Of a stretch of DNA of 64,000 nt, positions 1 to 64,000 are shown piece by piece. The DNA comes from an uncultured Actinomycetes bacterium (GTDB lineage: Bacteria; Actinomycetota; UBA4738; HRBIN12). The translations under genes were made by a program, and so were the position numbers. The notes beneath the pieces are model-generated. The model saw nothing but the letters and a program-made list of their open reading frames with translations, did not search any database and was not told where the DNA came from. Numbering within the stretch: the stretch's first letter is position 1; each line of letters opens with the position of its first letter. Location: positions 160,001-224,000 of the forward strand of contig CAVPIB010000001.1 of the NCBI GenBank assembly GCA_963704885.1, in the 5' to 3' direction.

Positions 1-340
1 GGCCTACGCTGGATCCTGGCTGGGCAACTCAGTTGTAGCCGAGTCGGCCGGCGGCCTCACCGTCTTCTCTGTCTCTAGTGGGGTCATCGCGGTGAAACGG
101 ATCCTCCAGTTCCCCGTGGGCGAGTATCCCTTTCCCCCACACGAACCGAGGTTCGTCGGCGACGAGGAAACGATCGTCCTTTGGCTGCCTGTTCCTGGTC
201 ACGGAGGCAAGGCCGAAGGTCGTGAGTACGTGTACGCACTCTGCGACGTCAGCAGCCTCGACTGCCAGGTGAGCGCAGAGCTCGGGGACAAGATCCTGAA
301 CGCTGCCTTCAACCCGAGTCGTCCGGGCGGCGCTGAATGA
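1..340 (+). CDS. hypothetical protein, 5'-truncated by window edge
   Basis: Frame of ORF 92..340 is open back to position 2; its stop overlaps the next start (ATGA 337-340). Confidence 0.55.
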   Translation, partial: AYAGSWLGNSVVAESAGGLTVFSVSSGVIAVKRILQFPVGEYPFPPHEPRFVGDEETIVLWLPVPGHGGKAEGREYVYALCDVSSLDCQVSAELGDKILNAAFNPSRPGGAE

Positions 341-996
341 GGCGGCAACTGCTCCGTCATCGTCAGCCGCGTTCCCTGCTGATCCTGGCTGGCGTGTTAC
401 TGGCCTCCTCTTTCCTCAACATCCCGCAGGCCATCGCCGCTCGACCCTGTGCGTACTTCGACTTCGACCGCGGCACGAACATCAACTCGACACTCACCTG
501 GAAGTACGTGAACACGTTCGGGCAATGCACTCTGTCCCATAGCTACCGAGCAGGATCAGGCGACACGACGGATCCTTGTCAGACCAATCACGGGTGGCTG
601 CCCACTGGCTGGTACGATCTCGCGCCCTCCTACCACCAAAACACCTATTCAGGGTCCGCGATCTGGGGTCGAGTCTGGCGGTTGCAGGACAAGGCATGTT
701 CCGCTGGGACGTTGCGGACTGAGCTCTTCATCCACTCTGAGCAGACATCGAGCAACGGTCAGGTCTGCACGAGCAGTCCAGACGATCCGCAATGCTGGGA
801 TGTCACGGCAGCTCCAGGTGGGAGTACTGCAAGTAACGACTACTACTCCAACGGGTGCATCAAGGTCCGCCGGCCAAGCCCCGAGACGAGCGGCATCGCG
901 GATGATGTATCCAGCATCCATTCAGATTGGCACAACCTCGGTGCCGGCAGCGGCCACGGCGTCGCCTACACGAGTGCGCTCTACGTCCACAACTAG
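337..996 (+). CDS. secreted Cys-rich L,D-transpeptidase-fold (YkuD/Tlde1-like) protein
   Basis: Signal peptide ending AIA-A; motifs RAGSG, GWLPTGWY, ELFIHSE ... YSNGCIKV (His...S-x-G-C catalytic pattern). Confidence 0.6.
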   Translation: MRRQLLRHRQPRSLLILAGVLLASSFLNIPQAIAARPCAYFDFDRGTNINSTLTWKYVNTFGQCTLSHSYRAGSGDTTDPCQTNHGWLPTGWYDLAPSYHQNTYSGSAIWGRVWRLQDKACSAGTLRTELFIHSEQTSSNGQVCTSSPDDPQCWDVTAAPGGSTASNDYYSNGCIKVRRPSPETSGIADDVSSIHSDWHNLGAGSGHGVAYTSALYVHN

Positions 997-1176
997 CACT
1001 TGACGCAGCCGCCCCAACGAGTCGGGTCATTCAGCTCCTGCGGTGCGATCTGCACCGTCGCTCGATAGCTGAGGGTAGGCGCCGATCTGAACTGTGGCGT
1101 GCGTGGATCTTCGCGTCTGGTGCTGTGCGCGAATGTGCAAGAGCTCGTTCGACCGACAGGTCATACGATGCCAACC

Positions 1177-2664
1177 ATGGCGCAGCCGGGAACACTCGAA
1201 CGCACTCGGGGCGCTCTTCGCAGTCCCGACTTCAGGAGACTGCTCTGGATACGGCTGCTCGGTCAGTTCGGCGACGGACTCTTCCAGGTGTCGCTGATCG
1301 CGTCGATCGTATTCTCTCCGGACGAGAGGAGCACCACGGCGGGCTTGTTCAAAGCCACCATGGTCGTGGCGCTTCCCTACTCGGTGATCGGTCCGTTCAC
1401 GGGCGTCTTCATCGACCGGTGGCGGCGCCGTAGGATCCTCACGATCGCGCCACTGATCAAGGCCGCTCTGGTCTGGCTGGTGCTGTTCGACGCGGTGCGG
1501 TTGCCGGTCCCGTTCTATGTCGGAGCCCTGCTCGTACTGTCCGTGAACCGGTTCCACCTGGCCACGGCGCAGGCGGTCGTCCCCAGACTGGTCCCCGCCC
1601 AGGACCTGCTGATGGCCAACTCGATCGCGACGGTGGGCGGCACCGTAGCCCTGCTCTCGGGGATATTCCTGGGCGGGAAGGTTGCCGACGCCTTCGGCTC
1701 GTTGGCGACCGTTGCCGGTGCAGGAGCGCTCTGGATGATCGTCTCGATCATCGGCTCGAGGATCGGCTCCGACCTGGCTCCGCACACCCTGCCCGAAGAT
1801 CCGGAGCTCCTCCACCACGAACTGAGGCGCGTGGCCTCGGAGTTCCGTGACGGCATCTCCCGCCTGTGGCACGCACCTCGCGCGGTGGGACCCATCACCT
1901 CGATAACGCTCGACCAGATCGGGCAGGGTGTGATGCTCACACTCTCGTTGGTGGTGTTCCGGGATCGGTTCGGAGGCGGCGTGGGCTCGTTCTCCAACCT
2001 GATCGGGGCAGGCGGCGTCGGCGTGTTCCTGGGGATACTCACGATCGGCCCGCTCGAGGACCGTTTCGCCAAGGAGCGGATCGTGTCCGGAGCCTTCCTG
2101 ATCGGAGGCGTGGCCGTGCTCGCCGTCTCGTTCGTTATCACCGCATGGAGCGTCCTGCTTGCAAGCTTCGCCGTGGGGCTAACGTTCGCCTGGAAGAAGA
2201 TCCCCATCGACACCATGGTCCAGGAGGCCCTGCCAGACGGGTTCCGAGGCCGCGTATTCGCCGCCTACGACGTCGCCTACAACATGGCGCGACTGATCGC
2301 CTCTGCGATCGCGATCCCGTTGCTTCCACTCTTGGGCGTGGGCGGCTCGCTCGCAGTGATCGGGATCGTGTTCCTGCTGTGGGCGCCCGTGCTTCCCAGA
2401 TGGATCGGCCGAACGCCGGCGCTCGTGATCCGCTTCCACGAGGGAGCCAAGGCTGAGGAGTGGCCGAGAGCTGTCGTCTGGGGCGGGGTAGAGGAGCCGG
2501 TCGACGTGGTGCGTTCCTGGCGGGAGGAACGTGACGGCGTGCGTCTGGCGCGCTTCCGACTGGCGCTGCAGGACGGCTCGCTCTTGGACGTGGTGAAGAC
2601 CGAGCCCGACGGCGACTGGAAGATCGACCGGGAGGCCGAGGACGGGGCGGCGGCGCACGCCTAG
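1177..2664 (+). CDS. MFS transporter with extra C-terminal soluble domain
   Basis: About 12 hydrophobic segments, GVFIDRWRRR motif-A-like loop; TACGAT -10 7 nt before ATG 1177; about 80-aa hydrophilic C-terminal domain. Confidence 0.8.
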   Translation: MAQPGTLERTRGALRSPDFRRLLWIRLLGQFGDGLFQVSLIASIVFSPDERSTTAGLFKATMVVALPYSVIGPFTGVFIDRWRRRRILTIAPLIKAALVWLVLFDAVRLPVPFYVGALLVLSVNRFHLATAQAVVPRLVPAQDLLMANSIATVGGTVALLSGIFLGGKVADAFGSLATVAGAGALWMIVSIIGSRIGSDLAPHTLPEDPELLHHELRRVASEFRDGISRLWHAPRAVGPITSITLDQIGQGVMLTLSLVVFRDRFGGGVGSFSNLIGAGGVGVFLGILTIGPLEDRFAKERIVSGAFLIGGVAVLAVSFVITAWSVLLASFAVGLTFAWKKIPIDTMVQEALPDGFRGRVFAAYDVAYNMARLIASAIAIPLLPLLGVGGSLAVIGIVFLLWAPVLPRWIGRTPALVIRFHEGAKAEEWPRAVVWGGVEEPVDVVRSWREERDGVRLARFRLALQDGSLLDVVKTEPDGDWKIDREAEDGAAAHA

Positions 2665-2688
2665 ACGCAAGATGGTTGACGCGCGAGC

Positions 2689-3972
2689 TTAGGTACTCAG
2701 CGGCGACACCAGCTCGGCCTCGGCGAACGCCTCGACCGGCCGGCCCTCTGTCATCCGCTGCCACCACAACGCACCGGCGCCGGCGAGGCACGCGGCGATA
2801 GCGCCCATCGCGAATCCCGCTCGGGCGCCCGATAGCTCGGCCAGCCATCCGACGATGATCGCGCCCACGGGGGTGCTTCCCAGGAAGACCATGCCGTATA
2901 GGGCCATCACCCGGCCTCTCATCTCAGACCGGGATGCCAGCTGCAGCATGGAGTTGCCGGTGATGATGAAGACCATGATCGTGAGGCCGAGCGGCACCAT
3001 GGACGCGTAGGCCGACAGGAGGGTGGGGGCTATGGCCGTGAGCGCCAAAGCGGCCCCCGATGCGAGCGCGAAGATCCCCAGACGTTGCAGGTTCGGAGCC
3101 TTGCCTCGTGCGCTTGCCCGGTTCGCCATGACGAGTGCGCCGACGAACGAGCCCAGCCCGGCGAGGGCGGACATGATCCCGAACGTCTCGGCGGTGCCGT
3201 CGAACGTCTGCTTGGCCAGCAGAGGTACCAGCACGGCGAAGTTGAACGACAGGGTGAAGACGATCGTCATCACCAGCAGCGGCCGGCGGAGCTCGGGGGA
3301 CTCCCACACGTAACGGAACCCCTCGCTGATGCCGGCACGATCTCCTGACGCACGCTCCTGCGGATGGAGGTCGCGGGTCCGCATGGCCAGCAACGCGCCG
3401 ATCACCGCGATGTAGGAGATCCCGTCCAGCAGGAAGCACAGGGCCGTTCCGCCCGCCGCGATCAGGATGCCCGCGAGCGCCGGACCCAGGATCCGCGTCC
3501 CCGTGAACACCGCGCCGTTCAGGCTGACCGCGTTCGTCAGGTCCTTCTCACCGACCAGCTCCATGAAGAAGCTCTGTCGCGTGGGGTTGTCGAGGGCCGT
3601 CACGATGCCGGCTCCCAACGAGAGCGTGTAGACCATCCAGAGCTGGACGACGTCGGTCTGCACCAGCGCGAACAGCGTGAGCGCGAGCACCGCGTACGCG
3701 ATCTGGGTGCCGACCAGGATCCTCCGTTTGTCGAACCGGTCGGCCATCAGGCCGCCGAAGGCCCCGACCAGCAGGATCGGCAGGAACGTGAGCGCCGTGT
3801 TCACGCCCAGGGCCACCCCGCTCTTCGTGATCGTGAGCACCAGCCAGGCCGAGGCCGTGGCGTTCACCCAGGTTCCGGTGACCGAAACGAGCTGTCCGAT
3901 GAAGTAGAGGCGGAAGTTCCTGTTACTCATCGAATGGAACGTGCGGTGCATGGCCAGGCCGACGCGGGTCAC
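2689..3972 (-). CDS. MFS transporter (MFS_3/DHA3-like)
   Basis: RNFRLYFIGQLVS, GGLMADRFDKRR, DNPTRQSF, MRGRVMALY motifs. Confidence 0.9.
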   Translation of the reverse strand: MTRVGLAMHRTFHSMSNRNFRLYFIGQLVSVTGTWVNATASAWLVLTITKSGVALGVNTALTFLPILLVGAFGGLMADRFDKRRILVGTQIAYAVLALTLFALVQTDVVQLWMVYTLSLGAGIVTALDNPTRQSFFMELVGEKDLTNAVSLNGAVFTGTRILGPALAGILIAAGGTALCFLLDGISYIAVIGALLAMRTRDLHPQERASGDRAGISEGFRYVWESPELRRPLLVMTIVFTLSFNFAVLVPLLAKQTFDGTAETFGIMSALAGLGSFVGALVMANRASARGKAPNLQRLGIFALASGAALALTAIAPTLLSAYASMVPLGLTIMVFIITGNSMLQLASRSEMRGRVMALYGMVFLGSTPVGAIIVGWLAELSGARAGFAMGAIAACLAGAGALWWQRMTEGRPVEAFAEAELVSPLST

Positions 3973-4412
3973 GACTTGACCTCCATCAGCCGCTCCAATA
4001 TGCCGACCGCGCGCGCGAGAGTGGCCTGGTCCTCGGCGGGAAGGCGCTTGATCCGCTTGGCCAGGAACTCATCCTTCCGTCGACGTGCCCGATGCAGCAC
4101 GCGTCGCCCATTCGCCGATAGCTGGAGCCAGACGAGCCGCCCGTCGAGCGGATCGGACGTGCGCACGACGAGGTCCTTGGCCGCCAGTACACCTATCAGG
4201 CGTGTCGCTGTGGGTTTGCGCACCTGTTCGTGAGCCGCCAGGTCGCTGGCCGTCAATGGGCCGTGCCGTTCCACGGTGGCGATCGCCGACAGGAGCGTGG
4301 GTGTGACGCTCACGTCGGCTTCTCGGCGGAGCCTGCGCGCCAGCCGGGTCACGCCGATACGCAGCCGTGAGGCGAGCTCGGCCAGGTCGACGGTGGGCGG
4401 CGCGGTGGGCAT
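3969..4412 (-). CDS. MarR family transcriptional regulator
   Basis: wHTH with DPLDGR motif; start ATG 4412 preceded by TATCAT -10; stop overlaps the MFS start. Confidence 0.9.
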   Translation of the reverse strand: MPTAPPTVDLAELASRLRIGVTRLARRLRREADVSVTPTLLSAIATVERHGPLTASDLAAHEQVRKPTATRLIGVLAAKDLVVRTSDPLDGRLVWLQLSANGRRVLHRARRRKDEFLAKRIKRLPAEDQATLARAVGILERLMEVKS

Positions 4413-4417
4413 ACCTC

Positions 4418-4446
4418 GATGATAGTTCACTAGGCTAACTATCGTC
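4418..4446. promoter_or_regulatory. inverted repeat GATGATAGTT-N9-AACTATCGTC, probable MarR operator over the marR -10
   Basis: AT-rich palindrome (9/10 match) overlapping TATCAT 6 nt upstream of the marR ATG. Confidence 0.65.
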
Positions 4447-4509
4447 ACGGAGCCCTCTTCGACACGGATGGCGGCCTGCCCTCAGCTAGAGGACTAAGGT
4501 GGGAGCGAG

Positions 4510-5124
4510 ATGTCGCACGCCGCCCATCCGCCCCCCGGCCGGAGGCGCCCCCTGATGATCGCGGGCGTGATCGGAGCCGCGCTGCTGGCCCTCACGGCAG
4601 GGATGTTGCTCGCCAACCCCGGCGGCGGGGGCGAGGGCTCGCCGAGCGCCGCGGCCACGTCGAACGGCTCGGGCGCCCCTTCGCCCGCCCCCGCAGAGAC
4701 GCCCTCGCCCACCCAGACCCCCTCGCCACCACCACCGGCTCTGCCCGATGGCCGCCATTTCGTGTACGTGAAGAAGCTCAGTGGCACACCCCCGACGGCG
4801 ACCATGAAGTTCGATCTGGCGGAGTTCCTCACCGGGGAGGAGGCCGCTCAGGCCGCGGCCGAGCATGGCGACGAGTCGCCACCTCCGAACGACTACTACA
4901 TCGTGAACGACAACCCGAAGTTGAGGACCATGCCCCTCGCGCCCGGTGTGACCATCAGGGCGATCGACTGGACGAACTGCTGCGAGTTGACCGACGTGCC
5001 CTACACGGATTGGGCCGCCTCGCTCAAGACGCCGACCGATGCTCTGCACGGGACGGCGACCCAGTACTGGATCGAGGTGGCCGACGGCGTGATCGTGGCG
5101 ATCGAGGAACAGTACCTTCCCTGA
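4510..5124 (+). CDS. secreted/membrane-anchored hypothetical protein with Pro/Ser/Thr linker
   Basis: N-terminal TM, PSPT repeats, C-terminal globular domain (PPNDYYIVN ... IEEQYLP). Confidence 0.75.
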   Translation: MSHAAHPPPGRRRPLMIAGVIGAALLALTAGMLLANPGGGGEGSPSAAATSNGSGAPSPAPAETPSPTQTPSPPPPALPDGRHFVYVKKLSGTPPTATMKFDLAEFLTGEEAAQAAAEHGDESPPPNDYYIVNDNPKLRTMPLAPGVTIRAIDWTNCCELTDVPYTDWAASLKTPTDALHGTATQYWIEVADGVIVAIEEQYLP

Positions 5125-5167
5125 GCGGGTCGTAGGTACCCGGCCAGGTCGGGCGTAGGGTCGTTCC

Positions 5168-5374
5168 GTGGATCACTCCACCCATGAGCCGGGAACCGTG
5201 GCGGACTGTCCCGAGTGCCGAACGATCTCTTACGAGCCTGCCTGGTACAAGGCGCTGCGCGAAGAGCGCCTATCGGGTCAACGTCCCGTCGTGATCCCTG
5301 ACCTGCCGGCACGGCCCGACCTGGAGGTCGTGCTGCCAGATCTCGAACACCTCGGTCTGGACGACGAGGAGTAG
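5168..5374 (+). CDS. small hypothetical protein with CxxC
   Basis: DCPEC, GC3-rich codons, TAGGGT 6 nt before GTG. Confidence 0.55.
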   Translation: MDHSTHEPGTVADCPECRTISYEPAWYKALREERLSGQRPVVIPDLPARPDLEVVLPDLEHLGLDDEE

Positions 5375-5428
5375 GCCGACGATCTGCCTTCGCCTGAACA
5401 TCCGTGCACGACGCGCCTAGGCCGTCGT

Positions 5429-5995
5429 CTAGATGAACAGCGAGACGGACGCTTCCTTCATCTCGAGGAGAGCGGTGGCGGCGCCGATCGGCTCCTCGAG
5501 CCCGTCGATCAGATCGTCGGCGGTGAGACCCATCAGATCCATGGTCATCTGACAAGGGATGAGCCGCACGCCGAGATCGCGCGCGGTCTCCAGCAGCTCC
5601 ACCGGTTGCGGTGTGCCGTAGTCCTTCGCGAGCTTCTTCATCATGGCGTCGCCCGCACCGGCGAAATGCAGCTTGGAGAGCTTGGCTTTGGCCGGGTTGC
5701 CGGGGTTCATGATCGACAGACCCTTCTGCATCCAGTTGTCCCCGGTGACGCGCACGCCGTCCTTCACGAGCGCGAAGAGCCCCCAGAACGTGAAGAAGAC
5801 GCTGACCTCCATCCCGCTCGCGGCGGCCGTGGTCGACAGGATCAGCGTCGGCCAGATGCGATCGAGGTCGCCGCCCCAGGCGATGATCGTCAGCTTGTTC
5901 TTCTGTTCGATGCGCTTGCCTTGGGCTTGTTCCAGCGCCTCCAGGCGTGCGTACAGATCCGCCAGTTCCAGCTCGGTCGCGGTCGTCGCGCCCAT
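5429..5995 (-). CDS. DsrE/DsrF/DrsH-like (DrsE_2) sulfur-relay protein
   Basis: FFTFWGL and PCQMTMDLMG motifs; start at ATG 5995, directly after tusA. Confidence 0.85.
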   Translation of the reverse strand: MGATTATELELADLYARLEALEQAQGKRIEQKNKLTIIAWGGDLDRIWPTLILSTTAAASGMEVSVFFTFWGLFALVKDGVRVTGDNWMQKGLSIMNPGNPAKAKLSKLHFAGAGDAMMKKLAKDYGTPQPVELLETARDLGVRLIPCQMTMDLMGLTADDLIDGLEEPIGAATALLEMKEASVSLFI

Positions 5996-5997
5996 GT

Positions 5998-6231
5998 TCA
6001 GGCTTTCCTGACCACGTACCGAAACGTCCCGTCGTCGAGGGTCTCGGCCTCCAGCAGCTCGTTGCCGCTGATCGTGGACCAGCTGGGGACGTCGGAGCGC
6101 GAACCGGGGTCGGTGGCGAGCAACTCGAGCAGGTCGCCGTGCTCGGCGTCTTTCAGCGCCTTGGCCAGCGTGACTAGCGGTCCAGGGCACGACTGGCCTT
6201 TGGCGTCGACGGTGCGGGTTATGACATCCAT
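5998..6231 (-). CDS. tusA: TusA/SirA family sulfurtransferase
   Basis: VDAKGQSCPGP and ATDPGSRSDVPSW; GGAGG SD upstream. Confidence 0.9.
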   Translation of the reverse strand: MDVITRTVDAKGQSCPGPLVTLAKALKDAEHGDLLELLATDPGSRSDVPSWSTISGNELLEAETLDDGTFRYVVRKA

Positions 6232-6438
6232 CAGGAGGAACCTCCAGGAGGGTCGAGTGAGGGGTAGTGCGGGCGGCGCGCGGGTGCGAGGCCGTCCCTA
6301 TCGGCGGGGACAGCAGATGCGGTCGGGGATCATGGCCGCCACGGTGCCGAGTTCGCGTGTGCAGATCATTTGCAGGTGCAACAGCCTACCGGGACTCGCC
6401 GTATCGGACAAGCCCGAAAGGGATAAAGGGCTCTGACG

Positions 6439-7299
6439 CTATCCGGAGGGCAGAGCGGGGGTCGAAAGACAGCCGCTCGAGCTCCCCAGCACCCGAAGTC
6501 CCTCCAGATCTCCCGGACCGAGGTCGGTCACGCCGCCGCCCGAGGGTTCCATCAGCTCGCCCTGCGCCTTGAAGTGGCCCAGACCCAACACGTGCGCCAG
6601 CTCGTGCAGAACGACCGGCCCCTGCGATCCCGGCGACGCGAAGCCCGGGGGATTCGGATCCGCCGCATTGATCGCCACGACTCCGCTCACGTAGATGTTC
6701 TCTCCTGAGTTGGGGGCGAGCGGCCCCGCCACACCGGCCGCTTCCTGCCCGTCCACCACGAACTTGATGCTGCTGGTCCGAGGATCGACCCACCCGATCA
6801 GCACCGGCGCCCAGCGATCGCCGTAGCGCTCCGGTTGATACACATCACGATCGAGTGTGGGCGACTCGTCGCTCAAACCCTCGTAGACGAACGCGATCCC
6901 GGTGGCATCGGTCAGCCGCAGTGCGGCGTCCTGAACGTCCCGCAAGGAGCCGGCCGGCGCCGCCCCCAGGTTGACCACGTAGTGGATCGCCTCACACGGG
7001 TTCCAGCGGACCGGATCGCCGGCGTGGGACGCCATGAAGGTGAACTCCTTGCTCTTGCCGCGCGCCTCCCATGCCCGCAGCGCCGGAGCGATCGCCGTCC
7101 CCAGCAGGATGACGCTCGCGAGCACGAGGGAGACCACTCCCGCGACCCGCGAACGAGTGGGCGAACGGAAGAAGTCCCGCCCCAGCGCGTGATCGGGAAC
7201 ATCCGGGAACGTGTCGACCAGATCAGGACGGACGGGGGGTGGCAGCGGTTGCCGTACGTCGGACGGGGGGTGCTGCATCTCCTTAAGGTCGGCTCGCAT
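6439..7299 (-). CDS. matrixin (M10-like) metalloprotease, membrane-anchored
   Basis: HELAHVLGLGH zinc motif plus Met-turn ELM; RWNPCEAI; one TM. Confidence 0.85.
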   Translation of the reverse strand: MRADLKEMQHPPSDVRQPLPPPVRPDLVDTFPDVPDHALGRDFFRSPTRSRVAGVVSLVLASVILLGTAIAPALRAWEARGKSKEFTFMASHAGDPVRWNPCEAIHYVVNLGAAPAGSLRDVQDAALRLTDATGIAFVYEGLSDESPTLDRDVYQPERYGDRWAPVLIGWVDPRTSSIKFVVDGQEAAGVAGPLAPNSGENIYVSGVVAINAADPNPPGFASPGSQGPVVLHELAHVLGLGHFKAQGELMEPSGGGVTDLGPGDLEGLRVLGSSSGCLSTPALPSG

Positions 7300-7349
7300 C
7301 GGCCCGAACCTTATCCGGCAGGTCGGTGGGTGGGAGATAGGCTACGTCG

Positions 7350-7775
7350 CTACACGCGGTGGCGGCGCTCCTTCGGCCAGTAGACGATGACGATCTTGAC
7401 CTTCAGCTCATCCCTCCGCACCGGCCCGAACTGCCTGCTGTCGGTCGAAGCCTCGGCGAAGTCCCCCTCGACCCACCACTCGTCCGCACCGAGCAGGCGG
7501 TCCCCAGGATGATCGCCGGGGGCTGCGGTGATCCGCTTGACCATCTCGTAGCCGGGCCGCCCGGGGTGCTCAACCACCACCACGTCACCGACGCTGGGGT
7601 GGCGGAGCGGGACGGCGATCGCCCAGTCACCCGGCGCCAGGGTCGGAGCCATGCTCCCGCCCTCGATCGCGACACGCGACGGACGCCACCGTACGCACAC
7701 CCATACGACGCCCAGTGCGAAAACGAGGCCAGCGCCCCAGAACAGTTTCCTACCCCGGTGGTAGGTTTCGCCCAT
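7350..7775 (-). CDS. sodX: nickel-type SOD maturation protease (S26); start uncertain
   Basis: GGSMAPTL, MVKR, EGD...STDSRQFG; divergent from sodN. Confidence 0.8.
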   Translation of the reverse strand: MGETYHRGRKLFWGAGLVFALGVVWVCVRWRPSRVAIEGGSMAPTLAPGDWAIAVPLRHPSVGDVVVVEHPGRPGYEMVKRITAAPGDHPGDRLLGADEWWVEGDFAEASTDSRQFGPVRRDELKVKIVIVYWPKERRHRV

Positions 7776-7797
7776 CGGCTCATCCGAAGGAGGTGGC

Positions 7798-8196
7798 ATG
7801 TCCATGCTGGAAGCTTTGCTGAAGCCGGCCCGTACCGTCCACGCCCACTGCGATCTTCCGTGCGGCGTCTACGATCCGGCCCAGGCGCGCATCGAGGCAG
7901 AATCGGTGAAGGCCTGCCAGGAGAAGTTCGCGGGCTCCGACGACCCGGTTTTCCGTGAGCGCGCGATCGCGATCAAGGAAGAGCGCGCCACGATGGTCAA
8001 GGAGCACCTGTGGGTGCTGTGGACCGACTACTTCAAGCCCGAGCACCTCGAGCGCTTCCCTGATCTGCACGACAAGTTCTGGAACGCCACCAAGCTCGCC
8101 GGCGCCTCTAAGAAGAGCGAGGACCCGGCGCAGGGCCAGGAGCTCCTGAACGCGATCGACGAGATCTCGAAGATCTTCTGGGAGACGAAGTCCTAA
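7798..8196 (+). CDS. sodN: nickel superoxide dismutase precursor
   Basis: Ni-hook HCDLPCGVYDPA after a leader ending VHA; VKEHLWVLWTDYFK; GGAGGT SD. Confidence 0.97.
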   Translation: MSMLEALLKPARTVHAHCDLPCGVYDPAQARIEAESVKACQEKFAGSDDPVFRERAIAIKEERATMVKEHLWVLWTDYFKPEHLERFPDLHDKFWNATKLAGASKKSEDPAQGQELLNAIDEISKIFWETKS

Positions 8197-8219
8197 GCGC
8201 GACGGGTCGTTGAACCACC

Positions 8220-8249
8220 GAGGCCGGGGCTCAAGCCCCGGCCTCTTCC
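8220..8249 (+). terminator. intrinsic terminator-like hairpin after sodN
   Basis: GAGGCCGGGGC-TCAA-GCCCCGGCCTC perfect 11-bp stem followed by TTCC. Confidence 0.75.
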
Positions 8250-8564
8250 GTTGCCGGATGGTGGAGGAACGGCGGACGGGCGGGGCCGTCGGATCCCTAC
8301 CCGTCCGCACGATCAGCCAGACCGCTATGAACCAGACCTATAGGCCCAGACCGCCAGGCCGATGAAAGAGGACCCGGCGGGGCGGGGTGGGTCTGGCGGC
8401 ACCCCGCCACCGCCAAGTCTCGCTATAGGAATCGGCGATATGACCGACCCCGCCGCAGTGACCGAACGGCCCCAGTTTCCCGGCCAAAGGGCGGATACGG
8501 GTCGCGTGGTCCGGGGACACCGGTCGGTCCGTCCGACGGCATCCGGCTGTTACGCTCGCGCCTC

Positions 8565-9539
8565 GTGAAGGACATCGGACTGGTCGGCGTGCCGTTCTCG
8601 GGCAAGTCCACGCTCTTCACCGCCCTCACGCGAGCCGGCTCCCACGGAGGTCAGGCGAACGTGGCCGTGGTCCCCGTCCCAGACCCCCGCCTGGCCGTGC
8701 TGACCCAGATGGAGCGGTCGAAGAAGACCGTTGCGGCGCAGGTCCGGTTCGTCGATGTACCCGGTGGGACCTCGTCGGCGCAGGGGATCGCGAAGCTCCG
8801 CGAGTCCGATGCGCTGGCGCTCGTGATCCGGTGTTTCGGGGCGGACGCGACCCCCGCCGAGGAGCTCGCGAACGTGCGCGCCGACCTGCTGCTGGCCGAC
8901 ATGACCGTGGTGGACAGCGCTCTGCAGAAGGCCGAGAAACGCGCGAAGGGCAAGGTTACGGACGAGGTCGCGGCGCTGCGGGCGGCCCATGCGGCGTTGG
9001 AGGCCGAGACCCCGTTGCGCGAAGCCCGGTTGGACGATGCGGTCGTGAACGAACTGCGGGGCCTGGCTCCGCTCACGCTGAAACCCGAGATCGTGATCGC
9101 GAACCTGGAGGAGGGAGCGCAGGTTCCCGCCGAGCTCGGCGATGCCGTCGGGGTGTTCGCGTCGATCGAGGCCGAGACGGCGGAGATGGATCCCGATGAG
9201 GCGCGCGCGCTGCTCGAGGAGTTCGGCGTGGAGGAGCCGGGCCTGGAGAAGGTGATCGCGGCGTGCTATCGCGCGCTCGACCTGATCACGTTCCTCACGA
9301 CGGGCGAGGACGAGACGCGCGCGTGGGAGGTGCGACGCGGTGCGCACGCACCCGAGGCGGCGGGCGTGATCCACACGGACCTGCAGCGCGGGTTCATCCG
9401 CGCCGAGGTGATCGGCTACGACGACCTGGTCGCCGCGGGATCCATGGAGGCCGCCAAGGCCGCCGGCAAGATCCGCGTGGAGGGCAAGGACTACGAGGTC
9501 CGCGAAGGCGACATCCTCCACGTCCGGTTCGCGGTCTAG
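8565..9539 (+). CDS. ychF: YchF/OLA1 family ATPase, shortened variant
   Basis: GLVGVPFSGKSTLF, DVPG, TGEDETRAW, AGVIHTDLQRGFIRAEV, EGKDYEVREGD (DUF933/TGS). Confidence 0.9.
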   Translation: MKDIGLVGVPFSGKSTLFTALTRAGSHGGQANVAVVPVPDPRLAVLTQMERSKKTVAAQVRFVDVPGGTSSAQGIAKLRESDALALVIRCFGADATPAEELANVRADLLLADMTVVDSALQKAEKRAKGKVTDEVAALRAAHAALEAETPLREARLDDAVVNELRGLAPLTLKPEIVIANLEEGAQVPAELGDAVGVFASIEAETAEMDPDEARALLEEFGVEEPGLEKVIAACYRALDLITFLTTGEDETRAWEVRRGAHAPEAAGVIHTDLQRGFIRAEVIGYDDLVAAGSMEAAKAAGKIRVEGKDYEVREGDILHVRFAV

Positions 9540-9544
9540 CTCCT

Positions 9545-11252
9545 GCTACGGTTCCCGGTCGGCGACTACTCTTCGATCAAGGCAACGATGGTCTCGTCGA
9601 GCTGCTCTGGACACGGTACGGCTCGCACCTGACCTCCGCCGTACCGGCGTCTGGGAAGTTGGCGGATAGGAGGCCCGACGGTCCCGTGCTCGACTGGGCC
9701 AGCCGCGAGCGTGAACGTCCGGATGGACGCCTTCGGCGAGGTGATGCGAGCGCGCAGGCTGCTTCGCCGACGAGTGTTCCCTCAGACCAACTGATGTCGC
9801 CTACGACGCGACGGTTCGACGCAAGGTTGAAGAAGACGTAGCGGCCGTCGTTCACGAAGAGCATCCCTGGACGCACCGAGCTTCGGCGGTGATCGGTGTT
9901 CCACCTTCGACCTGATGTTCCTGCCTGAGAACGGCCGACGGTTCGAGAGCCGCGAAGCCGAACGCGTGCAATCCCACAACCTCTCCTCCCTCGCCCATCA
10001 GGATCATCGCGCACTGGGCCTGCCAGGACACGTGATCACTCGTCGAGCTGAACGCGATATCGCACGATCGCCAGTCGGCCCAGCTTCGCCAGTTCCGGAG
10101 GAGGTCTCTACCTCGAGTCGAAGTGAGGGAGAGTTCCCCCGCTGGGACGAGACCGCTCGAAGCCGGCGAAGGAGCGGGACGATCGACGATCTCGATCGGC
10201 AGCCAGAATTGGGCTTGCGCGTCGTCCCACGTCGCGTCGACCGCGAGCGAGGTATCTCCCGGCAGGGAGGTCGAACGACGCTCCCGCGCTGGTGAGGTCG
10301 AGCTGCAAAGGACTCGCCGACCGGCGGACCGAAGTTCATTGTCTGCCCGCATAGCGCCAAGCGACGTGGTGGGTGGAGCGTCGTAGAGCGGAGCGGCGCT
10401 CCCCGCACCACCCGGACCACGTCGGCGTCGGTGAACGTGGGAGTCGCAGCATCTGCGAAACCGCTGCCGTTGTCGAACGTCCAGGAGTGCGTGCCGAGGG
10501 TCGCGGGGAACTTCGTACCTCCCACCGTGAACGACAGCTGCGGCGCTTGCAGGATCCGTCTCGTCGAACGTCAACACGGCGGCTTCTTCAACGGGCACGA
10601 CCTCGAAGAGGGCGGTGAAGGTCGCCGTTCCCTCATCCCAGACGCCGGTCAGTTCGATGACGTACTGCCCCGGGTTCCGAAGGGAGGATCGCAGACCCGT
10701 CCGACAGGTCGAGCACTGCTGCGGGGCGAGTCGATGGAGATCCCGTTCCGGATGGTCGCCGACGCCGAGGTCGCGTCGCCTGCACCACGAGGCGCGTTCC
10801 GGCCGGCACGCCGAAGTCGAGGTTGTACAAGGGTTGGTTGAATCCGTCGACCGGGATGTCCGGCCAGCCGGTCATCCCTTGGGTCGGGATCTCGGTCGCT
10901 TGCTCTCCGAGGCGGAACACGGCGGTCGGCAGATGGAGTTCCGTCGCCGTCGATGGCTCAGTCGGGGCGCGCAGGGTTACCACCAGATCTCCCGGACCGG
11001 GAGCGGTCGTCGAGCCGTCACCGTCTCCCACGGACACGCAGCCGGGTCGGACTGAGCACGTTCCACGCGAACGCCCCGGCTGCGATGAACACGACGAAGG
11101 CGACGACGCCCGCGACCACCCGTTGGCGGCGCCGAGGGAGCACAGCTTCCTCTTCACGGCCCGCTCGGTCCTTCGCTCGCTCGCTGCCAGAGCCCCGGAG
11201 TGGGAGATGCCTCTCGCAACCTCCGCAGTTCGCTCTGCCAGCGTTCAGGCAT
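9545..11252 (-). pseudogene. fragmented anti-sigma-like membrane protein with large extracellular domain (multiple frameshifts)
   Basis: ATG 11252 overlaps the sigma stop (MPERWQSELRRL...); TM segment VVAGVVAFVVFIAAGAFAW lies in another frame; later coding-like pieces alternate frames; 3' end approximate. Confidence 0.5.
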
Positions 11253-11778
11253 CGTCGACCTCCCCGGCGCCGAGCAGCTCTCGGAGCCGCTTGCGGCCTC
11301 GATGGATGTGCACGCGAACGGTCGGCGCCACGATGCCTATCCGGCGCGCAACCTCCTCGACGGTCAAGCCTTCTTCGAACCGCAGGACGATCACCGCGCG
11401 CTGGTTCGGCGACAGACGGCGGAGCGCAGTCTAGAAGCTCACCCAAGCTCCGGCGGCTCGATGGTGGCATCGTGCAGCCTCTGCTCGCCTGCCGTCCCGA
11501 CGCATCTCTTCGGACGCGATCCGGAACGCCGTGCGGTAGATCCAAGCGAGTGGGTCGCGGATCCCACGCTTGTACGCGATCGCTCGCGCGAACGCTTCGG
11601 CCACGGCTTCGTCCGCCATCTCACGACGGCCGCCTGAGTATGCGTAGATCGCCCGCCAGAGACCCGGCCCATCGTCACGGAACAAGCGTTCGAAGTCGTG
11701 GGTCCGCTCGTGGGAAGCCATGCCTGATTTCACAGACTCCAGGTTCGCCAGCATGGTCGCAACATCCACGGATCCCAC
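11245..11778 (-). pseudogene. ECF sigma factor (sigma-70 family) interrupted by about 3 frameshifts
   Basis: Region 2 (FERLFRDDGPGLWRAI...AWIYRTAFR) and region 4 (ALRRLSPNQRAVIVLRFEEGLTVEEVARRIGIVAPTVRVHIHRGRKRL) are in different frames; indels near 11430-11480. Confidence 0.75.
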
Positions 11779-11839
11779 CTCTCACACGACAGAGGCCGGG
11801 GAAGGGCCTGGCGTTTACATGCGAGTAGCATCTCCCGCG

Positions 11840-12229
11840 ATGGCCGACACGTACCGGATCGGCGAAGCGGCAGACATCCTCGGCGTGCGCGTGGAGACGC
11901 TGCGACGTTGGGAACGCGCCGGCAAGCTGAAGACCGAGCGGACGCCCGGTTCTCAGCGGTTGGTGCCGGCGTCCGAGGTCGCGCGCCTGCTCACCGAGAC
12001 CCATGGTCGAGGGCCGATCGCAGCCGGCAGCGCCCGCAACCGGTTCCGAGGCATCATCACCGAGATCAAGACCGACAAGCTCTCGGCGACGGTCGAGATC
12101 CAGGCCGGTCCCCACCGGATCCTGGCCTTCATCACCCGCGAGGCAGTCGACCAGTTGGGACTGAAGCCGGGGATGGAAGCCGTGGCCACCGTGAAGGCCA
12201 CGAGCGTGATGGTGAACCTGCCCGACTGA
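11840..12229 (+). CDS. MerR-like HTH plus TOBE molybdenum-responsive regulator
   Basis: YRIGEAADILGV..TLRRW; SARNRFRG; ITREAVDQLGL..VKATSV; TAGCAT -10 8 nt upstream. Confidence 0.9.
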   Translation: MADTYRIGEAADILGVRVETLRRWERAGKLKTERTPGSQRLVPASEVARLLTETHGRGPIAAGSARNRFRGIITEIKTDKLSATVEIQAGPHRILAFITREAVDQLGLKPGMEAVATVKATSVMVNLPD

Positions 12230-12291
12230 GCTTTCGTCTTTCGTATCACCAGCTTTCCTTGGCTGCATAGCACCTGATATATGCTGCTGGC

Positions 12292-13494
12292 ATGAATGGG
12301 ACGATAGCGATCTCCGCTCCGCCCATCGAGCGTCCGTTCCGCATCTCCGTCGGCGAGGTGGCAGGCGCCGTCGCGGACCTCGGCGTGATGGTCCCGCTCG
12401 CAACGGCGCTCATCCTGGTGAACGGTCTCGACGCGGGATCCGTGTTGGTCTGCGCCGGCCTGCTGGTCGTGGGCGCCGGGCTCGTGTTCCGCGTTCCGTT
12501 CCCGGTGCAACCGCTCAAGGCGCTCACCGCGGTGGCCGTCGCGCAGCAGCTCGCGCCCGGCGTGATCCACGCGGCGGGTCTCGAGATCGCCGGGTTCCTC
12601 CTGTTGCTCTCCGTTCGACACGTTGCCGACGGGATCGCCCGGGTGTTCACCAAGCCGGTCGTTCGCGCGCTCCAGCTGGGCGTGGGCATCCTCTTGCTCA
12701 TCACCGCGATGAAACTGGTCGCTTCACCACCGGAGGTCTTCGCCGGCACCCCACCCACGCCCTGGCCGTGGCTCCTGCTCGCCGGCGCGTTCGCGGGGGT
12801 GATGGCAGCCAGCCTCACACGTCACTACTGGATCGCCATCGCCATCCTGGTGGGTGGCGTCGCAGCGGCTTGGGTAGTGGCCGATCCGAACGTCGGAGGG
12901 CCTGCCTTCACGCTCCCATCGTTCGGCCTGCCGGCCGCCCGAGACTTCGGAACCGCGTTCCTTCTGCTCGTGGTGCCCCAACTGCCCCTCACGTTCGGCA
13001 ACGCCGTGGTGGCGGTCGACGAGCTGGAGCACGAGTACTTCGGAGTCGCTGCGTCGCGTGTGACACCATCGCGGATCTGTCTATCCGCGGGAGCGGGCAA
13101 CCTCGTCTCCGGGGTGCTCGGGGGGATGCCCATGTGCCACGGCGCCGGCGGGCTCACCGCCCACACGCGGCTCGGGGCGCGCACGGCCGGCATGAACATC
13201 GTCCTAGGCGGCGCGTTCCTGGTCCTCGGGTTGTTCTTCGCCGCTCAGGTGCCGGTCCTGCTTGGGCTGCTGCCCGTCTGGGGTCTGGCCGCGTTCCTCG
13301 CATACGCCGGCCTGCGACACGCGTGGCTCGTATCGGACCTCCGCCGCTTCGACCTGCTCGTCGCCGTTATCTGCGGCGCGTTGGGTGCATGGTTCGGCAA
13401 CCTGGCGATCACCGCCGCGCTCGCGTTGCTCGCAGTTCACGGCTCGACACTCCTGCGGAGGTTGCGAGGTCGGGCCGGTACCCTTGTTCGATGA
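12292..13494 (+). CDS. MOT1-like sulfate/molybdate transporter
   Basis: ADLG, PVQPLKA, PQLPLTFGNAV, GGMPMCHGAGGLTAH..GAR motifs. Confidence 0.85.
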   Translation: MNGTIAISAPPIERPFRISVGEVAGAVADLGVMVPLATALILVNGLDAGSVLVCAGLLVVGAGLVFRVPFPVQPLKALTAVAVAQQLAPGVIHAAGLEIAGFLLLLSVRHVADGIARVFTKPVVRALQLGVGILLLITAMKLVASPPEVFAGTPPTPWPWLLLAGAFAGVMAASLTRHYWIAIAILVGGVAAAWVVADPNVGGPAFTLPSFGLPAARDFGTAFLLLVVPQLPLTFGNAVVAVDELEHEYFGVAASRVTPSRICLSAGAGNLVSGVLGGMPMCHGAGGLTAHTRLGARTAGMNIVLGGAFLVLGLFFAAQVPVLLGLLPVWGLAAFLAYAGLRHAWLVSDLRRFDLLVAVICGALGAWFGNLAITAALALLAVHGSTLLRRLRGRAGTLVR

Positions 13495-14141
13495 AGACCG
13501 GCGAACGCCAGTCACTCGAAGCGCCCGAACCCGCATCCCGCAAACCCACGAAGGCCGGCGTGCTCGGGTTCCTGGGCGAACTTCCGGGCCTGATCCTGAT
13601 GGCCTTCCTGCTGGCCATACTGATCCGGACATTCCTGTTCCAGGCGTTCTTCATCCCCAGCCCGTCCATGGAACCGACGCTCATCCAGGGCGACCGGGTG
13701 TTGGTCAACAAGATCCCCTACTACTTCCACGACCCCCGGCGCGGGGACATCGTGGTCTTCGAGAACCCCAACCCGAACGCGATACCCGATCGAGGACTGG
13801 TCGGCGGATTCCTCCATTGGCTCTTCCAAGGCCTGGGCGTAGAGCAACCCGAGAACGAGGACTTCATCAAGCGGGTGATCGGCGTGCCGGGCGATACCGT
13901 GCAGGGCAAGAAGGGGTTCGTTCTCGTGAACGGGGAGAAGATAGACGAGCCCTACCTCACGCAGAAGACCCAGCCGTTCGACGCGGTCACCGTTCCGGAG
14001 GGCAAGCTCTTCGTGATGGGCGACAACCGCGGCAACTCACTCGACTCGAGGTTCACTCTGGGTTTCGTGCCGATCGACAAGGTGATCGGCAAGGCCTTCA
14101 TCAAGATCTGGCCTCCGACACGGTTCGGTTTGCTTCACTAG
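13491..14141 (+). CDS. lepB: signal peptidase I
   Basis: IPSPSMEPTL, FIKRVIG, MGDNRGNSLDSR; real start ATG 13491 within track ORF 12768..14141. Confidence 0.95.
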   Translation: MKTGERQSLEAPEPASRKPTKAGVLGFLGELPGLILMAFLLAILIRTFLFQAFFIPSPSMEPTLIQGDRVLVNKIPYYFHDPRRGDIVVFENPNPNAIPDRGLVGGFLHWLFQGLGVEQPENEDFIKRVIGVPGDTVQGKKGFVLVNGEKIDEPYLTQKTQPFDAVTVPEGKLFVMGDNRGNSLDSRFTLGFVPIDKVIGKAFIKIWPPTRFGLLH

Positions 14142-14161
14142 TCTGGGTCAGACTAGTGAAG
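14133..14161. repeat. ACTAGTCTG-N3-CAGACTAGT palindrome copy 1
   Basis: CTTCACTAGTCTG-GGT-CAGACTAGTGAAG, 13-bp perfect stem at the lepB/ctpE convergent junction. Confidence 0.9.
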
Positions 14162-14166
14162 AGCGG

Positions 14167-16503
14167 CTAGTCGCTGGAGGCCTGCGGTCCGATCGGTCGA
14201 TCCCCGGGAACGAACAGCCGTGCGAACGACCACACGATCGCCGCGATACCGAACGCGGCCAGCCACAAGATGTAGTCCGGCGGATCAAGCGCGAAGAAGG
14301 TCTGCGTGGCAGGGAGCAGGAGCGCCAGTGAGAAGAGCCCGGCCATCGACCAGATCAGAGTCAGGCGGGCGCGGCTGAGCGGCGCCGCGATGATCGACAG
14401 CACCAAGAGTCCGATCCAGGTGAGCACCATGACGGCGCTCGTCCGAGCCTGCTCCAAGGTCACGCCGTCCTGGTCCTTGACCAAGGCGTACGCGAGGAAC
14501 GTAGCGATCGCCGCGAGCGCGCCCGCCGGCACGGCGAACCGCGCCACCCTACCCACGAACCCGGGCCGGAACCGCTCGGTGTTCGGCGCGAGCGCCAGGA
14601 AGAACGACGGGATCCCGATCGTTACCGCGCCGATCAATGTGAGATGCCGCGGCAGGAACGGGAACGCGAACCCCGCCACGCCCACAGCGAGGGAAAGCAG
14701 CATGGCGTAGACGGTCTTGGTGAGGTACAGGCCGGACGTGCGTTCGATATTGCCCAGCACACGCCGACCCTCCGCCACCACGTGCGGTAACGCGTCGAAG
14801 TTAGAATCCAACAGCACGACCTGCGCGACGGCGCGCGTGGCGTCGCTCCCCGAACCCATGGCCACGCCCATGTCTGCCTCCTTCAGCGCGAGCGCGTCGT
14901 TCACGCCGTCGCCCGTCATAGCCACCACGTGCCCTCGGGAACGGAGCGCTGCGACCATGGCGCGCTTCTGGTGCGGCGTCACCCGGCCGAACACGGACGG
15001 ACCCTCGAGCGCGGCTGCCATGCCGGCCTGGTCCTCGGGCAGGATCCGAGCGTCGACGGCATCGGCCGCACCCGGGAGCCCCAGCTGCGACGCGATCGCC
15101 CCGACCGTCCGCGGATCGTCCCCTGAGATCACCTTCACGGCGACGCCTTGCTCTTCGAAGTACCGCAAGGTGCGTTCCGCCTCGGGACGCAGCGAGTCGC
15201 GCAACGTGACCACGGCGGCCGGCCGGATGTCGGCGGGCAGCTCGGCACCGACATCCGTGCCCGGCGCATGCGCCAGTACGAGCACCCGCGCCCCCGAGGA
15301 GGTCGCGTCTTGGACCAGCGCCTGCCCGACGTCATCTCCCCGGAGGAGGACGTCCGCGCCGCCGACGTACCACGACCCGTGCCCGTCGAACGAGGCCGCG
15401 GTCCATTTCCTGGCAGAGGAGAACGGAACCGAACCGACCGGCGACCACCCGGTGGGGGCTGCCGGGAACCGCTCCCGGATCGCGGACATGGTGGCATTCG
15501 GATTCGGATCGTCGGCCGCGATCGCGGCGAGCGCTTGCGCTACGGGCGCCTCCACATCGAGCGGCTCGACGGCGATCACCGACAGTTTCCCCTCTGTAAG
15601 CGTGCCTGTCTTGTCGATGCAGAGCACGTCGATGCGCGCGAGCCCCTCCACCGCCGGCAGCTCCTGCACCAACACGTTGCGTCTGGCCAACCGCACCACG
15701 GCGACGGCGAACGCGATGCTCATCAAGAGCACCAGCCCTTCCGGGACCATCGCCACCGTGCCGGCGACGGCACCGCTCACGGCCACCCGCCAGGAGTCAT
15801 GGTGGCGGATCTGACTGATGAACAGCAGAGCCGCCGTCGGCACTATCGCGATCGTGACCCACCGCAGGATCTGGTCGACGCCCTCCCGCAGCTCCGAACG
15901 GGTGAGCGCGAATCGACGGGCCTCCTCGGCCAGCCGAACCGCATAGGCGTCCGCGCCGACCGCGGTCGCGAGCATCCGGCCGGCGCCGGCCGATACGAAC
16001 GAGCCCGAGAGCGCCGCGTCATCCGGGGTCTTGCGCACGGCGTCCGACTCCCCGGTCAGTAGGGACTCGTCCAGCTCGAGGCCGTCGGAGGAAAGGACCG
16101 TGCCGTCAACCACGACCTGGCCTCCGGGCGCCAGATCGAGCACGTCGTCGAGCACCACGCGATCGACCTCGAGTTCCCGCACGTCGCCGTCGCGCACCAC
16201 GCGAGCCTTGGGCGCGGTGAGCACGGTAAGGGCGTCGAGCGTTCGCTTCGCCCGAAGCTCCTGCACGATGCCGATGCCGGCGTTCGCGATGAGAACGAAA
16301 CCGAAGAGCGCGTCTTGGATCGGACCGACCACCAAGATGACCGCGAGCATCGCGCCGAGCAGCGCGTTGAACCGCGTGAATACGTTGGCGCGCACGATCT
16401 GGCCGACCGTGCGCGTGCGGGTGCGCGGCACCACGTTCACCAGGCCTCGCGCCTCGCGATCGGCCACCTCGCTCGCGGTGAGACCCCGCTCGGGATCCGT
16501 CAT
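14167..16503 (-). CDS. P-type cation-transporting ATPase (CtpE-like)
   Basis: LTGES, VPEGL, DKTGTLT, ISGD, TGDGVND motifs. Confidence 0.93.
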   Translation of the reverse strand: MTDPERGLTASEVADREARGLVNVVPRTRTRTVGQIVRANVFTRFNALLGAMLAVILVVGPIQDALFGFVLIANAGIGIVQELRAKRTLDALTVLTAPKARVVRDGDVRELEVDRVVLDDVLDLAPGGQVVVDGTVLSSDGLELDESLLTGESDAVRKTPDDAALSGSFVSAGAGRMLATAVGADAYAVRLAEEARRFALTRSELREGVDQILRWVTIAIVPTAALLFISQIRHHDSWRVAVSGAVAGTVAMVPEGLVLLMSIAFAVAVVRLARRNVLVQELPAVEGLARIDVLCIDKTGTLTEGKLSVIAVEPLDVEAPVAQALAAIAADDPNPNATMSAIRERFPAAPTGWSPVGSVPFSSARKWTAASFDGHGSWYVGGADVLLRGDDVGQALVQDATSSGARVLVLAHAPGTDVGAELPADIRPAAVVTLRDSLRPEAERTLRYFEEQGVAVKVISGDDPRTVGAIASQLGLPGAADAVDARILPEDQAGMAAALEGPSVFGRVTPHQKRAMVAALRSRGHVVAMTGDGVNDALALKEADMGVAMGSGSDATRAVAQVVLLDSNFDALPHVVAEGRRVLGNIERTSGLYLTKTVYAMLLSLAVGVAGFAFPFLPRHLTLIGAVTIGIPSFFLALAPNTERFRPGFVGRVARFAVPAGALAAIATFLAYALVKDQDGVTLEQARTSAVMVLTWIGLLVLSIIAAPLSRARLTLIWSMAGLFSLALLLPATQTFFALDPPDYILWLAAFGIAAIVWSFARLFVPGDRPIGPQASSD

Positions 16504-17876
16504 GGTTCGCGTTCGGCGGCCCACGACTCGAGCAGAGCGAACGCCTCGTCCTCGGGGATCGGCCCACGTTCCATACGGAGCTCCATGAGGTAGGCGAGCG
16601 CCTCCCCCACGAGCGGGCCGGGCGCGAGGCCAAGGCGTTCCATGACCTGGCCACCGTCGAGAGGCGGGCGAAGGGCGTCCAGGTTCTCCTCCTCGGCCAG
16701 GCGGGCGATCCGTTCCTCCAGCTCGTCCTGCAGCTCCTCGAGCCTCTTCGCCTTCGCCTCGTTCCGTGTGGTGCAGTCCGCGCGCGTCAGCTGGTTCAGC
16801 CGATCGAGCAACGGACCCGCGTCCCGCACGTAGCGTCGGACCGCGCTGTCGGTCCAGCCGTCGCCGTATCCGTGGAACCGCAGGTGGAGCTCGACGAGGG
16901 TATGGACGTCGTCTATCACGGCGTTCGGGTAGCGCAGCTCCTTCAAACGCGCCTCGGCCATGCGAGCACCTACCACGTCGTGGTGATGGAACTGAACGCC
17001 CTCCGGCGTGATCGATCGTGTCTTGGGCTTCCCGACGTCGTGCAGAAGCGCCGCCAGGCGCAGCACCAGGTCCGTCGGGTCGCAGCGCTCCACCACGGCG
17101 AACGTGTGACGCAGCACATCCTTGTGCTGGTGCACCGGGTCCTGCTCCAGCTGCAGCGCCGAGAGCTCGGGGAGGAACAGATCCGCCAGGCCGGTGTCCA
17201 CGATCAGGGCCAGCCCGACGGGGGCACCGGCGCCGAGGAGCAGCTTGGACAGCTCATCCTGGATGCGCTCGGCGGACACGATCGAAAGACGCTCACGCAT
17301 CTGTGTGATCGCCGTTACCACGCGCGGAGCCGGCTTCACACCGAGCTCCGCCACGAATCGTGCGGCCCGGAGCATCCGTAGGGGATCGTCCGAGAACGCC
17401 ACCTCGGGCTCGAGCGGCGTGTCCAGCTCCTTGGCGGCCAGGTGCTTCACGCCGCCGAACGGGTCGACGAACGCGCCGTCCGGCAACCGCACCGCCATCG
17501 CGTTGATCGTGAAGTCCCGGCGCGACAGATCGGTCTGGATGTCCTTGGCGAAAGTCACCGCAGGTTTGCGGTGCTCCTCCGCGTAGACCTCCTCGCGGAA
17601 CGTGGTGATCTCTAGATGGCGACCATCCTTCATGGCCCCCACCGTGCCGAACCTCACCCCGACCAGGTACTGGCGATCGGACCAACCTCGCAGGACGCGC
17701 GTGACCTGGTGCGGCGCGGCATCGGTTGCGAAGTCCAGGTCGAAGTCTGTGGCCTCCCGGCGCCTGCCCATGATCGCGTCGCGGACGACGCCGCCCACCA
17801 GGTACAGCTGGTGCCCGGCGGCGGCGAACCTCTCGCCCAGCTCTGCGGCCTGGGGGTCGACCTCGATCGTGGTCAT
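16500..17876 (-). CDS. cca: CCA tRNA nucleotidyltransferase (with HD domain)
   Basis: LVGGVVRD, DLDFAT, DLSRRDFTINAM, DDPLRMLR, LLHDVGK; start ATG 17876. Confidence 0.93.
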   Translation of the reverse strand: MTTIEVDPQAAELGERFAAAGHQLYLVGGVVRDAIMGRRREATDFDLDFATDAAPHQVTRVLRGWSDRQYLVGVRFGTVGAMKDGRHLEITTFREEVYAEEHRKPAVTFAKDIQTDLSRRDFTINAMAVRLPDGAFVDPFGGVKHLAAKELDTPLEPEVAFSDDPLRMLRAARFVAELGVKPAPRVVTAITQMRERLSIVSAERIQDELSKLLLGAGAPVGLALIVDTGLADLFLPELSALQLEQDPVHQHKDVLRHTFAVVERCDPTDLVLRLAALLHDVGKPKTRSITPEGVQFHHHDVVGARMAEARLKELRYPNAVIDDVHTLVELHLRFHGYGDGWTDSAVRRYVRDAGPLLDRLNQLTRADCTTRNEAKAKRLEELQDELEERIARLAEEENLDALRPPLDGGQVMERLGLAPGPLVGEALAYLMELRMERGPIPEDEAFALLESWAAEREP

Positions 17877-17931
17877 GACGGCCTCACGATACCCTTCGCC
17901 CTTCGCGAGCCGGGCACGATACCGTGCCGAG

Positions 17932-18303
17932 ATGCCCACATGGCTCGGGTTCATATGGACCGTGCCCAACACGGTGATCGGACTGGTCCTGGGGCTGTTC
18001 ACGTTCCAGGTGCCCCGGCTGGACGGCGCCGTGATCTTCGACAAGACGCCGCGTGGGCTCACCGCGTTGATGCCGCACATGCGCCGCACGGCCATGACGA
18101 TCGGCTTCGTGATCGTTTCCGCGGCTCCGCTCACGGGCACGCTGTCGATTCATGAGCGGCATCACATCAAGCAGTACTGCCTGCTCGGTCCGTTCTTCCT
18201 GCCCGTCTACTTCCTGCTGGCGATCCCCTTCGGCTACCGTCGGCACCCGTTGGAGATCCGAGCGAAGCGCGCCTCCGGAGAGCTGCCCTCGATACCGAGC
18301 TAG
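17932..18303 (+). CDS. small membrane hypothetical protein with HExxH
   Basis: WTVPNT, IHERHHIKQY, HPLEIRA; TACCGT -10 6 nt before ATG. Confidence 0.7.
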   Translation: MPTWLGFIWTVPNTVIGLVLGLFTFQVPRLDGAVIFDKTPRGLTALMPHMRRTAMTIGFVIVSAAPLTGTLSIHERHHIKQYCLLGPFFLPVYFLLAIPFGYRRHPLEIRAKRASGELPSIPS

Positions 18304-19406
18304 AACATCGCACCGGCGGCGCCGGGCATGGCGGCTCCGCGTTCCATGACCCCCAAGAGCGCCAGGTCGAAGTCGTGAGGGTTCGTGGAGGTGCGTCGCG
18401 CCTCGTCCTCCGTGACCAGCCCTTGCTTGACCAGCTTCACCAGCGCCTGGTCGAACGTCTGCATGCCGTAGTAGTCGCCCTCGGCGATCACCTCGGGGAT
18501 CGAGTCGGTCTCGTCAGGATCGGCGATCCGGTCGAACACGCGGCCGGTGTTGACCAGGACCTCCACCGCAGGCACTCGGCCCTTGCCGTCGGCGCGCGAG
18601 ACGAGCCGTTGCGAGACGATGCCCCGGAGCGATCCTGCGAACGACGTCCGGACCTCGCGCTGCTGTTGCGGCGGGAACAGGTCCAACAGACGGTTGATCG
18701 TCTCCACGCAGTCGATCGTGTGCAAGGTCGAGATGACGAGGTGACCGGTCTCGGCCGCCTGGATCGCTGAGAGGGCCGATTCGGGATCGCGGATCTCTCC
18801 GATGAAGATCACGTCGGGGTCTTGACGGATCACGTGCCGCAGCGCGTTCGCGTAGGAATCGGTGTCGATCCCGATCTCGCGTTGCTGGATGATCGAGAGC
18901 GCGTCGTCGTGGACCACCTCGATGGGGTCTTCCACGGTCACGATGTGCGTGCGACGCGTGGAGTTGATGTGACCGATCATGGACGCGATCGTCGTGGTCT
19001 TGCCGGTCCCGGTCGGTCCCGTGATCAACACTAGACCGCGCGGCGAGTCTGCCAGCGTTCGCATCACCGGCGGCAACCGGAGCTCCTCGAAGGTGGGGAT
19101 CTCCGAGCGAACGCGCCGGATGGCCAGTCCCACCACGCCGCGCTGCCGGAACACGTTCACCCGGAAGCGGCCGACGCCCGCGAGCGTGTAGCCCAGGTCC
19201 GCCTCGCTGTGATCCTCGAATTCCCTCTTCTTGTGCTCCGACATCAGAGCCTGGCCGAACGCCTCGGTATCGGCCGGCGTGAGGGTCGTGTACTGGGTGG
19301 GCTGCAGATCTCCATCGACGCGGACGAAAGGAACGTTGCCGACCTTCAGGTGCAGGTCGCTCGCCCCCCGCTCGACCGTGTGCCGGAGCAGTTCGTTGAT
19401 CTCCAT
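18300..19406 (-). CDS. pilT: type IV pilus retraction ATPase PilT/PilU
   Basis: ASDLHL, GRFRVN, GPTGTGKTT, VEDPIE, RQDPDVIFIGEIRD, AAETGHLVISTLH, GMQTFDQ. Confidence 0.92.
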   Translation of the reverse strand: MEINELLRHTVERGASDLHLKVGNVPFVRVDGDLQPTQYTTLTPADTEAFGQALMSEHKKREFEDHSEADLGYTLAGVGRFRVNVFRQRGVVGLAIRRVRSEIPTFEELRLPPVMRTLADSPRGLVLITGPTGTGKTTTIASMIGHINSTRRTHIVTVEDPIEVVHDDALSIIQQREIGIDTDSYANALRHVIRQDPDVIFIGEIRDPESALSAIQAAETGHLVISTLHTIDCVETINRLLDLFPPQQQREVRTSFAGSLRGIVSQRLVSRADGKGRVPAVEVLVNTGRVFDRIADPDETDSIPEVIAEGDYYGMQTFDQALVKLVKQGLVTEDEARRTSTNPHDFDLALLGVMERGAAMPGAAGAMF

Positions 19407-19556
19407 CGGTTCGACTCCCATCACGCCGCGCAGGTGAATGCCGCGGCTCGTCCCGCCTACGGGAGAACCATCGGCACGTTCCTGCGCCGACCGAAGCCTT
19501 AGTTGGGAACCACCCGCGACCAGGCTGGCCGCGCCCGTACGCCTAGAATCGCCGCG

Positions 19557-20057
19557 ATGACCAGCACTCCGAGGGGCGGCAAGCGAGGCGGGTCCACGAA
19601 GGGTGGAGACGCTCCCAGGCGTAGGAAACGCCCGGAGACGCGCACCGAGGTCTCAGCGGGAGGCGTCGTCTACCGTCGAGAGGATGATGCCGTCGAGGTG
19701 GTGCTGGCTGCCCGTCGCACGCGACGAGGGGACCTGGCCTGGGGTCTTGCGAAAGGTGGCATCGAACCCGACGAGTCCAGGGAACAGGCCGCCGTGCGCG
19801 AGGTGCGCGAGGAGACCGGCATCGAGGCCCGGATCGAGGAGTCCCTAGGGGAGACGCGGTACTTCTATGTCTGGGAGGGCGTCCGGGTCCGCAAGACCGT
19901 CCACTTCTTCCTGATGCGCGCGACCGGGGGCGATCCCAGCGACCGCGACGACGAGATGGAGGACGTCCGTTGGTTCCCGTTGGATCGGGCACTCAAGCGC
20001 GCCGCCTATCGCGGTGAGCGCGAAGTCCTGACGCGCGCGGCCGAACATCTCCGATGA
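19557..20057 (+). CDS. NUDIX hydrolase
   Basis: Nudix box KGGIEPDESREQAAVREVREETG; conserved position before DUF6049/murJ. Confidence 0.92.
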   Translation: MTSTPRGGKRGGSTKGGDAPRRRKRPETRTEVSAGGVVYRREDDAVEVVLAARRTRRGDLAWGLAKGGIEPDESREQAAVREVREETGIEARIEESLGETRYFYVWEGVRVRKTVHFFLMRATGGDPSDRDDEMEDVRWFPLDRALKRAAYRGEREVLTRAAEHLR

Positions 20058-22078
20058 ATCGACGCTGGGCAGCGGGCGGCCTGACGATCGCACTCTCGCT
20101 CCTGTCGAGCGTCTCGGCAGTTCAGACGGTCCGTGCCCAGGAGGCCTCGAACGTCTCCCTGACGCTCGTGTCCCAAACTCCCTGGGGAACGCTCGAAGAT
20201 CCCGTGATCGAGATCGCCGTCAGAGCCCGCAACGGCAGCGGGGTTTCGCTGGGCGATCTTTCGACCGGGATCACCATCGGCGGCGCCGTTCGTTCCCGCA
20301 GCGTCTACGAGGAAACGCTCACCGGTGGGCCGGGGCTGGCGATCGATGCCACGACCATCTCGCAAGAGGGAACGCTCGATGCCGGCGGCGAACGTCGGTT
20401 CCGGCTTGAGGTCGACCTGTCCGCGGTCGGCGACATCAGCCAGACCGACTCGCTCGTCTATCCGCTCCGGGTGGACCTGAGGAGCGCCGGGACACCGGTT
20501 GCCCTGATCGACGTGCCGATCATCTTCCTGGTCCGCGAACCCGAAGTCCCGCTCCTGCTCTCCACGACGGTCGAGCTGTCCGCGCCCATCGCGTTCGGCC
20601 CCGACGGATCGCTGGCGGATCCGGGGTTCGAGGAAGCCGTAAGGCCCGGCGGCACGCTCGGGGCCCAGGTCGCCGCGCTCCACCGGATGGTCACCGAGGT
20701 GACTCAACCGATCACCCTGGTCATACAGCCATCCCTCCTGGATCAGCTCGAGCGCCTGTCTGACGGATACGAACGCGCAGACGGAACGCAGGTGTCCGCG
20801 GGATCGGGCGCGGCGGCGGAAGCAGAGACGCTCCTGCGATCCCTCCGCGAGACGGTGGCGGTCTCCGTCGTCCAGGTGGTCGCGCTGCCCTTCTCGGGGC
20901 CGACGGTTCCCTCCCTCCTGTCGAGCGGCCTCACGAGTGACCTGGCTGCCCAGCAAGCCCGGGGGATCGAGACGGTTCGAGCGGTGCTCGGCGTTGACCC
21001 GGCATCCACAGTGGCAAGGCCGGCGCTCGGTGCGCTCGATGACGGATCAGTCGCCGCGCTCGCCGCCCTGGGAGCCACCACGATCCTCGGCGACGCAGGC
21101 ACGGTCGAACGGCCCCCTCAGCCGAACGGATTCGCGCCCCCACCTACGGAATCGCTCGCCGTGGGCGGTCAGACGGTCGCCCTGGTGCTCCCCGATCCTG
21201 GCGTGCAGACACTCCTGTCGACCACGGGCTTCCTCGACGATCCGGTTCGTGCGGCGCAGGCGAGCCTGGGCGAACTAGCCGTCATCTGGCGCGAACAGCC
21301 GGTTCCTTCCTCGCCACGAGGTGTGGCCATCTCGCTCCCGAGCGGCCTCCCCGCGAGGTTCTGGGGCGCGTTCCTGGGGCGCTTGGCCGTGGCGCCCTTC
21401 CTCCGCTCCTCAGACGCCGAGGATCTCGTGACGCAGATCCCGCCGGCCGTCGCGCCCATCTCTCTCGCGGCGCCCTCGACCGCCAGGTTCACGCCCGCGT
21501 ACGCCGATGCCATCAAGCGCGAGCGCCGCGACCTCCTGGCGTTCCGTTCGATGCTCGTCGGGGAAAGCTCCCTCCCCGACCGGCTAGCGCGCAACCTGCT
21601 CTTCGCGGAGTCCGCCCAGTACCTGGACAACGAACTCGCCGGGCGAGCATGGATCGACCAGGTGAATCGCGTCACCGAAGGCATCTTCGCGCGGGCCGTC
21701 CCAGACACGAGTCAGGTATTCACGTTCACGTCCGAAACCGGGACGATCCCGCTCCTGATGGGTCAGCCCGCCTCCGTTCCCCTCCGGTTCACGCTCCAAC
21801 TCCGCTCCAACCGCTTCCGGTTCCCAGGCGGGGACCAACAGAGCGTGACGCTGACCGAGCCTGACCAGATCGTCACGTTCGACGCCACGGCCCTCGCGAC
21901 CGGGCAAGGGAAGATCCAGGTGATCGTGCGCGCCCCCTCGGGACGGCCGATCGGACAAACGCAGATGACGGTCCGCTCCACGTCGGTGAACCGCATCGCG
22001 GTCGCCGTCACCGTGCTGGCGGCGCTCATCCTTGTTGGCCTGTGGTCGAGGAGGTTGTTCCGACGTCCAACGGCCTAG
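20054..22078 (+). CDS. DUF6049-like secreted, C-terminally anchored protein
   Basis: Signal peptide, C-terminal TM plus RR; conserved actinobacterial position between NUDIX and murJ. Confidence 0.75.
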   Translation: MNRRWAAGGLTIALSLLSSVSAVQTVRAQEASNVSLTLVSQTPWGTLEDPVIEIAVRARNGSGVSLGDLSTGITIGGAVRSRSVYEETLTGGPGLAIDATTISQEGTLDAGGERRFRLEVDLSAVGDISQTDSLVYPLRVDLRSAGTPVALIDVPIIFLVREPEVPLLLSTTVELSAPIAFGPDGSLADPGFEEAVRPGGTLGAQVAALHRMVTEVTQPITLVIQPSLLDQLERLSDGYERADGTQVSAGSGAAAEAETLLRSLRETVAVSVVQVVALPFSGPTVPSLLSSGLTSDLAAQQARGIETVRAVLGVDPASTVARPALGALDDGSVAALAALGATTILGDAGTVERPPQPNGFAPPPTESLAVGGQTVALVLPDPGVQTLLSTTGFLDDPVRAAQASLGELAVIWREQPVPSSPRGVAISLPSGLPARFWGAFLGRLAVAPFLRSSDAEDLVTQIPPAVAPISLAAPSTARFTPAYADAIKRERRDLLAFRSMLVGESSLPDRLARNLLFAESAQYLDNELAGRAWIDQVNRVTEGIFARAVPDTSQVFTFTSETGTIPLLMGQPASVPLRFTLQLRSNRFRFPGGDQQSVTLTEPDQIVTFDATALATGQGKIQVIVRAPSGRPIGQTQMTVRSTSVNRIAVAVTVLAALILVGLWSRRLFRRPTA

Positions 22079-23727
22079 ACCCCGACCCGATCGACCTGCC
22101 GCCCGAGGATTCTCGCGGCGCTTTCGTTCGGAACACGGCCGTCATGTCTTTGGGCACCACGCTCTCCCGCCTGACCGGGTTCCTACGCTTGTCGGTCCAG
22201 ACGGCCGCACTGGGCGTCACCGTCAGCGCTCTCGGCAACACTTACACGACCGCGAACACAACGCCGAACATCGTCTACGAGTTGGTGCTGGGTGGGATCC
22301 TCACATCGGTCTTCGTTCCGGTGTTCGTGGAGTGGCTGCAGAAGCACGGCCGCGACGAGGCCTGGCTGTTGGCCGACCGCGTGCTCACCATCGCGCTCGT
22401 CGTGCTCGGGACCGTCGCGCTCCTGGGTGCCGTCTTCGCGCCTCAGATCATCCGGCTCTACCTCGTCGCCTCCGACGCGCCCGACAAGGAGCAGCAGGTG
22501 GCGCTGGGGGCGTACTTCTTGCGGTGGTTCATGCCGCAGATCGTCTTCTACGGGATCGGCGCGGTTGCCACCGGCCTGTTGAACGCCGAACGCCGGTTCG
22601 CTGCGCCCATGTTCGCGCCCATCCTCAACAACTTGGTCGTCATCGCTTCGTTCAGCATCTACGCCGTTCTACTGGGTAGCGGCGTGCCGTCCGTTGACGA
22701 CATCACGTTCGCGGAGAAGACCGTTCTCGCGGCGGGGACCACGCTCGGAGTGATCGCCATGACACTCGCCCTGTGGCCCTCGTTGCGTCGCTTGGGTTTC
22801 CGGTGGCGCCTGCGGTTCGACTGGAACCACCCGGGCGTGCGTCGGCTGGGGAAGCTGGCCCTTTGGGTCGTCGTCTACGTGGTGGCGAACCAGGTCGCCT
22901 ACGTGATCATCATCGTCCTGAGTGGACGGTTCCCACCTGGCGGTTACCAGATCTACGCGAGCGCGTTCATCCTGTTCCAGCTCCCGTACGCCATCTTCGC
23001 CGTCTCGATCTTCACCGCTCTGTTGCCGGCGATGTCGAGCCGGTGGGCGGACGACGATCCCACAGGGGTACGAACCCTCTTCTCCCGTGGCTTCCGGGAC
23101 ACGACCGTCATCATCGTCCCCGCGGCGCTCGGCTATCTGGTACTCGCTCTCCCGATCGTCAAGTTGCTACTTCAATACGGGAACGCGGGTCCCGCCGACT
23201 CGGAGGTGATCGCTCGAACGCTCCAGGCTTTCGCCGTCGGGTTGCCGTTCTTCGCCGCGTTCCAACTCTGCACCCGAACCTTCTACGCCATGCAGGACGC
23301 GCGAACACCGGCGCTCGTGAACGTCGCGGCGGCGGTCGTGAATATCGTCGCCGACCTGGCGTTCGTGTTCTGGTTCGGATGGGACGTGCCCGGGCTCGCG
23401 CTCGGCCACGCCACCTCTTACGCGTTCGCGACCGCCGCGTGCCTGATCCTCCTGCGAGGCCGCATAGGCGGCATCGACGGGAGGCGCGTCGTCCGCACGG
23501 TGGTGAGGGTGATCCCGGCCTCCGCGGCCGCGGCGGTGGCCGCGTTCCTAGCCTCCGAAGGGGTGCAGGCGCTACTAGGCTCCGATACGGGAACCCCCGG
23601 GCGGTTCGCTCAGGTGGCGGCGGCGATCGTGGCCGGGTTGCTTGCGTTCGTGGCCTCGGCGCTTATCTTGCGCATCGAGGAGGTCGATGACGTCAAGGAC
23701 GCGGTCCTCAGGAGGTTCCGCGGATGA
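22042..23727 (+). CDS. murJ: lipid II flippase MurJ
   Basis: SRLTGFLR, ANTTPNIVYELVLGG, FMPQIVFYG, APILNN, RTFYAMQD. Confidence 0.95.
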   Translation: MVEEVVPTSNGLDPDPIDLPPEDSRGAFVRNTAVMSLGTTLSRLTGFLRLSVQTAALGVTVSALGNTYTTANTTPNIVYELVLGGILTSVFVPVFVEWLQKHGRDEAWLLADRVLTIALVVLGTVALLGAVFAPQIIRLYLVASDAPDKEQQVALGAYFLRWFMPQIVFYGIGAVATGLLNAERRFAAPMFAPILNNLVVIASFSIYAVLLGSGVPSVDDITFAEKTVLAAGTTLGVIAMTLALWPSLRRLGFRWRLRFDWNHPGVRRLGKLALWVVVYVVANQVAYVIIIVLSGRFPPGGYQIYASAFILFQLPYAIFAVSIFTALLPAMSSRWADDDPTGVRTLFSRGFRDTTVIIVPAALGYLVLALPIVKLLLQYGNAGPADSEVIARTLQAFAVGLPFFAAFQLCTRTFYAMQDARTPALVNVAAAVVNIVADLAFVFWFGWDVPGLALGHATSYAFATAACLILLRGRIGGIDGRRVVRTVVRVIPASAAAAVAAFLASEGVQALLGSDTGTPGRFAQVAAAIVAGLLAFVASALILRIEEVDDVKDAVLRRFRG

Positions 23728-24137
23728 CGAGCATGAAGAACCGGTTCCAGCAGGAAGCGGGCGCCGTCGGCTGGCTGATCGTCATGTGGCTGACGTTCGT
23801 CGTCCTTGTCGGCATGGTCTTGATGGACGCCGGCTCGATAGCGTTCACCAAGTTCCGGCTGGCGGACGTGGCGAGCAGCGCCGCGACCCAGGGGGCCAAC
23901 GCCTACCGGTCGAGTCACGATCCGGCCGGAGCTTGCCAGGCGGCCTCAGACCAGATCGCGACCGAGGATCCCGCCGCCAAACTCGCCATCGCGGGCTGCT
24001 CGGTCGACGTGCGGACCGGGGTCGTGACGATCAAGGTCCGCAAACAAGCCAGCACGATCCTGGCCGGCCGGTTCGGCTTCACCAAGCACTACACGAAGGT
24101 CACCGCAACCGAGTCCAACGGCCCGAGCACGCTGTAG
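23724..24137 (+). CDS. TadE/TadG-like pseudopilin (pilus assembly) protein
   Basis: EAG|A prepilin-like N-terminus, one TM, DVASSAATQGA, two Cys. Confidence 0.6.
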   Translation: MTSMKNRFQQEAGAVGWLIVMWLTFVVLVGMVLMDAGSIAFTKFRLADVASSAATQGANAYRSSHDPAGACQAASDQIATEDPAAKLAIAGCSVDVRTGVVTIKVRKQASTILAGRFGFTKHYTKVTATESNGPSTL

Positions 24138-24147
24138 CGTTCCAAGC

Positions 24148-24753
24148 GTGACGGATCCCGAGAGCGACGAAGACCTCGTCCATCGGTACCTGCAGGGCGA
24201 CGCCCAAGCGTTCACAGAGTTGGTGACGCGACACGAGTCCCGGGTGTACAACGTTGCGCTGCGCGTGCTGGGCGATCCCGACGACGCGCGCGACGCCGCG
24301 CAGGACACGTTCTTGACGGTCGTCAGGAAGCTCTCACAGTTCCGCGGGGACGCGGCGTTCACGACGTGGCTCCACCGCGTCACCGTGAACGCCTGCTACG
24401 ACATCTTGCGGAAGCGCCGCCGCCAGCCGATGCTCCGGCTGGCTCCAGAGGGTGACGAGCCCGTGCCCGAACTCGGACCGCCCGTCGCGGACCACGCAGA
24501 TGCCGCCGTCGGATCGATCGACGTGGCGCGCGCGCTCCAGTTGATCCCAGAGGAGTACCGGGTGGTCCTGGTGCTGGCGGACGTGCAGGACCTGCCGTAC
24601 GAGGAGATCTCGCGGGTGCTGGACGTGCCGATAGGCACCGTCAAGTCGCGGGTCCATCGGGGCCGCATCGCGCTCGGACGGGCTCTAGGGCTGCCCGAAG
24701 AGCCTCCTCGGGAACCCGCCCCCGCCCCCCGGCCGTCGGAGAGAGAGTCATGA
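24148..24753 (+). CDS. sigM: ECF RNA polymerase sigma factor (SigM-like)
   Basis: FRGDAAFTTWLHRV, GTVKSRVHRGR; conserved locus upstream of trxB. Confidence 0.85.
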   Translation: MTDPESDEDLVHRYLQGDAQAFTELVTRHESRVYNVALRVLGDPDDARDAAQDTFLTVVRKLSQFRGDAAFTTWLHRVTVNACYDILRKRRRQPMLRLAPEGDEPVPELGPPVADHADAAVGSIDVARALQLIPEEYRVVLVLADVQDLPYEEISRVLDVPIGTVKSRVHRGRIALGRALGLPEEPPREPAPAPRPSERES

Positions 24754-25499
24754 CGCACCCCGAGGAGCACCTCGCCGGATACGTCGATGCAAGCCTGTCA
24801 CCGGATGAGCGGAGGGCCGTCGACGCGCATCTCGCCGATTGCGAGAGATGCCGCCGAGAGGTCGCGGTCGCCGCGGGTGCGAGGGCGGCGCTCGGATCGC
24901 TGGCCGAGGTCCCGGCGCCCTCGGACGTCGCGACGACCGCGCTCCGCGAAGCGGGAGCGGCCAAGCAGACCCGGCCGGCCGACGGCACCCCCGCTTGGTA
25001 CCGCATCGCCGGAGTGGCCGCGGCCGTCGCGGCAGGACTCCTGGTCGTGTCGCTCGTTCTGCCGCGGGTGGGCGACAGCTCGAACGACGCGGCACAGCGT
25101 GAGAGCGGCGGGGCGGGAGGCGAGGACGCCGGGGTGATCGCCGAGGCCGCGGGCTTCCTCGAGATCCAGGACGTGGACTACGACGATGCCTCCCTGTCGT
25201 CGTTCGCTTCCTCGTTCAAGTCGGCCGACGGTGCAGACGGCGCCGCCTCCGCCCCAGAGTCACTGCGACTCGGAACCCCACAGCAGACCCAGAAGGCGTT
25301 GCGCTGCATCGCGAAGTCGGCCCCAGATGAGACCGGAGAGCTGACCCGGCTGATCAAGGCGCGGTTCCAAGGCACCCCGGCCTATCTGGCGGTCTTCCTG
25401 GATGGACCCGGGGCGGGTCAACCGCCCGACGCCGTCTCGATCTGGGTCCTGGCGACCGACGGCTGCGCGATCCTCTCGTACTCCAACGCTCGGCTGTAG
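24750..25499 (+). CDS. zinc-finger (ZAS, HxxxCxxC) anti-sigma factor
   Basis: HLADCERC, single TM, coupled to the sigma gene. Confidence 0.88.
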   Translation: MTHPEEHLAGYVDASLSPDERRAVDAHLADCERCRREVAVAAGARAALGSLAEVPAPSDVATTALREAGAAKQTRPADGTPAWYRIAGVAAAVAAGLLVVSLVLPRVGDSSNDAAQRESGGAGGEDAGVIAEAAGFLEIQDVDYDDASLSSFASSFKSADGADGAASAPESLRLGTPQQTQKALRCIAKSAPDETGELTRLIKARFQGTPAYLAVFLDGPGAGQPPDAVSIWVLATDGCAILSYSNARL

Positions 25500-25552
25500 C
25501 CCCGCGCCGGGAATAGGAGGCCGTTCTTGCCTATGGGAGGATTGGACGCGTC

Positions 25553-26485
25553 ATGACCGAGACCCGCAACGTGATCGTGATCGGATCGGGCCCGGCGGGC
25601 TTCACGGCCGCGCTCTACGCCGCTCGCGCGAACCTGGCGCCGCTCGTCCTGAAAGGGCTCGAGGCCGGTGGACAGCTCATGCTCACCACCGACGTCGAGA
25701 ACTACCCGGGCTTCGCCGATGGCATCTTGGGACCCGAGCTCATGGAGCAGATGGAGAAGCAGGCCGAGCGCTTCGGCGCCCAGATCCTGCCCGTCCACGT
25801 GACACGGGTCGACCTGTCCGGCCGTCCGTTCGGCGTTTGGTCCGGAGATCAGGAGTGGCGCGCGGAGACCTTGATCGTGTCGACGGGTGCGAGCGCCAAG
25901 TGGCTGGACGTCCCCGGCGAAGAAAGGCTCCGCGGGCGCGGCGTGAGCGCCTGCGCCACATGCGACGGATTCTTCTTCCGCGATCGCGAGCTGATCGTCG
26001 TCGGCGGCGGTGACACCGCCATGGAGGAGGCAACGTTCCTCACGAAGTTCGCCAGCAAGGTCACCATCGTGCACCGCCGCGACGAGTTCCGCGCGTCACC
26101 GATCATGGTGGATCGGGCGTTGGCGAACCCGAAGATCGAGGTGGTCTGGGACACGGTCGTCGAGGAGATCATCGGAGACGACGCCGTTACGGGCGTTCGG
26201 CTGCGCAACGTGAGGACGGACCATGAGCGCCAGATGAAGACGGACGGCGTCTTCATGGCGATCGGTCACACGCCGAACACGGCGCTCTTCGAGGGGCAGC
26301 TCGAGCTTCAGGGCGGCTACGCCGTGGTGCAGGAGCCCCGTACCCTAACCAGTGTCGAAGGGGTTTTCGCAGCCGGCGACGTCACCGACACCATCTATCG
26401 TCAGGCGGTGACGGCCGCCGGCCAGGGCTGCAAGGCGGCGATCGACGCCGAGCGGTTCCTGGAGGAAGAGGCACACGCGTCCTGA
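25553..26485 (+). CDS. trxB: thioredoxin-disulfide reductase
   Basis: GSGPAG, CATCDG, GGGDTA, HRRD, FAAGDV. Confidence 0.97.
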
Positions 26486-26542
26486 GCCGGGAATCCCCCA
26501 GCGGTGAGAAGCGTTCGAGGAACCACCGAGAAGGAGACAGAG

Positions 26543-26872
26543 ATGGCCAACATCGGCAACGTGAACGACACCGACTTCCAGTCCAACGTCTTAGATTCCG
26601 AGACCCCCGTCCTGGTGGACTTCTGGGCAGAGTGGTGCGTCCCGTGCCACATGGTCTCCCCCGTTGTGGAGGAGATCGCCCAGGAGAAGGGCGAGACGCT
26701 CAAGGTCGCCAAGCTCAATATCGACGACAACCCCGACGCAACGCGGACCTACGGCGTGATGAGCATCCCCTCGCTGATCCTGTTCAAGGGCGGCAAGGAG
26801 GTCGCGCGAGTGGTAGGCGCCAAGCCGAAAGACGCGATCTTGCGCGACGTCGAGCCCCACCTGGTCGGCTGA
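26543..26872 (+). CDS. trxA: thioredoxin
   Basis: DFWAEWCVPC, SIP; AAGGAG SD. Confidence 0.95.
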   Translation: MANIGNVNDTDFQSNVLDSETPVLVDFWAEWCVPCHMVSPVVEEIAQEKGETLKVAKLNIDDNPDATRTYGVMSIPSLILFKGGKEVARVVGAKPKDAILRDVEPHLVG

Positions 26873-26935
26873 GCCCAACCCGCTCGAGCGGCGGCGCGGT
26901 TGCCGCCTTCGATGGCGCAGCACAGACTGGTCGGC

Positions 26936-27916
26936 GTGCGAATCTACCGCCTCGGCGACCGGGGTCCCGAGATCCGCGACATCCAACAGCGCCTGGTGGC
27001 GTTCGGTGGACGCGTGGATCAACCCGAACTCGACGGCACGTTCGGACCCTCAACGGAGGCTGCCGTCCGAGCCTTCCAGGCCGAACGCAGCCTTAAGGTC
27101 GACGGGCTGGTGGGTCTGGACACCTGGGGTCAGCTCGTCGAGGCTGGCTACCGGTTGGGTGATCGGACCCTCTACCTGCGTTCTCCGCAGCACCGCGGCG
27201 ACGATGTGCGGGCCCTTCAGCGCAAGCTGAACATCTTGGGCTTCGACGCCGGCAAGGAAGACGGCCTCTTCGGTCCGCGCACCGACCGAGCTCTCCGCGA
27301 GTTCCAGCAGAACGTGGGAGAGGAGCCCGACGGGATCGCCGGGATCGAAGCGCTCGCCACGCTCGAACGCATGCGTCCCTCAGGATCGGGCCCCGGCCGC
27401 GCGATGGTCAGGGAGGAAGAATCCGTTCGGACGATGCGCTCCTCGATCGAGGGGCAGATCGTGGCGATCGATCCCGAGGGGCGGTCGGATGAGGCCCGGC
27501 TGGCTAGCTACGCTGTTGCTTCTGCGCTCGCCGACAGGCTGGTGGCGATGGGAGCCAAGCCGGCGCTCCTTCGCGGTCCCGACGACGATCCGTCCGTATC
27601 GGACCGGGCTCGCTCCGCGAACGAGATGGGTGCTTCGGTATGCGTTTCGCTACAGATACCGATCGCTGGCGCCGAGACGGCGTCGACCTGCATCTACTTC
27701 GGGAACACGACCACCTACTCGCCTGCCGGTAAGCGCCTCGCCGAGCTCGCGGCCGAGGAGTTGGAGCGGGTGCTCGCATGTCCCATCGGCGTAGAACGGC
27801 TCACCGGCGCCATCCTGCGTGAGACTCGCATGCCCGCGGTACAGATCGACACGTCGCAGGCCGACCGGATCGGCCCGGCGATCGCCGCCGCCCTGAGCCG
27901 CTTCTTCGCAGGATAA
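26936..27916 (+). CDS. CwlM-like protein: two PG-binding domains plus degenerate amidase_3
   Basis: DG.FGP.T repeats, LGDRTLY, ILRETRMPAVQI; start approximate (26900-26936). Confidence 0.8.
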   Translation: MRIYRLGDRGPEIRDIQQRLVAFGGRVDQPELDGTFGPSTEAAVRAFQAERSLKVDGLVGLDTWGQLVEAGYRLGDRTLYLRSPQHRGDDVRALQRKLNILGFDAGKEDGLFGPRTDRALREFQQNVGEEPDGIAGIEALATLERMRPSGSGPGRAMVREEESVRTMRSSIEGQIVAIDPEGRSDEARLASYAVASALADRLVAMGAKPALLRGPDDDPSVSDRARSANEMGASVCVSLQIPIAGAETASTCIYFGNTTTYSPAGKRLAELAAEELERVLACPIGVERLTGAILRETRMPAVQIDTSQADRIGPAIAAALSRFFAG

Positions 27917-28061
27917 CCGCTGGTCAGGGCCGTTTCCGGAGGCGGCCGGCAAGGGTCAGCACCAGTCCGAGGATCGCGCCCATCGCGACGGCTCTGATCG
28001 CCCGTTCCTGTTCGCTGGGCGGTATGGGTTCGGCTGACACGGTCCGACTATGCTACGCGCC

Positions 28062-29018
28062 GTGCGCTTCTGCCTGATGATCGAGGGCCAGGAGGGCGTC
28101 ACCTGGGACGACTGGCTCGCGCTCGCGCAGACCGCAGAGCGACTGGGGTTCGAGGCGCTCTTCCGCTCCGACCACTACTTCAGTGGGCAGGGCGTGACCG
28201 GCCTCGGCTCGACCGACGCCTGGACCCTTTTGGGCGCCCTGGCGGCGCGAACCGAACGTCTGCGCCTGGGAACACTCGTGTCGCCGGTCACGTTCCGCTC
28301 GCCGGCGGTCCTGGCCAGGTCGGCCGCCACGGTGGATCAGGTCTCCGGGGGTCGCGCCGAGATCGGCATGGGCGCCGGCTGGTGGACCGAGGAACACAGC
28401 CAGTTCGGGTTCCCGTTCCCGCCAACACCCGAGCGGTTCGCGATGCTCGAGGAGCAGTTGGAGGTGGTGGACGGGTTGCTCACGCAGCAGCCGTTCTCAT
28501 TCGAAGGAGCGCATTACGAGCTGGAAGGGGCGGAGCTCCTGCCGCGAACCCTGCAGCGGCCCCGGCCGCCGATCATCCTTGGGGGCACCCGAGTGGGCGC
28601 GTGGATGCAACGGTTGGTGGGGCGCTGGGCCGATGAGTTCAACACGGTCGGGGGCACTCCCATCGAGGTCCGCGAACGCTTCCAACGCGCACGCACCGGT
28701 GTCGAAGCAGCCGGGCGCGAACAGGAGACCCTCGTGACCTCGTTGATGACCTGGTGCTTCGTTGGCGACACCCAAGATGACTACCTCGCGCGGCTGCGGC
28801 GGGCGCACGGATCGGATCCCACGGCCGGAGCGTTCGACGCGTACCGTGCCGACGTGGAGAGCGACTGCATCGTGGGGACTCCCGAGCGCGCCGCCGAGCG
28901 GCTGTCGGAGTACGCGGCAGCAGGGGTCCAGCGCATCATGCTCAACCACGGGCTCTTCGACGACCTGGAAATGCTCGCACTCCTTGCCACGCAGGTCTTC
29001 CCGAACGTCCAGGGATGA
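28062..29018 (+). CDS. LLM class (F420-dependent) oxidoreductase
   Basis: EGQEG, FRSDHY, TDAWT, LGTLVSPVTFR; TATGCT -10 7 nt before GTG. Confidence 0.9.
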   Translation: MRFCLMIEGQEGVTWDDWLALAQTAERLGFEALFRSDHYFSGQGVTGLGSTDAWTLLGALAARTERLRLGTLVSPVTFRSPAVLARSAATVDQVSGGRAEIGMGAGWWTEEHSQFGFPFPPTPERFAMLEEQLEVVDGLLTQQPFSFEGAHYELEGAELLPRTLQRPRPPIILGGTRVGAWMQRLVGRWADEFNTVGGTPIEVRERFQRARTGVEAAGREQETLVTSLMTWCFVGDTQDDYLARLRRAHGSDPTAGAFDAYRADVESDCIVGTPERAAERLSEYAAAGVQRIMLNHGLFDDLEMLALLATQVFPNVQG

Positions 29019-29134
29019 GCCGACCTTCATAGCGGACCTCCGAACCTTCTGAGCCAAGCCACCTCTCGGACCCCGAGCAGGCGCGATGCTACGCTTGGTG
29101 TTCGCTCGCACGTCTCATCACGAGCGCCTCCACC

Positions 29135-30361
29135 ATGGCCGAGTTCTCAATCGATCGTTTCGTCGAACTCTACGCGGGTCGGACCGCAGGGATGTCCGCA
29201 TCCGAGGTGCGAGCCCTCTTCGCGGTTGCGTCTCGGCCCGAGGTGGTGTCGTTCGCAGGCGGCATGCCATATGTCGAGGCGCTTCCTTCGCGAGACATCT
29301 TGACCGTGGTCGCGGAGGCTCTCGAGATACACGGCGCCGCGGCGCTCCAGTACTCGGGCGGTCAGGGCCACGTAGCGCTTCGCGAACGCCTCATCCCGGT
29401 GATGGCCGATGAAGGCATCCGGGCCGATCCCGACGACCTGGTTATCACGACCGGCGCCCAGCAAGCACTCGACATGCTGGGCAAGATCTTCATCGATCCC
29501 GGAGATCTGATCGCGGTCGAGGCGCCGGCCTACGTTGGCGCTCTGACGGCGTTCGGCGCCTACGAGCCCCGCTACCTGCAGATCGACCTGGACGACGAAG
29601 GCATGATCGTGGACCGGCTCCAAGAGGCGCTCGTTCGCGGCGAGCGACCGAAGTTCGTCTATACCGTGCCGAACTTCAGCAATCCAGCCGGTGTCACCAT
29701 GTCGCTCTCGCGTCGCGAGCAGCTGGTCGCGCTCTGCCGCGAGGCAGGCATCCCGATCATCGAGGACAACCCGTACGGGCTGCTGCGTTTCGAGGGCGAT
29801 GCTCTCCCAAGCCTGCGGTCGATGGACCCGGAGAACGTCATCTACCTCGGCACCGTGTCGAAGACGTTCTCCCCGGGGGTTCGCGTGGGATGGGCGCTTG
29901 CCGAGCAGAGCGTGATCCAGCGTCTGGTCCTCGCGAAGGAGGCGGCGGATCTGTGCGGCTCCTCGTTCACCATGCTCATGACCGAGCGCTACTTCGCAGG
30001 CGACAGATGGCGGAAGAACCTGACGGCGTTCGTCGACCTGTATCGGTCGCGGCGCGACACGATGCTCGAGTCGCTGCTCGAGCATTTCCCGGCCGACACC
30101 ACGTGGACCCGACCCGCCGGCGGCTTCTACGTGTGGGTCACGCTGCCCGGATGGGTTGACGCGCAAGCGATGTTGGCCGCCGCGGTCGAACGGAGGGTCG
30201 CCTACGTCCCGGGGACGGCCTTCTATCCGGACGGGCGCGGTCGCAACCAGATGCGGCTCGCGTTCTGCCATCCGACCGAGGACCGGATCCGAGACGGGAT
30301 CGGCCGGCTGGGCACGCTGCTCGAAGACGAAGAGCAGCTCTACCGATCGCTTCGACCATGA
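29135..30361 (+). CDS. PLP-dependent aminotransferase (class I/II, LysN/MocR-like)
   Basis: SFAGGMP, NPAG, EDNPY, GTVSKTFSPGVRVGW. Confidence 0.92.
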   Translation: MAEFSIDRFVELYAGRTAGMSASEVRALFAVASRPEVVSFAGGMPYVEALPSRDILTVVAEALEIHGAAALQYSGGQGHVALRERLIPVMADEGIRADPDDLVITTGAQQALDMLGKIFIDPGDLIAVEAPAYVGALTAFGAYEPRYLQIDLDDEGMIVDRLQEALVRGERPKFVYTVPNFSNPAGVTMSLSRREQLVALCREAGIPIIEDNPYGLLRFEGDALPSLRSMDPENVIYLGTVSKTFSPGVRVGWALAEQSVIQRLVLAKEAADLCGSSFTMLMTERYFAGDRWRKNLTAFVDLYRSRRDTMLESLLEHFPADTTWTRPAGGFYVWVTLPGWVDAQAMLAAAVERRVAYVPGTAFYPDGRGRNQMRLAFCHPTEDRIRDGIGRLGTLLEDEEQLYRSLRP

Positions 30362-31305
30362 AAGTCGCGGTCATCGCCGGCGGCCGAACGCCCGAGCGAG
30401 ACGTGTCACTGCGATCCGGACATCGCGTGACGAACGCGCTCGCCGAGCGGGGTCACGACTCCTTCCTGCTGGACCCGGGCGAGCTGCCGTTGGTCGAAGC
30501 GCTACAGGAGCGAACCCCAGACATCTGCTACCTGACGCTGCACGGTAAGGAGGGCGAGGATGGCACCGTCCAGCGACTGCTGGATCTGGTTGGGCTCCCT
30601 TACACCGGTACCGAGGCGTACGACTGTGAGGTGGCTTTCGACAAGGTGCTCGCGAAGGACGCGCTCACCCGGGCCGGCGTCCGCACTCCTGATTGGGTCG
30701 TGGTGGAGGGCTGGGCGCTCCGGGATCTGGGCGCCGGCGCCGCCCTCGGCAAGGCGGTGGAGCGAGTCGGTCTGCCCTGCGTGGTGAAGCCGTCCCGCTC
30801 TGGTTCGGCGCTGGGAGTTGGGTTCGTGGAACGCGAGGCCGACCTCCCCGCCGCGGTCATGGCCGCGCTATCGTTCGCGGGAGCTGCCATCGTTGAAGCC
30901 AAGATCGAGGGTTCCGAGCTGGCTGCGGGGATCGTCGGAACGCCGGCGGAGGCGCTGCCGTTGGTCGAGATCGTGCCCAAGAACGGCGTGTACGACTACG
31001 CAGCGCGCTACACGGCGGGGGCTACCGAGTACTTCGCGCCCGCACGGGTGTCGGCCGAGATCGCCGCGGCGTGTATCCACGAGGCGATGCTCGCCGTGGA
31101 CGGCCTGCGATCGCGCGACGTTACCCGGGTCGACCTGATCGTGGACACGAACGGCGCACCCTGGGTGCTGGAGATGAACGTCTCGCCCGGGATGACCGAG
31201 ACGAGCCTGTTGCCGATGGCCGCGCAGGCCGCCGGTTGGTCCCTTGAGGAACTGTGCGAGCGCGTGCTGCGATCGGCGAGCGCGCGATCGCCCCGCTCCT
31301 CCTGA
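30358..31305 (+). CDS. ddl: D-Ala-D-Ala ligase family ATP-grasp protein
   Basis: GG..ERDVSL.SG, LHGKEGEDG, KPSRSGSA, EMNVSPG. Confidence 0.85.
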   Translation: MKVAVIAGGRTPERDVSLRSGHRVTNALAERGHDSFLLDPGELPLVEALQERTPDICYLTLHGKEGEDGTVQRLLDLVGLPYTGTEAYDCEVAFDKVLAKDALTRAGVRTPDWVVVEGWALRDLGAGAALGKAVERVGLPCVVKPSRSGSALGVGFVEREADLPAAVMAALSFAGAAIVEAKIEGSELAAGIVGTPAEALPLVEIVPKNGVYDYAARYTAGATEYFAPARVSAEIAAACIHEAMLAVDGLRSRDVTRVDLIVDTNGAPWVLEMNVSPGMTETSLLPMAAQAAGWSLEELCERVLRSASARSPRSS

Positions 31306-31314
31306 CCTGCACGT

Positions 31315-31343
31315 TCATACTAGTCTGAGGCAGACTAGTATGA
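31315..31343. repeat. ACTAGTCTG-N3-CAGACTAGT palindrome copy 2
   Basis: TCATACTAGTCTG-AGG-CAGACTAGTATGA, 13-bp perfect stem at the ddl/parB convergent junction. Confidence 0.9.
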
Positions 31344-31344
31344 G

Positions 31345-32238
31345 TCAGTCGGGGGCAAGGCCTGGACCAGAGCCGATGATCTCGGAGACGATGCGCTCCA
31401 GATCGTCCGCCGAGCCGAACTCGATCACCACTCGACCTCGCTTCTTCCCCATCTGGATCTGCACCCGGGTCGCGAGCTGCTCCGAGAGGATCTCCTCCAC
31501 CTCGGACAGCGTCGTGTCGCTCGGGGGCTGGTCACCGGCCTTCGGAGCCGACGCCGGCTTCTCGGCCGGTGCTTCGATGTAGCGTCTGACCAGATCCTCG
31601 ACCTCCCGTACGGACAGATCTTCGGCAACGGTCCGCAAGGCGAGCGTCGTTTGGGCCTCGCCGTCGCCGAGTGAGAGCAGCGAACGAGCGTGGCCCGCCT
31701 GGAGCTTCCCGTCGGTGAGCAGCTGCTGGACGTCTATCGGGAGCTGTAGGAGGCGGATCGTGTTCGCGATGTGAGATCGAGAGACGCCGACCCGTTCGGC
31801 CAGTTCCTCCTGCTTCAGACCCAGCTCTTCCAGGAGTTGGCGGAACGCCTCGGCCAGCTCGATCGGGCCCAGATCCTCGCGGTGGATGTTCTCGATGAGG
31901 GCTTCGCGGAGGGTGTCGGCATCGTCCGTGTCGCGCACCACGACGGGCACGGTGGCCAATCCAGCCACACGGGCTGCCCGGAGTCGCCGCTCCCCTGCGA
32001 TCAACTCGTATCCCGCTCCAGCCTTGCGGACCACGATCGGTTGGAGGATCCCCACCTCGCGGATCGAAGCGGCCAGAGCACCGATCGCCTCGTCGTCGAA
32101 GCGCGTCCGGGGCTGCCTCGGATTCGGGGCCACCGCGTTCACCGGCACCTCGAGCAGTCCGGAAACCTCGCCAGCCTCGGGCGCACCCGGGATGAGCGCG
32201 GAGAGTCCGCGGCCCAGTCCGCCTCGTTTCGTCATCAT
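31345..32238 (-). CDS. parB: chromosome partitioning protein ParB
   Basis: [33 protein letters not shown]. Confidence 0.96.
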
Positions 32239-33743
32239 TCGCCTCCCTTGCGGAACAGTCGCCATCGGCGCTTGGGCTGGCCCTCTTCCTCAAGGGTGGC
32301 CCCGATCTCGACGTCGGACGGCGGCGTCACCCGCGTTCGAACGGGACGGCCCTGGGAGGTAGAGGGCGCGGAACGCGCTTTGAGCTCCGCGTCATCGTCG
32401 ATGACCACCACCCGGCGTTCAGGAAGGTGTTCGGGTGGAGCTTGGTCGGAGGTTGCTGGACGGCGAGAGGCTGGGGGCGGCGGAACGGGTTCGTCCGGAT
32501 CCTCCCAAAGGTCGTCCTCGTCGACTCCGGCCATGGGAACAAGGGGTGCAGGCTCGCTTGGAGGGGAGGGCTCAGGGGCTGGCTCAGGGGCTGGCTCAGG
32601 GGCTGGCTCAGGGCCTGGCTCAGGGGCTGGCTCAGGGGCTGGTTCCGGTTCCGGTTCCGGTTCCGGTTCCGGCTCGGGGGCCGGCTCCGGCTCAGGCGTC
32701 GGCTCCGCCAGGAGCTGGTGGACGGTCGGAGTGGGAAGGTCCTCCAGTTCGGCCTCGTCGACGGCATCCTGTGTGACGGCGTCATCCACTGCCGGGATCA
32801 CCATCGCGGGCATGTCATCGAAGATAGGCATCGGCTCGTCGGGCGGAGGCCGAAGAGCAACCTCCGTAGCCAGTTGACGGTACGCGTCCGCCCCTTTCGA
32901 CCGCGGATCGTAGACAGTGATGGGTTGACCGAACCCAGGCGCCTCCGACAATCGCACCGTCCTTGGGATGATGACGTCATACACAAGCTCTCCGAAGAAG
33001 CGCTGAACCTCTTCGACAACCTGCTCCGAAAGCTTCGTCCGGGGATCGAACATCGTCATCACGATCCCCGACAGTCGCAGCTCAGGGTTGATGTTCTGCT
33101 GCACCAGACTGACGTTCCTGAGCAGTTGCCCCAGCCCCTCCAGGGCGTAGTACTCGCACTGGATAGGCACGATCAACTCCTCTGCGGCTGTGAGGGCGTT
33201 GACGGTCAGCAGTCCGAGCGAGGGTGGGCAGTCGAGTAGGACGAAGTCATACCGGCCTTCCCGTATCGGGTCGAGAGCCTTCTTGAGGCGGGTCTCCCGC
33301 GAGAACTGGCTGACCAGCTCGATCTCGGCCCCGGCTAGGTCGATGGTGGACGGCACGGCATGGAGTCCCTCGACCGGCGTAGGGACGATCGCGTCTTCGA
33401 TCGGGGATTCGATCACGATGACGTGGTAGACGGTGGTTTCTCTCGCCTCGTGGCGGATCCCCATCCCGGTGGAGGCGTTTCCCTGAGGATCCAGATCGAC
33501 AACCAGGACCCTATAGCCGAACTCTGCGAGCGCCGCCCCCAAGCTCACCGCCGTGGTCGATTTGCCGACGCCGCCCTTCTGGTTGGCGATCGCGATGATC
33601 CTGGCCGAACCGGGGGTCTCCGGCGGCTTGGGAGCCGACTTCCTCGCCGGCGTTCGCCGTCCAGCGGCACGGGCCGAGCTGCCCCTCGAGGCAGAGCGTG
33701 CCGATGCGGTCCGCGAGGCGGCCTTCGCGCCTGAGGTGGTCAC
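32235..33743 (-). CDS. parA: ParA/Soj ATPase with long disordered C-terminal extension
   Basis: [37 protein letters not shown]; GTG 33743 overlaps the rsmG stop. Confidence 0.93.
32569..32696 (-). repeat. 12-bp and 6-bp tandem repeats encoding (EPAP)n/(EP)n in the ParA tail
   Basis: (GGCTCAGGGGCT)x~6 then (GGTTCC)x5 on the + strand. Confidence 0.9.
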
Positions 33744-34357
33744 TGCCGGCTCATGATAGCGAGCGGCCCTGACCTTGCAAGCGTCGAGGCCACCAGGTTG
33801 ATCTCGAGGTCGCTTGGCAGCTGCGATCGATCGAATCCCCGGCCGGCGAAGTAGACCAGCCGTCCGTGAGGGACGAGCAGCGGTTCTGCGGCTCGCCAAG
33901 AGGCCGCAGGGCCGGCGAACGCTCGGGCGAGACACAGGTCAGCGCGATCACTGAGGTTCTGCGCCCTCCCTGCGTATATGCGCGCATTGGGCAACCCGAG
34001 CAGTTCGACGGCGAGCTCTAAGAAGGCCACTCGTGGTCGGCGTGGCTCCACCAAGGTGACCTCCAGCCAGGGGCAGGCGATCGCCACCACCAGGCCTGGG
34101 AGCCCGGCGCCGGAGCCTAGGTCGTACCCGGTGCGCTCCTGCCCACTCACGACCGCAGCCGCACGCAGGCAGTCCCAGATGTGGCGTTCTCTCAGTCGCG
34201 ATACGTCGGCGGCTGCTACGAGCCCCGAGGGGACCGCGCGCTCCCTCAGAAGGGTCTCGAACCGCTCGAGCTGGCCGACTTGGTCATGACTCAACGTGAC
34301 ACCCGGGACCGGGAATGATGGTTCGGGAGTGGAACCCTCATGTTTCACGTGAAACAC
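33740..34357 (-). CDS. rsmG: 16S rRNA m7G methyltransferase; start uncertain
   Basis: [20 protein letters not shown]; conserved locus. Confidence 0.9.
34341..34356. promoter_or_regulatory. parS: parS centromere site
   Basis: Perfect consensus palindrome TGTTTCACGTGAAACA. Confidence 0.95.
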
Positions 34358-34404
34358 GCCTCCGTGTGGCGCCGCGCAGCGCCAGAGACATCCCGAAGGG
34401 AGGA

Positions 34405-35058
34405 CTAGCGGCGTCGGATGACGACCGCCCGGTCGGGCTCTTCGCCTCGACTCGAGCTCTCCACGCCGTCGATCCGCGAGACGGCATCATGCACGATCTT
34501 ACGTTCGAACGGATTCATCGGCTCCAGGGTCTCCTCAGCGCCGGACTTCAGAACGCGCGCGGCGACGTCGGCGGCGTGCTCCTCCAGACGCGTCTCACGG
34601 CGCTTGCGGTAGTCCTCAACGTCCACGATCACCCGCACCCGCTCATCGAGATGCCGGCCGACGACCATCCGGGTGAGCTCCTGGATGGCGTCCAGGGTCT
34701 GCCCGTGGCGGCCGATCAATAGGGCCATGTCGTCCTCATCCTCCCCGACGATGTCCACGTACATATGATCACCGTGCAGGTTCGGCTCGGCGACGGCGTC
34801 GACGCCCATGTGTCCCAGCAGCTCCTCAAGGAAGTCAGCCGCGCTGTCGGCCTGCTCCTCGAGGTCTTCTGGATCGACGTCGGGGGAGACCATCCTCACG
34901 CGTACGACCGCCTCGTGCGAGCCTATCCCAAGCACGCCACCGCGGGGCTCCTGCAGCACTTCGATACGGGCCTCCTGCTCTGAGATCCCGAGTTCTTGGA
35001 GGGCCGCTTCGACGGCCTCCTCGATGCTAGGCGCCCGTTTCTCCGTCTCCCTTGCCAC
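34405..35058 (-). CDS. jag: Jag/KhpB (EloR) RNA-binding protein (Jag_N, KH, R3H)
   Basis: SIEEAVEAAL, LIGRHGQTLDAIQ, PMNPFERKIVH. Confidence 0.92.
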   Translation of the reverse strand: MARETEKRAPSIEEAVEAALQELGISEQEARIEVLQEPRGGVLGIGSHEAVVRVRMVSPDVDPEDLEEQADSAADFLEELLGHMGVDAVAEPNLHGDHMYVDIVGEDEDDMALLIGRHGQTLDAIQELTRMVVGRHLDERVRVIVDVEDYRKRRETRLEEHAADVAARVLKSGAEETLEPMNPFERKIVHDAVSRIDGVESSSRGEEPDRAVVIRRR

Positions 35059-36184
35059 CTTCGCCTTCACCCCCCGGGGGTCGTTTCGGAGCGGGCCGCC
35101 CGCCGCCCTTAGAGCCACCTGTGTTCGGACGTCGCCGCTTCGGCTGTGGGCCCTTCGCGCCCCCGCCGGTGGGCTTGCTGCCACTCCCGCCGGAGGGCTT
35201 GCGGCCGCCACCACTCGCCGGGCGCTTGCCCTCCTGTATACGACGACTCTCCTCCGCCCGTTCTTGCATGCGGGACATGAGCCCCTTCTTGGCGGGCCCG
35301 CCGGCGTTCTTGGCGCGCTGTTCGGCCATCCTTCGCTCCATGGCCTCAGGTCCGATATGGCCCGCCTTCAGCAATGCATACTGCTGTCCGATCTGCCAGA
35401 AGTTCGAGACGGTCCAATACAAGGTGAGTCCTGCAGGGAAGGCGAATCCGAAGACCCCGAACATGATCGGCATGATCTTCATGATCGCCTGCTGCTGACC
35501 CGAGGCCGCGCCGGGAGGACTAGCCCTCTGCATCTGGCGCTGCTGGAAGAACGTGGTGCCGATCATGATCACGAGAAGCGCGAAGTAGGGGATCTTGTCG
35601 GCCGTACCCGAGCCGCAGTCGATGACGTGGTCGCTCGGCTGTCCGTCTGAGTCCGGGACGGTCACCTGCTTCCCGGCCTGAGACGCCGAGCACTGCAGGT
35701 TCAGCAAGAGGAAGTTCATGTTCGTGTCGGTGGTCACGTCCGCGTACAGCTGCGAGTCAACAGGCAGGTGGTTGTTCACGAATTCGGGCACGTTCGGATT
35801 CGGCTCGGCAGGGTCGTAGGCGGCATTCGGCACTGGGGCGCGGAGCACGGAGTACATGGCGATCAGGATGGGGAACTGCAGCAGGAGCGGGAGGCAGCCC
35901 CCGAGGGGATTGACGCCCGCCTCCTTGTAGAGCTTCATCGTCTCTTCTTGGGCCTTCTGCTTGTTGCCCTTGTTCTTCTTCTGGATCTCCTTGACCTTCG
36001 GCTGGATCGACTGCATGGCGCCCATCGACTTGATCTGCTTGATGCCTAACGGCAACAGGATCACGCGGATAAGGATCGTGAGCACGATGATGGAGAGGCC
36101 GTAGTTGCCGACGAAGTCGTAGATCTCCGCCAGCACCCAGCCCAGGCTGTTCAACAGAGCCTGGAAGACCTCCAGCGCGACCAT
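35027..36184 (-). CDS. yidC: membrane protein insertase YidC
   Basis: YGLSIIVLTILIR, NPLGGCLPLLLQFP, PAGLTLYW. Confidence 0.95.
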   Translation of the reverse strand: MVALEVFQALLNSLGWVLAEIYDFVGNYGLSIIVLTILIRVILLPLGIKQIKSMGAMQSIQPKVKEIQKKNKGNKQKAQEETMKLYKEAGVNPLGGCLPLLLQFPILIAMYSVLRAPVPNAAYDPAEPNPNVPEFVNNHLPVDSQLYADVTTDTNMNFLLLNLQCSASQAGKQVTVPDSDGQPSDHVIDCGSGTADKIPYFALLVIMIGTTFFQQRQMQRASPPGAASGQQQAIMKIMPIMFGVFGFAFPAGLTLYWTVSNFWQIGQQYALLKAGHIGPEAMERRMAEQRAKNAGGPAKKGLMSRMQERAEESRRIQEGKRPASGGGRKPSGGSGSKPTGGGAKGPQPKRRRPNTGGSKGGGRPAPKRPPGGEGEGGKGDGETGA

Positions 36185-36492
36185 CAGCTGGCTCGCTCAG
36201 TCACACTGGGTATGATGGCGTCATACTCGTCCGAGGAGGGCGCCGTCCCAGGAACCTGCTCGATCCCGCCTGCCCCGAATGGGTTGCAGCGCAGGATCCT
36301 CCACAGAGCCAGTCCGGTTCCCTTCAGGGCGCCATGTGCACGGATCGCCTCCTCCGCGTAATGCGAGCAGGTCGGATAGAACCGACATTGGCCCCCCAGC
36401 CAGCCCGAGAGAGTGGCCCGATACAACCTGATCAGGCCCGTGACCATGGCTCGCGCCGGGGCGCCGGCCGTCCTGAGGGCGCGGCGCTTCAT
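36184..36492 (-). CDS. yidD: membrane protein insertion efficiency factor
   Basis: CRFYPTCSHY, RILRCNPF. Confidence 0.95.
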   Translation of the reverse strand: MKRRALRTAGAPARAMVTGLIRLYRATLSGWLGGQCRFYPTCSHYAEEAIRAHGALKGTGLALWRILRCNPFGAGGIEQVPGTAPSSDEYDAIIPSVTERAS

Positions 36493-36797
36493 GCGTCAAG
36501 CACCTCATCAAGGCGGAGCAGCTCCGTCATCTCGGCCACCAGATCCTGTGTCTTCGCGCCCACGATAGCTTCGCGGGCCACCAGGACTACGTCTTCGTCG
36601 TTCCCGACCCGAGGAGCAACCTCACGCCATGCCGCCCTCAAGATCCGCCGGGATCGATTCCGCTCGATGGCACCACCGACCCGACGGCTAGCGACGACCG
36701 CGGAATCCCCCGAACCGGAAGCGAGGAACAGTACCACCCGGCCTCCGTGCAACGGACGGCCGGTGTCGAACACGCGACGAACCTGCGGGGACCGCAC
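36489..36797 (-). CDS. rnpA: RNase P protein component
   Basis: SRRVGGAIERNRSRRILR (RNR motif); position after rpmH. Confidence 0.9.
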   Translation of the reverse strand: MRSPQVRRVFDTGRPLHGGRVVLFLASGSGDSAVVASRRVGGAIERNRSRRILRAAWREVAPRVGNDEDVVLVAREAIVGAKTQDLVAEMTELLRLDEVLDA

Positions 36798-36805
36798 GGC
36801 CGTGC

Positions 36806-36949
36806 TCAGGGGGTGAGGCTGGCGCGGCCCTTCCGACGGCGCCGAGCCAGGATCGAGCGGCCGGCGCGCGTGCGCATACGGATCCGGAAGCCGTGCGTCT
36901 TCGCGCGATGGCGGTTATTCGGCTGATAGGTACGCTTGCCCTTGGCCAT
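36806..36949 (-). CDS. rpmH: 50S ribosomal protein L34
   Basis: [31 protein letters not shown]. Confidence 0.97.
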
Positions 36950-37077
36950 GTCGGTCGGTCCCTTCGATGCGAAGGCCAGCGCAAGGCCGGCCGGGCGAGA
37001 GTATACGGGGCTGCATCGTCGCAGGACAAAGGGCTTGACAACGAAAAGAGTGTCAAGACCCCGCTGACGGCGAGCGC

Positions 37078-37204
37078 TGTGGAAAAGCCCGGTGCTATAG
37101 TGCGGGCCGCCTCCCCCCCCGGCGGAACCGTCCGGCGGTCGGCGTAGCGCCAGATCACCTTCCCCCGAAGGTTTTCCACCGTTGTGGAAAGGTTCTGTGG
37201 ATAG
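37078..37204. promoter_or_regulatory. DnaA boxes upstream of dnaA
   Basis: TGTGGAAAA 37078, TTTTCCACC 37172, TGTGGAAAG 37183, TGTGGATAG 37196 (1-2 mismatches to TTATCCACA). Confidence 0.75.
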
Positions 37205-37206
37205 GA

Positions 37207-38625
37207 ATGGCGATAGCGTTCTCTGAGCGCGAGGCACACGACACCTGGGCTCACGTCCTGGAACGCGCCCGCGCCGAGCTTCCCGAGACGACGGTCGTCA
37301 TGTGGTTCGCCGATGTGAGCCCCGTCTCGCTCGACGGCGGCGTGCTGGCTCTACATGTGCCCAGTGACATGGTCCGGGAACGTCTGCAACACAATCATCT
37401 TGGGCTCATCCACGACGCAGTCGTCGATGCTGTCGGCGCGGACGTCGAGATCCGCCTAGACGTGGACGAGGCCCTGCGAGGCCCGGTCGATGACATCGTG
37501 TCGATCCCCGACCTCGACGAGACTCCTGCCCCCGCGATGGAGCCCCCGCCGGAGGCGACCGCCGCCCAGCGCGCCGCCGGCGCCCCCGGATTGCCGTTCC
37601 CCAACTACACGTTCGAGGCCTTCGTGCCCGGACCGTCCAACCGGTTCGCGCATGCGGCCGCCATGGCAGTTGCCGAGGCTCCTCCCTCCAAGGCCTACAA
37701 CCCGCTGTTCATCTACGGCGGCGTGGGTCTGGGCAAGACCCACCTGCTGATCGCGGTCGGGCATCACATGTACCGACTGAAGCCACGGCTGCGCGTCAAG
37801 TACGTGACCTCCGAGCAGTTCGTGACCGAGTTCATCAAGGCGGTCCGCGAGCGCCAAGGCGACGGCTTCCGCCAGAAGTACCGTGAGGTCGACGTGCTGC
37901 TCGTGGACGACATCCAGTTCCTGGCCAAACGCGAGGAGACGCAGACCGAGTTCTTCCACACGTTCAACCATCTACACACGGCCGGCCGGCAGATCGTGAT
38001 CGCGTCCGACCGGCCACCGCACGAGCTCTCGAGCATGGAGGAGCGCCTGACCAGCAGGTTCCGATGGGGACTCTGCGTGGACGTGCAACCGCCGGACCTG
38101 GAAACGCGGATCGCCATCCTGCAGCTGAAGGCCGAGCGCGAGGCGATCGCCGTTCCCCCAGACGTCGTCGAGTTCGTCGCTTCCAAATTCGATCAGAGCG
38201 TCCGTGAGCTGGAGGGCGCCCTGGTGAGGGTGGTGGCGTGGTCCGAGCTGACAGCGCAGGCGATCGACGTGACCTTGGCCGAGCGTGCGCTGCAGGATCT
38301 GATCCCGCAGACCGAGCACGACATCCCTCCGCCATTGATCTTGGAGGAGACCGCGAACTACTTCACGCTCGCGACAGGCGACCTGATGTCGAAGAGCCGG
38401 TCGCGGCCGCTCACCCAGGCGCGTCACATCGCCATGTACCTGGTTCGCGAGTGCACGGGGCTCTCGCTCGTGAAGATCGGCGAGATCTTCGGGGGGCGGG
38501 ATCACACCACGGTCCTGCACGGCATCAACAAGGTCGAGGGGGAGATGCGCGCCCGGGATACTACGTTCCGCCAGGTCCAGGACCTGACGCGCATCATCCG
38601 CGGTCGCGCTCGGGGGTCGGCATGA
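37207..38625 (+). CDS. dnaA: chromosomal replication initiator DnaA
   Basis: [40 protein letters not shown]. Confidence 0.98.
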
Positions 38626-38812
38626 GGGTGTGGAAAACGCGGGGACCGGATGTTGGCTGTGGTGGATGCAACCCGATCGCAGGGCATATGGATGATGGTT
38701 CTCCCCAGCATGTCCACATGTCGGAGGGCTCCTCTACGCTGGGGGAACGCCTACGTTGTGCACCTTTCCACAGCACCTACTACTACCGTACTGAGAGAAA
38801 GACTAAGAGCAA
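38626..38812. other. oriC: oriC (dnaA-dnaN intergenic) with DnaA boxes and DnaA-trios
   Basis: TGTGGAAAA 38629, ATGTCCACA 38710, CTTTCCACA 38764, then GCAC spacer and CTACTACTAC trios 38777-38786, then an A-rich tract. Confidence 0.85.
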
Positions 38813-38827
38813 CAGGGGGTGGCCACG

Positions 38828-39931
38828 GTGAAGTTCCGGTGTGACCGAGACGCGCTCTCGGAGGCTCTACAGACCGTTCAGCGAGGTGTGTCGTCTCGCC
38901 CCGGCATCCCGGCGTTGACCGGGGTGCTGCTCGAGGCGACGGACGGCGGTGAGCTGACCATGATCACCACCGACCTCGAGGTGTCCGCGCGGTTGTCGAT
39001 CGCCGTGCAAGTGACCGAACCGGGGATCGCCCTGATCCCGGCGCGTCTCTTCGGCGACACGGTGAAGAGCTTGTCGAACGCGCCGGTCGACGTGGAGACC
39101 GATCAGAGCCAGGCGCGCATCCGTTGTGCGGCCTATGAAGGCACGTTGAGGCTGCTGCCGGCCGAGGACTTCCCGGGGCTGCAGGAGCCGAGCGGGACCC
39201 GGTTGACCGCGGAGGCCGGTGCGTTCGCGGAGGCCGTGAACCAGGTGGGGCGAGGGGCCTCGCGCGACGAAGCGCGCCCGGTTCTCACGGGCGTGCTGCT
39301 CGAGGTCAGTCGCGAGGGCGTGGTCATGGTGGCGACCGACTCGTACCGGCTGGCGGTGCGCGACCTTGTGGCCACGGCAGATGGCGAGGCGCGGGCGATC
39401 GTCCCCGAACGCGCGATGTCGGAGGCCGGACGCGCGGCTGCGGCCGACGAGAAGGGCTCCGTGGAGGTCTTCGTGGACGAGAGTCAGGTCTCGTTCAAGA
39501 TCGGTGGGCTCACGCTCACATCTCGATTGATCGAAGGTGAGTTCCCTAACTTCCGGCAGCTGCTGCCGGAGTCGACCGAGAGTCGGCTGACGATCTCTCG
39601 CCAGCAACTGCTCGATGCGGTCAGACGGGTAGGCCTACTGGCGCGTGACACCACACCGGTCCGCCTGGAGTTCAATGCGCTCGGAGTGAAGCTCTCCAGC
39701 TCGTCACCCGACCTCGGGCAAGCGGTCGAGACGGTGGAGGCGCGCTATGAGGGCGAGGACCTCACGGTCGCGTTCAACCCGCAGTACCTGGCAGACGGGC
39801 TCACGGCCGCCAACGGCGAGACCGTTCGCCTGGACGTTCGCGACGGGCTCAAGCCCGGTGTGGTCCACGGGGAGGGCGACGAGTTCACCTACCTGGTGAT
39901 GCCCGTCCGTCTGCCCGCGGCGGTGAGCTAG
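38828..39931 (+). CDS. dnaN: DNA polymerase III beta sliding clamp
   Basis: TTDLE, RPVLTGV, ATDSYRLA, LIEGEFPN, LVMPVR. Confidence 0.97.
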   Translation: MKFRCDRDALSEALQTVQRGVSSRPGIPALTGVLLEATDGGELTMITTDLEVSARLSIAVQVTEPGIALIPARLFGDTVKSLSNAPVDVETDQSQARIRCAAYEGTLRLLPAEDFPGLQEPSGTRLTAEAGAFAEAVNQVGRGASRDEARPVLTGVLLEVSREGVVMVATDSYRLAVRDLVATADGEARAIVPERAMSEAGRAAAADEKGSVEVFVDESQVSFKIGGLTLTSRLIEGEFPNFRQLLPESTESRLTISRQQLLDAVRRVGLLARDTTPVRLEFNALGVKLSSSSPDLGQAVETVEARYEGEDLTVAFNPQYLADGLTAANGETVRLDVRDGLKPGVVHGEGDEFTYLVMPVRLPAAVS

Positions 39932-39959
39932 GAAAGGCTGGGGCGCAAGGGTTCCCCTC

Positions 39960-41054
39960 ATGCGCCTGGCCTGGGTCGAGCTGCGCGACTTCCGCAACCA
40001 CGCTTACACGCGCATAGAGCCGGTACCCGATGGGCTGATCGTTGCCGTGGGTCCGAACGGCGAGGGCAAGACCAACCTGCTCGAGGGGATGTGCTACCTG
40101 TTCACGCTAGCGTCGCCGCGTGTCTCGGCGTCCGGGCCGCTCGTCCGCGGAGGTGCCGACGCCGCCTACGTGCGTGGCGAGGTCCAGACGAACGACGGCC
40201 TCGTCCTGGTGGAAGTGGAAGTGCCCACGCGTGGCGTGAGCCGCGTGAAGGTGAACCGTTCGTCCGTGCGTCGCAGGCGCGATCTCAGGCGTCAGGTTCG
40301 CGCGGTGTTCTTCGGGCCCGACGATCTGGACATGGTGCGCGGCGAACCGTCGCATCGGCGACGGTTCCTCGACGAGGCCGTCGTGGCTCTCTGGCCGCTG
40401 AAGGAGTCGCTGCTGTCTGGCTACGACCGGGCGCTACGTCAGCGCAACCGCCTGCTGAGGGAGTGGGATGGCCCTGGTGTCCCTGCGGGGATGGAGGCGT
40501 GGGACGCCGAGTTGATCCAGGCGGGCGCGGCCCTGATCCGCGCCCGGGCCGAGGCCGTCGACCTACTGACATCGCCCGCGTCCGAGGAGTTCGAGGCACT
40601 CGCCGACTACGGTTTGGCCTGCACGTACTCGCCGAACGTGCGGGGTGCCGAGGACCTGGAGGACATGTTCCGTACGCGGATCGACGAACGGCGCCACGAC
40701 GAGTTGGCGAGGCGAACCTCGCTGGTAGGGCCGCATCGCGATGATCTGGATCTGGCCGTCAGGGATCTGGGCGCGCGGGCGTTCGCCTCTCACGGCGAAG
40801 CTTGGGCGGCGGCGCTCTGCCTCCGCCTCGGTCTGGCGTCCGCGGTGGAGCTAGAGATCGGTGAGCCGCCGATCCTGCTGGTGGACGACCCGTTCTCGGC
40901 GCTCGACCCGAGGCGCCGCGATCAGATCGGCGAACGGCTCGCGGCCCGCGGAGGTCAGGTGGTCATCTCTGTCGCCGATGAGGCCGATGTGCCGGCGGCC
41001 GCTCACGCCACGTGGGACGTCGATGCTGGGACCGTCACGCCGAGGGCGGCCTGA
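39960..41054 (+). CDS. recF: DNA replication/repair protein RecF
   Basis: DFRN, GPNGEGKTNLLE, GPHRDDL, LVDDPFSALD. Confidence 0.95.
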   Translation: MRLAWVELRDFRNHAYTRIEPVPDGLIVAVGPNGEGKTNLLEGMCYLFTLASPRVSASGPLVRGGADAAYVRGEVQTNDGLVLVEVEVPTRGVSRVKVNRSSVRRRRDLRRQVRAVFFGPDDLDMVRGEPSHRRRFLDEAVVALWPLKESLLSGYDRALRQRNRLLREWDGPGVPAGMEAWDAELIQAGAALIRARAEAVDLLTSPASEEFEALADYGLACTYSPNVRGAEDLEDMFRTRIDERRHDELARRTSLVGPHRDDLDLAVRDLGARAFASHGEAWAAALCLRLGLASAVELEIGEPPILLVDDPFSALDPRRRDQIGERLAARGGQVVISVADEADVPAAAHATWDVDAGTVTPRAA

Positions 41055-41395
41055 TGCCGCACTCCAAGGGTTGGCGAACCCGGCGCGACCCACGCTCCAG
41101 CGACGCCGTCCAGATCGGCGACATAGTCGACGGCCTGTTCGAAGAGGAGATCTTCTCTCGGGGCATGCCGATCGCTCAGCTCGCCTCTGGTTGGGTCCAG
41201 ATCGTGGGAGAACGACTGGCGGGCGAGACGGCGCCGATGAGTTTGGAGGCCGGGGTTCTTACGGTCGCGGCGACCAACGGGCCGTGGGGGGCTCAGGCCC
41301 GGTTCTTGCATGAGCAGATCCGGCACAAGGCCAACCAGGCGCTCGGCGGTGAGACCGTTTCGTCGGTCCGTGTGGTCGTGCGAAACAGCAGGTAG
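41054..41395 (+). CDS. DUF721/DciA family protein
   Basis: WVQIVGE motif; position between recF and gyrB. Confidence 0.8.
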   Translation: MPHSKGWRTRRDPRSSDAVQIGDIVDGLFEEEIFSRGMPIAQLASGWVQIVGERLAGETAPMSLEAGVLTVAATNGPWGAQARFLHEQIRHKANQALGGETVSSVRVVVRNSR

Positions 41396-41447
41396 ATGGC
41401 CTGAAACAGGTCGCGGAACCGCGCCGAACGTCGGCCCTGATTGGTAG

Positions 41448-43484
<2,037 letters not shown>

Positions 43485-43540
43485 GTCGAGCGGGCCGAGA
43501 GCCGTCGGGGAGCGTAGGCCAAGAAGCGTAGGAAGGACCC

Positions 43541-45988
43541 ATGTCACAGAACCTGTTCGCCGGCCGCATCGAGGACATCCAACTCGAAGACGAGATCCAG
43601 AGCTCGTACCTGGACTACGCGATGTCGGTCATCGTGGGCCGGGCGCTTCCCGACGTCCGCGACGGGCTCAAGCCGGTCCACAAGCGGATCCTGTGGGCCA
43701 TGCTCGAGGCTGGGTACCGCCCAGACCGCCCACATCGCAAGTCTGCCGCGGTGATCGGCGACGTGTTGAAGAAGTACCACCCGCACGGCGACCAATCCGT
43801 GTACGACGCCCTTGTCCGCATGGCGCAAGATTGGTCGCTGCGCTACCCGCTGGTCGACGGCCACGGTAACTTCGGTTCGGTCGACGGTGATCCGGCCGCT
43901 GCATATAGATACACGGAAGCGCGTCTCGCGCCCATGGCGATGGAGATGCTGCGCGACATCGAGGCCGAAACCGTCGACTTCGTCCCGAACTTCGACGGAT
44001 ACGAACAGCAGCCGGTCGTCCTGCCCAGCAGGTTCCCGAACCTGTTGGTGAACGGCTCGGGCGGGATCGCCGTCGGTATGGCCACGAACATCCCCCCGCA
44101 CAACCTCGGCGAGACGATCGACGCGGTCGTGCACTTCCTGGACAACCCCGACGCGACCCCCGGCGACCTCATGAAGTTCATCAAGGGGCCCGACTTCCCG
44201 ACCGGCGCCACGATCATGGGGCGCCAGGGCATCAAGGACATCTACGAGACCGGTCGCGGCTCGATCAAGGTCCGGGCCGTGACGCAGGTGGAGGAAGGCG
44301 CGAACGGCCGCTCGAAGATCGTCGTGACCGAGCTGCCCTACCAGGTCAACAAGGCGCGCCTCGCGGAGAAGATCGCCGACCTCGTGAAACTCGGCCGGCT
44401 GAAGGACATCGCCGACCTCAAGGACGAGTCCAACCGCGAGGGCATGCGGTTGGTCATCGAGTGCAAGCGCGCCGCGAACCCGCAGGTCCTGTTGAACCAG
44501 CTCTACAAGACGACCCAGCTACAGGAATCGTTCGGCGCCATCATGCTCGCGCTCGTCGATGGCGTACCGCGCACGCTGAACCTGGCCGAGATGGTCGGCT
44601 ACTACGTCGATCACCAGGTGGACGTCGTCACCCGGCGCACCCAGTACCTGCTGCGCAAGGCCGAGGATCGCGACCACATCGTCCTGGGGCTGCTGATCGC
44701 GCTCGATCATCTCGACGAGGTCATCGCCATCATCCGGGCCTCGCAGGACGCCGAGGCTGCGCGGAAGCGTCTGATGACGAAGTTCAAGCTGTCCGAGATA
44801 CAGGCGAACCACATCCTGGACATGCCGCTGCGGCGCCTCACCAAGCTCGCGCGGACCGAGCTCGAGGATGAGCACAAGAAGCTGCTCGAGGACATCGATT
44901 ACTTCAACAGCCTGCTGAAGGATCCGAAGCTCCTGCGCGGCGTCATCAAGGAAGAGATCCTCGAGATCCGCAAGAAGCACGCCGATGGGCGGCGCACGAA
45001 GATCATGGCCGACGAAGGCGACCTCGACATCGAGGACCTGATCGCCGAAGAGGACGTGATCATCACGGTCAGCCGCGCCGGCTACGTGAAGCGGCTGCCG
45101 GTCGACGCGTTCAAGCGGCAACTCCGCGGCGGCAAAGGAGTGCGCGGCCAGAACCTCAAGGAAGAGGACGTCGTCAAGCACGTGTTCACGACGACCACGC
45201 ATCACTGGATGCTGTTCTTCACCACGAAGGGGCGGGTGTACCGCTTGAAGGCCCACAGCATCCCGGAATCGGGCCGGACGGCGCGGGGCCTCTACGCCGC
45301 GAACCTGCCCGGGGTCGCGCTCGACGGCGACGAGCGCATCAGCGCGGTGATCGACCTCAAGGAGTACTCGGAAGGCGAGTACCTGCTCTTCGCCACCCGC
45401 AACGGCATCGTGAAGAAGACCAAGCTGCCCGAGTACGACTCGCCGCGCACCGGTCTCATCGCGATCAACCTCCGCCAGGATGACGAGCTGATCGACGTGA
45501 AGCTCACGGACGGCAAGGACGAGATCTTCCTCGTCTCGCGCAAGGGGCAGGCGATCCGATTCAAGGAGTCGCTCGCCCGCCCGATGGGTCGCGGGACGGG
45601 TGGCGTCATCGGGATGCGGCTGGGTGAAGACGACCGGGTGATCGTGGTCGGCCTGGCATCCGACGGCGAGGAGATGATCAGCGTGACCGAGCAGGGCTAC
45701 GGCAAGCGCTCGAAGCTCGCCGACTATCCGCCCAAAGGGCGCGGTGGCAAGGGCGTGATCGGCCACCAGCTCACCAAGAAGACAGGGCTGCTCGCGGGCG
45801 CGTACATCGGCTCGAAAGACATCGACATGTTCGTGATCTCGTCGAGCGGACAGGTGGTTCGCGTTCCGGCCGGCGACATCCGCCGGGTCGGTCGAGCAAG
45901 CCAGGGCGTGCGAACGATGCGGGTCGAGGAGGGTGCCACGGTCGTTGCGCTGGCGCCGGTGATCATCCAGATGGACGAAGAGGAGTAG
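43541..45988 (+). CDS. gyrA: DNA gyrase subunit A
   Basis: RALPDVRDGLKP, HPHGD, AAAYRYTEAR, GyrA-box-like QLRGGKG, beta-pinwheel CTD. Confidence 0.97.
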   Translation: MSQNLFAGRIEDIQLEDEIQSSYLDYAMSVIVGRALPDVRDGLKPVHKRILWAMLEAGYRPDRPHRKSAAVIGDVLKKYHPHGDQSVYDALVRMAQDWSLRYPLVDGHGNFGSVDGDPAAAYRYTEARLAPMAMEMLRDIEAETVDFVPNFDGYEQQPVVLPSRFPNLLVNGSGGIAVGMATNIPPHNLGETIDAVVHFLDNPDATPGDLMKFIKGPDFPTGATIMGRQGIKDIYETGRGSIKVRAVTQVEEGANGRSKIVVTELPYQVNKARLAEKIADLVKLGRLKDIADLKDESNREGMRLVIECKRAANPQVLLNQLYKTTQLQESFGAIMLALVDGVPRTLNLAEMVGYYVDHQVDVVTRRTQYLLRKAEDRDHIVLGLLIALDHLDEVIAIIRASQDAEAARKRLMTKFKLSEIQANHILDMPLRRLTKLARTELEDEHKKLLEDIDYFNSLLKDPKLLRGVIKEEILEIRKKHADGRRTKIMADEGDLDIEDLIAEEDVIITVSRAGYVKRLPVDAFKRQLRGGKGVRGQNLKEEDVVKHVFTTTTHHWMLFFTTKGRVYRLKAHSIPESGRTARGLYAANLPGVALDGDERISAVIDLKEYSEGEYLLFATRNGIVKKTKLPEYDSPRTGLIAINLRQDDELIDVKLTDGKDEIFLVSRKGQAIRFKESLARPMGRGTGGVIGMRLGEDDRVIVVGLASDGEEMISVTEQGYGKRSKLADYPPKGRGGKGVIGHQLTKKTGLLAGAYIGSKDIDMFVISSSGQVVRVPAGDIRRVGRASQGVRTMRVEEGATVVALAPVIIQMDEEE

Positions 45989-47210
45989 CGGGCTCGGCGG
46001 TTTCGGGCAGCCGGACCTTCTTGAACGTCCGCCAGAGCAGCAGGTCGTAGACGCACTTCACCGCCCCGGCCACGACGAACGGCGCGCCCACGGCCACGTT
46101 CTGCATGAGGGCGGCGCCGATCGCGGGTCCGAACGGCCTTGCCACGTATCGCGATGTGTTGGTGAACGCCGCCGCCGCCGCCCGCTCCTGCGGGTCGACC
46201 ATGGCCGCGATGTAGGCCTGCCGGGTGGGAACGTCCATCTGCGACAGCGCGAACCGAGCGAGCAACACGGCGATCGCCAGCTCCAGCGTGGGCATGAAGG
46301 GCACGAGCGCGAGCAGCACGTTCGACGGCAGGTGGGAGAAGACCATGGTGTTCAGCAGGCCGAACCGCGAGCCTATACGTGCTGCCACGATCGACGAGCC
46401 CGCCTGCAGCAGCCCTCCTGCGAACACCACGACGCTCATGAGCTGCGGCGACGCGCCGAACGTGCGCTCGAACCAGAACACGATGAACGTCATGACCACG
46501 AAGCCGCCCGCGAACGCGTCCAGCGCGAAGAGCGAGCTCAGCTTCAGGACGTTCGAGCGAGAGCGCTGTAGAGGTCGCTGAGCATCGGCCGTTCCGCCAG
46601 CCTCGATGCCCAGGGACAATCTACGAACTAGTATGAGACAGACTAGTGCGCCGACGGGGAACAGCAGGAGCCATCGCTGATCGTTTGGCGCGCCGTGCCA
46701 GACGTCGCGCAGGAACGCCGGACCCCCCGCTGCCAGGGCGCCGACGGCGCCCGCCAGATATGCGATCGCGTTGTATCGGCCGAACACTCGGATCCGGACA
46801 TCGGATGGTGCCTGACCGATCATGGCCTGTTCGAGCGACGTGATCGGCCCCGATTCGTTCGCGTCCGTCGACATCATGCCGGTGAGCGCGACGAGGATCA
46901 GGACTGCCAGCGCGTCGGTGAGCGCGAAGACCGCGCCAGCCAGCCCGAAGGCCACCAGGAGTGCCGCGTACAGCCGCCGCCGCCCGATGCGCTCGGCGAA
47001 GATGCCAACGCCGATGGTGGCCAGCGCCATACCCACGAGCATCGCGGTGAACACCAGTCCCACCTGGGCGTCGGAGAGATCGCTGGAGGCGAACGCCGTC
47101 GCCAGCACCACCGTTGCGAAACCGTAGAGCGCGGCTCTGATCGCTTGGACCCACAGCAGCCGTCGCAGGTCGCGTTCGATGCCCTCCGCGGACGGTTCCG
47201 TGCTGTTCAC
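45963..47210 (-). CDS. MFS transporter
   Basis: AERIGRRR, LEQAM, FALDAFAGG, SQMDVPTRQAY; TATCGT -10 6 nt before GTG. Confidence 0.88.
   Translation of the reverse strand: MNSTEPSAEGIERDLRRLLWVQAIRAALYGFATVVLATAFASSDLSDAQVGLVFTAMLVGMALATIGVGIFAERIGRRRLYAALLVAFGLAGAVFALTDALAVLILVALTGMMSTDANESGPITSLEQAMIGQAPSDVRIRVFGRYNAIAYLAGAVGALAAGGPAFLRDVWHGAPNDQRWLLLFPVGALVCLILVRRLSLGIEAGGTADAQRPLQRSRSNVLKLSSLFALDAFAGGFVVMTFIVFWFERTFGASPQLMSVVVFAGGLLQAGSSIVAARIGSRFGLLNTMVFSHLPSNVLLALVPFMPTLELAIAVLLARFALSQMDVPTRQAYIAAMVDPQERAAAAAFTNTSRYVARPFGPAIGAALMQNVAVGAPFVVAGAVKCVYDLLLWRTFKKVRLPETAEPATPLRPSG
46627..46647. repeat. palindrome copy 3 (ACTAGTATG-AGA-CAGACTAGT) inside the MFS CDS
   Basis: 17/18 match to consensus arms; reads GCA CTA GTC TGT CTC ATA CTA GTT CGT AGA on the coding strand. 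Confidence 0.8.
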
Positions 47211-47310
47211 GTCCGCACGATAGCCCCAAGTCTGGGGCCGTTCGGCACACCCGTCGACCCGAGGGTGCTTGCCCCGGCGGGTGCGTACCCTTAGAAAGCT
47301 TGGAGAGGAG

Positions 47311-47796
47311 ATGGCTCAAACGATCGAGGACCCCACCCCACCGCCCGCTGCTGCGTCGCCGGAGCCTTCGTCGACGCCTGCTTCTGCTACCCCGCCGGTC
47401 ACGCCCGGCCGTGCCTCGATCCATGCGGCGCCCCGTCGCACGCGGGTCGTGGTCCGTAAGGTAGGGCCGCTCTCGGTCCTCAAGTTCTCGCTGATCTTCT
47501 ACTTCTGCGTGATGCTGATCGTGTACTTCGCGCTCATGATCATCTACTGGGTCTTGAACACGGTCGGCGCTATCGACTCAACCGGCAGGTTGCTGGGGTA
47601 CGTGTTCGCAACCGGGACCGCCGAGAGCTCGGAGCCGGTCGAGATCAGGTTCGGGATCTTGTTCACCTGGTTGTTCCTGGTAGGTCTGGCGAACGTCGTC
47701 CTGTGGTCGCTCGTGAACGTCTTCGTGGCGTTCCTCTACAACCTGATCAGCGATGTCGTGGGCGGCATCGAAGTGACGCTCGCCCAGAAGCGCTGA
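47311..47796 (+). CDS. DUF3566 membrane protein
   Basis: PLSVLKFS ... AFLYNLISDVVGGIEVTL; conserved position after gyrA. Confidence 0.88.
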   Translation: MAQTIEDPTPPPAAASPEPSSTPASATPPVTPGRASIHAAPRRTRVVVRKVGPLSVLKFSLIFYFCVMLIVYFALMIIYWVLNTVGAIDSTGRLLGYVFATGTAESSEPVEIRFGILFTWLFLVGLANVVLWSLVNVFVAFLYNLISDVVGGIEVTLAQKR

Positions 47797-47858
47797 GGTT
47801 TGACACCCTTTCCCGACCGTGACTACGCTGGCGAAGGGCCACGGGCCCCGTCCGACCA

Positions 47859-47933
47859 GGGCCTGTAGCTCAGCTCGGTTAGAGCGCTTCCCTGATAAGG
47901 AAGAGGTCGATGGTTCAAGTCCATCCAGGCCCA
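47859..47933 (+). tRNA. tRNA-Ile(GAT); CCA not encoded
   Basis: GGGCCTG/CAGGCCC acceptor stem, anticodon loop CTGATAA, GGTTCAAGTCC T-arm. Confidence 0.97.
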
Positions 47934-47956
47934 CTCCCGGAAGGAGGGCTTCTCAC

Positions 47957-48133
47957 ATGGCGGATGACTCCGACGTGAAGGAAGAGAAGAAGGGCGGTTT
48001 CTTCAGGAAGCTGTTCAAGTTGGCGTTCGTCGCTGCGATCATCGCGGCGGTCGCGGCGGTCTTCAAGCGCCGTCGCGGCAGCGATGTGGACGACGTCGAG
48101 TGGCAGGAGCTGCCACCCCCCGCGGGCGGATAG
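47957..48133 (+). CDS. small single-TM protein (DLW-39-like)
   Basis: AAGGAGG SD; TM + KRRR + DVEWQE; typical position after tRNA-Ile. Confidence 0.7.
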   Translation: MADDSDVKEEKKGGFFRKLFKLAFVAAIIAAVAAVFKRRRGSDVDDVEWQELPPPAGG

Positions 48134-48159
48134 GTTCGCCCGAAACACGTCCGACGTAC

Positions 48160-48186
48160 GAGAGCCCGTGCGAAGCACGGGCTCTC
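48160..48186 (+). terminator. hairpin terminator
   Basis: GAGAGCCCGTGC-GAA-GCACGGGCTCTC 12-bp perfect stem. Confidence 0.7.
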
Positions 48187-48218
48187 GGCGTCCCGGGACC
48201 CGGCGCTAGACTCCGCCG

Positions 48219-49028
48219 ATGGAGGCGTGGCAGGAAGCGAACGACGCCGCGGCGGCCGCCGGCGTCGAGCTCCGGTCGTTGAGCACCGTCGAGGATGCAG
48301 ACCGCCTCTTAGGCGTCATGATCGCCACATGGGGCGAGCATCAGCTGGTCCCGCGCGAGATGATCAGGGCCTTCGCAGAGAGCGGTAATATCTCGTGGGG
48401 CGCCTGGGACGGCGACCGATTGATCGGCTACGTGCTGGGCTGGGCCGGAGTAACGCCCGGGGACGGCCTTCACACGCACTCCCACATGCTGGCAGCGCTT
48501 CCCGATAGGCGCCACAGGGGCGTCGGCTACGCGCTCAAGCTGGCCCAGAGGGCGCAATGCCTGGATCAGGGCATCACCCTCGTTCGATGGACGTTCGACC
48601 CGTTGTTGTCGCGGAACGCGCACTTCAACCTGACCAAGCTCGGTGCTAGTGCGGATCGGTTCCTACCCAATGAGTACGGCGAGATGACCGACATCCAGAA
48701 CGCGGGGGACCGAAGCGATCGGTTGATGGTTCGATGGGAGCTGGATCGAGGGCCGCGCGGCGCCCCCGTCTTGGACCCGCACCTTGTCCTACGTCGGGAG
48801 GGCGAGGATCCGGATCTGCCGGTTCCATCGGACGTTCATCCACCCGACGGTCCGGCGGCGGTCATCCAGATCCCGCGCGAGTACCACGAACTCCGTGAGC
48901 GCGACCGGGATCTAGCCGACGGTTGGCGCCTGGCCTCGGCGACGGCCTTCTCGCTGTGTTTCGATGCTGGCTTGATCGCCACGGCGTTCATACCCGATTC
49001 GACCTACGTCCTCACGCGCGAGCCATGA
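48219..49028 (+). CDS. GNAT family N-acyl(succinyl)transferase
   Basis: HSHMLA, GVGYALKLAQR, WTFDPL..RNAHFNLTKLG, SDRL. Confidence 0.85.
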   Translation: MEAWQEANDAAAAAGVELRSLSTVEDADRLLGVMIATWGEHQLVPREMIRAFAESGNISWGAWDGDRLIGYVLGWAGVTPGDGLHTHSHMLAALPDRRHRGVGYALKLAQRAQCLDQGITLVRWTFDPLLSRNAHFNLTKLGASADRFLPNEYGEMTDIQNAGDRSDRLMVRWELDRGPRGAPVLDPHLVLRREGEDPDLPVPSDVHPPDGPAAVIQIPREYHELRERDRDLADGWRLASATAFSLCFDAGLIATAFIPDSTYVLTREP

Positions 49029-50134
49029 CCAAGGTCACCGACATCGAGCTCCGCCTGATCGGGCTGCCGCTGAAGAGCCCGTTCCGAACCAGCTTCGGCG
49101 TGGAGACCGAGAAGGTGTGCGTCTTGGCCCGGATCGCGACGGAGGAGTCTGAGGGTTGGGGTGAATGTGTGGCCGGGCCAGACCCCGGCTTCTCCGAAGA
49201 GTGGAACGAGAGCGCCTGGTTGGTGATCCGAGACTTCCTGGCACCCGCGCTCTTCGCGGCTGGAGACGTGACCATCGACGACGTGGATCGGGTGCTGGGG
49301 AGTGTTCGCGGGAACCCCATGGCCAAGGCGACGGTGATCGACGCGTTCCTGGACGCGGAGCTGAGGGCCCAGGGGCTTTCCCTCGCTGAGCATCTGGGCG
49401 CCGACAGGGATCGCGTGCCTTGCGGTGTGTCCATAGGGATCGCCGACACCACCGTCGAGCTGCTCGAGCGGGTGGAGAGGTACCTGGGCGACGGCTATCA
49501 GCGGATCAAGCTGAAGATCGAACCCGGCCGGGACGTCGAGCGCGTCGGAGCGGTTCGAGCCGCCCACCCGGACATCCTGCTCTCGGTCGACGCGAATGCC
49601 GCGTACACGCTCGAGGACGTCGGCGTCTTCAAGGCGCTCGACGAGTTCGGCCTGTTGATGATCGAGCAGCCGCTGCATCAGGACGACCTGTTCCAGCACG
49701 CCGCACTTCAATCGCAGATCCGAAGCGACATCTGTCTTGACGAATCGATCCGAACTGCGGCCGACGCCTCGGCGGCGATCGAGCTGGGGGCGTGCCGCAT
49801 CGTGAACATCAAACAGGGACGAGTCGGTGGGGTCCCGGAGGCCCGGCGGATCCACGACGTGGCGCGCGCCTTGGGCGTTCCCGTGTGGTGCGGGGGAATG
49901 CTCGAGACCGGGATCGGACGGGCCACGAACCTCGCGCTGGCCTCGATGCCGGGCTTCAACCTCCCCGGCGACACGAGCGCATCCAACCGGTACTTCACCG
50001 ACGACATCACCGAGCCGTTCGTGGTGGATCCCGACGGGACCATGGCCGTTCCCACGGGGCCGGGGATCGGCGTGACCCCACGCCTCGATCGCTTGGAAGC
50101 CTGCACGATCCGCACCGAGACGCTGAGGCGATAG
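49025..50134 (+). CDS. menC: o-succinylbenzoate synthase / N-acylamino acid racemase (enolase superfamily)
   Basis: PFRTSFG, KLKI, DAN, EQP, DES, NIKQGRVGG, WCGGMLETG, PGDTSAS. Confidence 0.88.
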   Translation: MTKVTDIELRLIGLPLKSPFRTSFGVETEKVCVLARIATEESEGWGECVAGPDPGFSEEWNESAWLVIRDFLAPALFAAGDVTIDDVDRVLGSVRGNPMAKATVIDAFLDAELRAQGLSLAEHLGADRDRVPCGVSIGIADTTVELLERVERYLGDGYQRIKLKIEPGRDVERVGAVRAAHPDILLSVDANAAYTLEDVGVFKALDEFGLLMIEQPLHQDDLFQHAALQSQIRSDICLDESIRTAADASAAIELGACRIVNIKQGRVGGVPEARRIHDVARALGVPVWCGGMLETGIGRATNLALASMPGFNLPGDTSASNRYFTDDITEPFVVDPDGTMAVPTGPGIGVTPRLDRLEACTIRTETLRR

Positions 50135-50227
50135 CTCGCGCTTCCTTCTCCGCGCTGCTTGAGCCGGCCCCCAACACGCGCGACGATAGCCGGACGCCGC
50201 GAGCTCGTTGCTGCGGCGTCTCAAACG

Positions 50228-50788
50228 ATGAAGAAACGTGTGGTCCGCGCGGAGGAGTTCGAGGTCGTCGACGAGAGCGGCGGCGTTCGACTGCGCATCG
50301 GCCTGGGCAACGACGACTCGCCCTTCTTCTCCATGCTCGATCCTGCCGGTCAGGTTCGCGCCCGCTTCGGTCTGTCCTCCGACGGGTCGGCGGGCCTCGC
50401 GATCGGCGACGACAACGGCAAGGTCCGCGCGACGCTTGGACTTTCGTCGGATGGATCGGCCAGCCTGGCGTTCGGCGACAAGAACGGACGGATCCGCGCC
50501 AAGTTCGGTCTGGCGCCGGAGGCCTCGCCCACGTTGGGCATGCAGGTCCGAAGCGGCGAACTGCATCAGGTCTACAGCCTGGCCGAACAGGGATCACCGA
50601 CGATGGGCCTGTACGACAAGGCCGGAAAGGTCCGGGTGAGGCTGGGCCTGGCCGCCGAAGGCTCGCCGGTGCTCCGGCTACTCGATCACGAGGGCGAGCT
50701 GCGGGCCGTGGTCGGCCTGGCCGGTGACGGCAGCCCGTTCATCCAGTTCATGGATGAACAGAAGGCGCCCACCTGGACGATGCGATGA
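50228..50788 (+). CDS. hypothetical beta-repeat protein (7 x 23 aa)
   Basis: Repeat unit D-x-x-G-x-V-R-x-x-x-G-L-x-x-[DE]-G-S; stop overlaps the next ATG. Confidence 0.75.
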   Translation: MKKRVVRAEEFEVVDESGGVRLRIGLGNDDSPFFSMLDPAGQVRARFGLSSDGSAGLAIGDDNGKVRATLGLSSDGSASLAFGDKNGRIRAKFGLAPEASPTLGMQVRSGELHQVYSLAEQGSPTMGLYDKAGKVRVRLGLAAEGSPVLRLLDHEGELRAVVGLAGDGSPFIQFMDEQKAPTWTMR

Positions 50789-51294
50789 CGGGGTGGTGGG
50801 CCGCGGCGTTCGTGGCCCAGTGGCTCCTGGTCCTCGTGCTTGCAGTGGTGATCGTTGCGCTTGCCCGTCAGGTGGGAACACTCCATCTGCGTCTCGGGCC
50901 TCGTGGCGCCCTGGAGGTTGACTCCGAGGGCCCCGCGTTGGGCGAGGCGCCGCCCCCCACACCGGGGATCGACGCCTCAGGCGCGCGCGTGCTGGTCGGC
51001 GGTCCCGGCCCGGGGCGCCTGATCCTGTTCTCGTCTCCTTCGTGTCCGATCTGTCAGGACGTGGCGCCTGGGATCCCCGCCGCCGCCGCCGCCGTGCGGA
51101 TGGCCCCGATGGTGCTGCACGACCCCGAGCTGGAACACGTCTACGGAGTGCCGGGGACCCCGTTCCTCCTGGTGATGGACGAGTTCGGCGTGGTCCGCGC
51201 GAAGGGGACCGTGAACAACCTCGAACAGGTCGAGGGTCTGGTGGATACGGCGCTTCGCCGCATCGAGGAGGTGCCGGAGCGACGGGCAAGCTGA
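50785..51294 (+). CDS. mauD: MauD-like membrane-anchored thioredoxin-fold protein
   Basis: ALARQVGTLHLRLGPRGAL, GP..G..PP, FSSPSCPIC, GTPF, AKGTVNNLEQVEGL. Confidence 0.85.
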   Translation: MTGWWAAAFVAQWLLVLVLAVVIVALARQVGTLHLRLGPRGALEVDSEGPALGEAPPPTPGIDASGARVLVGGPGPGRLILFSSPSCPICQDVAPGIPAAAAAVRMAPMVLHDPELEHVYGVPGTPFLLVMDEFGVVRAKGTVNNLEQVEGLVDTALRRIEEVPERRAS

Positions 51295-51818
51295 TCGCGA
51301 TCGAGCGGGCGGAACGGACCCTCGCGCGGCGAACCAGCCGGCGAGGGTTCCTTGGGAAACTGGGCCGCGGCGTGGTCGCCTTGGCCGGCGGCGGCGTGGT
51401 CGCCACGGCCCTCGCGCCGGGACGGGCCTCGGCGCACCACATCTGCGGGCATCTGTACACGACCGAGTCCTGCCCGCATCCGTTCGGCAAGCTCGCGAGA
51501 ACAGACAACTTCGGTTACCCGGTCCATCCGGTATATGGCTATCCCGTGGACGATGAGGGCGCGGTCTACTCCGATCCAGCGGCGCAGGTCAGGAGCAAGG
51601 TCTGTCAGCAGATCGTGCCGTCGCTCTATCACTTCGTGAAGAACCCTCGCTACGGCGGAGGCTGGACGCGGTGCTGCAACGGCCGTCTGCGCCACATCCA
51701 GGACTGCTGCTCGACCTCTCGGATCCGGATCAACGGCGACTATTCGGTGACCGGCTACTGCCCGACGCGGTTGCGCGTCTTCTGCATCACGTATCGCGAG
51801 TTAGAGGGCACGTGCTAG
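51291..51818 (+). CDS. Tat-exported Cys-rich protein resembling the amine dehydrogenase light chain (MauA-like); non-canonical start
   Basis: SRRGFL Tat motif, ASA cleavage site, 10 Cys, WTRCC...DCC...YC...FC pattern. Confidence 0.75.
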   Translation: MIAIERAERTLARRTSRRGFLGKLGRGVVALAGGGVVATALAPGRASAHHICGHLYTTESCPHPFGKLARTDNFGYPVHPVYGYPVDDEGAVYSDPAAQVRSKVCQQIVPSLYHFVKNPRYGGGWTRCCNGRLRHIQDCCSTSRIRINGDYSVTGYCPTRLRVFCITYRELEGTC

Positions 51819-53029
51819 ACGGTTCGTTGGTGGTGGCCCTGGTCGTCGCCTCTGCGGTCGCCGGCTGGTCGGCCCTCCACGGACCCTGAGGTCTGTCGAT
51901 GGTGGAGACCATCACCCCCGTGGTCCACGGGGGACGCGCGCGGTGGCTGAGCACGTTGGTGCTGCATACGCTCGGGGCCGCTGTCACGGCGGGCGTGTTC
52001 GGCGCGGCGCTCGGGTGGGTCGGTGGACTCCTGGGCGCGCCCTGGGGGCGACCCGGTCTGGTAGTCCTCGCGGCTTTCGCCGCCGCATATGGGCTCGCCG
52101 AGCTCTCACGACGCGGCCGGCTCCCCATCCCGCAGCTCCGCCGACAGGTTCCTGATTGGTGGCGAACCTTCTTCGGCCGACAGGTGGCCGCCGTCCTTTA
52201 TGGCGCGGGCCTTGGGATCGGGTTCTTCACGTACCTCGCAGAGGGAACCCTCGTCGTCGTGACGTTCGCGGCGCTCGCCAGTGGACGTCCGGAGGTGGGC
52301 GCGCTGTTGATGGCGCCGTTCGGACTGGTGCGAGGGCTCTCGGCCGCCGTAGCCTGGCGATCGGATACGCCCGAACGGAGCCGGGCGCTGGTCGACCGGC
52401 TGGTATCGGCGCCCGAGCGCCGCAGGAAGGTAGCGAACGCACTCGCTCTGGCGGCGATCGTGGTCACGGGCGCCGTGGCCGCGATCCAGACGCCGCGCGG
52501 CGGCTGGCAGGTCTTGGGGGCAGCGGCGCTGGCCGCGGTCTTCTCGTGGAGCGCGGCATCGAAGCTGCTCCCCACCGCGCGATGGCGTCGGGCGCTGGCT
52601 GCCCACCGGCTCCCGGGCGTCGTGGAGCGGATCGCCTCGTGGTCTGTGCCGGTCGGTGAGGCGTTGGTGCCCGTGCTGGTTGTTCTCGGGTATCCGCGCG
52701 TGGGCGCTGCCTGGGCGCTGGTGCTCATGGGTATGTTCTCGATCGAGCTGGTCCGCGTTCGCGGCCTGGTGGGTGTGCGCGTGCCGTGTGGGTGCTTCGG
52801 GGGACGGGGGACCGTCGATGTCCGGCACGCGTTGTTCCGCAACGCCGGGCTCGCCGGGCTCGCGGTGTTCGTCCTCGTTCTCGGGGTCGACCGCGCCGCC
52901 TCGTGGTGGCCGGAGGTTCCAGGCAGAGCGGATCTGGTGCCGCTCCTCGTTGCGGCCAGCGCCGTCTCGGCGGCTATGCTGACGGCCTGGCGGGCGTCTT
53001 CTTGGCTGGCCAAAGGCAGGGGGGCATGA
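51812..53029 (+). CDS. MauF-MauE fusion membrane protein, predicted selenoprotein (UGA 51887-51889 = Sec26)
   Basis: GTG 51812 overlaps the upstream stop; 25 hydrophobic codons, then in-frame TGA continuing GLSMVETITP; PQLRRQVP and LYGAGLG.GF.TY (MauF-like); VPCGCFG...RN (MauE). Confidence 0.75.
51915..51933 (+). promoter_or_regulatory. candidate bacterial SECIS hairpin
   Basis: CCCCCGTG-GTC-CACGGGGG perfect 8-bp stem; loop begins GU, G is 34 nt after the UGA; extra GGTCT/AGACC stem 51890-51910. Confidence 0.55.
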
Positions 53030-53658
53030 CGGGGCGGATCCTGCGCGGGATCGCACCGTTCGCTTTGGTGGCCGCAACGGTCGTGGGTGTGGCGGTCGTG
53101 GCGATGGCTGCCGGACCGGTCGTTCCGGGGCCGCGGGCGCAGGTCGACGATCCGAACGACACGCGAGGTCCGCTCGACATCAGGCGCGTCTGGTTCGAAG
53201 ACCCAGCGGACGCTCCGCCGAACTGGACCATCGTCACGTACGGCCCCTGGCACCCGAAGCGGCTCTACGACAGGGGTTTCACGTTCGTCTTCCTGGATAC
53301 GACCGGCACGGACAGAGCCGAGTACTACGTGCTTATCCGCTCGGTGGGGCGTGCGTTGGCGGGTTCGCTCTGGCGTGACCCCAAACGCGGCGGCGACATC
53401 AAACTCCTGCCGATCGGTGTGACGCGATCCTCGAACGCGAGCCTCACCCTGGAGATCCCGCTGAGGAAGCTCGAGGTAGGTCCGTTCCGGACCTACTACG
53501 GCTGGTACGCCGTGACTACGTTCACGGGTCGGGTGTGCCGCGCCACGTGCATCGACCGGACGCCGGATACCGGAGCGTTCGATCAGCCGATCGGTATCCC
53601 GTCGCCCACGCCCACCGGGAGCCCGACGGCGTCGGTCGGCAGCGATGAACGAACGTGA
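53026..53658 (+). CDS. secreted hypothetical protein
   Basis: ATGA-coupled start, signal peptide, DDPNDTRGPLDI, CRATC.DRTPD, PSPT tail. Confidence 0.7.
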   Translation: MTGRILRGIAPFALVAATVVGVAVVAMAAGPVVPGPRAQVDDPNDTRGPLDIRRVWFEDPADAPPNWTIVTYGPWHPKRLYDRGFTFVFLDTTGTDRAEYYVLIRSVGRALAGSLWRDPKRGGDIKLLPIGVTRSSNASLTLEIPLRKLEVGPFRTYYGWYAVTTFTGRVCRATCIDRTPDTGAFDQPIGIPSPTPTGSPTASVGSDERT

Positions 53659-53688
53659 TCCCGGCGGGGGAAGTCGTCCAGGCCTTCG

Positions 53689-55188
53689 TCAGGAAGGTCG
53701 AGAGAGGGCGGTGCCATCCAGCTGCGGATCGACCAACGGCGTTGGTTTCTCCACGACGTGGAAGCGCCGTTCGGGGCTGATCAGGCTGTATACGACCGAC
53801 GAGGCCTCCAACACCGTGAAGATCGGGATCATGGCAGCTTGAAGGACGAAGTAGCCGGGGTGCCGCAGCGCGCGCAAGCCCTCCTGCATCGATAGGCTGA
53901 CCCACAGCCCAAGCAGGTAGTTCGTCACGAACACGGCGAAGATCGCGTCTCCGACGATCGCCAGGCCGCGGGGCACCGCCACGCCGCTGAAGATGTGGAG
54001 GAGCGAGTAGGCGAACCCGGTCCACCCCACGGTCCAGAGGAACATCGCGAACCAGAGCGAGCGACGATACTTGACGGGCACGGGCGTCTTCCTGGCCGCC
54101 CACCACATACCGGTGAACCACCGCCGCCGCTGGTGGATGAAGTCGTTGAGGTTGGCGGGCGACTGCTCTATCACGGTTCCCTCTACCCACCGGAAACGGT
54201 TGCCCTCGCCCATCTGTCGAAGTGCCCAGGTCGTGTCCTCGGTCGTGCAAGCTTCGGGCGGGAAATCGAAACCCACCTGCCGTTCGACGCTCGAGCGGAC
54301 GAGCAGGAAGGAGCCGTGCATCCCGAACAGGATCTGGTGCATCCGGTACTGGAGATGGAATCTGCCCAGATCGTCCCCCACGCGGATGGAGTCGGCCATG
54401 GAGAAGACCTTGTTGGACGCCAGATTCCGGTGATACGTGATGAGTCCCTGCCCGATGCGATGCTTGCCGGACCGCTCCTCTTCGGTTACGGCTTCGCGGA
54501 TACCCACGATCAACTCCTCGGTGACGTGGGACTCCTCGTCCAGGTGCAGGATCCAGCCGTCGTCGGGGATCGGAGAGACAGAGATGGCGTAGTGGAGCGC
54601 GCGAGCCTTGTGCGTGGCCCCGTTGCTCGTTGCGAAGTCATCCGGCACGACGATCGTGTGCACGGCTTCGTGATCGGGCAGGCCTTCTACCGGCACGTCG
54701 CTCACGACCTCGATCTGGAAGGGGAAGCACGGCCGCGATCTCATCGAGTCCAGAACCGAATGGGTCGTGGCGATCACCGTCTCAGGCTGGTCGCCGCGAG
54801 TCACGATCCGGAAGACGATTGGGAACCGCATGGTCGTGGCCCGAGATCCGGCGCGTGTCTCTTCGGTGGCCTTCGTGTGACGCCTGAATAGCAGCCATCC
54901 GGAAACGTCCGCGATCGCCCACGGGAGCATGAGGGACCACGTCACTGCGCTCCAAGCGATCACGTGATCGAAGAGGTTGTTGGCGGGATGTCCTCCCTGC
55001 GGCCAGACGACACCCTTCACGTAGCGGATCGCGAGGAAGATGACCGCCATCAGCGCGATCACCCCGAGACGGAAGATCAAGTTGCGCGACGCCAAAGAGC
55101 GGCTCGCGATCGGTTCGGGCGCTGATCGATCCGGGCCGGGGGCTTCGGGCGAAGGTTGGGCGAGGGTCTGGGTTCGAGTCGTCTGCAT
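53689..55188 (-). CDS. GT2 glycosyltransferase, egghead/BRE-3 (beta-1,4-mannosyltransferase)-like
   Basis: RIVTRG, HKARALHYA, LHLDEES, IGQGLITY, ADSIRVGDD, HGSF, TED, QRRRW; multiple TMs. Confidence 0.82.
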   Translation of the reverse strand: MQTTRTQTLAQPSPEAPGPDRSAPEPIASRSLASRNLIFRLGVIALMAVIFLAIRYVKGVVWPQGGHPANNLFDHVIAWSAVTWSLMLPWAIADVSGWLLFRRHTKATEETRAGSRATTMRFPIVFRIVTRGDQPETVIATTHSVLDSMRSRPCFPFQIEVVSDVPVEGLPDHEAVHTIVVPDDFATSNGATHKARALHYAISVSPIPDDGWILHLDEESHVTEELIVGIREAVTEEERSGKHRIGQGLITYHRNLASNKVFSMADSIRVGDDLGRFHLQYRMHQILFGMHGSFLLVRSSVERQVGFDFPPEACTTEDTTWALRQMGEGNRFRWVEGTVIEQSPANLNDFIHQRRRWFTGMWWAARKTPVPVKYRRSLWFAMFLWTVGWTGFAYSLLHIFSGVAVPRGLAIVGDAIFAVFVTNYLLGLWVSLSMQEGLRALRHPGYFVLQAAMIPIFTVLEASSVVYSLISPERRFHVVEKPTPLVDPQLDGTALSRPS

Positions 55189-55332
55189 CTCACATCCACT
55201 CTTGGAGGTCGGCCGTTCAGGGGGGTCTCTAGCTGAATCGACACCTAGACCCTGAAGCCTTGATGCCTAGATGTAGGTAAAGGTCTGTGGCCGACCGCTC
55301 CTCGGATACTCAAGGAACGAGCGGGTTCCTTC

Positions 55333-55370
55333 TTGACGGAACCCTGAGACACGGTTGAGGCGCCTCTGAC
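55333..55370. promoter_or_regulatory. four YTGAS direct repeats at 11-bp period (OmpR/PhoB-type operator candidate)
   Basis: TTGAC 55333, CTGAG 55344, TTGAG 55355, CTGAC 55366. Confidence 0.5.
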
Positions 55371-55426
55371 CCCCGCACCCGATGAAAGGGATGCGACCCC
55401 AAGTCGGAAGGAAAGGTCAGGGCACG

Positions 55427-55690
55427 ATGAGCGCCACGGCACAGACCCTCGAAGGATGGTCGAGCGGCGAGCCACGCTCCCTCGTTCGGCGTGTCCGTGG
55501 GTTGAGCGTCCGGCGAGCCGTTGCGTGCCTGACCTGCGCTGTCGCCGGTGCCGGGGTCGCCTGGAACTGGGCCACGCTGCTGGCCGGGGCGCTGCATATG
55601 GGCTGGGTGGGACCGGCTGTGGGCCTCGTCGCTGGTCTGTGGATAGCCGGCGTGATCGCAGGGCTCGACGCCGACGAGCAGCGTCAGTAG
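55427..55690 (+). CDS. small 2-TM hypothetical protein
   Basis: GAAAGG SD-like before ATG 55427; two hydrophobic helices. Confidence 0.55.
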   Translation: MSATAQTLEGWSSGEPRSLVRRVRGLSVRRAVACLTCAVAGAGVAWNWATLLAGALHMGWVGPAVGLVAGLWIAGVIAGLDADEQRQ

Positions 55691-55817
55691 ACCCCTCCGC
55701 TCGCTCCTGGATCCCGCGAATCTCAACCGCCTGCCGTTGCGTGCCGATGGAACGGGGGGATCGCTCGGTGTGGTCTATCGCCCCGAGCGGTCGGTCCGCC
55801 GTCGAGCAACGGAGTCC

Positions 55818-56522
55818 ATGGTGCAGGAACGGTCGAGCCTCGATGAGGGAGGAACCGCTCGAGTCCTGGTTGTCGACGATGACCAGGACATACGCGATGT
55901 CATCCTTTCGGCCCTGGAGCGAGAGCACTTCGAGATCCGTCAGGCGGCCGACGGTCGATCGGCCGTGGAGCTGGCGCAGGAGTTCCGCCCCGACGTCATC
56001 TTGCTGGATCTGAACCTCCCGGGGCTGAGCGGGATCGACGTCTGCCAGCGCGTGCGGGCGTTCTCGGACGCCTACATCCTGATGCTGACAGCGTCGGACG
56101 AACTGAGCGACAAGCTCGTCGGGCTCTCGAGCGGGGCCGACGACTACGTGGTCAAGCCGTGCTCCATGGCGGAGATCGTCGCCAGGATCCGAGCGCTCAC
56201 ACGACGATCTCGGACTGTGCAGGCCCCCGATCGCGCTCGCTCCTACGGCGACCTGCGCCTCGACCCGGCCACTCGTGAGGTTCAGATCAGCGGCGCGCCG
56301 GTCTCTCTCACGAGGATCGAATTCGACCTGCTCGACGTGTTGTTGACGGATCCTAAGGTCGTCGTGTCCAAGGGCCGTCTCCTCGAACGCGTCTGGGGAC
56401 CGAACTGGTACGGCGACGACCACGTCGTCGACGTGCACGTGTCCAACCTGCGCCGGAAGATCGGCGCCTCGCTCATCCGCACGGTGAGGGGCGTCGGCTA
56501 TCGCCTCGGTGATGCGGCGTGA
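55818..56522 (+). CDS. OmpR/PhoB family response regulator
   Basis: VVDDD, LLDLNLPG, GADDYVVKP, LTRIEFDLL, VDVHVSNLRRKI, TVRGVGY. Confidence 0.93.
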   Translation: MVQERSSLDEGGTARVLVVDDDQDIRDVILSALEREHFEIRQAADGRSAVELAQEFRPDVILLDLNLPGLSGIDVCQRVRAFSDAYILMLTASDELSDKLVGLSSGADDYVVKPCSMAEIVARIRALTRRSRTVQAPDRARSYGDLRLDPATREVQISGAPVSLTRIEFDLLDVLLTDPKVVVSKGRLLERVWGPNWYGDDHVVDVHVSNLRRKIGASLIRTVRGVGYRLGDAA

Positions 56523-56532
56523 ACGTGGGTGG

Positions 56533-57714
56533 ATGATGCCGTCGCGGGCCGATGACCTGGGGCCGTTCGACCCGGACGCCCAGATCCTGATCGTCGACGA
56601 CGTTGAACCGAACGTGCGACTCCTTGAGCGCGTGCTCCGAGACGCCGGTTACCGCAACGCGAAGGGCTTCACCGATCCGAACGAGCTCCTGCGGTGCGTC
56701 GATGAGAGCACGCCGGATCTGATCTTCCTCGACCTCCACATGCCCGTCGACGGCCTAGGGCTGATCCGCGAGCTTCGCAAGCGCTTCCCGAGGTCCGTCG
56801 AGCTTCCGATCATCGTGCTCACGGGCGACGTGACGCCCGAGGCGAAGCACCGCAGCCTGCTCGCCGGCGCCAGCGACTTCCTCACCAAGCCCTACGATCT
56901 CACGGAGGTGCTCTGCCGCGCGGCGAACCTGCTCGAGGCGCACGAGCTGCACCTGCGCCTGCTGAGTCGGCAGGGGGATCTGGAGTCGGTCGTCGCAGAT
57001 CAGACGAAGAAGCTCGAGGATCGGCTTCACGATCTGGGCCGGCTCGACCAAGAACGCCGCAGGCTACTTTCCCACCTCGTGCACGCCCAAGAGGAAGAGC
57101 GAAGGGCGATCGCGTCTGATATCCACGACGACCCGATCCAGAAGATGGTAGCCGTGGCGATGCGGCTGGACATGGTCCTCGAGGAGCGCCCGGAGCTCGG
57201 CGACGACGAGCAGTTCCACAAGGCGCAGGAGACGGTGAAGAGGTCGATCGAGAGCTTGCGCAGTCTGATGTTCGAGCTGCGGCCCTACGTGTTGGACCAT
57301 GATGGCCTTGCTGCGGCCCTGACCGTTCTCGTCCGGGAAGAGGGGAAGCTGCCCGGAAGCGCGACGTACAAGGTCCGGAACCGGCTCGGTTCGGAACCGC
57401 CCGACAGCGTGCGGGTGATCCTTTACCGCATCACCCAGGAGGCGCTCGTCAACGTACGCAAGCACGCTCGAGCCTCCCAGGTCGAGATCACCCTGGAAGA
57501 GAGTGATCAAGGCTACACGGTGCGGGTGAAAGACGACGGGGTCGGGTTCGAGCCCGAGACGTCCTCGGATCCATCGCTCGGCCATATCGGCCTGACGTCG
57601 ATGCGCGAGCGAGCCTCGTTGGCGGGTGGGTGGTTCCGGATCGAGAGCACGCCAGGCGCAGGCACGGTCGCGGAGGCCCTGATCCCGCGCGAGGCGCAGG
57701 GAGCGGCGGCGTGA
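56533..57714 (+). CDS. soluble hybrid kinase: REC + HisKA_3 + HATPase
   Basis: IVDD, LDLHMP, EEERRAIASDIHDD, QEALVNVRKH, DDGVGF, GLTSMRER. Confidence 0.9.
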   Translation: MMPSRADDLGPFDPDAQILIVDDVEPNVRLLERVLRDAGYRNAKGFTDPNELLRCVDESTPDLIFLDLHMPVDGLGLIRELRKRFPRSVELPIIVLTGDVTPEAKHRSLLAGASDFLTKPYDLTEVLCRAANLLEAHELHLRLLSRQGDLESVVADQTKKLEDRLHDLGRLDQERRRLLSHLVHAQEEERRAIASDIHDDPIQKMVAVAMRLDMVLEERPELGDDEQFHKAQETVKRSIESLRSLMFELRPYVLDHDGLAAALTVLVREEGKLPGSATYKVRNRLGSEPPDSVRVILYRITQEALVNVRKHARASQVEITLEESDQGYTVRVKDDGVGFEPETSSDPSLGHIGLTSMRERASLAGGWFRIESTPGAGTVAEALIPREAQGAAA

Positions 57715-57735
57715 TCGTCGGAACAGGGTGACGCG

Positions 57736-58953
57736 ATGCCGATCCGGATCCTGATCGCCGACGACGACGCCGAGGTCCGCAGCGTCCTCATCGACATCAT
57801 AGGAAGGGCCGAGTCGCTCGAGCTCGTCGGCGTCGCCGAGGATGCACAGCAGGCGATCGAGCTCGCAGGACGGCAGCGACCCGACGCCGCACTGTTGGAC
57901 GTGAAGATGCCGGGTGGTGGTCCGCGGGCGGCGCGGGAGATCCGCGCGTCCAGTCCAGGAACGGCGATCATCGCGCTGTCGGCACATGAGGACGCGCGCA
58001 GCGTCCAGGAGATGCTGGCGGCGGGCGCCTACAACTTCCTGGTCAAGGGGACGAGCCCCAAGGAGCTCGTGGACGCGATCCGCTCGAGCGTCAACGGAGA
58101 GGTACGGCTCTCCGCCAAAGCGGCGTCTCATGTCGTCGGGGAACTGGCCACCAAGCTGGTGCAGGAGCGCGAGGGGGTCGAGCGACGCTCCGCCTGGGAG
58201 AGGCAGATCCAGCGAGTCCTCGACAGCGGCGGTCCGGAGTGTGTCTTGCAGCCGATCATCGCGCTCGATACGGAGCAGCCTGTCGGCTTCGAAGCGCTCG
58301 CCCGGTTCGACTCGGAACCGGTCCGCAGTCCTGGCGCCTGGTTCGCGGAGGCCGCGGCCTTGGGGTACGCGCTCGAATTGGAGATCGCCGCGGTCGAGGC
58401 CGCGATCTCGGGCATCGACCATCTCCCGCCCGGGGCGTTCTTGGCGCTTAACGTCTCTCCAGCATCGATCGTATCCTCGCGGCTCACGGAGACGATCGGG
58501 CGGATCCCGCTCGACCGCGTGGTCGTGGAGCTGACCGAACACGCGCCGATCTCCGACTATCCGATGTTGCGTTCGGTCCTTGCCGATCTTCGCCTGAGCG
58601 GAACTAGGCTCGCGGTGGATGACGTCGGGGCAGGCCACGCCAGCCTGCGGCACATCCTGCAGCTCGAGCCGGACCTGATCAAGCTCGATGTCAGCCTGAC
58701 CAGGGACATCGACACCCAGCGCGCGCAGCGATCTCTCGCGTCGGCTCTGGTCACGTTCGGTCGAGAGATGGAGGCCACCCTCATCGCGGTGGGTGTCGAG
58801 ACCGACGCCGAGCTTGCGGTCATCCGAGAGCTCGGTATCCCCTGGGCGCAGGGCTACTACTTCGGTAGGCCGGCCCCATGGCCGGTTCCCCCGTCCGAGG
58901 TCCCCTCCAAGCGCGAGGTCGAAACGAAGAGTCTCGCCGAACCTCGTCGATAG
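57736..58953 (+). CDS. REC-EAL domain protein (c-di-GMP phosphodiesterase fold, possibly degenerate)
   Basis: IADDD, LDVKMP, QPI, FEALARF, LNVS, ELTE, DDVGAG, IKLD, AVGVE, QGY. Confidence 0.9.
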   Translation: MPIRILIADDDAEVRSVLIDIIGRAESLELVGVAEDAQQAIELAGRQRPDAALLDVKMPGGGPRAAREIRASSPGTAIIALSAHEDARSVQEMLAAGAYNFLVKGTSPKELVDAIRSSVNGEVRLSAKAASHVVGELATKLVQEREGVERRSAWERQIQRVLDSGGPECVLQPIIALDTEQPVGFEALARFDSEPVRSPGAWFAEAAALGYALELEIAAVEAAISGIDHLPPGAFLALNVSPASIVSSRLTETIGRIPLDRVVVELTEHAPISDYPMLRSVLADLRLSGTRLAVDDVGAGHASLRHILQLEPDLIKLDVSLTRDIDTQRAQRSLASALVTFGREMEATLIAVGVETDAELAVIRELGIPWAQGYYFGRPAPWPVPPSEVPSKREVETKSLAEPRR

Positions 58954-58966
58954 ACTGGAACGCGAA

Positions 58967-59039
58967 GGGGACGTAGCTCAGCTGGTAGAGCACCTGCTTT
59001 GCAAGCAGGGGGTCGGCGGTTCGAGTCCGCTCGTCTCCA
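58967..59039 (+). tRNA. tRNA-Ala(TGC); CCA not encoded
   Basis: GGGGACG/CGTCTCC acceptor with G3:U70, anticodon loop TTTGCAA, GGTTCGAGTCC. Confidence 0.97.
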
Positions 59040-59066
59040 CGCCGTCTCCACGCCGACTCTCCACGC
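59032..59066 (+). repeat. tandem triplication of the tRNA-Ala 3' end (CGTCTCCACGC)
   Basis: Copies at 59032, 59043 and 59054 (third has a 2-nt insertion). Confidence 0.8.
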
Positions 59067-59156
59067 CGGATTCATCCGAGCCGACTACGCGGATCAGCCA
59101 TCACAGGCCGTACCATGTCGGGGTCCATCGTCGAGATCACAGATTCGGAGGCGTCG

Positions 59157-59648
59157 ATGAAGCTGACCAGGTTCCTGGCCGTGTTGATCGTCGGAGCATT
59201 CGTCCTCGCCGCATGCGGTGGGGGCGATGACGGGGATACGGTGTCCCCTGCGGCCGGTGACGGCGGCGGGGACACCGGTGGAGTCACGGGTGTCTTCGAC
59301 ACCGCCGAATGCGCACAGGCGGTCACCGCCTGGAGCGCCGCCGCGGCCGCCGTGCCGGCGGCGATGAGCGGATCGGCCGGCGACCTGGATACCACGCTCG
59401 CCCAGCTCCAGGCGTTCGCGGACGCGGCGCCCGAGGAGATCCGGGCGGATCTGGTGCTCGTCTACCAGGGATACGGCGCGTTCATGACAGCCATACAGGA
59501 CTCCGGCTACGACCCGAGCAGCGGTGAGGTGCCGTCCGCCGACGCGATGGCCGCGATGGAGGCGGCGAGCGCGACACTCGATGATCCCGAGTTCACGGCG
59601 GCGTCCGACCGCGTGAGCGCGTGGTTCGACGCTAACTGTGGTGGCTGA
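59157..59648 (+). CDS. lipoprotein, hypothetical
   Basis: GGAGG SD, lipobox LAAC, APEEIRAD helical domain. Confidence 0.8.
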   Translation: MKLTRFLAVLIVGAFVLAACGGGDDGDTVSPAAGDGGGDTGGVTGVFDTAECAQAVTAWSAAAAAVPAAMSGSAGDLDTTLAQLQAFADAAPEEIRADLVLVYQGYGAFMTAIQDSGYDPSSGEVPSADAMAAMEAASATLDDPEFTAASDRVSAWFDANCGG

Positions 59649-59682
59649 CCGACCTACCAACTGAGCGACCTATCATCGGGCC

Positions 59683-60345
59683 GTGCATCGGTTCATCGCG
59701 GTCCTGGTCGTGGCGGCCTGCTCGCTGGTGCCCTCCGTGGCCTCGGATGCCGCACCCCGCCGCCTTCCGGTGTTCGAGGCCGATGTGTCGATGTTGGATC
59801 GAGCCGCCCGGGAGCTGATGATCGGGCGCTCCTGGCACGCCGGCTGTCCGGTACCGCTGCGTGATCTCCGGCTGATAGAGCTCACCTACTACGGCTTCGA
59901 CGGACACGCGCATCGGGGCCAGCTGGTCGTCCATCGTTGGTACGCCGCTGGATTCGTCGGGGTGTTCCACCGGCTCTACGACGCCCGCTACCCGATCAGA
60001 AGGATGCGACTGGTCGACCGCTACGGCGCCGACGACTCGCGCTCGATGGCGGCAGATAACACGTCGGCGTTCAACTGCCGGCTTCGCGCAGGGTCTTCCA
60101 CAGAGTGGTCTCAGCATGCGTACGGGCGCGCCATCGACGTGAACCCGGTGGAGAACCCCTTCGTCACGCCCACTCACGTATCTCCGCCCGCGGGGATCCA
60201 CTACTTGGATCGAACGCAGACCCTGCCGGGCATGATCCACCTTCGCGACCGGGTCTGGTGGGCGTTCCACGCGATCGGGTGGGTGTGGGGCGGCACCTGG
60301 ACAGGCACGATCGACTACCAGCACTTCAGCGCGAACGGGCGGTAG
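59683..60345 (+). CDS. M15 family peptidoglycan metallopeptidase (D,D-carboxypeptidase-like)
   Basis: NTSAFNCR, SQHAYGRAIDVNP, WGG.W..DYQHF. Confidence 0.88.
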   Translation: MHRFIAVLVVAACSLVPSVASDAAPRRLPVFEADVSMLDRAARELMIGRSWHAGCPVPLRDLRLIELTYYGFDGHAHRGQLVVHRWYAAGFVGVFHRLYDARYPIRRMRLVDRYGADDSRSMAADNTSAFNCRLRAGSSTEWSQHAYGRAIDVNPVENPFVTPTHVSPPAGIHYLDRTQTLPGMIHLRDRVWWAFHAIGWVWGGTWTGTIDYQHFSANGR

Positions 60346-60352
60346 AGGTCTA

Positions 60353-60373
60353 ACTAGTCTGGGTCGGACTAGC
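60353..60373. repeat. palindrome copy 4 (ACTAGTCTG-GGT-CGGACTAGC)
   Basis: 16/18 match; at the M15/M23 convergent junction, contains the M23 stop. Confidence 0.8.
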
Positions 60374-61169
60374 AGACGGCCATCAGGTAGGCGTGCGGGT
60401 CCACCGCGCTGCCGTTGCCCGGGTGCCACTCGAAATGATCGTGGTACCCGCCGGCGTCGCCCGTGGCGCCCACGTAGCCGATCACGTCGCCGGCCTGCAC
60501 CTCACCGAGCTGACCGTATCCGGACAGGTGCGCGTTGTAGACGTATCCGTGTTCGCCGAACACCTTGACGGCCAAGCCACCGAGCTCGTTCGAGCTGGCC
60601 TCTGCTACGCCGTCGAACGGCGCCACGATCGGGGTGCCCGACGCCGCGATGATGTCGTTGCCCTGATGGATGTGCTTCGGCACTTCGGGCTTGATGACCC
60701 AAACACCGAAGTCGTCGATCACCTCGTTGGATCCCGCGACCGGGCACGCACGGAAGATCCCGAACGTCTGGATCCACTCGGTGAGACTCAGGCGCTGGGT
60801 CCGAAGCACGACCGTCCGCTCCCGGATGAAACGCTCCAGCTCGCGGAGCTTGAGGTTGAGCTCGTGTCGCAGCCCGGTCAGGTGTTCTTGGCGGCGGCTC
60901 CACCGCGCTCGGTCCGATGCAAGCGACGGCCCCTTGGCCTTGACGCGGTCGATGCGGCTCTGGATACCTCGGATCTGGTGGTGCAGGTTCTGTCGGCCGA
61001 TGCGTCGGACCTCGTGGATCCGCACGAGCTTCTTCACCGTGACCTTGCGCTCACGCAGGGCGCCGCTGAGCTGGGTGTCCGCGCCTGCGGCGGCCACCAC
61101 GCCTCCCACGATGAGTACGGCGCTCAGGATGAACGCCGCTCCGCGCCAGACCATCTTCGTGCGATCCAA
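60369..61169 (-). CDS. M23 family metallopeptidase with N-terminal coiled coil
   Basis: HQGND, YNAHL, GYVGATG, HDHFEWH; signal peptide; GGAGG SD before TTG. Confidence 0.88.
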   Translation of the reverse strand: MDRTKMVWRGAAFILSAVLIVGGVVAAAGADTQLSGALRERKVTVKKLVRIHEVRRIGRQNLHHQIRGIQSRIDRVKAKGPSLASDRARWSRRQEHLTGLRHELNLKLRELERFIRERTVVLRTQRLSLTEWIQTFGIFRACPVAGSNEVIDDFGVWVIKPEVPKHIHQGNDIIAASGTPIVAPFDGVAEASSNELGGLAVKVFGEHGYVYNAHLSGYGQLGEVQAGDVIGYVGATGDAGGYHDHFEWHPGNGSAVDPHAYLMAVC

Positions 61170-61203
61170 CCTCTCCGACCTCCCCAGTCCTGACGCTTCC
61201 GGG

Positions 61204-61281
61204 TATCGGCACGGAGGGCTTCGGTTCTTGAGGGCACCGGTGCACAGGTTCGGGGTTCAGACACGTCTCTAACGCGCCGAT
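61204..61281. promoter_or_regulatory. back-to-back sigma28/WhiG-type promoters
   Basis: Minus strand CTCAAG-N16-GCCGATA (61232..61204); plus strand TTCAG-N15-GCCGAT (61256..61281). Confidence 0.55.
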
Positions 61282-61343
61282 GGGAAGGGGAGTCGGCTCC
61301 GGTCGACGTGAGAGATCGTTCCGAGGGACCGGGGGAATAGACG

Positions 61344-63116
61344 TTGAAGACAGATCGTCGAACCCGCGATCGGGTCCGCCTGTTCTTCTGGGCGGTGCTG
61401 GCCGCCGTGTGTGTGGTGGCCGTGCTGGTGGCGCGCCAGCAGCAACAGCAGGGCCTGGTCCGCAAGTCTGAGGCTGCGGAGGATCGGGCGGTCCGCTACA
61501 CCCACAACACACTGGTCGGTCGGATCGGTGAGACTCGGGCCAGCCGCCCCTTCGCGGGTTCCAGCCTTGACACGTTCGATGCGGAGGTCCGGCGCGCGCT
61601 GTTCACCGATCGCCGGGTCCTTCGGGTACGTCTGTGGAGTCCCGACGGGCTCCTCGTGTTCACGACCGATGATCCCGAGGAGATCGGCAAGCTGACCTCC
61701 ACCGATGAAGGCCTTCGCGCGGCGCTCAAGGGCGAGATCGCCAGCCTGATCACGTACGAGACGCTGGCGCCCGACCAGTCGACGACTCCTGCCCGTATCG
61801 AGCTGCTCGCCACGTATGTCCCCTTGCGTACGTCCGACGAGGATCGCGTCTACGCGGTCGCTGAGATCGACAACGACTACGGCCTTCTGCGCGACGGGAC
61901 ATCGCGTCCCTGGCTGCAGATGCAGGTGGCGTTCGGCCTCGTGGCCGTCCTCTGCCTGGTCATGACCGTGCTCTCGTTCATCTGGTCGCGGCGGCCACAG
62001 GAGGTCGCCGGGTTCGGCCCCAGCCGTCGCGAGGTTCGCGCCGCGGCGCGGGACGACCGTAAGGTCGCCGAGGCTAAGGCCGACGTCGAAGCCGCGAAAG
62101 CCGAGACCGCCATCTTGCGTGAAAGGGTGCACGAGCTGGAACGACGTCCGGAGCAGGCCACGACGCCCGAGGTCGATCCCGCCGAACTGGAGCGCCTCAC
62201 GGCGCGTGCGGGACAACTCGAGGAGCAGTCCCGCGCGGCCGAGGGACGGACGGCGCAGCTGCAGGCTCGGGTCACGGAGCTGGAGGCTCAGCTCCGGATG
62301 ACGACGGATCAGCTGCGCGCCGCGGCCAAGCGTGTTGAGGGGCCCCCGGAGGTCCCCGCCGAGTTCAGAGCGAAGCTCGAGGCCGTCGAGGAGAACGAAC
62401 GCCGGCTGGGCACCGAGCTCCAGCTCGCACGTGAAGAGGCGGAGAGTGCGGTGAAGGCGCGGATCGTCGCCGAACAGGACCGGGCCGAGCTGGAGCAGGT
62501 GAAGCAGGGTGAGCTAGATCAGATCCGTGCACAGGTGCGGATGGCCGAGGAGGAACGCCAGCAGATCCTGGCGGAGGCGGCGAAGAGCCCCACCGCCGAG
62601 CCGGTCTTCTCCGAGGATGCCCAGACGCGGATCGCGGAACTGGAGCAGGCGTTGCAGCGCTCGGAGACGGAACGCGGGATGCTCCGCTCCGGGCGGCCGG
62701 AGACGGTCTACGAGGTCCGCAACCGGGAGTTGGAGGACGAGCTGGCTCAGGTCCGGGAACAACTCGCCGTGGCGGAGGGCCGCGCCCGGACGGCGGACGC
62801 GGCCAAGGCCGGCGTGGACCCCGGAGTGATCGTGGCGCTCGAGGAGCGGATCACCGCCGCCGAGGAGCGCGCGCGAGAGGCGGAGCGGCTGCTGGGACAG
62901 GCGAAGAGCCGGGGCGGGAGCCGTTCGCGTGCATCCATCAGGAACGGCGCAGACGACGGGAGCGACGCCGATGCCGCGCCCGCCGCGAGCACGGACGAGG
63001 CTGCGGCCCCGGACGAAGAGACACCCGAGGTGGATGGCAGCGAGCTCCGGAGCCGTCTGGTGCGCAGCACCGACGCTCGACGCAGGGGCGTCTCGAAGAC
63101 GTCTGATCGCAGCTAG
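61344..63116 (+). CDS. membrane protein: extracytoplasmic sensor-like domain between two TMs plus long coiled coil
   Basis: TM, RVRLWSPDG.LVF (PDC/Cache-like), TM, about 350 aa E/R/A/Q-rich helical region. Confidence 0.72.
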   Translation: MKTDRRTRDRVRLFFWAVLAAVCVVAVLVARQQQQQGLVRKSEAAEDRAVRYTHNTLVGRIGETRASRPFAGSSLDTFDAEVRRALFTDRRVLRVRLWSPDGLLVFTTDDPEEIGKLTSTDEGLRAALKGEIASLITYETLAPDQSTTPARIELLATYVPLRTSDEDRVYAVAEIDNDYGLLRDGTSRPWLQMQVAFGLVAVLCLVMTVLSFIWSRRPQEVAGFGPSRREVRAAARDDRKVAEAKADVEAAKAETAILRERVHELERRPEQATTPEVDPAELERLTARAGQLEEQSRAAEGRTAQLQARVTELEAQLRMTTDQLRAAAKRVEGPPEVPAEFRAKLEAVEENERRLGTELQLAREEAESAVKARIVAEQDRAELEQVKQGELDQIRAQVRMAEEERQQILAEAAKSPTAEPVFSEDAQTRIAELEQALQRSETERGMLRSGRPETVYEVRNRELEDELAQVREQLAVAEGRARTADAAKAGVDPGVIVALEERITAAEERAREAERLLGQAKSRGGSRSRASIRNGADDGSDADAAPAASTDEAAAPDEETPEVDGSELRSRLVRSTDARRRGVSKTSDRS

Positions 63117-63688
63117 AGGGCCAGCGGGTCGACCGCGTAGGTGGATCTGAGCATCTGGTCCATCTCGTCTGCTGGGAGCGACTCCTGCGGGCGCATCCCG
63201 TACCGCGACGCGACGTCTGCATGTTCCCCGCAGAGCGGGAGCATCTCGTCGCGGGGATACCAACCGACGACCGTCGGCGCGGCGGCCTGCGGGCGATGCT
63301 GCCAGAAGCAGAACTGGCAGATCAGTCGCAAGCGTTGCGGGTAGCCGAACCGCGCACGGAAACCCAGCTCGTGTTCGATCACACGGCCCCAGAGCGCCAC
63401 TCGACCCAGCACCGCCGGGTTCCGCGTCTTCCGGAGCAGGTCGATCTCATGGGTGCCGTGGAGACCGCACGAGCATCCAACGTCCGGAGCATCGTGGAAC
63501 CACCCCACACGACAGCTCGCCTCGGCGGGTCGTCCGGGGATCCATGCCCGAGCCCGTCCGGCGACCGGGCGCAGCAGCAGGTTCGACCCGTCGCGGTGGC
63601 CGGTCAACGCCCAGGCCCGCCACGCGAGGACCGCCTCGGTCGACACATCCACCGGGAGCGACCGCTCGAGGGTGACGCCGCGGGTCAT
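63113..63688 (-). CDS. hypothetical Cys/His-rich protein
   Basis: AWRAW, C-x4-H-x2-P-x3-CSCGLH, LWGRVIEH..GFRA, CQFC...CGEH. Confidence 0.75.
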   Translation of the reverse strand: MTRGVTLERSLPVDVSTEAVLAWRAWALTGHRDGSNLLLRPVAGRARAWIPGRPAEASCRVGWFHDAPDVGCSCGLHGTHEIDLLRKTRNPAVLGRVALWGRVIEHELGFRARFGYPQRLRLICQFCFWQHRPQAAAPTVVGWYPRDEMLPLCGEHADVASRYGMRPQESLPADEMDQMLRSTYAVDPLAL

Positions 63689-63808
63689 CTACGGCGCCGG
63701 CTCGGAGGGCTGGGGCGCCGGCTCGGGCTCGAGGATGGGGAGTGTTTCCGGCAAGGGCCAGGACGCCGGCTCCACCTCGATGATCCGTTTCGGCCGACCG
63801 ATGTCCAT
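63689..63808 (-). CDS. 39-aa small protein MDIGRPKRIIEVEP...(EP-rich), not in the ORF track
   Basis: GGAGGTG SD 5 nt before ATG; TAG abuts the next ATG. Confidence 0.7.
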   Translation of the reverse strand: MDIGRPKRIIEVEPASWPLPETLPILEPEPAPQPSEPAP

Positions 63809-63862
63809 CTGTTCACCTCCCGGTCGAGACCCGGGCTCGTGTGACCAGCCTACCCCCGTCTA

Positions 63863-64000
63863 TCATGCCTTCGCCAGGCGATATATGCCCTGGAAGTCGC
63901 TGAAGTAGATCCGTCCGTCGGGCCCCGTTTCCATGGAGTAGATCGCACCGTTCGGGCTGTCTAGCACCTGGACCGGGTCACCCGAGACGTCGTTGCGGGC
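63863..64000 (-). CDS. 3' end of a beta-propeller PQQ-dependent sugar dehydrogenase-like protein (truncated by window edge)
   Basis: ...IYSMETGPDGRIYFSDFQGIYRLAKA*. Confidence 0.6.
   Translation of the reverse strand, partial: ARNDVSGDPVQVLDSPNGAIYSMETGPDGRIYFSDFQGIYRLAKA

Follow-up and report, generated by a model that had tools for sequence, protein, structure and literature searches.

What is the palindrome that recurs four times around the presumed replication origin of this uncultured member of the Actinomycetota, and what reads it? The copies lie within the window, the 64,000-nucleotide stretch of DNA analysed here, which a sequence-only reading had interpreted as carrying either binding sites of a dimeric chromosome-organisation protein, placed almost symmetrically around oriC, or a REP-like or terminator family. 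All four are genuine: no copy is expected by chance, and none of 100 dinucleotide-preserving shuffles gave a match. The seven ACTAGT hexamers of the window all fall inside these copies, as had been seen by eye (2.35 were expected, and no shuffle gave seven).

Copy 1 (14137-14157; ACTAGTCTG-GGT-CAGACTAGT, 0 mismatches) occupies the convergent junction between lepB (S26 peptidase; 13560-14141, plus strand), whose stop codon is a TAG within the left arm, and a P-type ATPase gene (14167-16524, minus strand). Copy 2 (31319-31339; ACTAGTCTG-AGG-CAGACTAGT, 0 mismatches) lies between the converging ddl (30358-31305, plus strand) and parB (31345-32238, minus strand). Copy 4 (60353-60373, 2 mismatches) separates convergent genes for an M15 peptidase (59683-60345, plus strand) and an M23 peptidase (60369-61169, minus strand), the latter ending on the right-arm TAG read on the minus strand. 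Thus, copies 1, 2 and 4 sit at convergent 3' junctions, as claimed, and Pfam agrees with the gene names proposed (S26 signal peptidase and P-type ATPase, Ddl and ParB, MFS, M15 and M23). Copy 3 (46627-46647, 1 mismatch) lies midway through the coding sequence of an MFS transporter (45963-47210, minus strand), where it does force rare codons (GCA CTA GTC TGT CTC ATA CTA GTT, then CGT AGA); CTA, TGT, ATA and AGA are each used 1.4 to 2.9 times per 1000 codons. As context outside the element, dnaA (37207-38625) and dnaN span 37207-39931 on the plus strand with the presumed oriC gap between them, and gyrB, gyrA, parA and parB are also in the window. Because these origin-region genes are present, the distances that had been given from the origin are numerically correct when taken from the dnaA-dnaN gap.

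A palindrome family dispersed over the genome

The 21-bp consensus nCTAGTCYG-N3-CRGACTAGn has 70 matches at up to four mismatches in the 3.015-Mb assembly of the source genome, of which about 66 to 68 are probably real and two due to chance. This assembly is 97% complete and comprises 20 contigs with no ordering along the ori-ter axis. The special placement around oriC did not survive the wider search: copies occur on all large contigs at about one per 38 to 44 kb, and neighbouring copies elsewhere (e.g., at 25867, 38061 and 55256 of contig C1) show local spacing similar to that in the window. The four window copies are ordinary family members, not special to the origin, and their near-symmetry is a by-product of quasi-regular spacing. 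A system of sites symmetric around oriC that organises or regulates the origin region could be invoked because four copies fall in the 64-kb origin window against about 1.4 expected from the genome average, because one of them abuts parB, and because NapM, a relative of the PadR-family protein introduced below, antagonises DnaA according to an excerpt of the published account (PMC6377630). However, the excess is not significant (Poisson, ~0.06) in a window that was chosen for this feature, copies with similar spacing occur on all large contigs, and the PadR-family gene lies 270 kb away; we give this possibility a probability close to negligible.

Short distances between copies are depleted. 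Gaps below 10 kb number 2 of 55 in the source genome when the double operator at the PadR promoter is set aside (11.4 expected; none of 5000 simulations was as low), 0 of 46 in G012 (8.4 expected) and 0 of 28 in G017 (4.7 expected; P = 0.0012), three tests that are not independent, as G012 has sites in common with the source genome, and that depend on the mismatch threshold. Clusters of imperfect palindromes, a REP trait, are absent.

The conserved arms and variable 3-nt spacer noted in the window hold genome-wide. Among 66 unique copies, positions 8 and 14 form the pairs TA (37), CA (15), TG (8) and CG (6), which amounts to no covariation, and the stem extends by at least 3 bp in only five, compared with 2.2% in shuffled flank pairs; the 13-bp stems correctly described for copies 1 and 2 are therefore not general in the family. 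Across all 70 matches, the flanks (positions -19 to 0 and 22 to 41) have background composition with nothing in common, and no T enrichment was found at positions 22 to 30. A terminator scan of 13500-32500 left both copies inside it (14137 and 31319) unflagged. Of the traits of an intrinsic terminator, the T/U-tract behind a GC-rich stem is lacking, and sequence rather than covarying pairing has been kept. Because positions 8 and 14 vary independently and the T-tract is absent, we infer that the palindrome is a sequence-conserved site, presumably read as double-stranded DNA by a dimeric DNA-binding protein.

A 9-bp stem with a 3-nt loop would have -10.6 kcal/mol as RNA, and an RNA-level effect may be added to the DNA reading. 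It is also conceivable that the copies are RNA hairpins stabilising 3' ends, terminators that dispense with a U-tract, or a REP- or MITE-like mobile palindrome independent of PadR, as their hairpin stability, REP-like placement at 3' ends and the 13-bp reach of copies 1 and 2 would allow. Such accounts meet the lack of covariation, rare stem extension and missing T-tract just described; further, the Y1 (RAYT) transposase family PF01797 was not found in the 97%-complete source genome, in a search whose control matched 6 of 14 reference genomes, common flanks are lacking, the copies keep apart instead of clustering, and the tight link to a PadR gene and its promoter (see below) would be left unexplained. 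The REP-like or plain-terminator option of the sequence-only reading is thus not borne out, and we regard this group of explanations as highly improbable. That reading had named uniformly spread, exclusively convergent copies with covarying arms as the mark of plain terminators; the spread does look uniform over the unordered contigs, but copies are not confined to convergent ends and their arms do not covary. Ends of an IS or MITE were separately considered and rejected, since the target duplications and common sequence outside the inverted repeat that such ends would have are lacking: the flanks are at background composition only.

Positions 8 and 14 bear on a different proposal, namely, that the copies are PadR-repressed bidirectional antisense promoters. 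The actinobacterial -10 consensus is TANNNT, and the half-site cTAGTCTg contains such a -10-like hexamer, directed into the antisense strand of the neighbouring gene. A T at position 8 gives TAGTCT (47/70 matches), an A at position 14 gives it on the opposite strand (56/70), and a 3'-end location would suit an antisense promoter. However, 22 of the 70 matches have C at position 8 and so lose the hexamer but are conserved all the same; the flanks show neither a -35 nor an extended -10 signal, and a sigma-70 scan was blank at the copies. We therefore assign very little probability to this proposal.

A PadR-family gene linked to the motif

The sequence-only reading had suggested looking for a co-occurring DNA-binding protein, and this search was productive. 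Outside the window, contig C1 of the source genome (491267-491815) encodes a 182-amino-acid protein that matches Pfam PadR (PF03551) at residues 10-84 with 73.4 bits (cut-off, 27; E = 1.5e-20). Its AlphaFold model (pLDDT 82; long C-terminal helices at 113-141 and 147-181) and the best fold matches of that model (8jxk, 8ioi and 5x11) indicate a two-domain subfamily-1 build, in which a winged helix at the N-terminus is joined to a helical dimerisation domain at the C-terminus. The gene is preceded, at 16-41 bp, by two motif copies, which lie downstream of the GC hairpin of the preceding gene. At 20 of 20 loci from nine genera, the orthologue has a copy at up to four mismatches in the ~100 bp ahead of it. 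Among orthologous loci taken from public metagenome-assembled genomes (MAGs), 64 of 67 carry one or two copies no more than 100 bp upstream, with no copies in the rest of these loci (~900 bp). None of the six distant homologues examined has an upstream motif. At the PadR loci, Rfam detected no family apart from tRNA-Sec.

The motif and the gene also co-occur across genomes. Among 251 genomes of the order, 57 have both, 9 the motif only, 14 the gene only and 171 neither, an association that relatedness inflates; the nine motif-only genomes are 73-93% complete. The fourteen gene-only genomes lack the exact core motif but may carry degenerate sites, as in G018, where a copy with one mismatch stands at the gene's own promoter. 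A suspected broken PadR gene in G018 was discounted, as the flagged TAG is probably the natural stop codon and a recheck gave none. The class-level search covered eight families of this order, and outside the lineage 2 of 274 genomes have one copy each, compared with 5 of 274 matched by a reversed control pattern. Two tyrosines and two wing arginines (Y22, Y45, R70 and R71) are invariant in the orthologue alignment and, judging by alignment offsets, would be the counterparts of the PadR DNA-binding residues.

Based on this linkage, the 182-amino-acid PadR-family protein is the most likely reader of the palindrome. The suggestion of a site for a dimeric chromosome-organisation protein is thereby upheld as to the dimer site, for which there is now a PadR-family candidate, while the organising role stays plausible, helped by the depletion of short gaps. 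A previously unnoticed DNA word is thus paired with its most likely reader in a class-level soil Actinomycetota lineage that is uncultured and known from MAGs alone.

Placement at gene ends and conservation across species

Convergent gaps sum to only 35 kb of the 3-Mb source genome, and they hold 38 of the 70 matches; 20 others are in tandem arrangements behind the upstream stop codon, 11 are genic and 1 is divergent, as called with a simple in-house gene caller by which individual junctions may be misclassed. The 40 sites of three other genera are distributed alike (28 convergent, 8 tandem, 4 genic and 0 divergent). The claim that these are not promoter operators of the neighbouring genes is borne out, and a classical PadR regulon was rejected, since the genes downstream of 18 tandem sites are unrelated housekeeping genes (rpsJ, ruvX, metG, ilvC). 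The motif's own TAG serves as the stop codon at 49 of 104 facing gene ends in the source genome and at 32 of 64 in the three other genera. Any tie between this overlap and translation was dropped, because convergent gaps are tiny anyway (median, 24 bp with the motif and 12 bp without) and compaction against an immovable site is the simpler account. In practical terms, the motif shows where genes truly end in these genomes, and 49 of their TAG stop codons come from it. As a separate observation, motif-bearing convergent junctions have longer gene runs (7 versus 5 genes; P = 0.002) and flanking genes of more typical codon usage, in comparison with a control group possibly inflated by spurious short open reading frames.

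The main alternative to an anchoring role for the dispersed copies is that a bound PadR-like dimer acts as a bidirectional transcription roadblock or insulator at unit ends in place of intrinsic terminators. The position directly behind stop codons, the preference for convergent junctions, a palindrome that works from both sides and convergent gaps too small for ordinary terminators all agree with this idea, as does a copy between tuf (itself unannotated, and named after its location and size) and rpsJ, where a terminator is commonly found. However, only 38 to 39 of 392 convergent junctions have the motif; copies also lie within murD, purB, acs and a ubiA-family gene, or 6-19 bp ahead of others (ruvX, metG and a sulfatase gene, for example), so that needed genes would be silenced; the murD copy is nevertheless conserved, with rare codons, in 6 of 13 genomes; and a terminator role does not predict the depletion of gaps below 10 kb. 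On balance, we think it distinctly unlikely that the copies are roadblocks.

The palindrome is conserved across families of the order at identical junctions. At the ddl/parB junction, both arms of copy 2 are kept in all nine other species of the genus, while the spacer and flanks have diverged, the flanks to the point of being no longer alignable. The motif of copy 1 is at the same junction in six of eight other species; in the other two, the left half with the stop codon alone remains. Copy 3 is missing from 10 orthologous 3.7-kb loci of the genus, and ordinary GC-rich codons stand at its position in the five alignable relatives; it is therefore a recent gain in the source genome, newly built from rare codons. 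Copy number varies widely: exact-core counts range from 0 to 37 among genomes with the PadR gene, and copies at up to two mismatches number 10 in G057, 33 in G017 and at least 50 in G012, a range not easily reconciled with an architectural role that is indispensable. Such variation between genera would fit titration sites, i.e., decoys that buffer the level of an unbound, effector-responsive PadR repressor whose sole true target is its own operon, as would the apparent conservation of self-regulation (judged from placement) and the parking of sites clear of promoters. Yet weak collective selection would not predict that individual junctions are held, as at copy 2, and decoys have no need to keep 10 kb apart, which makes this explanation very unlikely.

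Possible roles and comparison with known systems

We favour, with moderate confidence, the view that the palindrome is bound by a lineage-specific PadR-family protein with two domains and 182 amino acids, a protein that would serve both self-regulation and a set of dispersed chromosomal sites. One dimer would bind each palindrome, with each winged helix reading one CTAGTCYG half-site, and the protein would control its own gene through the one or two promoter copies, as their conserved placement suggests. The approximately 65 dispersed copies directly follow stop codons, for the most part between convergent genes, in places where RNA polymerase need neither pass nor start, and they seldom lie within about 10 kb of each other. 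We tentatively hypothesise, with less than even confidence, that they anchor, at fixed points, a NapM-like protein with an organising or bridging function, and a chromosome-organisation role plausibly gains support from the depleted short distances. A bolder variant, which we consider unlikely, treats them as a counterpart of boundary elements: a NapM-like PadR at convergent ends at least about 10 kb apart would, by bridging or blocking, split the chromosome into topological or transcriptional units, and genes would have grown up to immovable sites whose TAGs became stop codons. If the sites are anchors or insulators, the boundaries of the chromosome's domains or of transcription units would be set by a sequence-defined system.

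MatP/matS, Noc/NBS, SlmA/SBS and ParB/parS each pair a dimeric protein with tens of palindromes placed by chromosome position rather than by regulon. The palindrome family is alike in having tens of copies, but its putative reader comes from another family (PadR), and copies are on all large contigs with no region restriction seen. To our knowledge, those systems show neither strict 3'-end placement nor stop-codon overlap, nor do their sites keep at least 10 kb apart. Short palindromes at 3' ends and between convergent genes are also known from REP/BIME elements with RAYT and from Neisseria uptake-sequence pairs; compared with REP/BIME, the placement is similar, but here it is PadR-linked and comes without a RAYT gene, clusters or stem covariation. 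In a full-text literature search, the two half-sites turned up only in primers and unrelated constructs, and no such system was found in the literature on PadR ChIP-seq or convergent genes in Actinobacteria or on nucleoid-associated palindromic motifs.

Among solved structures, the best match to the protein is NapM (Rv0047c; PDB 8JXK), with E = 1.7e-11 over residues 6-142 and a TM score of 0.64-0.73. The two proteins are equally long (182 amino acids) and are laid out alike, an N-terminal winged helix being followed by a helical dimerisation domain at the C-terminus. NapM is described as a nucleoid-associated, DNA-bridging protein with 573 ChIP-seq sites (PMC13340245) and as restricted to Mycobacterium; the excerpts of the NapM papers used here mention neither a specific palindrome nor a location at 3' ends. 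Orthology to NapM does not apply, because a second gene of the source genome (C1:157321-157905) scores E = 2.8e-37 over its full length against 1.7e-11 for the motif-linked protein, with which it shares 28% identity. Genes of this orthologue type occur in most genomes of the order, motif-bearing or not, and the motif-linked protein is, by these scores, a NapM paralogue rather than the orthologue.

The Bacillus subtilis PadR/padC operator complex (PDB 5X11) involves the same family (PF03551) and the same fold, and its operator is of the size of this motif; that PadR dimer reads an 18-bp palindrome symmetrically, according to an excerpt of the published account (PMC5728393). PadR governs a small number of promoters, or just one. 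In the present case, the gene's own promoter alone is operator-like, and about 65 sites are at gene 3' ends. The pattern is thus unusual for a PadR regulator, combining 3' ends, almost no promoters, shared stop codons, conservation at the same junctions and avoidance of distances below 10 kb.

Palindrome copies in the window and across the genome

All four palindromes described by the sequence-only reading lie where it placed them in the window, with the copies at 14137 and 31319 perfect, the copy at 46627 carrying one mismatch and the copy at 60353 two; 100 shuffles of the window yielded no match to the motif. The window's seven ACTAGT hexamers likewise all fall within these copies, and Pfam upheld the gene names given for the neighborhoods: an S26 signal peptidase and a P-type ATPase at copy 1 (14137), Ddl and ParB at copy 2 (31319), an MFS transporter around copy 3 (46627), and M15 and M23 peptidases at copy 4 (60353). 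As dnaA, dnaN, gyrB, gyrA, and parA are also present in the window, the origin context and the distances from it were described correctly. The symmetry around oriC does not hold as a feature of its own: the copies, 17.2, 15.3, and 13.7 kb apart, appear symmetric because of a general copy spacing, and like runs occur elsewhere, e.g., at positions 25867, 38061, and 55256 of contig C1. Four copies in the window, where the genome-wide average predicts about 1.4, amount to a mild excess, in a stretch that had been picked for this feature.

A genome scan, which the same reading had proposed, returned 70 matches at up to four mismatches in the assembly containing the window at C1:160001-224000 (G000; 3.015 Mb in 20 contigs, 97% complete, with an estimated contamination of 4.5%), and their consensus is nCTAGTCYG-N3-CRGACTAGn. 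Two of the matches have no CTAG core and look like chance occurrences, and the copy number is about 68 at this threshold. Most CTAGTCYG half-sites in the genome (102 of 124) belong to such palindromes. Insertion sequence or MITE ends were rejected as an explanation because the 20 bases on each side of the copies have background composition only. At up to two mismatches, the relatives G057, G017, and G012 carry 10, 33, and at least 50 copies, respectively, and this broad range, with the 68 of G000 at its looser threshold, stands against any indispensable role. Several small contigs of G000 duplicate stretches of large ones near-exactly, motif copies included (C2, C3, and C4, with the acs gene; C9 and C11; C12, C13, and C1:24-26 kb), which points to a strain mixture or to collapsed duplications in the assembly.

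The copies also avoid one another, except for a double operator at the PadR gene discussed below. On the four largest contigs of G000, 2 of 55 gaps are shorter than 10 kb (up to four mismatches), whereas 11.4 are expected under random positions and random 3'-end junctions alike; none of 5,000 simulations gave a value as low, and the gap lengths have a coefficient of variation of 0.69 versus 0.95 expected. At up to two mismatches, gaps of this size number 0 of 46 in G012 of the same genus (8.4 expected; 0 of 5,000 simulations) and 0 of 28 in G017 of another genus (4.7 expected; P = 0.0012). In all of these tests, sites are partly common to relatives, and the outcome hangs on the mismatch threshold.

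Placement at gene ends and conservation of single copies

With genes called by our own simple codon-model caller (2,831 genes, 90% coding), 38 of the 70 matches in G000 were found in convergent gaps, which make up merely 392 of 2,811 junctions and 35 kb of sequence. Another 20 lie between co-directional genes, nearly always just 3' of the upstream stop codon, 11 are intragenic, and 1 is in a divergent gap. Among the 104 gene 3' ends facing a copy within 300 nt, 49 terminate exactly on the TAG of a motif arm and 7 more on a TGA made by arm and spacer, and at several junctions both convergent genes terminate in one palindrome. The pattern recurs in three other genera (G017, G024, and G020), where 40 sites comprise 28 convergent, 8 tandem, 4 genic, and 0 divergent placements and 32 of 64 facing gene ends terminate on a motif TAG. 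Convergent gaps in G000 are short regardless, with medians of 24 bp at motif-bearing junctions and 12 bp at the others. Most simply, a gene would lengthen until it reaches a first stop codon unable to mutate, namely, the motif's own. The convergent genes of G000 are tightly packed, with many pairs overlapping, and TAG accounts for 893 of the 2,823 stop codons assigned by our caller.

The genes adjoining the copies are unrelated housekeeping genes, for which reason a classical PadR regulon was rejected; rpsJ, ruvX, metG, ilvC, a response regulator gene, and others lie 3' of tandem copies, and acs, purB, murD, and a ubiA-family gene contain intragenic ones. A protein roadblock halting transcription from both directions, the main rival to the anchoring role that we favor, would account well for the placement at 3' ends; we consider it improbable, as it leaves unaccounted for the copies inside murD or purB, those a few bases ahead of needed genes, and the spacing. 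Decoy sites and repressed antisense promoters are less likely still as readings of these dispersed copies.

The copies appear to behave as double-stranded protein sites rather than as RNA hairpins, which we regard as less likely. The would-be stem partners at positions 8 and 14 vary independently (TA, 37; CA, 15; TG, 8; CG, 6, the last against about 4.5 expected under independence), and the stem extends 3 bp or more past the motif in just 5 of the 66 unique copies. The G000 copies are not followed by a T-tract, and in a consensus scan of window positions 13500 to 32500, neither copy 1 nor copy 2 was called a terminator or a sigma-70 promoter. A Y1/RAYT transposase, which the sequence-only reading had suggested looking for, was not found in the 97% complete G000. 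As the motif would form a predicted RNA hairpin of -10.6 kcal/mol, an additional effect at the RNA level is conceivable.

Individual copies differ in their history. Copy 2, between ddl and parB, keeps both arms at the same junction in all nine other species of the genus examined, where coding sequence is only 72 to 80% identical and spacer and flanks are past alignment. In one species (locus L036, G010:C6:239900-240900), an insertion of about 700 bp of apparently coding sequence separates the motif on the ddl side from the gene on the parB side, and the motif remains at the ddl end. Copy 1, between lepB and the ATPase gene, is retained in six of eight species, in degenerate form in three of these; the remaining two retain just the stop-codon half. 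Six of the 13 congeneric genomes, the unpublished G008 among them, carry the murD copy at up to three mismatches; its codons are CTA GTC TGG TTC AGA CTA, of which CTA and AGA are among the genome's rarest. The MFS copy of the window does force rare codons, as had been claimed, five being used there. It arose recently in place at that cost, since none of 10 orthologous loci carries it and a similar peptide is encoded by ordinary GC-rich codons in the five alignable relatives (one from the unpublished G008).

A PadR-family gene linked to the motif

The search for a co-occurring DNA-binding protein, likewise proposed earlier, led to a gene linked to the motif. Two degenerate copies, 25 bp apart, sit 16 to 41 bp upstream of C1:491267-491815, whose 182-aa product belongs to the PadR family (PF03551; E = 1.5e-20). 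These operator copies lie downstream of a GC hairpin that belongs to the preceding gene; GC-rich hairpins that lack a T-tract occur in G000, e.g., at C1:491150-491172 before the operator. In each of 20 orthologous loci from nine genera (two from the unpublished G008 and G029), one or two copies precede the gene by about 15 to 90 bp, and a copy lies within 100 bp upstream in 64 of 67 orthologous loci from public MAGs. The three exceptions are a locus with no upstream sequence and the two most distant orthologues (about 50% identity). Elsewhere in these loci, and in the loci of six distant homologues, the motif was not found.

Among the first 41 relatives, 20 of the 22 motif-bearing genomes have an orthologue (54% identity or more), against 1 of the 19 that lack the motif. 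Across 251 genomes of the order (including the unpublished G008, G029, G102, G154, G183, and G206), 57 have both, 9 the motif only, 14 the protein only, and 171 neither, a table that overstates independence given the kinship among these genomes. The nine motif-only genomes are 73 to 93% complete, and the protein-only genomes may carry degenerate sites missed by the exact pattern; in G018, for example, the PadR promoter bears a copy with one mismatch. Motif and protein are each present in 9 of 9 genomes of the window's genus and in 29 of 33 of genus g27, and both are absent from all 20 genomes in each of genera g29 and g31. The class-level sample covered eight families, all of this order. In a phylum-wide sample outside the lineage, 2 of 274 genomes have one copy each (one of them the unpublished G361), and a reversed control pattern matched in 5. 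All records bearing the orthologue are uncultured Actinomycetes or Actinomycetota MAGs. Placement, co-occurrence, and lineage restriction thus tie the motif to the PadR protein as its predicted reader.

In the PadR promoters of the window's genus (loci L001 to L012), the first operator copy is usually CTAGTCCG-N3-TGGACTAG, and since a TANNNT-like hexamer (TAGACT or TAGAGT) comes after it, the operator may overlap the -10 element. The gene directly upstream of the PadR gene (L001:987-1370; G000:C1:490753-491136) encodes a secreted protein of 127 aa that matches no Pfam family and whose C-terminal sequence is shared by the corresponding position in two other genera (L015 and L016), and a HAD-family hydrolase gene lies downstream. 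A selenocysteine tRNA gene (Rfam RF01852, 68 to 73 bits) adjoins the locus in three genera (L001:711-801, about G000:C1:490477-490567, minus strand; L014:1691-1782; L018:1654-1744) and explains a conserved 50-nt stretch that precedes some operators; in L014, another, weak match lies just ahead of this one.

Possible function and relation to NapM and PadR

Beyond the sequence statistics, everything, the reader and function of the motif included, is what we infer. We tentatively favor the dispersed copies as fixed anchoring points of a NapM-like organizing or bridging protein, with four pointers in this direction: the protein is related to NapM, the copies follow a spacing rule, some were made or kept within long co-directional gene runs, and single copies are conserved. 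Copies would then be tolerated only where polymerase need neither start nor pass.

The best solved match by sequence for the motif-linked protein is 8JXK (E = 1.7e-11), i.e., Rv0047c, the mycobacterial NapM; the AlphaFold model of the motif-linked protein (pLDDT 82) matches this fold at TM 0.64 to 0.73 and also fits Rv1176c and Bacillus subtilis PadR bound to its operator. The protein is nevertheless a paralogue of NapM, not an orthologue. A second gene, C1:157321-157905 (locus L169:522-1106), matches NapM (8JXK) over its full length (E = 2.8e-37) and is, judging from this match, the true NapM/Rv0047c orthologue of G000. It lies near the origin region, some 2.1 kb to the left of the window, and Rv0047c is also located near oriC. 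Most genomes of the order, motif or no motif, have a gene of this orthologue type.

In the accessible text of the respective papers, NapM is described as a nucleoid-associated member of the PadR family that bridges DNA and has 573 ChIP-seq sites (PMC13340245) and that antagonizes DnaA (PMC6377630). The NapM papers covered here name no palindrome in that text. The PadR dimer, according to the accessible part of its description, reads an 18-bp palindrome symmetrically (PMC5728393), a size with which the present motif agrees. Our literature search found no paper on such a motif-PadR system. The protein's family is already known; what looks new is the combination of a specific palindrome with a NapM paralogue as its predicted reader, probable self-regulation, some 30 to 70 gene-end copies sharing stop codons, and their mutual spacing.

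Follow-up and report, generated by a model that had tools for sequence, protein, structure and literature searches.

What do the maturation proteins of methylamine dehydrogenase do in a bacterium where neither the MauB propeller subunit nor the di-heme protein MauG can be found? This question is raised by five linked genes (g1 to g5; Table 1) on the plus strand at 50228-53658 of the window, the 64,000-nucleotide stretch of DNA that we analysed from a lineage of uncultured soil actinobacteria (host genome 3.0 Mb, 97% complete). That MauD, MauE and MauF handle disulfides is deduced from mutant phenotypes, and to our knowledge the role of MauF in methylamine dehydrogenase biogenesis has never been defined. 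An earlier note on this DNA proposed that the disulfide machinery had been repurposed for a different exported client. We suggest, with a probability of roughly 0.6, that the operon is a dedicated module in which selenocysteine (Sec) helps to mature the disulfides of an exported, diverged protein of the MauA kind.

Table 1. Positions of the genes, the recoded codon and the predicted RNA hairpins within the window.
Feature	Position	Strand	Description
g1	50228..50788	+	ORF of 186 aa; seven 23-residue repeats; without signal peptide
g2	50785..51294	+	MauD-like membrane-anchored thioredoxin with CPIC motif
g3	51291..51818	+	Predicted Tat-exported protein of 175 aa; 10 invariant Cys; Trp125 and Tyr156 invariant; last residue Cys
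g4	51812..53029	+	405-aa fusion of MauF and MauE; its one internal TGA is read as Sec (U26)
Putative Sec codon TGA	51887..51889	+	Motif GP-U-GLSMVETI
Hairpin GAUGGU-GGAG-ACCAUC	51898..51913	+	8 nt after UGA; fold prediction; candidate SECIS core
Second hairpin CCCCCGUG-GUC-CACGGGGG	51915..51933	+	Fold prediction; possibly part of SECIS
g5	53026..53658	+	ORF of 210 aa; hydrophobic N-terminal signal or anchor

The chain of five genes described in the earlier note is present in the DNA, with each neighbouring pair linked by a stop/start overlap. The g1 stop overlaps the g2 start (ATGA at 50785), the g2 stop TGA overlaps the CTG that opens the g3 frame (CTGA at 51291), the GTG of g4 overlaps the g3 stop TAG (GTGCTAG at 51812), and the g4 stop overlaps the g5 start (ATGA at 53026). 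The note had also held that a gene order not conserved in relatives would count against its proposal; order and strand proved identical in all 58 related loci with room for the five genes, an arrangement far beyond chance.

Sequence comparisons support the family assignments first made from the letters alone, namely a MauD-like g2, a Tat substrate g3 and a MauF(Sec)-MauE fusion g4. The g2 protein has a hydrophobic N-terminus and matches the MauD model TIGR02661 at E 1.5e-21 with 76.8 bits; as this is below the curated cut-off of 188.6, we class it by sequence as MauD-like and not as an equivalog. In its BLASTP alignment with annotated MauD (E 3e-22, 31% over 172 aa) the anchor is aligned and CPIC falls on CPMC. 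The MauE part of g4 scores 67.4 bits against PF07291 (cut-off 27, E 2e-18, residues 237-356) and shares an aligned CGC motif with annotated MauE. For the MauF part, the alignment with annotated MauF (E 2e-11, 34% over 159 aa) begins right at P-U/C-G and pairs U26 with the Cys of the WSPCG motif, which is the only Cys in the annotated MauF examined. The sole tblastn match in 7.3 Gb of plasmids was on an annotated mauF.

Reading g4 from its GTG joins the ORF that begins at ATG 51899 by way of a single TGA, which the earlier note had taken to be selenocysteine. We conclude from comparative sequence evidence that this is almost certainly so. The projected codon is TGA in 73 of 74 loci, and in the remaining one an identical string lies shifted by one base from the projected place; in 72 of 72 sequences the in-frame codon is TGA and never TAA or TAG, within a peptide that is conserved on both sides. 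All three sister-clade loci carry TGC or TGT at this position, in the motif TWSPCG. The genome encodes a tRNA-Sec (70.9 bits, anticodon TCA) as well as selA, selB and selD, each above its own cut-off, and among the genomes tested selA was found in 2/2 with the Sec type and 0/3 with the Cys type.

The RNA downstream of the codon offers a candidate SECIS core (Table 1). Synonymous change is suppressed over the hairpins: across the 72 sequences the third positions of the Ser+3, Thr+7 and Ile+8 codons are invariant, whereas nearby Gly codons vary freely. Third positions are also fixed in the second hairpin (Pro+10 in 71/72 and Gly+14 in 72/72 sequences), with upper pairs that are not retained in all relatives. 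Covariation is absent from these hairpins because their stems are invariant, and the region after the UGA had no match in Rfam. None of the NCBIfam selenoprotein models matched g4.

The putative client, g3, opens with CTG in 45, TTG in 7 and ATG in 15 of 80 loci at the start-codon place, and its predicted Tat features are conserved: TSRRGFLG, a hydrophobic stretch and then RASA or RAEA (AxA cleavage site). It scores 15.1 bits against TIGR01409, slightly below the cut-off of 16.7. Its extended twin-arginine leader is, by profile comparison, homologous to that of the small subunits that carry TTQ (MauA/AauA; PF02975; 3c75_M, 2agl_D, 2agy_H), with an hhalign probability of 97% and E 7.7e-11 over 37 columns against the MauA leader. 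The match of g3 to TIGR02659 (14.5 bits against a cut-off of 196.85) is limited to this leader. For the mature domain, in contrast, hhalign detected no sequence homology to MauA (probability 0.4-0.8%), and g3 matched neither PF02975 nor any other Pfam family, nor any PDB entry by sequence. The gene follows that of the MauD-like protein, as mauA does in mauFBEDA.

Structural comparison points in the same direction as the leader, weakly. The g3 model has a moderate mean pLDDT of 70 (47 for an earlier, poor model built on a less deep alignment) and predicts a small, Cys-rich and beta-rich protein, as the TTQ small subunits are. These were the best match of the whole mature domain: VIA placed the TTQ light chain 2agl_D first among 48,161 chains (Z 2.9, rmsd 3.6, 72 residues) and 3c75_M at rank 12, and placed 2agy_H first among 909 chains (Z 3.1, rmsd 3.8, 73 residues), all Z-scores near 3 lying in a range that the tool itself calls common. 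Foldseek gave no match with the model (best E 0.44). TTQ light chains have 12 Cys in six disulfides, whereas g3 has ten invariant Cys, a C-terminal Cys and, in 29 sequences, W125 as the sole invariant Trp of the mature domain. With one invariant Trp there is no Trp-Trp pair, and g3 is therefore excluded as a carrier of TTQ itself.

Taken with the place after mauD and the weak structural match, the leader homology favours reading g3 as a MauA-like protein that has diverged far. Most likely, it is a distant relative of the TTQ light subunit for which MauB and MauG have been lost or were never present. The idea of a different client is supported, with one refinement: an unrelated protein is improbable in that role. 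Relatives of g3 number 620 database proteins and occur in 143 species genomes; in a sample of the phylum they were found in 48 of 401 genomes, across several families.

The absence of MauB and MauG from operon, window and genome, claimed earlier for the first two, held in the genome-wide HMM search that the earlier note had suggested as a check. PF06433 (MauB), PF02975 (MauA) and PF03150 (CCP/MauG) had no match in the 3.0 Mb genome, of which all but 16,000 bases were searched, and as positive controls PF06433 and PF02975 both matched a real mau plasmid. Likewise, no cupredoxin or cytochrome c family was found among the window ORFs scanned, in agreement with the note. A canonical mauB/mauG pair occurring with the cluster would have spoken against repurposing; among the 48 cluster-bearing genomes of the phylum sample MauB was found in none and MauG/CCP in two, both times far from the cluster. 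Without MauB and MauG, the product would not be methylamine dehydrogenase.

The g1 repeats begin at residues 18, 41, 64, 87, 110, 133 and 156, with a period of exactly 23 and a self-identity of 36% at offset 23; the protein matched no Pfam family and gave one sub-threshold NCBIfam match. It is the most conserved gene of the operon (median identity 80%, 78/80 loci), and g5, for which no Pfam or NCBIfam family was matched, is the least (42%, 61/80 loci). Atlas matches of both are Actinomycetota hypothetical proteins, and for g1 these only. The sister clade keeps only MauE-MauD, the Tat protein and MauF, the last with a fused C-terminal domain, in other genomic surroundings and with different fusions. 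As g1 and g5 are missing there, they are not required by every member of the system.

Known mau clusters, such as mauF-B-E-D-A-J on the Indioceanicola profundi plasmid NZ_CP030128.1, place the same three families beside a Tat-exported, Cys-rich small protein encoded after mauD. Alignment of the MauF domain begins at its single Cys, MauD aligns with its CPxC, and MauE is recognized by Pfam. However, mauB, mauG, mauJ and an amicyanin gene are all missing here, MauF and MauE form one protein, the putative selenocysteine takes the place of the MauF Cys, and g2 is shorter than MauD as well as scoring under its curated cut-off. Additionally, g1 and g5 are extra and match no family, and the host is an actinobacterium rather than a proteobacterial methylotroph.

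Bacterial thiol-disulfide selenoproteins with Sec/Cys forms are listed in a 2026 review (PMC13188914), among them DsbA-like and TlpA-like proteins and the rhodanese/DsbD fusion-like TsoB. As in these proteins, in g4 Sec would replace a redox Cys, Cys forms occur in other lineages, and the host has Sec machinery; the difference is that the Sec of g4 would belong to a MauF domain, within its first membrane helix. The main text of that review contains none of the words 'Mau', 'methylamine' and 'DoxX'.

In the maturation module that we favour, the operon would yield a small exported protein rich in disulfides, g3, and the machinery that matures it. The MauA-type leader would send g3 through the Tat pathway, and outside the membrane a relay would oxidise its ten Cys and arrange them in disulfide pairs. 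This relay would consist of the anchored MauD-like thioredoxin g2, through its CPIC, and the membrane protein g4, in which a MauF domain with Sec in place of Cys as its single redox residue is joined to a MauE domain with CGC. The system would run without the MauB propeller subunit or di-heme MauG. We infer that g2 and g4 act on g3 as their client, and likewise the direction of electron flow in the relay. Electron transfer by selenium, and a cofactor protein or metalloprotein as product, both proposed in the earlier note, may be part of this system.

Two alternatives would undo the premises of the module. If the TGA were an ordinary stop, g4 would start at ATG 51899 and the 25 upstream codons would be a separate leader peptide or untranslated. 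That ATG lies three codons past the TGA, none of the best 120 database proteins covers more than 93% of read-through g4 and all of them begin after the TGA, and the fold energy of the region after the UGA is not unusual (z -0.95). We nevertheless regard an ordinary stop as very unlikely, because conservation runs across the codon, TAA and TAG never replace the TGA, Cys holds the same place in the sister clade and in canonical MauF, whose only Cys it is, the genome has the Sec machinery, whose presence follows the TGA form, and a protein started at the ATG would lose the first transmembrane helix and the motif. It might also be that the five genes are neighbours merely by inherited synteny near the replication origin, with no joint function. 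The operon lies ~4 kb downstream of gyrA, in the syntenic dnaA-gyrBA region, so part of the order conservation may indeed be inherited, and an unrelated upstream enolase-family gene is likewise kept in 73/80 loci. Synteny as the whole explanation has hardly any probability in our view, given the four overlaps, the recurrence of the MauD, Tat protein and MauF/MauE core in a distant clade with other surroundings and fusions, and the adjacency of the same families in real mau clusters.

Other alternatives concern what g3 becomes. It could be the catalytic small subunit of a new, working quinoprotein dehydrogenase, with a cofactor made without MauG from Trp125 and Tyr156 or a neighbouring Cys, and with g1 or g5 in place of MauB. 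The leader homology and the weak TTQ light chain match are consistent with this, as are the strong constraint on g1, the invariance of W125, D138, the CC pairs and GYC157 in both clades, and a by-eye resemblance of W-x3-C ... DCC ... (W/Y)C to MauA invariants. However, hhalign does not support that by-eye alignment and favours another register at negligible probability, the single invariant Trp excludes TTQ itself, Pfam and NCBIfam searches of the operon turned up no oxidase or haem protein that could form the cofactor, g1 lacks a signal peptide and is unrelated to MauB (hhalign 0.4%), and the sister clade has neither g1 nor g5; we think such a dehydrogenase unlikely. A fuller version, which we offer as a speculation with the odds well against it, makes the g3 family a MauG-independent quinoprotein descended from the TTQ light chain, in which a Trp125-Tyr156 or vicinal Cys cross-link gives a new protein-derived quinone, matured outside the monoderm membrane by the Sec-dependent MauD/E/F relay, with g1, g5 or the C-terminal domain of sister-clade MauF replacing the MauB propeller. 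Similarly doubtful is an exported protein that binds copper, zinc or an iron-sulfur centre through CGH ... CP(H)P at the mature N-terminus and some of the Cys, its thiol state being maintained by the Mau-like proteins. Tat export, typical of proteins folded or cofactor-loaded beforehand, would suit it; C52-G53-H54 and C61-P62 never vary, and most sequences retain H50 and H63. Against metal binding, one clade has lost H50 and H63 (GFCGH; CPAP or CPGP), the operon holds no metal chaperone or transporter, and searches with Pfam, NCBIfam, PDB sequences and Foldseek gave no match to a known family or fold that binds metal.

Under the favoured maturation module, the residue that defines MauF would be selenocysteine throughout a lineage, overlooked by every public gene call among the best 120 matches, and g4 would add a membrane-embedded member to the bacterial selenoproteome. 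The exchange marks the single Cys/Sec as the probable working residue of MauF. Additionally, MauD/E/F may be a portable module that serves a client without MauB or MauG, which would separate its job, the handling of a small Cys-rich protein, from cofactor completion. The g3 family is widespread in soil Actinomycetota, shows high conservation and by sequence has no match in Pfam or among solved structures. We propose it as a concrete candidate, either for a new redox protein outside the cytoplasm or for a protein-derived cofactor.

Genes g1 to g5 lie on an actinobacterial chromosome stretch surrounding the replication origin (window G+C 67%), and the overlapping stops and starts by which the earlier note had chained them are all present. 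Conservation of the operon is high: all 80 fetched loci contain g2 and g3, 78 contain g1, 74 g4 and 61 g5, and every miss of g1, g4 or g5 was truncated by a contig end. All 58 loci with room hold the five, with order and strand unchanged. Median identity is 80% for g1, 71% for g3, 66% for g2, 53% for g4 and 42% for g5, the genomes compared being metagenome-assembled. An Rfam scan of 50000-54000 returned zero matches at E <= 1, and promoter and terminator scans over the operon gave nothing exceeding shuffled expectation. The lone tRNA-Ile and tRNA-Ala genes that flank the operon region lie 11 kb apart, with no rRNA families between them in ORF-based scans.

Positions of the operon and of other features in the window
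Feature	Position	Strand	Remark
Nickel superoxide dismutase gene (PF09055) and adjoining divergent S26 peptidase gene	7353-8193		usual SodN maturation pair
parA, parB, yidC, yidD	31348-36492	-	chromosomal origin region, upstream
dnaA, dnaN, recF, DciA-family gene, gyrB, gyrA	37207-45985	+	chromosomal origin region
tRNA-Ile(GAT)	47859-47934		lone tRNA gene
g1, repeat protein	50228-50788	+
g2, MauD-like thioredoxin	50785-51294	+	overlap ATGA at 50785
g3, twin-arginine Cys-rich protein	51291-51818	+	overlap CTGA at 51291
g4, MauF-MauE fusion	51812-53029	+	overlap GTGCTAG at 51812
TGA codon of g4 (residue 26)	51887-51889	+	read as selenocysteine
g5	53026-53658	+	overlap ATGA at 53026
tRNA-Ala(TGC)	58967-59040		lone tRNA gene

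The g3 family comprises 620 database proteins at E <= 0.001 and occurs in 143 species genomes, nearly all of uncultured Actinomycetota among the 80 with titles listed. Of 401 genomes sampled from the phylum, 48 contain it, or 40 of 393 after eight flagged as unpublished are dropped. A g3 profile retrieved 221 proteins at E <= 0.001 from a representative library, and the 14 that we inspected among the 150 listed were members of the same family, fragments, or frameshifted or fused calls.

More distant relatives, with a Cys codon instead of the TGA, form a sister clade whose core consists of fused MauE and MauD, the Tat protein in one or two copies and a long Cys-bearing MauF, with g1 and g5 absent. 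This MauF carries a C-terminal domain of ~280 residues that matches no known family and is conserved between two loci (L139 7736-9166; L138 ~5750-7160). Comparison of the domain with the g1 profile gave 0.1%, and similarity to g5 or MauB was likewise undetected; the domain may take the place of g1 or g5. Locus L138 (G236:C11) has the Tat Cys-rich protein in two tandem copies at 7164-8398 on the minus strand, one with an extra run of G-x-P-V-D-like repeats, and the MauF gene that follows seems to be broken across two frames. At L137/L110 (G158:C5), MauE, MauD and the Tat protein share a single stop-free open frame, either as a triple fusion or as overlapping genes with internal starts.

Residues 25-176 of g4 align with an annotated MauF from a real mauFBEDAJ cluster (E 2e-11), and the Pfam MauE model covers residues 237-356 at 67.4 bits (cut-off 27); NCBIfam gave nothing past one chance-level row. 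The frame of GTG 51812 reaches the long ORF from ATG 51899 through a single TGA, and several lines of evidence make it almost certain that this codon is selenocysteine. TGA occupies the projected codon in 73 of 74 related loci, within (F/Y/H/W)-G-P-TGA-G-L-S-M-V-E-T-I, and the 74th has the identical string shifted one base from projection. In alignment it falls on the Cys of W-S-P-C-G, which is the sole Cys of the one annotated MauF examined, and sister-clade loci have TGC or TGT there (3 of 3), within T-W-S-P-C-G-(F/L)-S-M-I-E-T. Additionally, the window's genome encodes a tRNA-Sec (70.9 bits, anticodon TCA), selA (493 bits), selB (321 bits) and selD (373 bits), each above cut-off, and selA is present in both TGA-type genomes surveyed compared with none of three Cys-type genomes, the latter 98-99% complete. 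Genome G000 has two equal-scoring selD matches (372.7 bits) on small contigs (C14:8433-9356 and C20:5731-6654), which are either a real duplication or redundant assembly.

Two hairpins are predicted downstream of the UGA, and their stems are invariant, which makes covariation impossible. Cys-type loci also fold into small hairpins after the Cys codon, and thus hairpin presence alone does not discriminate. Frozen synonymous sites do: among 72 sequences, the third positions of Ser+3, Thr+7, Ile+8 and Gly+14 are invariant and that of Pro+10 shows one change, while those of the Gly codons at -8, -2, +1 and +15 vary freely. In the literature searched, we found no paper linking MauF or MauE with selenocysteine. 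The words 'Mau', 'methylamine' and 'DoxX' are absent from the main text of a 2026 prokaryotic selenoprotein review (PMC13188914) and likewise from that of deep-Sep (PMC12013277), although supplements to either, or BSepDB (PMC13326102), may list the family.

The g3 frame contains no ATG, GTG or TTG from 51042 to the twin-arginine motif and opens with the CTG of the CTGA that overlaps the g2 stop (51291-51294). Across 80 related loci (L009-L088) the start site is CTG in 45 (43 as CTGA), TTG in 7 and ATG in 15, suggesting a conserved non-canonical CTG start that would be used by termination-reinitiation. The product has a twin-arginine leader; in its mature domain of ~128 residues, ten Cys, a single Trp (W125) and a GYC motif are invariant, and the final residue is Cys. 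It belongs to no Pfam family, its NCBIfam rows are sub-threshold and confined to the leader, and a PDB sequence search with its profile gave 0 matches at E up to 10. Between the family profile and that of MauA, the match is restricted to the leader, where 37 columns align with a probability of 97% (E 7.7e-11); hhalign gave a probability of 0.4% for the whole mature domain and 0.8% for the C-terminal halves, the latter in a register differing from the W...DCC...(W/Y)C motif reading. Alignment of g3 with MauA on that motif is unsupported by sequence statistics and remains a lead only.

A first AlphaFold model of g3, from a shallow alignment (pLDDT 47), was discarded; the model built from 29 sequences of both clades reaches an overall pLDDT of 70, with ten-residue blocks of the mature domain at 62-95. 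Foldseek against the PDB returned no match for it at E <= 0.001. With VIA-align on 48,161 representative chains, the top match was the aromatic amine dehydrogenase small subunit 2agl_D (Z 2.9, rmsd 3.6, 72 aligned) and the methylamine dehydrogenase light chain 3c75_M ranked twelfth (Z 2.4), while on Foldseek's top 909 chains the same subunit led as 2agy_H (Z 3.1, rmsd 3.8, 73 aligned, model 47-173); Z values of about 3 fall in the range the tool terms common and prove nothing alone, and confidence in the g3 model is moderate. Complex prediction of full-length g3 with g1, run without controls, scored 0.00 in both runs and has no bearing either way. Taking the weak structural match together with the homology of the leader and the location after mauD, we put the probability that g3 is a strongly diverged relative of the TTQ light chain at about two in three.

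The g2 product is a membrane anchor followed by a thioredoxin domain bearing CPIC; it aligns with one annotated MauD (E 3e-22, motifs aligned) and matches the MauD model at 1.5e-21, under the curated cut-off. g1 encodes 186 aa in seven repeats with an exact 23-residue period; it lacks a signal peptide and belongs to no Pfam family, and comparison of its profile with MauB gave 0.4%, with no relation detected. The g5 product starts with a hydrophobic stretch, and no known family was found for it. Atlas searches with g1 and g5 returned unnamed actinobacterial clusters only, besides one weak PF09985 lead (20% of one cluster).

The earlier note had described the operon as lacking MauB and MauG, and the wider survey bears this out, as no mauB/mauG pair co-occurs with the cluster in the genomes sampled. 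PF06433 (MauB), PF02975 (TTQ light subunit) and PF03150 (CCP/MauG) had zero matches in the window's genome (97% complete, 16,000 bases withheld), and the PF06433 and PF02975 models both match a true mau plasmid. Across the phylum sample, the MauB model matched once, marginally (22 bits), and that genome does not carry the cluster; in the 48 genomes that do, there was no match. Eight of the 401 genomes contain CCP/MauG. Just two of the eight (G014 and G388) belong to the 48, and in these it lies 340-400 kb from the cluster on the same contig.

Public gene calls for g4 all start after the TGA; the 120 best among the proteins listed, annotated as MauE/DoxX family or as hypothetical, cover <=93% of the read-through protein. 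A clean SECIS call is opposed by the ordinary fold energy after the UGA (z -0.95), the invariance of the stems and the folding of Cys-type genes at the same place. No stop codon other than TGA occurs at this position among the 72 sequences long enough, and we regard an ordinary stop at 51887 as very improbable. About as improbable is that the five genes are adjacent by mere synteny near the origin.

In the mau system, MauD, MauE and MauF are required for the small subunit, and TTQ is completed by MauG. With only one invariant Trp, g3 cannot carry TTQ itself. That g3 is a genuine quinoprotein carrying a novel cofactor seems unlikely, and that it binds metal through its CGH...CP(H)P motif seems about equally so.

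Most likely g3 is exported via Tat, and the anchored MauD-like thioredoxin would pair its ten Cys outside the membrane. The thioredoxin would be recycled through g4, which carries on one chain both the lone Sec of its MauF part and the CGC motif of its MauE part. Judged from its sequence, the operon most likely encodes a maturation module of the Mau type, with a selenocysteine-containing MauF, for a new family of Cys-rich exported proteins.

What the first reader, a model, noticed from the sequence alone, without database searches (positions are those of the whole stretch)
51812..53029. Hidden selenoprotein: MauF-MauE fusion with an in-frame UGA at the conserved Cys position and a SECIS-like hairpin
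Seen: the ORF track starts at ATG 51899, but a GTG at 51812 overlapping the upstream stop opens 25 hydrophobic codons (MLDGSLVVALVVASAVAGWSALHGP), then TGA 51887-51889, then the same frame continues GLSMVETITP. A perfect hairpin CCCCCGTG-GTC-CACGGGGG follows, with a loop starting GU 34 nt after the UGA. Known (from recall): MauF/CcdA/DsbD-type transmembrane electron-relay proteins carry a (W)SPCG motif in this position, and the bacterial SECIS consensus is a G(U) apical loop about 16-37 nt past UGA. Inference: P-U-G replaces P-C-G, giving a roughly 405-aa Sec-containing membrane thiol relay fused to MauE (VPCGCFG). Gene callers would truncate it and lose the redox residue. selA/B/C/D are not in this window, and I cannot tell whether the family is already catalogued.
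Basis: partly seen in the sequence, partly recalled or inferred. Interest (0 to 1): 0.88.

Follow-up and report, generated by a model that had tools for sequence, protein, structure and literature searches.

The report
Selenocysteine MauF-MauE membrane protein, mis-annotated
A membrane redox protein of uncultured soil Actinomycetota almost certainly carries selenocysteine, encoded by an in-frame UGA, where its relatives have their one essential cysteine, and every database copy seen is cut short because gene callers stop at that codon.

Summary
GTG 51812 opens 25 codons, TGA 51887-89 follows, and the frame runs on into the called ORF (ATG 51899 to 53029).

- **Conservation of the TGA:** it is invariant in 87 of 87 distinct orthologous sequences. 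Every match that reaches this column in 41 relatives and in the 294 genomes of the class carries it.
- **Coding upstream:** the 25 upstream codons diverge like coding DNA.
- **Cys at the same column:** about 500-aa Cys forms read WSPCG there, and so does an annotated MauF (hhalign 97.9%, E 4.9e-13).
- **Sec machinery:** the genome has tRNA-Sec, selA, selB and selD, plus an FdhA-type selenoprotein. selA is found in 263 of 294 genomes of the class.
- **RNA structure:** two hairpins follow the UGA. Their stem synonymous sites are frozen (Thr ACC 85/85, Pro CCC 84/86, Gly GGG 85/86), while loop and spacer sites vary.

The gene therefore encodes a 405-aa Sec-containing MauF-like domain fused to MauE. 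It sits in a conserved five-gene operon with a MauD-like thioredoxin and a Cys-rich TAT protein. No methylamine dehydrogenase large subunit was found.

A 2026 inventory of 119 selenoprotein families, Pfam and NCBIfam do not hold it. Selenium incorporation, the sidedness of the relay and its direction remain untested.

The parts
51812..53029 (+). Whole selenoprotein gene: MauF-like domain with Sec26, fused to MauE. 405 codons plus the stop TGA 53027-29.
   Evidence: Orthologues align over residues 1-405 with one internal TGA.
51812..51814 (+). GTG start, overlapping the stop (TAG 51816-18) of the upstream Cys-rich gene.
   Evidence: The same GTGCTAG or GTGCTGA overlap is seen in relatives: 25 codons upstream in most, 34 in genus g44, and only CTG in L039/L040.
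51812..51886 (+). First transmembrane helix (residues 1-25), lost in every database copy seen.
   Evidence: Codon-position divergence is 0.277/0.231/0.438, against 0.235/0.196/0.404 downstream. The AF2 model has helix 4-23. The listed database proteins start at the Met after the TGA.
51887..51889 (+). In-frame TGA, read as selenocysteine (Sec26, motif GP-U-G).
   Evidence: TGA in 87 of 87 distinct sequences. It aligns on the Cys of WSPCG in Cys forms and in MauF. No other letter is seen in four public runs.
51898..51913 (+). Hairpin H1: GAUGGU-GGAG-ACCAUC, nt 12-27 counted from the U of UGA.
   Evidence: Stem third positions are frozen (Ser TCG 87/87, Thr ACC 85/85, Ile ATC 87/87) while the loop varies. 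It cannot form in the 6 Cys-form loci.
51915..51933 (+). The loop region GGUCC resembles the GGUCU loop of this genome's FdhA SECIS.
   Evidence: Pro CCC 84/86 (background 26%) and Gly GGG 85/86 (background 34%), with loop Val codons varying.
51812..52516 (+). MauF-like polytopic membrane domain (residues 1 to about 235).
   Evidence: hhalign of A1 against an annotated MauF: probability 97.9%, E 4.9e-13, 205 columns. No Pfam or NCBIfam hit.
52520..52879 (+). MauE domain (residues 237-356), with the CGC motif (Cys326 at 52787-89, Cys328 at 52793-95).
   Evidence: PF07291, 67.4 bits, E 2e-18. CGC lies between strands 323-325 and 334-336 of the model.
50785..51294 (+). MauD-like membrane-anchored thioredoxin (SCPIC motif). 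Its ATG overlaps the stop of the gene before it.
   Evidence: TIGR02661 MauD at 76.8 bits, below the cut-off of 188.6. Found upstream on the same strand in 56 of 56 loci. The overlap is read.
51315..51818 (+). Cys-rich protein (10 Cys) with a twin-arginine leader like that of MauA. Its start is not settled.
   Evidence: hhalign against MauA covers the leader only (probability 94.8%, 34 columns). One nearby Atlas cluster carries PF02975 on 17% of members. Present in 56 of 56 loci. Only CTG 51290 is available near the MauD-like stop.
50159..50788 (+). First gene of the conserved operon: a 209-aa repeat protein of unknown family.
   Evidence: No Pfam hit reaches its cut-off; the best is E 0.057. 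Present on the same strand in 54 of 56 loci.
53026..53658 (+). Last gene of the operon: a 210-aa protein with an N-terminal hydrophobic segment and no known family. Its ATG overlaps the selenoprotein's stop.
   Evidence: Found in 56 of 56 loci, 54 of them on the same strand.

Best explanation
The gene at 51812-53029 encodes one 405-residue polytopic membrane protein.

Shown by comparison:
- UGA 51887-89 is decoded as selenocysteine (Sec26).
- Sec26 sits at the kink of the first transmembrane helix, in the motif GP-U-G. This is the position of the single invariant Cys of the WSPCG motif of MauF and of Cys-containing relatives.
- The N-terminal MauF-like domain is fused to a MauE domain carrying a CGC motif.
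- Sec insertion is directed by RNA structure just after the UGA. There are two adjacent hairpins, H1 at nt 12-27 and H2 at nt 29-47 from the UGA, and both are under selection at synonymous sites.
- The gene is the fourth of a tightly coupled five-gene operon: repeat protein, MauD-like thioredoxin, Cys-rich TAT protein, Sec-MauF-MauE, unknown protein.

Inferred:
- The protein is a membrane selenol/thiol-disulfide relay. Together with the MauD-like thioredoxin it forms or rearranges the disulfides of the Cys-rich TAT client. This follows the roles proposed for MauD, MauE and MauF in maturation of the methylamine dehydrogenase small subunit (those roles are recalled, not read here).
- Sec26 would exchange with the MauE CGC pair and/or the CxxC of MauD.

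Not determined: which side of the membrane the relay faces, which way electrons flow, and which hairpin SelB binds.
For: 1. **Conserved in-frame TGA.**
 - All 27 of 27 listed matches that reach residue 26 in 41 relatives carry it.
 - It lies in the same column in 19 of 19 loci whose N-terminus is present.
 - In the class (294 genomes, 209 with a match) every listed match that reaches residue 26 has a TGA. The 10 listed matches without a stop all start at residue 57 or later.
 - TGA is present in 87 of 87 distinct sequences from 141 loci.

2. **Both sides of the TGA are translated in one frame.**
 - The upstream 25 codons show divergence by codon position of 0.277/0.231/0.438, like the downstream 0.235/0.196/0.404.
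 - The three codons between TGA and ATG keep Gly-Leu-Ser with synonymous variation (GGC 45, GGG 24, GGA 10, GGT 8; CTG 45, CTC 28, CTT 5, CTA 3).
 - They match the G-[FL]-S of the Cys forms.

3. **Cys/Sec pair.**
 - Fourteen representatives of about 500 aa read ..WSPCGFSMVETIGP.., and P0203 reads WSSCGCSM.
 - Column 26 is invariant in the 59-row alignment A2.
 - The annotated MauF aligns its WSPCG Cys on U26.

4. **Sec machinery.**
 - tRNA-Sec scores 70.9 bits with anticodon tca.
 - selA 493 bits, selB 321 bits next to it, selD 372 bits twice.
 - selA is found in 263 of 294 genomes of the class, and in 104 of 109 good-quality ones.
 - An FdhA-type gene with ..CNRT-U-HAPS.. and a canonical SECIS shows that the machinery is in use.

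5. **RNA constraint**.
 - Stem third positions are frozen against the background of the same genes: TCG 87/87 (background 54%), ACC 85/85 (40%), CCC 84/86 (26%), GGG 85/86 (34%).
 - Loop and spacer third positions vary.
 - The six Cys-form loci cannot form H1 and use ACG for that Thr in 4 of 5.

6. **Independent data.** Contigs of two DNA runs and two RNA-library runs read TGA.

7. **Truncated database copies.** All 120 listed homologues have 332-473 aa and cover at most 93% of the query. By my hand count, 105 of the 150 best representatives start at profile position 30-33.

8. **Context.** The operon is conserved in 54-56 of 56 loci. The AF2 model is confident (pLDDT 92.2, pTM 0.86), with helices 4-23 and 25-33 broken at GPUG.
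Against: - No direct evidence exists of selenium in the protein.
- The folding energy of the single sequence is unremarkable (z -1.25).
- Both hairpins lie inside a strongly conserved peptide (SMVETITPVVHGG). Only the synonymous sites separate RNA constraint from protein constraint, and the compared genomes are kin, not independent samples.
- H2's loop lies 14 nt further from the UGA than the loop of this genome's FdhA SECIS. H1's loop (GGAG) lacks the GU of classical SECIS loops.
- UGA-GG makes a GAGG 7 nt before ATG 51899, so internal initiation of a protein without helix 1 is possible.
- The redox-relay function is inferred. The N-domain holds one redox residue rather than the two of CcdA/DsbD.
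- The Cys-rich client is like MauA only in its leader.
- No MauB or canonical MauA is found in this 97% complete genome (positive control).
- The tool returned no model coordinates, so the Sec26-CGC distance could not be measured.
Confidence: 0.88

Rival explanations
1. Two genes. UGA terminates a 25-residue membrane peptide, and the main protein starts afresh at ATG 51899. This is the split form that gene callers annotate.
For: UGA-GG gives GAGG 7 nt upstream of ATG 51899. Met30 is invariant. Every database entry seen is called this way.
Against: - The Gly-Leu-Ser codons between TGA and ATG evolve as coding sequence and match the Cys forms.
- Met30 and Gly27 are also invariant in the unsplit Cys forms and in the alignment with MauF, so they need no start-site explanation.
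- The split would remove exactly the only invariant Cys of the family.
- The frozen synonymous sites in two hairpins are unexplained by a plain restart.
- The lineage keeps Sec machinery.
Confidence: 0.06
2. UGA is read through, but as another residue (Trp, Cys or Gly by near-cognate decoding or a changed code), not as Sec.
For: One database protein, P0146, reads W at this column (GPWGLSMVETI).
Against: - TGA ends this gene itself and its neighbours, so the code is not reassigned.
- P0146 is fused to the upstream gene and looks like a calling artefact. I did not see its DNA.
- The column holds the catalytic Cys in relatives. A SECIS-like structure and full Sec machinery are present.
Confidence: 0.03
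3. Assembly error or a decaying pseudogene.
For: None was found. One search shows only that the fold of the single sequence is not exceptional.
Against: TGA is invariant in 87 of 87 distinct sequences from many assemblies and in four public runs. Both flanks are under purifying selection.
Confidence: 0.01

Closest known systems
MauF, the methylamine utilization membrane protein of mau clusters (here the annotated MauF of Indioceanicola profundi, NZ_CP030128.1)
   Same: Homologous over 205 columns (hhalign probability 97.9%, E 4.9e-13). Both share the helix-1 motif, the PQxRRQVP loop motif, and company with MauE and MauD.
   Different: Sec replaces the Cys of WSPCG. The domain is fused to MauE. 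No methylamine dehydrogenase large subunit or canonical small subunit is found in the genome. About 31% identity.
MauE/DoxX family (Pfam PF07291)
   Same: Residues 237-356 pass the Pfam cut-off (67.4 against 27 bits). The CGC motif is kept.
   Different: In the annotated mau cluster MauE is a separate gene of 192 aa. Here it is the C-terminal half of a selenoprotein.
CcdA/DsbD transmembrane thiol relays (Pfam DsbD_TM PF02683, DsbD_2 PF13386)
   Same: A redox residue lies at a Pro/Gly kink of helix 1 of a polytopic protein. One relative, P0203, passes DsbD_2 (34.4 against 24.9 bits).
   Different: The window's protein matches neither model. It holds one conserved redox residue, where I recall CcdA/DsbD having two. 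Foldseek found no significant PDB match (best E 0.053).
Catalogued membrane selenoproteins: the rhodanese/DsbD fusion-like TsoB (NF045694), the MerT-like protein, YeeE/YedE, the SO_0444 transporter and SaoP, as listed in Table 1 of PMC13188914
   Same: Sec lies in or next to transmembrane segments of bacterial membrane proteins. All were predicted by comparison of Cys and Sec forms.
   Different: None of them is a MauF or MauE protein, and their motifs differ (for example UxxxxU, C/SxxU, GUxSG, against GPUG here). No NCBIfam model matches this protein.
Bacterial SECIS of FdhA, taken from this genome's own copy
   Same: A stem-loop right after the UGA. H2's loop region GGUCC is like the FdhA loop GGUCU.
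   Different: The FdhA loop is at nt 22-26 from the UGA and H2's is at nt 36-40, with a second constrained hairpin (H1) in between.

Membership tests
Bacterial selenoprotein gene | In-frame UGA conserved among orthologues | tested here: met
   27 of 27 matches that reach the column. All listed class matches that reach it. 87 of 87 distinct sequences.
Bacterial selenoprotein gene | Homologues with Cys aligned on the UGA | tested here: met
   Fourteen Cys forms plus P0203, column 26 invariant in A2, and the MauF WSPCG motif.
Bacterial selenoprotein gene | SECIS stem-loop just downstream that SelB can bind | tested here: inconclusive
   Two hairpins have frozen stem synonymous sites, and H1 is missing in Cys forms. 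Spacing and loop differ from the genome's FdhA SECIS. SelB binding was not tested and bSECISearch was not on hand.
Bacterial selenoprotein gene | selA, selB, selC and selD in the same genome | tested here: met
   selA is in 263 of 294 genomes of the class.
Bacterial selenoprotein gene | Selenium found in the protein | not testable with these tools
   This needs 75Se labelling or mass spectrometry.
MauF | Sequence homology to an annotated MauF over the membrane domain | tested here: met
   hhalign probability 97.9%, E 4.9e-13, 205 columns. tblastn alone gives only E 0.03. No Pfam or NCBIfam model of MauF exists to score against.
MauF | Membership of a methylamine dehydrogenase (mauB/mauA) gene cluster | tested here: not met
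   PF06433 and PF02975 give no match in the 97% complete genome. PF06433 finds MauB in the control record at 361.5 bits. MauD-like and MauE parts and a protein with a MauA-like leader are present.
MauE (PF07291) | Pfam gathering score | tested here: met
   67.4 bits against 27, residues 237-356.
CcdA/DsbD (PF02683, PF13386) | Pfam gathering score, and two conserved redox Cys (helices 1 and 4; the second feature is recalled) | tested here: not met
   No hit for the window's protein at E up to 0.1. Only one Cys/Sec column is invariant in the N-domain. The relative P0203 does pass DsbD_2, so a distant superfamily link is likely.

The most novel reading that the evidence does not exclude
This is an uncatalogued, widespread selenoprotein family with three unusual features.
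- Sec sits inside a transmembrane helix of a MauF-MauE fusion. That would mark the lone Cys of MauF as its catalytic residue and MauF-MauE as one working unit.
- The SECIS is two-part. Hairpin H1 folds away 16 nt so that the GGUC-type hairpin H2, 34 nt downstream, comes to the usual distance from the UGA.
- The operon matures a new Cys-rich TAT protein with a MauA-type leader, possibly a quinocofactor protein, in soil Actinomycetota that have no methylamine dehydrogenase.
Probability: 0.3. Interest if true: 0.78.

Novelty: new member of a known kind. Interest (0 to 1): 0.66.

Why it matters
- **Annotation.** All 120 listed close homologues and, by my hand count, 105 of the 150 best representatives lack the first membrane helix and the redox residue. 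The profile search counted 2374 cluster representatives at E up to 0.001.
- **Selenium use in Actinomycetota.** Beyond formate dehydrogenase it is little documented, as far as I recall. Here a whole uncultured class keeps the machinery (selA in 263 of 294 genomes), and most of its genomes carry this gene (209 of 294 match).
- **MauF.** A Cys-to-Sec change is a natural label for a catalytic residue. It gives MauF, whose role has stayed obscure, a testable active site and a partner, MauE.
- **SECIS prediction.** The two-hairpin element is a test case for tools that model a single hairpin.

Tried and rejected
- **Fold search of the full-length model** against the PDB gave no match at E up to 0.001 (best 0.053, TM 0.25 or less). 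It says nothing about the fold family.
- **Model coordinates** are not given to scripts, so the Sec26-CGC distance could not be measured. My hand reading of topology by the positive-inside rule was not firm enough to report as a result.
- **The AF2 model of the Cys-rich protein** had pLDDT 50.8, so I did not send it to a fold search. A profile of it found no solved structure at E up to 1.
- **Pfam and NCBIfam** gave nothing for the N-domain, for MauF itself, or for the first and last operon genes.
- **The sequencing-run index** found no run holding half of the words (best share 0.21). The runs I laid are relatives at about 88-98% identity. Their RNA-library contigs do not prove transcription, and I name no habitat from them.
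- **Literature searches** found no MauE or MauF selenoprotein paper among the rows listed. The "MauF" hits did not concern the gene.
 - PMC13188914: I ran a term search and read parts 1 and 2 of section 7, which include Table 1 as printed.
 - PMC12013277: term search only, no hits.
 - bioRxiv 10.64898/2026.04.03.716425: passages only.
 - All other papers: search listings only.
- **An unexplained match:** in genome G309 the match carries one TAG and no TGA. I did not follow it up.
Full report
**Observation**

- GTG 51812-14 overlaps the stop TAG 51816-18 of the upstream gene.
- It opens 25 hydrophobic codons. TGA follows at 51887-89, then GGT CTG TCG, then ATG 51899, which is the start that ORF listing gives.
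- Read with TGA as Sec, the frame yields 405 residues and ends at TGA 53027-29.
- The perfect hairpin CCCCCGTG-GTC-CACGGGGG is at 51915-51933.
- A second hairpin, GATGGT-GGAG-ACCATC, is at 51898-51913.
- As a single sequence the fold is not exceptional: z = -1.25, and 21 of 200 shuffles fold as well.

**Sec machinery**

- The window's genome is 97% complete.
- It has a tRNA-Sec (70.9 bits; ARAGORN reads SeC with anticodon tca).
- It has selA (493 bits), selB next to selA (321 bits), and selD twice (372.7 bits each).
- It also has an FdhA-type gene with an in-frame TGA in ..SCNRT-U-HAPS.., followed by a classical SECIS (GUGGUC-GGUCU-GGCCAC, loop at nt 22-26 from the UGA). The machinery therefore has at least one conventional client.
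- Across the class, selA is found in 263 of 294 genomes, and in 104 of 109 of good quality.

**Conservation of the UGA and its flanks**

- In 41 relatives, 27 genomes match. All 27 listed matches that reach residue 26 carry a TGA. Matches without a stop begin at residue 88 or later.
- In 19 of 19 loci with the N-terminus present, the TGA is in the same column of ..AGWSALHGP*GLSMVETI(T/S)PVV(H/Y)GG... The twentieth locus is cut by a contig end.
- In the class search with the N-domain alone, 209 of 294 genomes match.
 - Every listed match that reaches residue 26 has a TGA.
 - The 10 listed matches without a stop start at residue 57 or later.
 - 88 further matches were not listed.
- Over 141 Sec-form loci there are 87 distinct 63-nt sequences, and TGA is present in 87 of 87.
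- The 25 upstream codons diverge by codon position 0.277/0.231/0.438. The 40 downstream codons give 0.235/0.196/0.404 (34 distinct sequences).
- The three codons between TGA and ATG keep Gly-Leu-Ser with free synonymous change.
- The start overlaps the upstream stop (GTGCTAG or GTGCTGA).
 - In most genomes it lies 25 codons before the UGA, and in genus g44 it lies 34 codons before.
 - Two loci have only CTG there.
- Contigs of two DNA runs and two RNA-library runs cover 51887-89 without another letter. They differ at the third positions 51883 and 51892.
- An assembly error is excluded.

**Cys homologues and family**

- A profile of 15 N-domains (A1) was searched against 1.84 billion representatives. 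It gave 2374 hits at E up to 0.001.
- By my hand count, the best 150 divide as follows.
 - 105 start at profile position 30-33 with their own residue 1-3. That is the Met after the TGA.
 - 29 are later fragments.
 - 16 cover the column: 14 read ..WSPCGFSMVETIGP.. (about 500 aa, or about 310-550 in range), P0203 reads WSSCGCSM, and P0146 reads W.
- The C-terminal part of the 14 Cys forms is not MauE. It gives only weak beta-propeller hints, all below the cut-offs.
- P0146 is fused to the upstream gene and is probably a calling artefact.
- P0203 passes Pfam DsbD_2 (34.4 against 24.9 bits). The window's own N-domain matches nothing in Pfam or NCBIfam.
- The only tblastn hit of the N-domain among plasmids is an annotated MauF (E 0.03).
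 - That MauF lies in a cluster of mauF, large subunit, mauE, mauD, mauA and mauJ.
 - It reads STWSPCGYSS.
 - hhalign of A1 against it gives probability 97.9%, E 4.9e-13 over 205 columns, with its Cys on U26.
- The C-terminal half passes Pfam MauE (67.4 against 27 bits).
- In a sample of 251 genomes of the phylum, 44 match the Cys form P0221 at E up to 1e-10.
 - 7 genomes have no stop in the match.
 - One has a TAG only.
 - The rest, in several families, carry TGA.
- Among the 120 best database homologues none is a full-length Cys form of the fusion. They have 332-473 aa and cover at most 93% of the query.

**RNA structure**

Both hairpins recur in all Sec forms examined. Third codon positions that pair in the stems are frozen, compared with the codon use of the rest of the same genes.

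| Codon | Observed | Background in the same genes |
|---|---|---|
| Ser | TCG 87/87 | 54% |
| Thr | ACC 85/85 | 40% (ACG 53%) |
| Pro | CCC 84/86 | 26% |
| Gly | GGG 85/86 | 34% |

- The codon before Pro always ends in a pyrimidine among the six commonest codons listed.
- Third positions in the loops and the spacer vary freely: Val GTG 66, GTC 10; Glu GAG 73, GAA 11; Val GTG 42, GTC 41; Val GTG 47, GTC 35, GTT 4; Gly GGC 27, GGA 24, GGG 12.
- The six Cys-form loci cannot form H1 and use ACG for the Thr in 4 of 5.
- H2's loop region GGUCC resembles the FdhA loop GGUCU but lies 14 nt further from the UGA.
- My inference is that H1 folds away the extra distance. One distant Sec form, from an unpublished genome, keeps H1 but not H2, so which hairpin binds SelB is open.

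**Context and mechanism**

- The gene is fourth in an operon with overlapping stops and starts.
 - 50159-50788: repeat protein.
 - 50785-51294: MauD-like thioredoxin (TIGR02661 at 76.8 bits, below its cut-off).
 - About 51315-51818: protein with 10 Cys.
 - 51812-53029: the selenoprotein.
 - 53026-53658: unknown protein.
- All four neighbours are found in 54-56 of 56 loci with full flanks.
- The leader of the 10-Cys protein resembles that of MauA (hhalign probability 94.8%, 34 columns, leader only). One nearby Atlas cluster carries the MauA Pfam family on 17% of its members.
- No MauB or canonical MauA is found in the genome (positive control).
- The AF2 model of the full-length protein (Cys for Sec) is confident: pLDDT 92.2, pTM 0.86.
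 - Helix 1 is broken at GPUG.
 - CGC lies in a beta-hairpin between residues 323 and 336.
- My inference is a membrane selenol/thiol relay that works with the MauD-like thioredoxin on the Cys-rich TAT client. Sidedness and direction are open.

**Novelty**

- Table 1 of a 2026 review lists 119 prokaryotic selenoprotein families. None is a MauF or MauE protein, and none has a GPUG motif.
- NCBIfam release 20 has no matching model.
- NCBI-named homologues are called MauE/DoxX family proteins of about 375 aa.
- Four literature searches found nothing on this. Supplements could not be read.
- I rate it a new selenoprotein family of the familiar Cys-to-Sec kind.

**Limits**

- There is no direct evidence of selenium in the protein.
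- The genomes compared are kin, so the counts overstate independence.
- Some counts include genomes flagged unpublished (listed under Tried and rejected).

Noticed in passing
G000:C4 about 58963-60129 (locus L174, TGA at locus position 1615): An FdhA-type molybdopterin enzyme with an in-frame TGA (..SCNRT-U-HAPSVVG..) and a classical SECIS, GUGGUC-GGUCU-GGCCAC. The hits are split and score below the TIGR01553 cut-off.
   Followed up: partly
G000:C20:5731-6654 and G000:C14:8433-9356: Two selD copies with the same score (372.7 bits) on two small contigs. They could be a true duplication or the same region assembled twice.
   Followed up: no
window 51887-51901: UGA followed by GG always makes GAGG 7 nt before ATG 51899. 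This probably explains why gene callers start there, and it could allow internal initiation of a form without helix 1.
   Followed up: no
window 51270-51330: The Cys-rich TAT protein has no ATG, GTG or TTG between 51042 and its twin-arginine motif. CTG 51290 overlaps the MauD-like stop TGA 51292-94, so it may use a non-canonical or coupled start.
   Followed up: partly
proteins P0217-P0263 (Cys forms); loci L153-L158: Cys-containing MauF-like domains are fused not to MauE but to a C-terminal region of about 270 aa. That region gives faint TolB/LpqB beta-propeller hits, all below the cut-offs.
   Followed up: partly
protein P0146: This database protein reads Trp at the Sec column and is fused to the upstream Cys-rich protein. 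It is probably a gene call under a TGA=Trp code or with a frame error. I did not see its DNA.
   Followed up: no
G309:C47:5831-6487: A MauF-like match with one TAG and no TGA inside. It is unexplained.
   Followed up: no
locus L071 (G197): Here the open frame after the UGA runs for 660 codons and ends in TAG. This suggests a longer fusion or a lost stop.
   Followed up: no
window 50159-50788 and 53026-53658: The two other operon genes, a 209-aa protein with GLSSDGSA-like repeats and a 210-aa protein with an N-terminal hydrophobic segment, have no family. They travel with the selenoprotein in 54-56 of 56 loci.
   Followed up: partly
loci in family f9 and others (for example L159, L164, L170, L172): Sec forms of the MauF-like domain also occur as stand-alone open frames of about 200-250 aa in other families of the phylum (f9: 14 of 17 genomes match). 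The selenoprotein family is therefore wider than the MauE fusion.
   Followed up: partly
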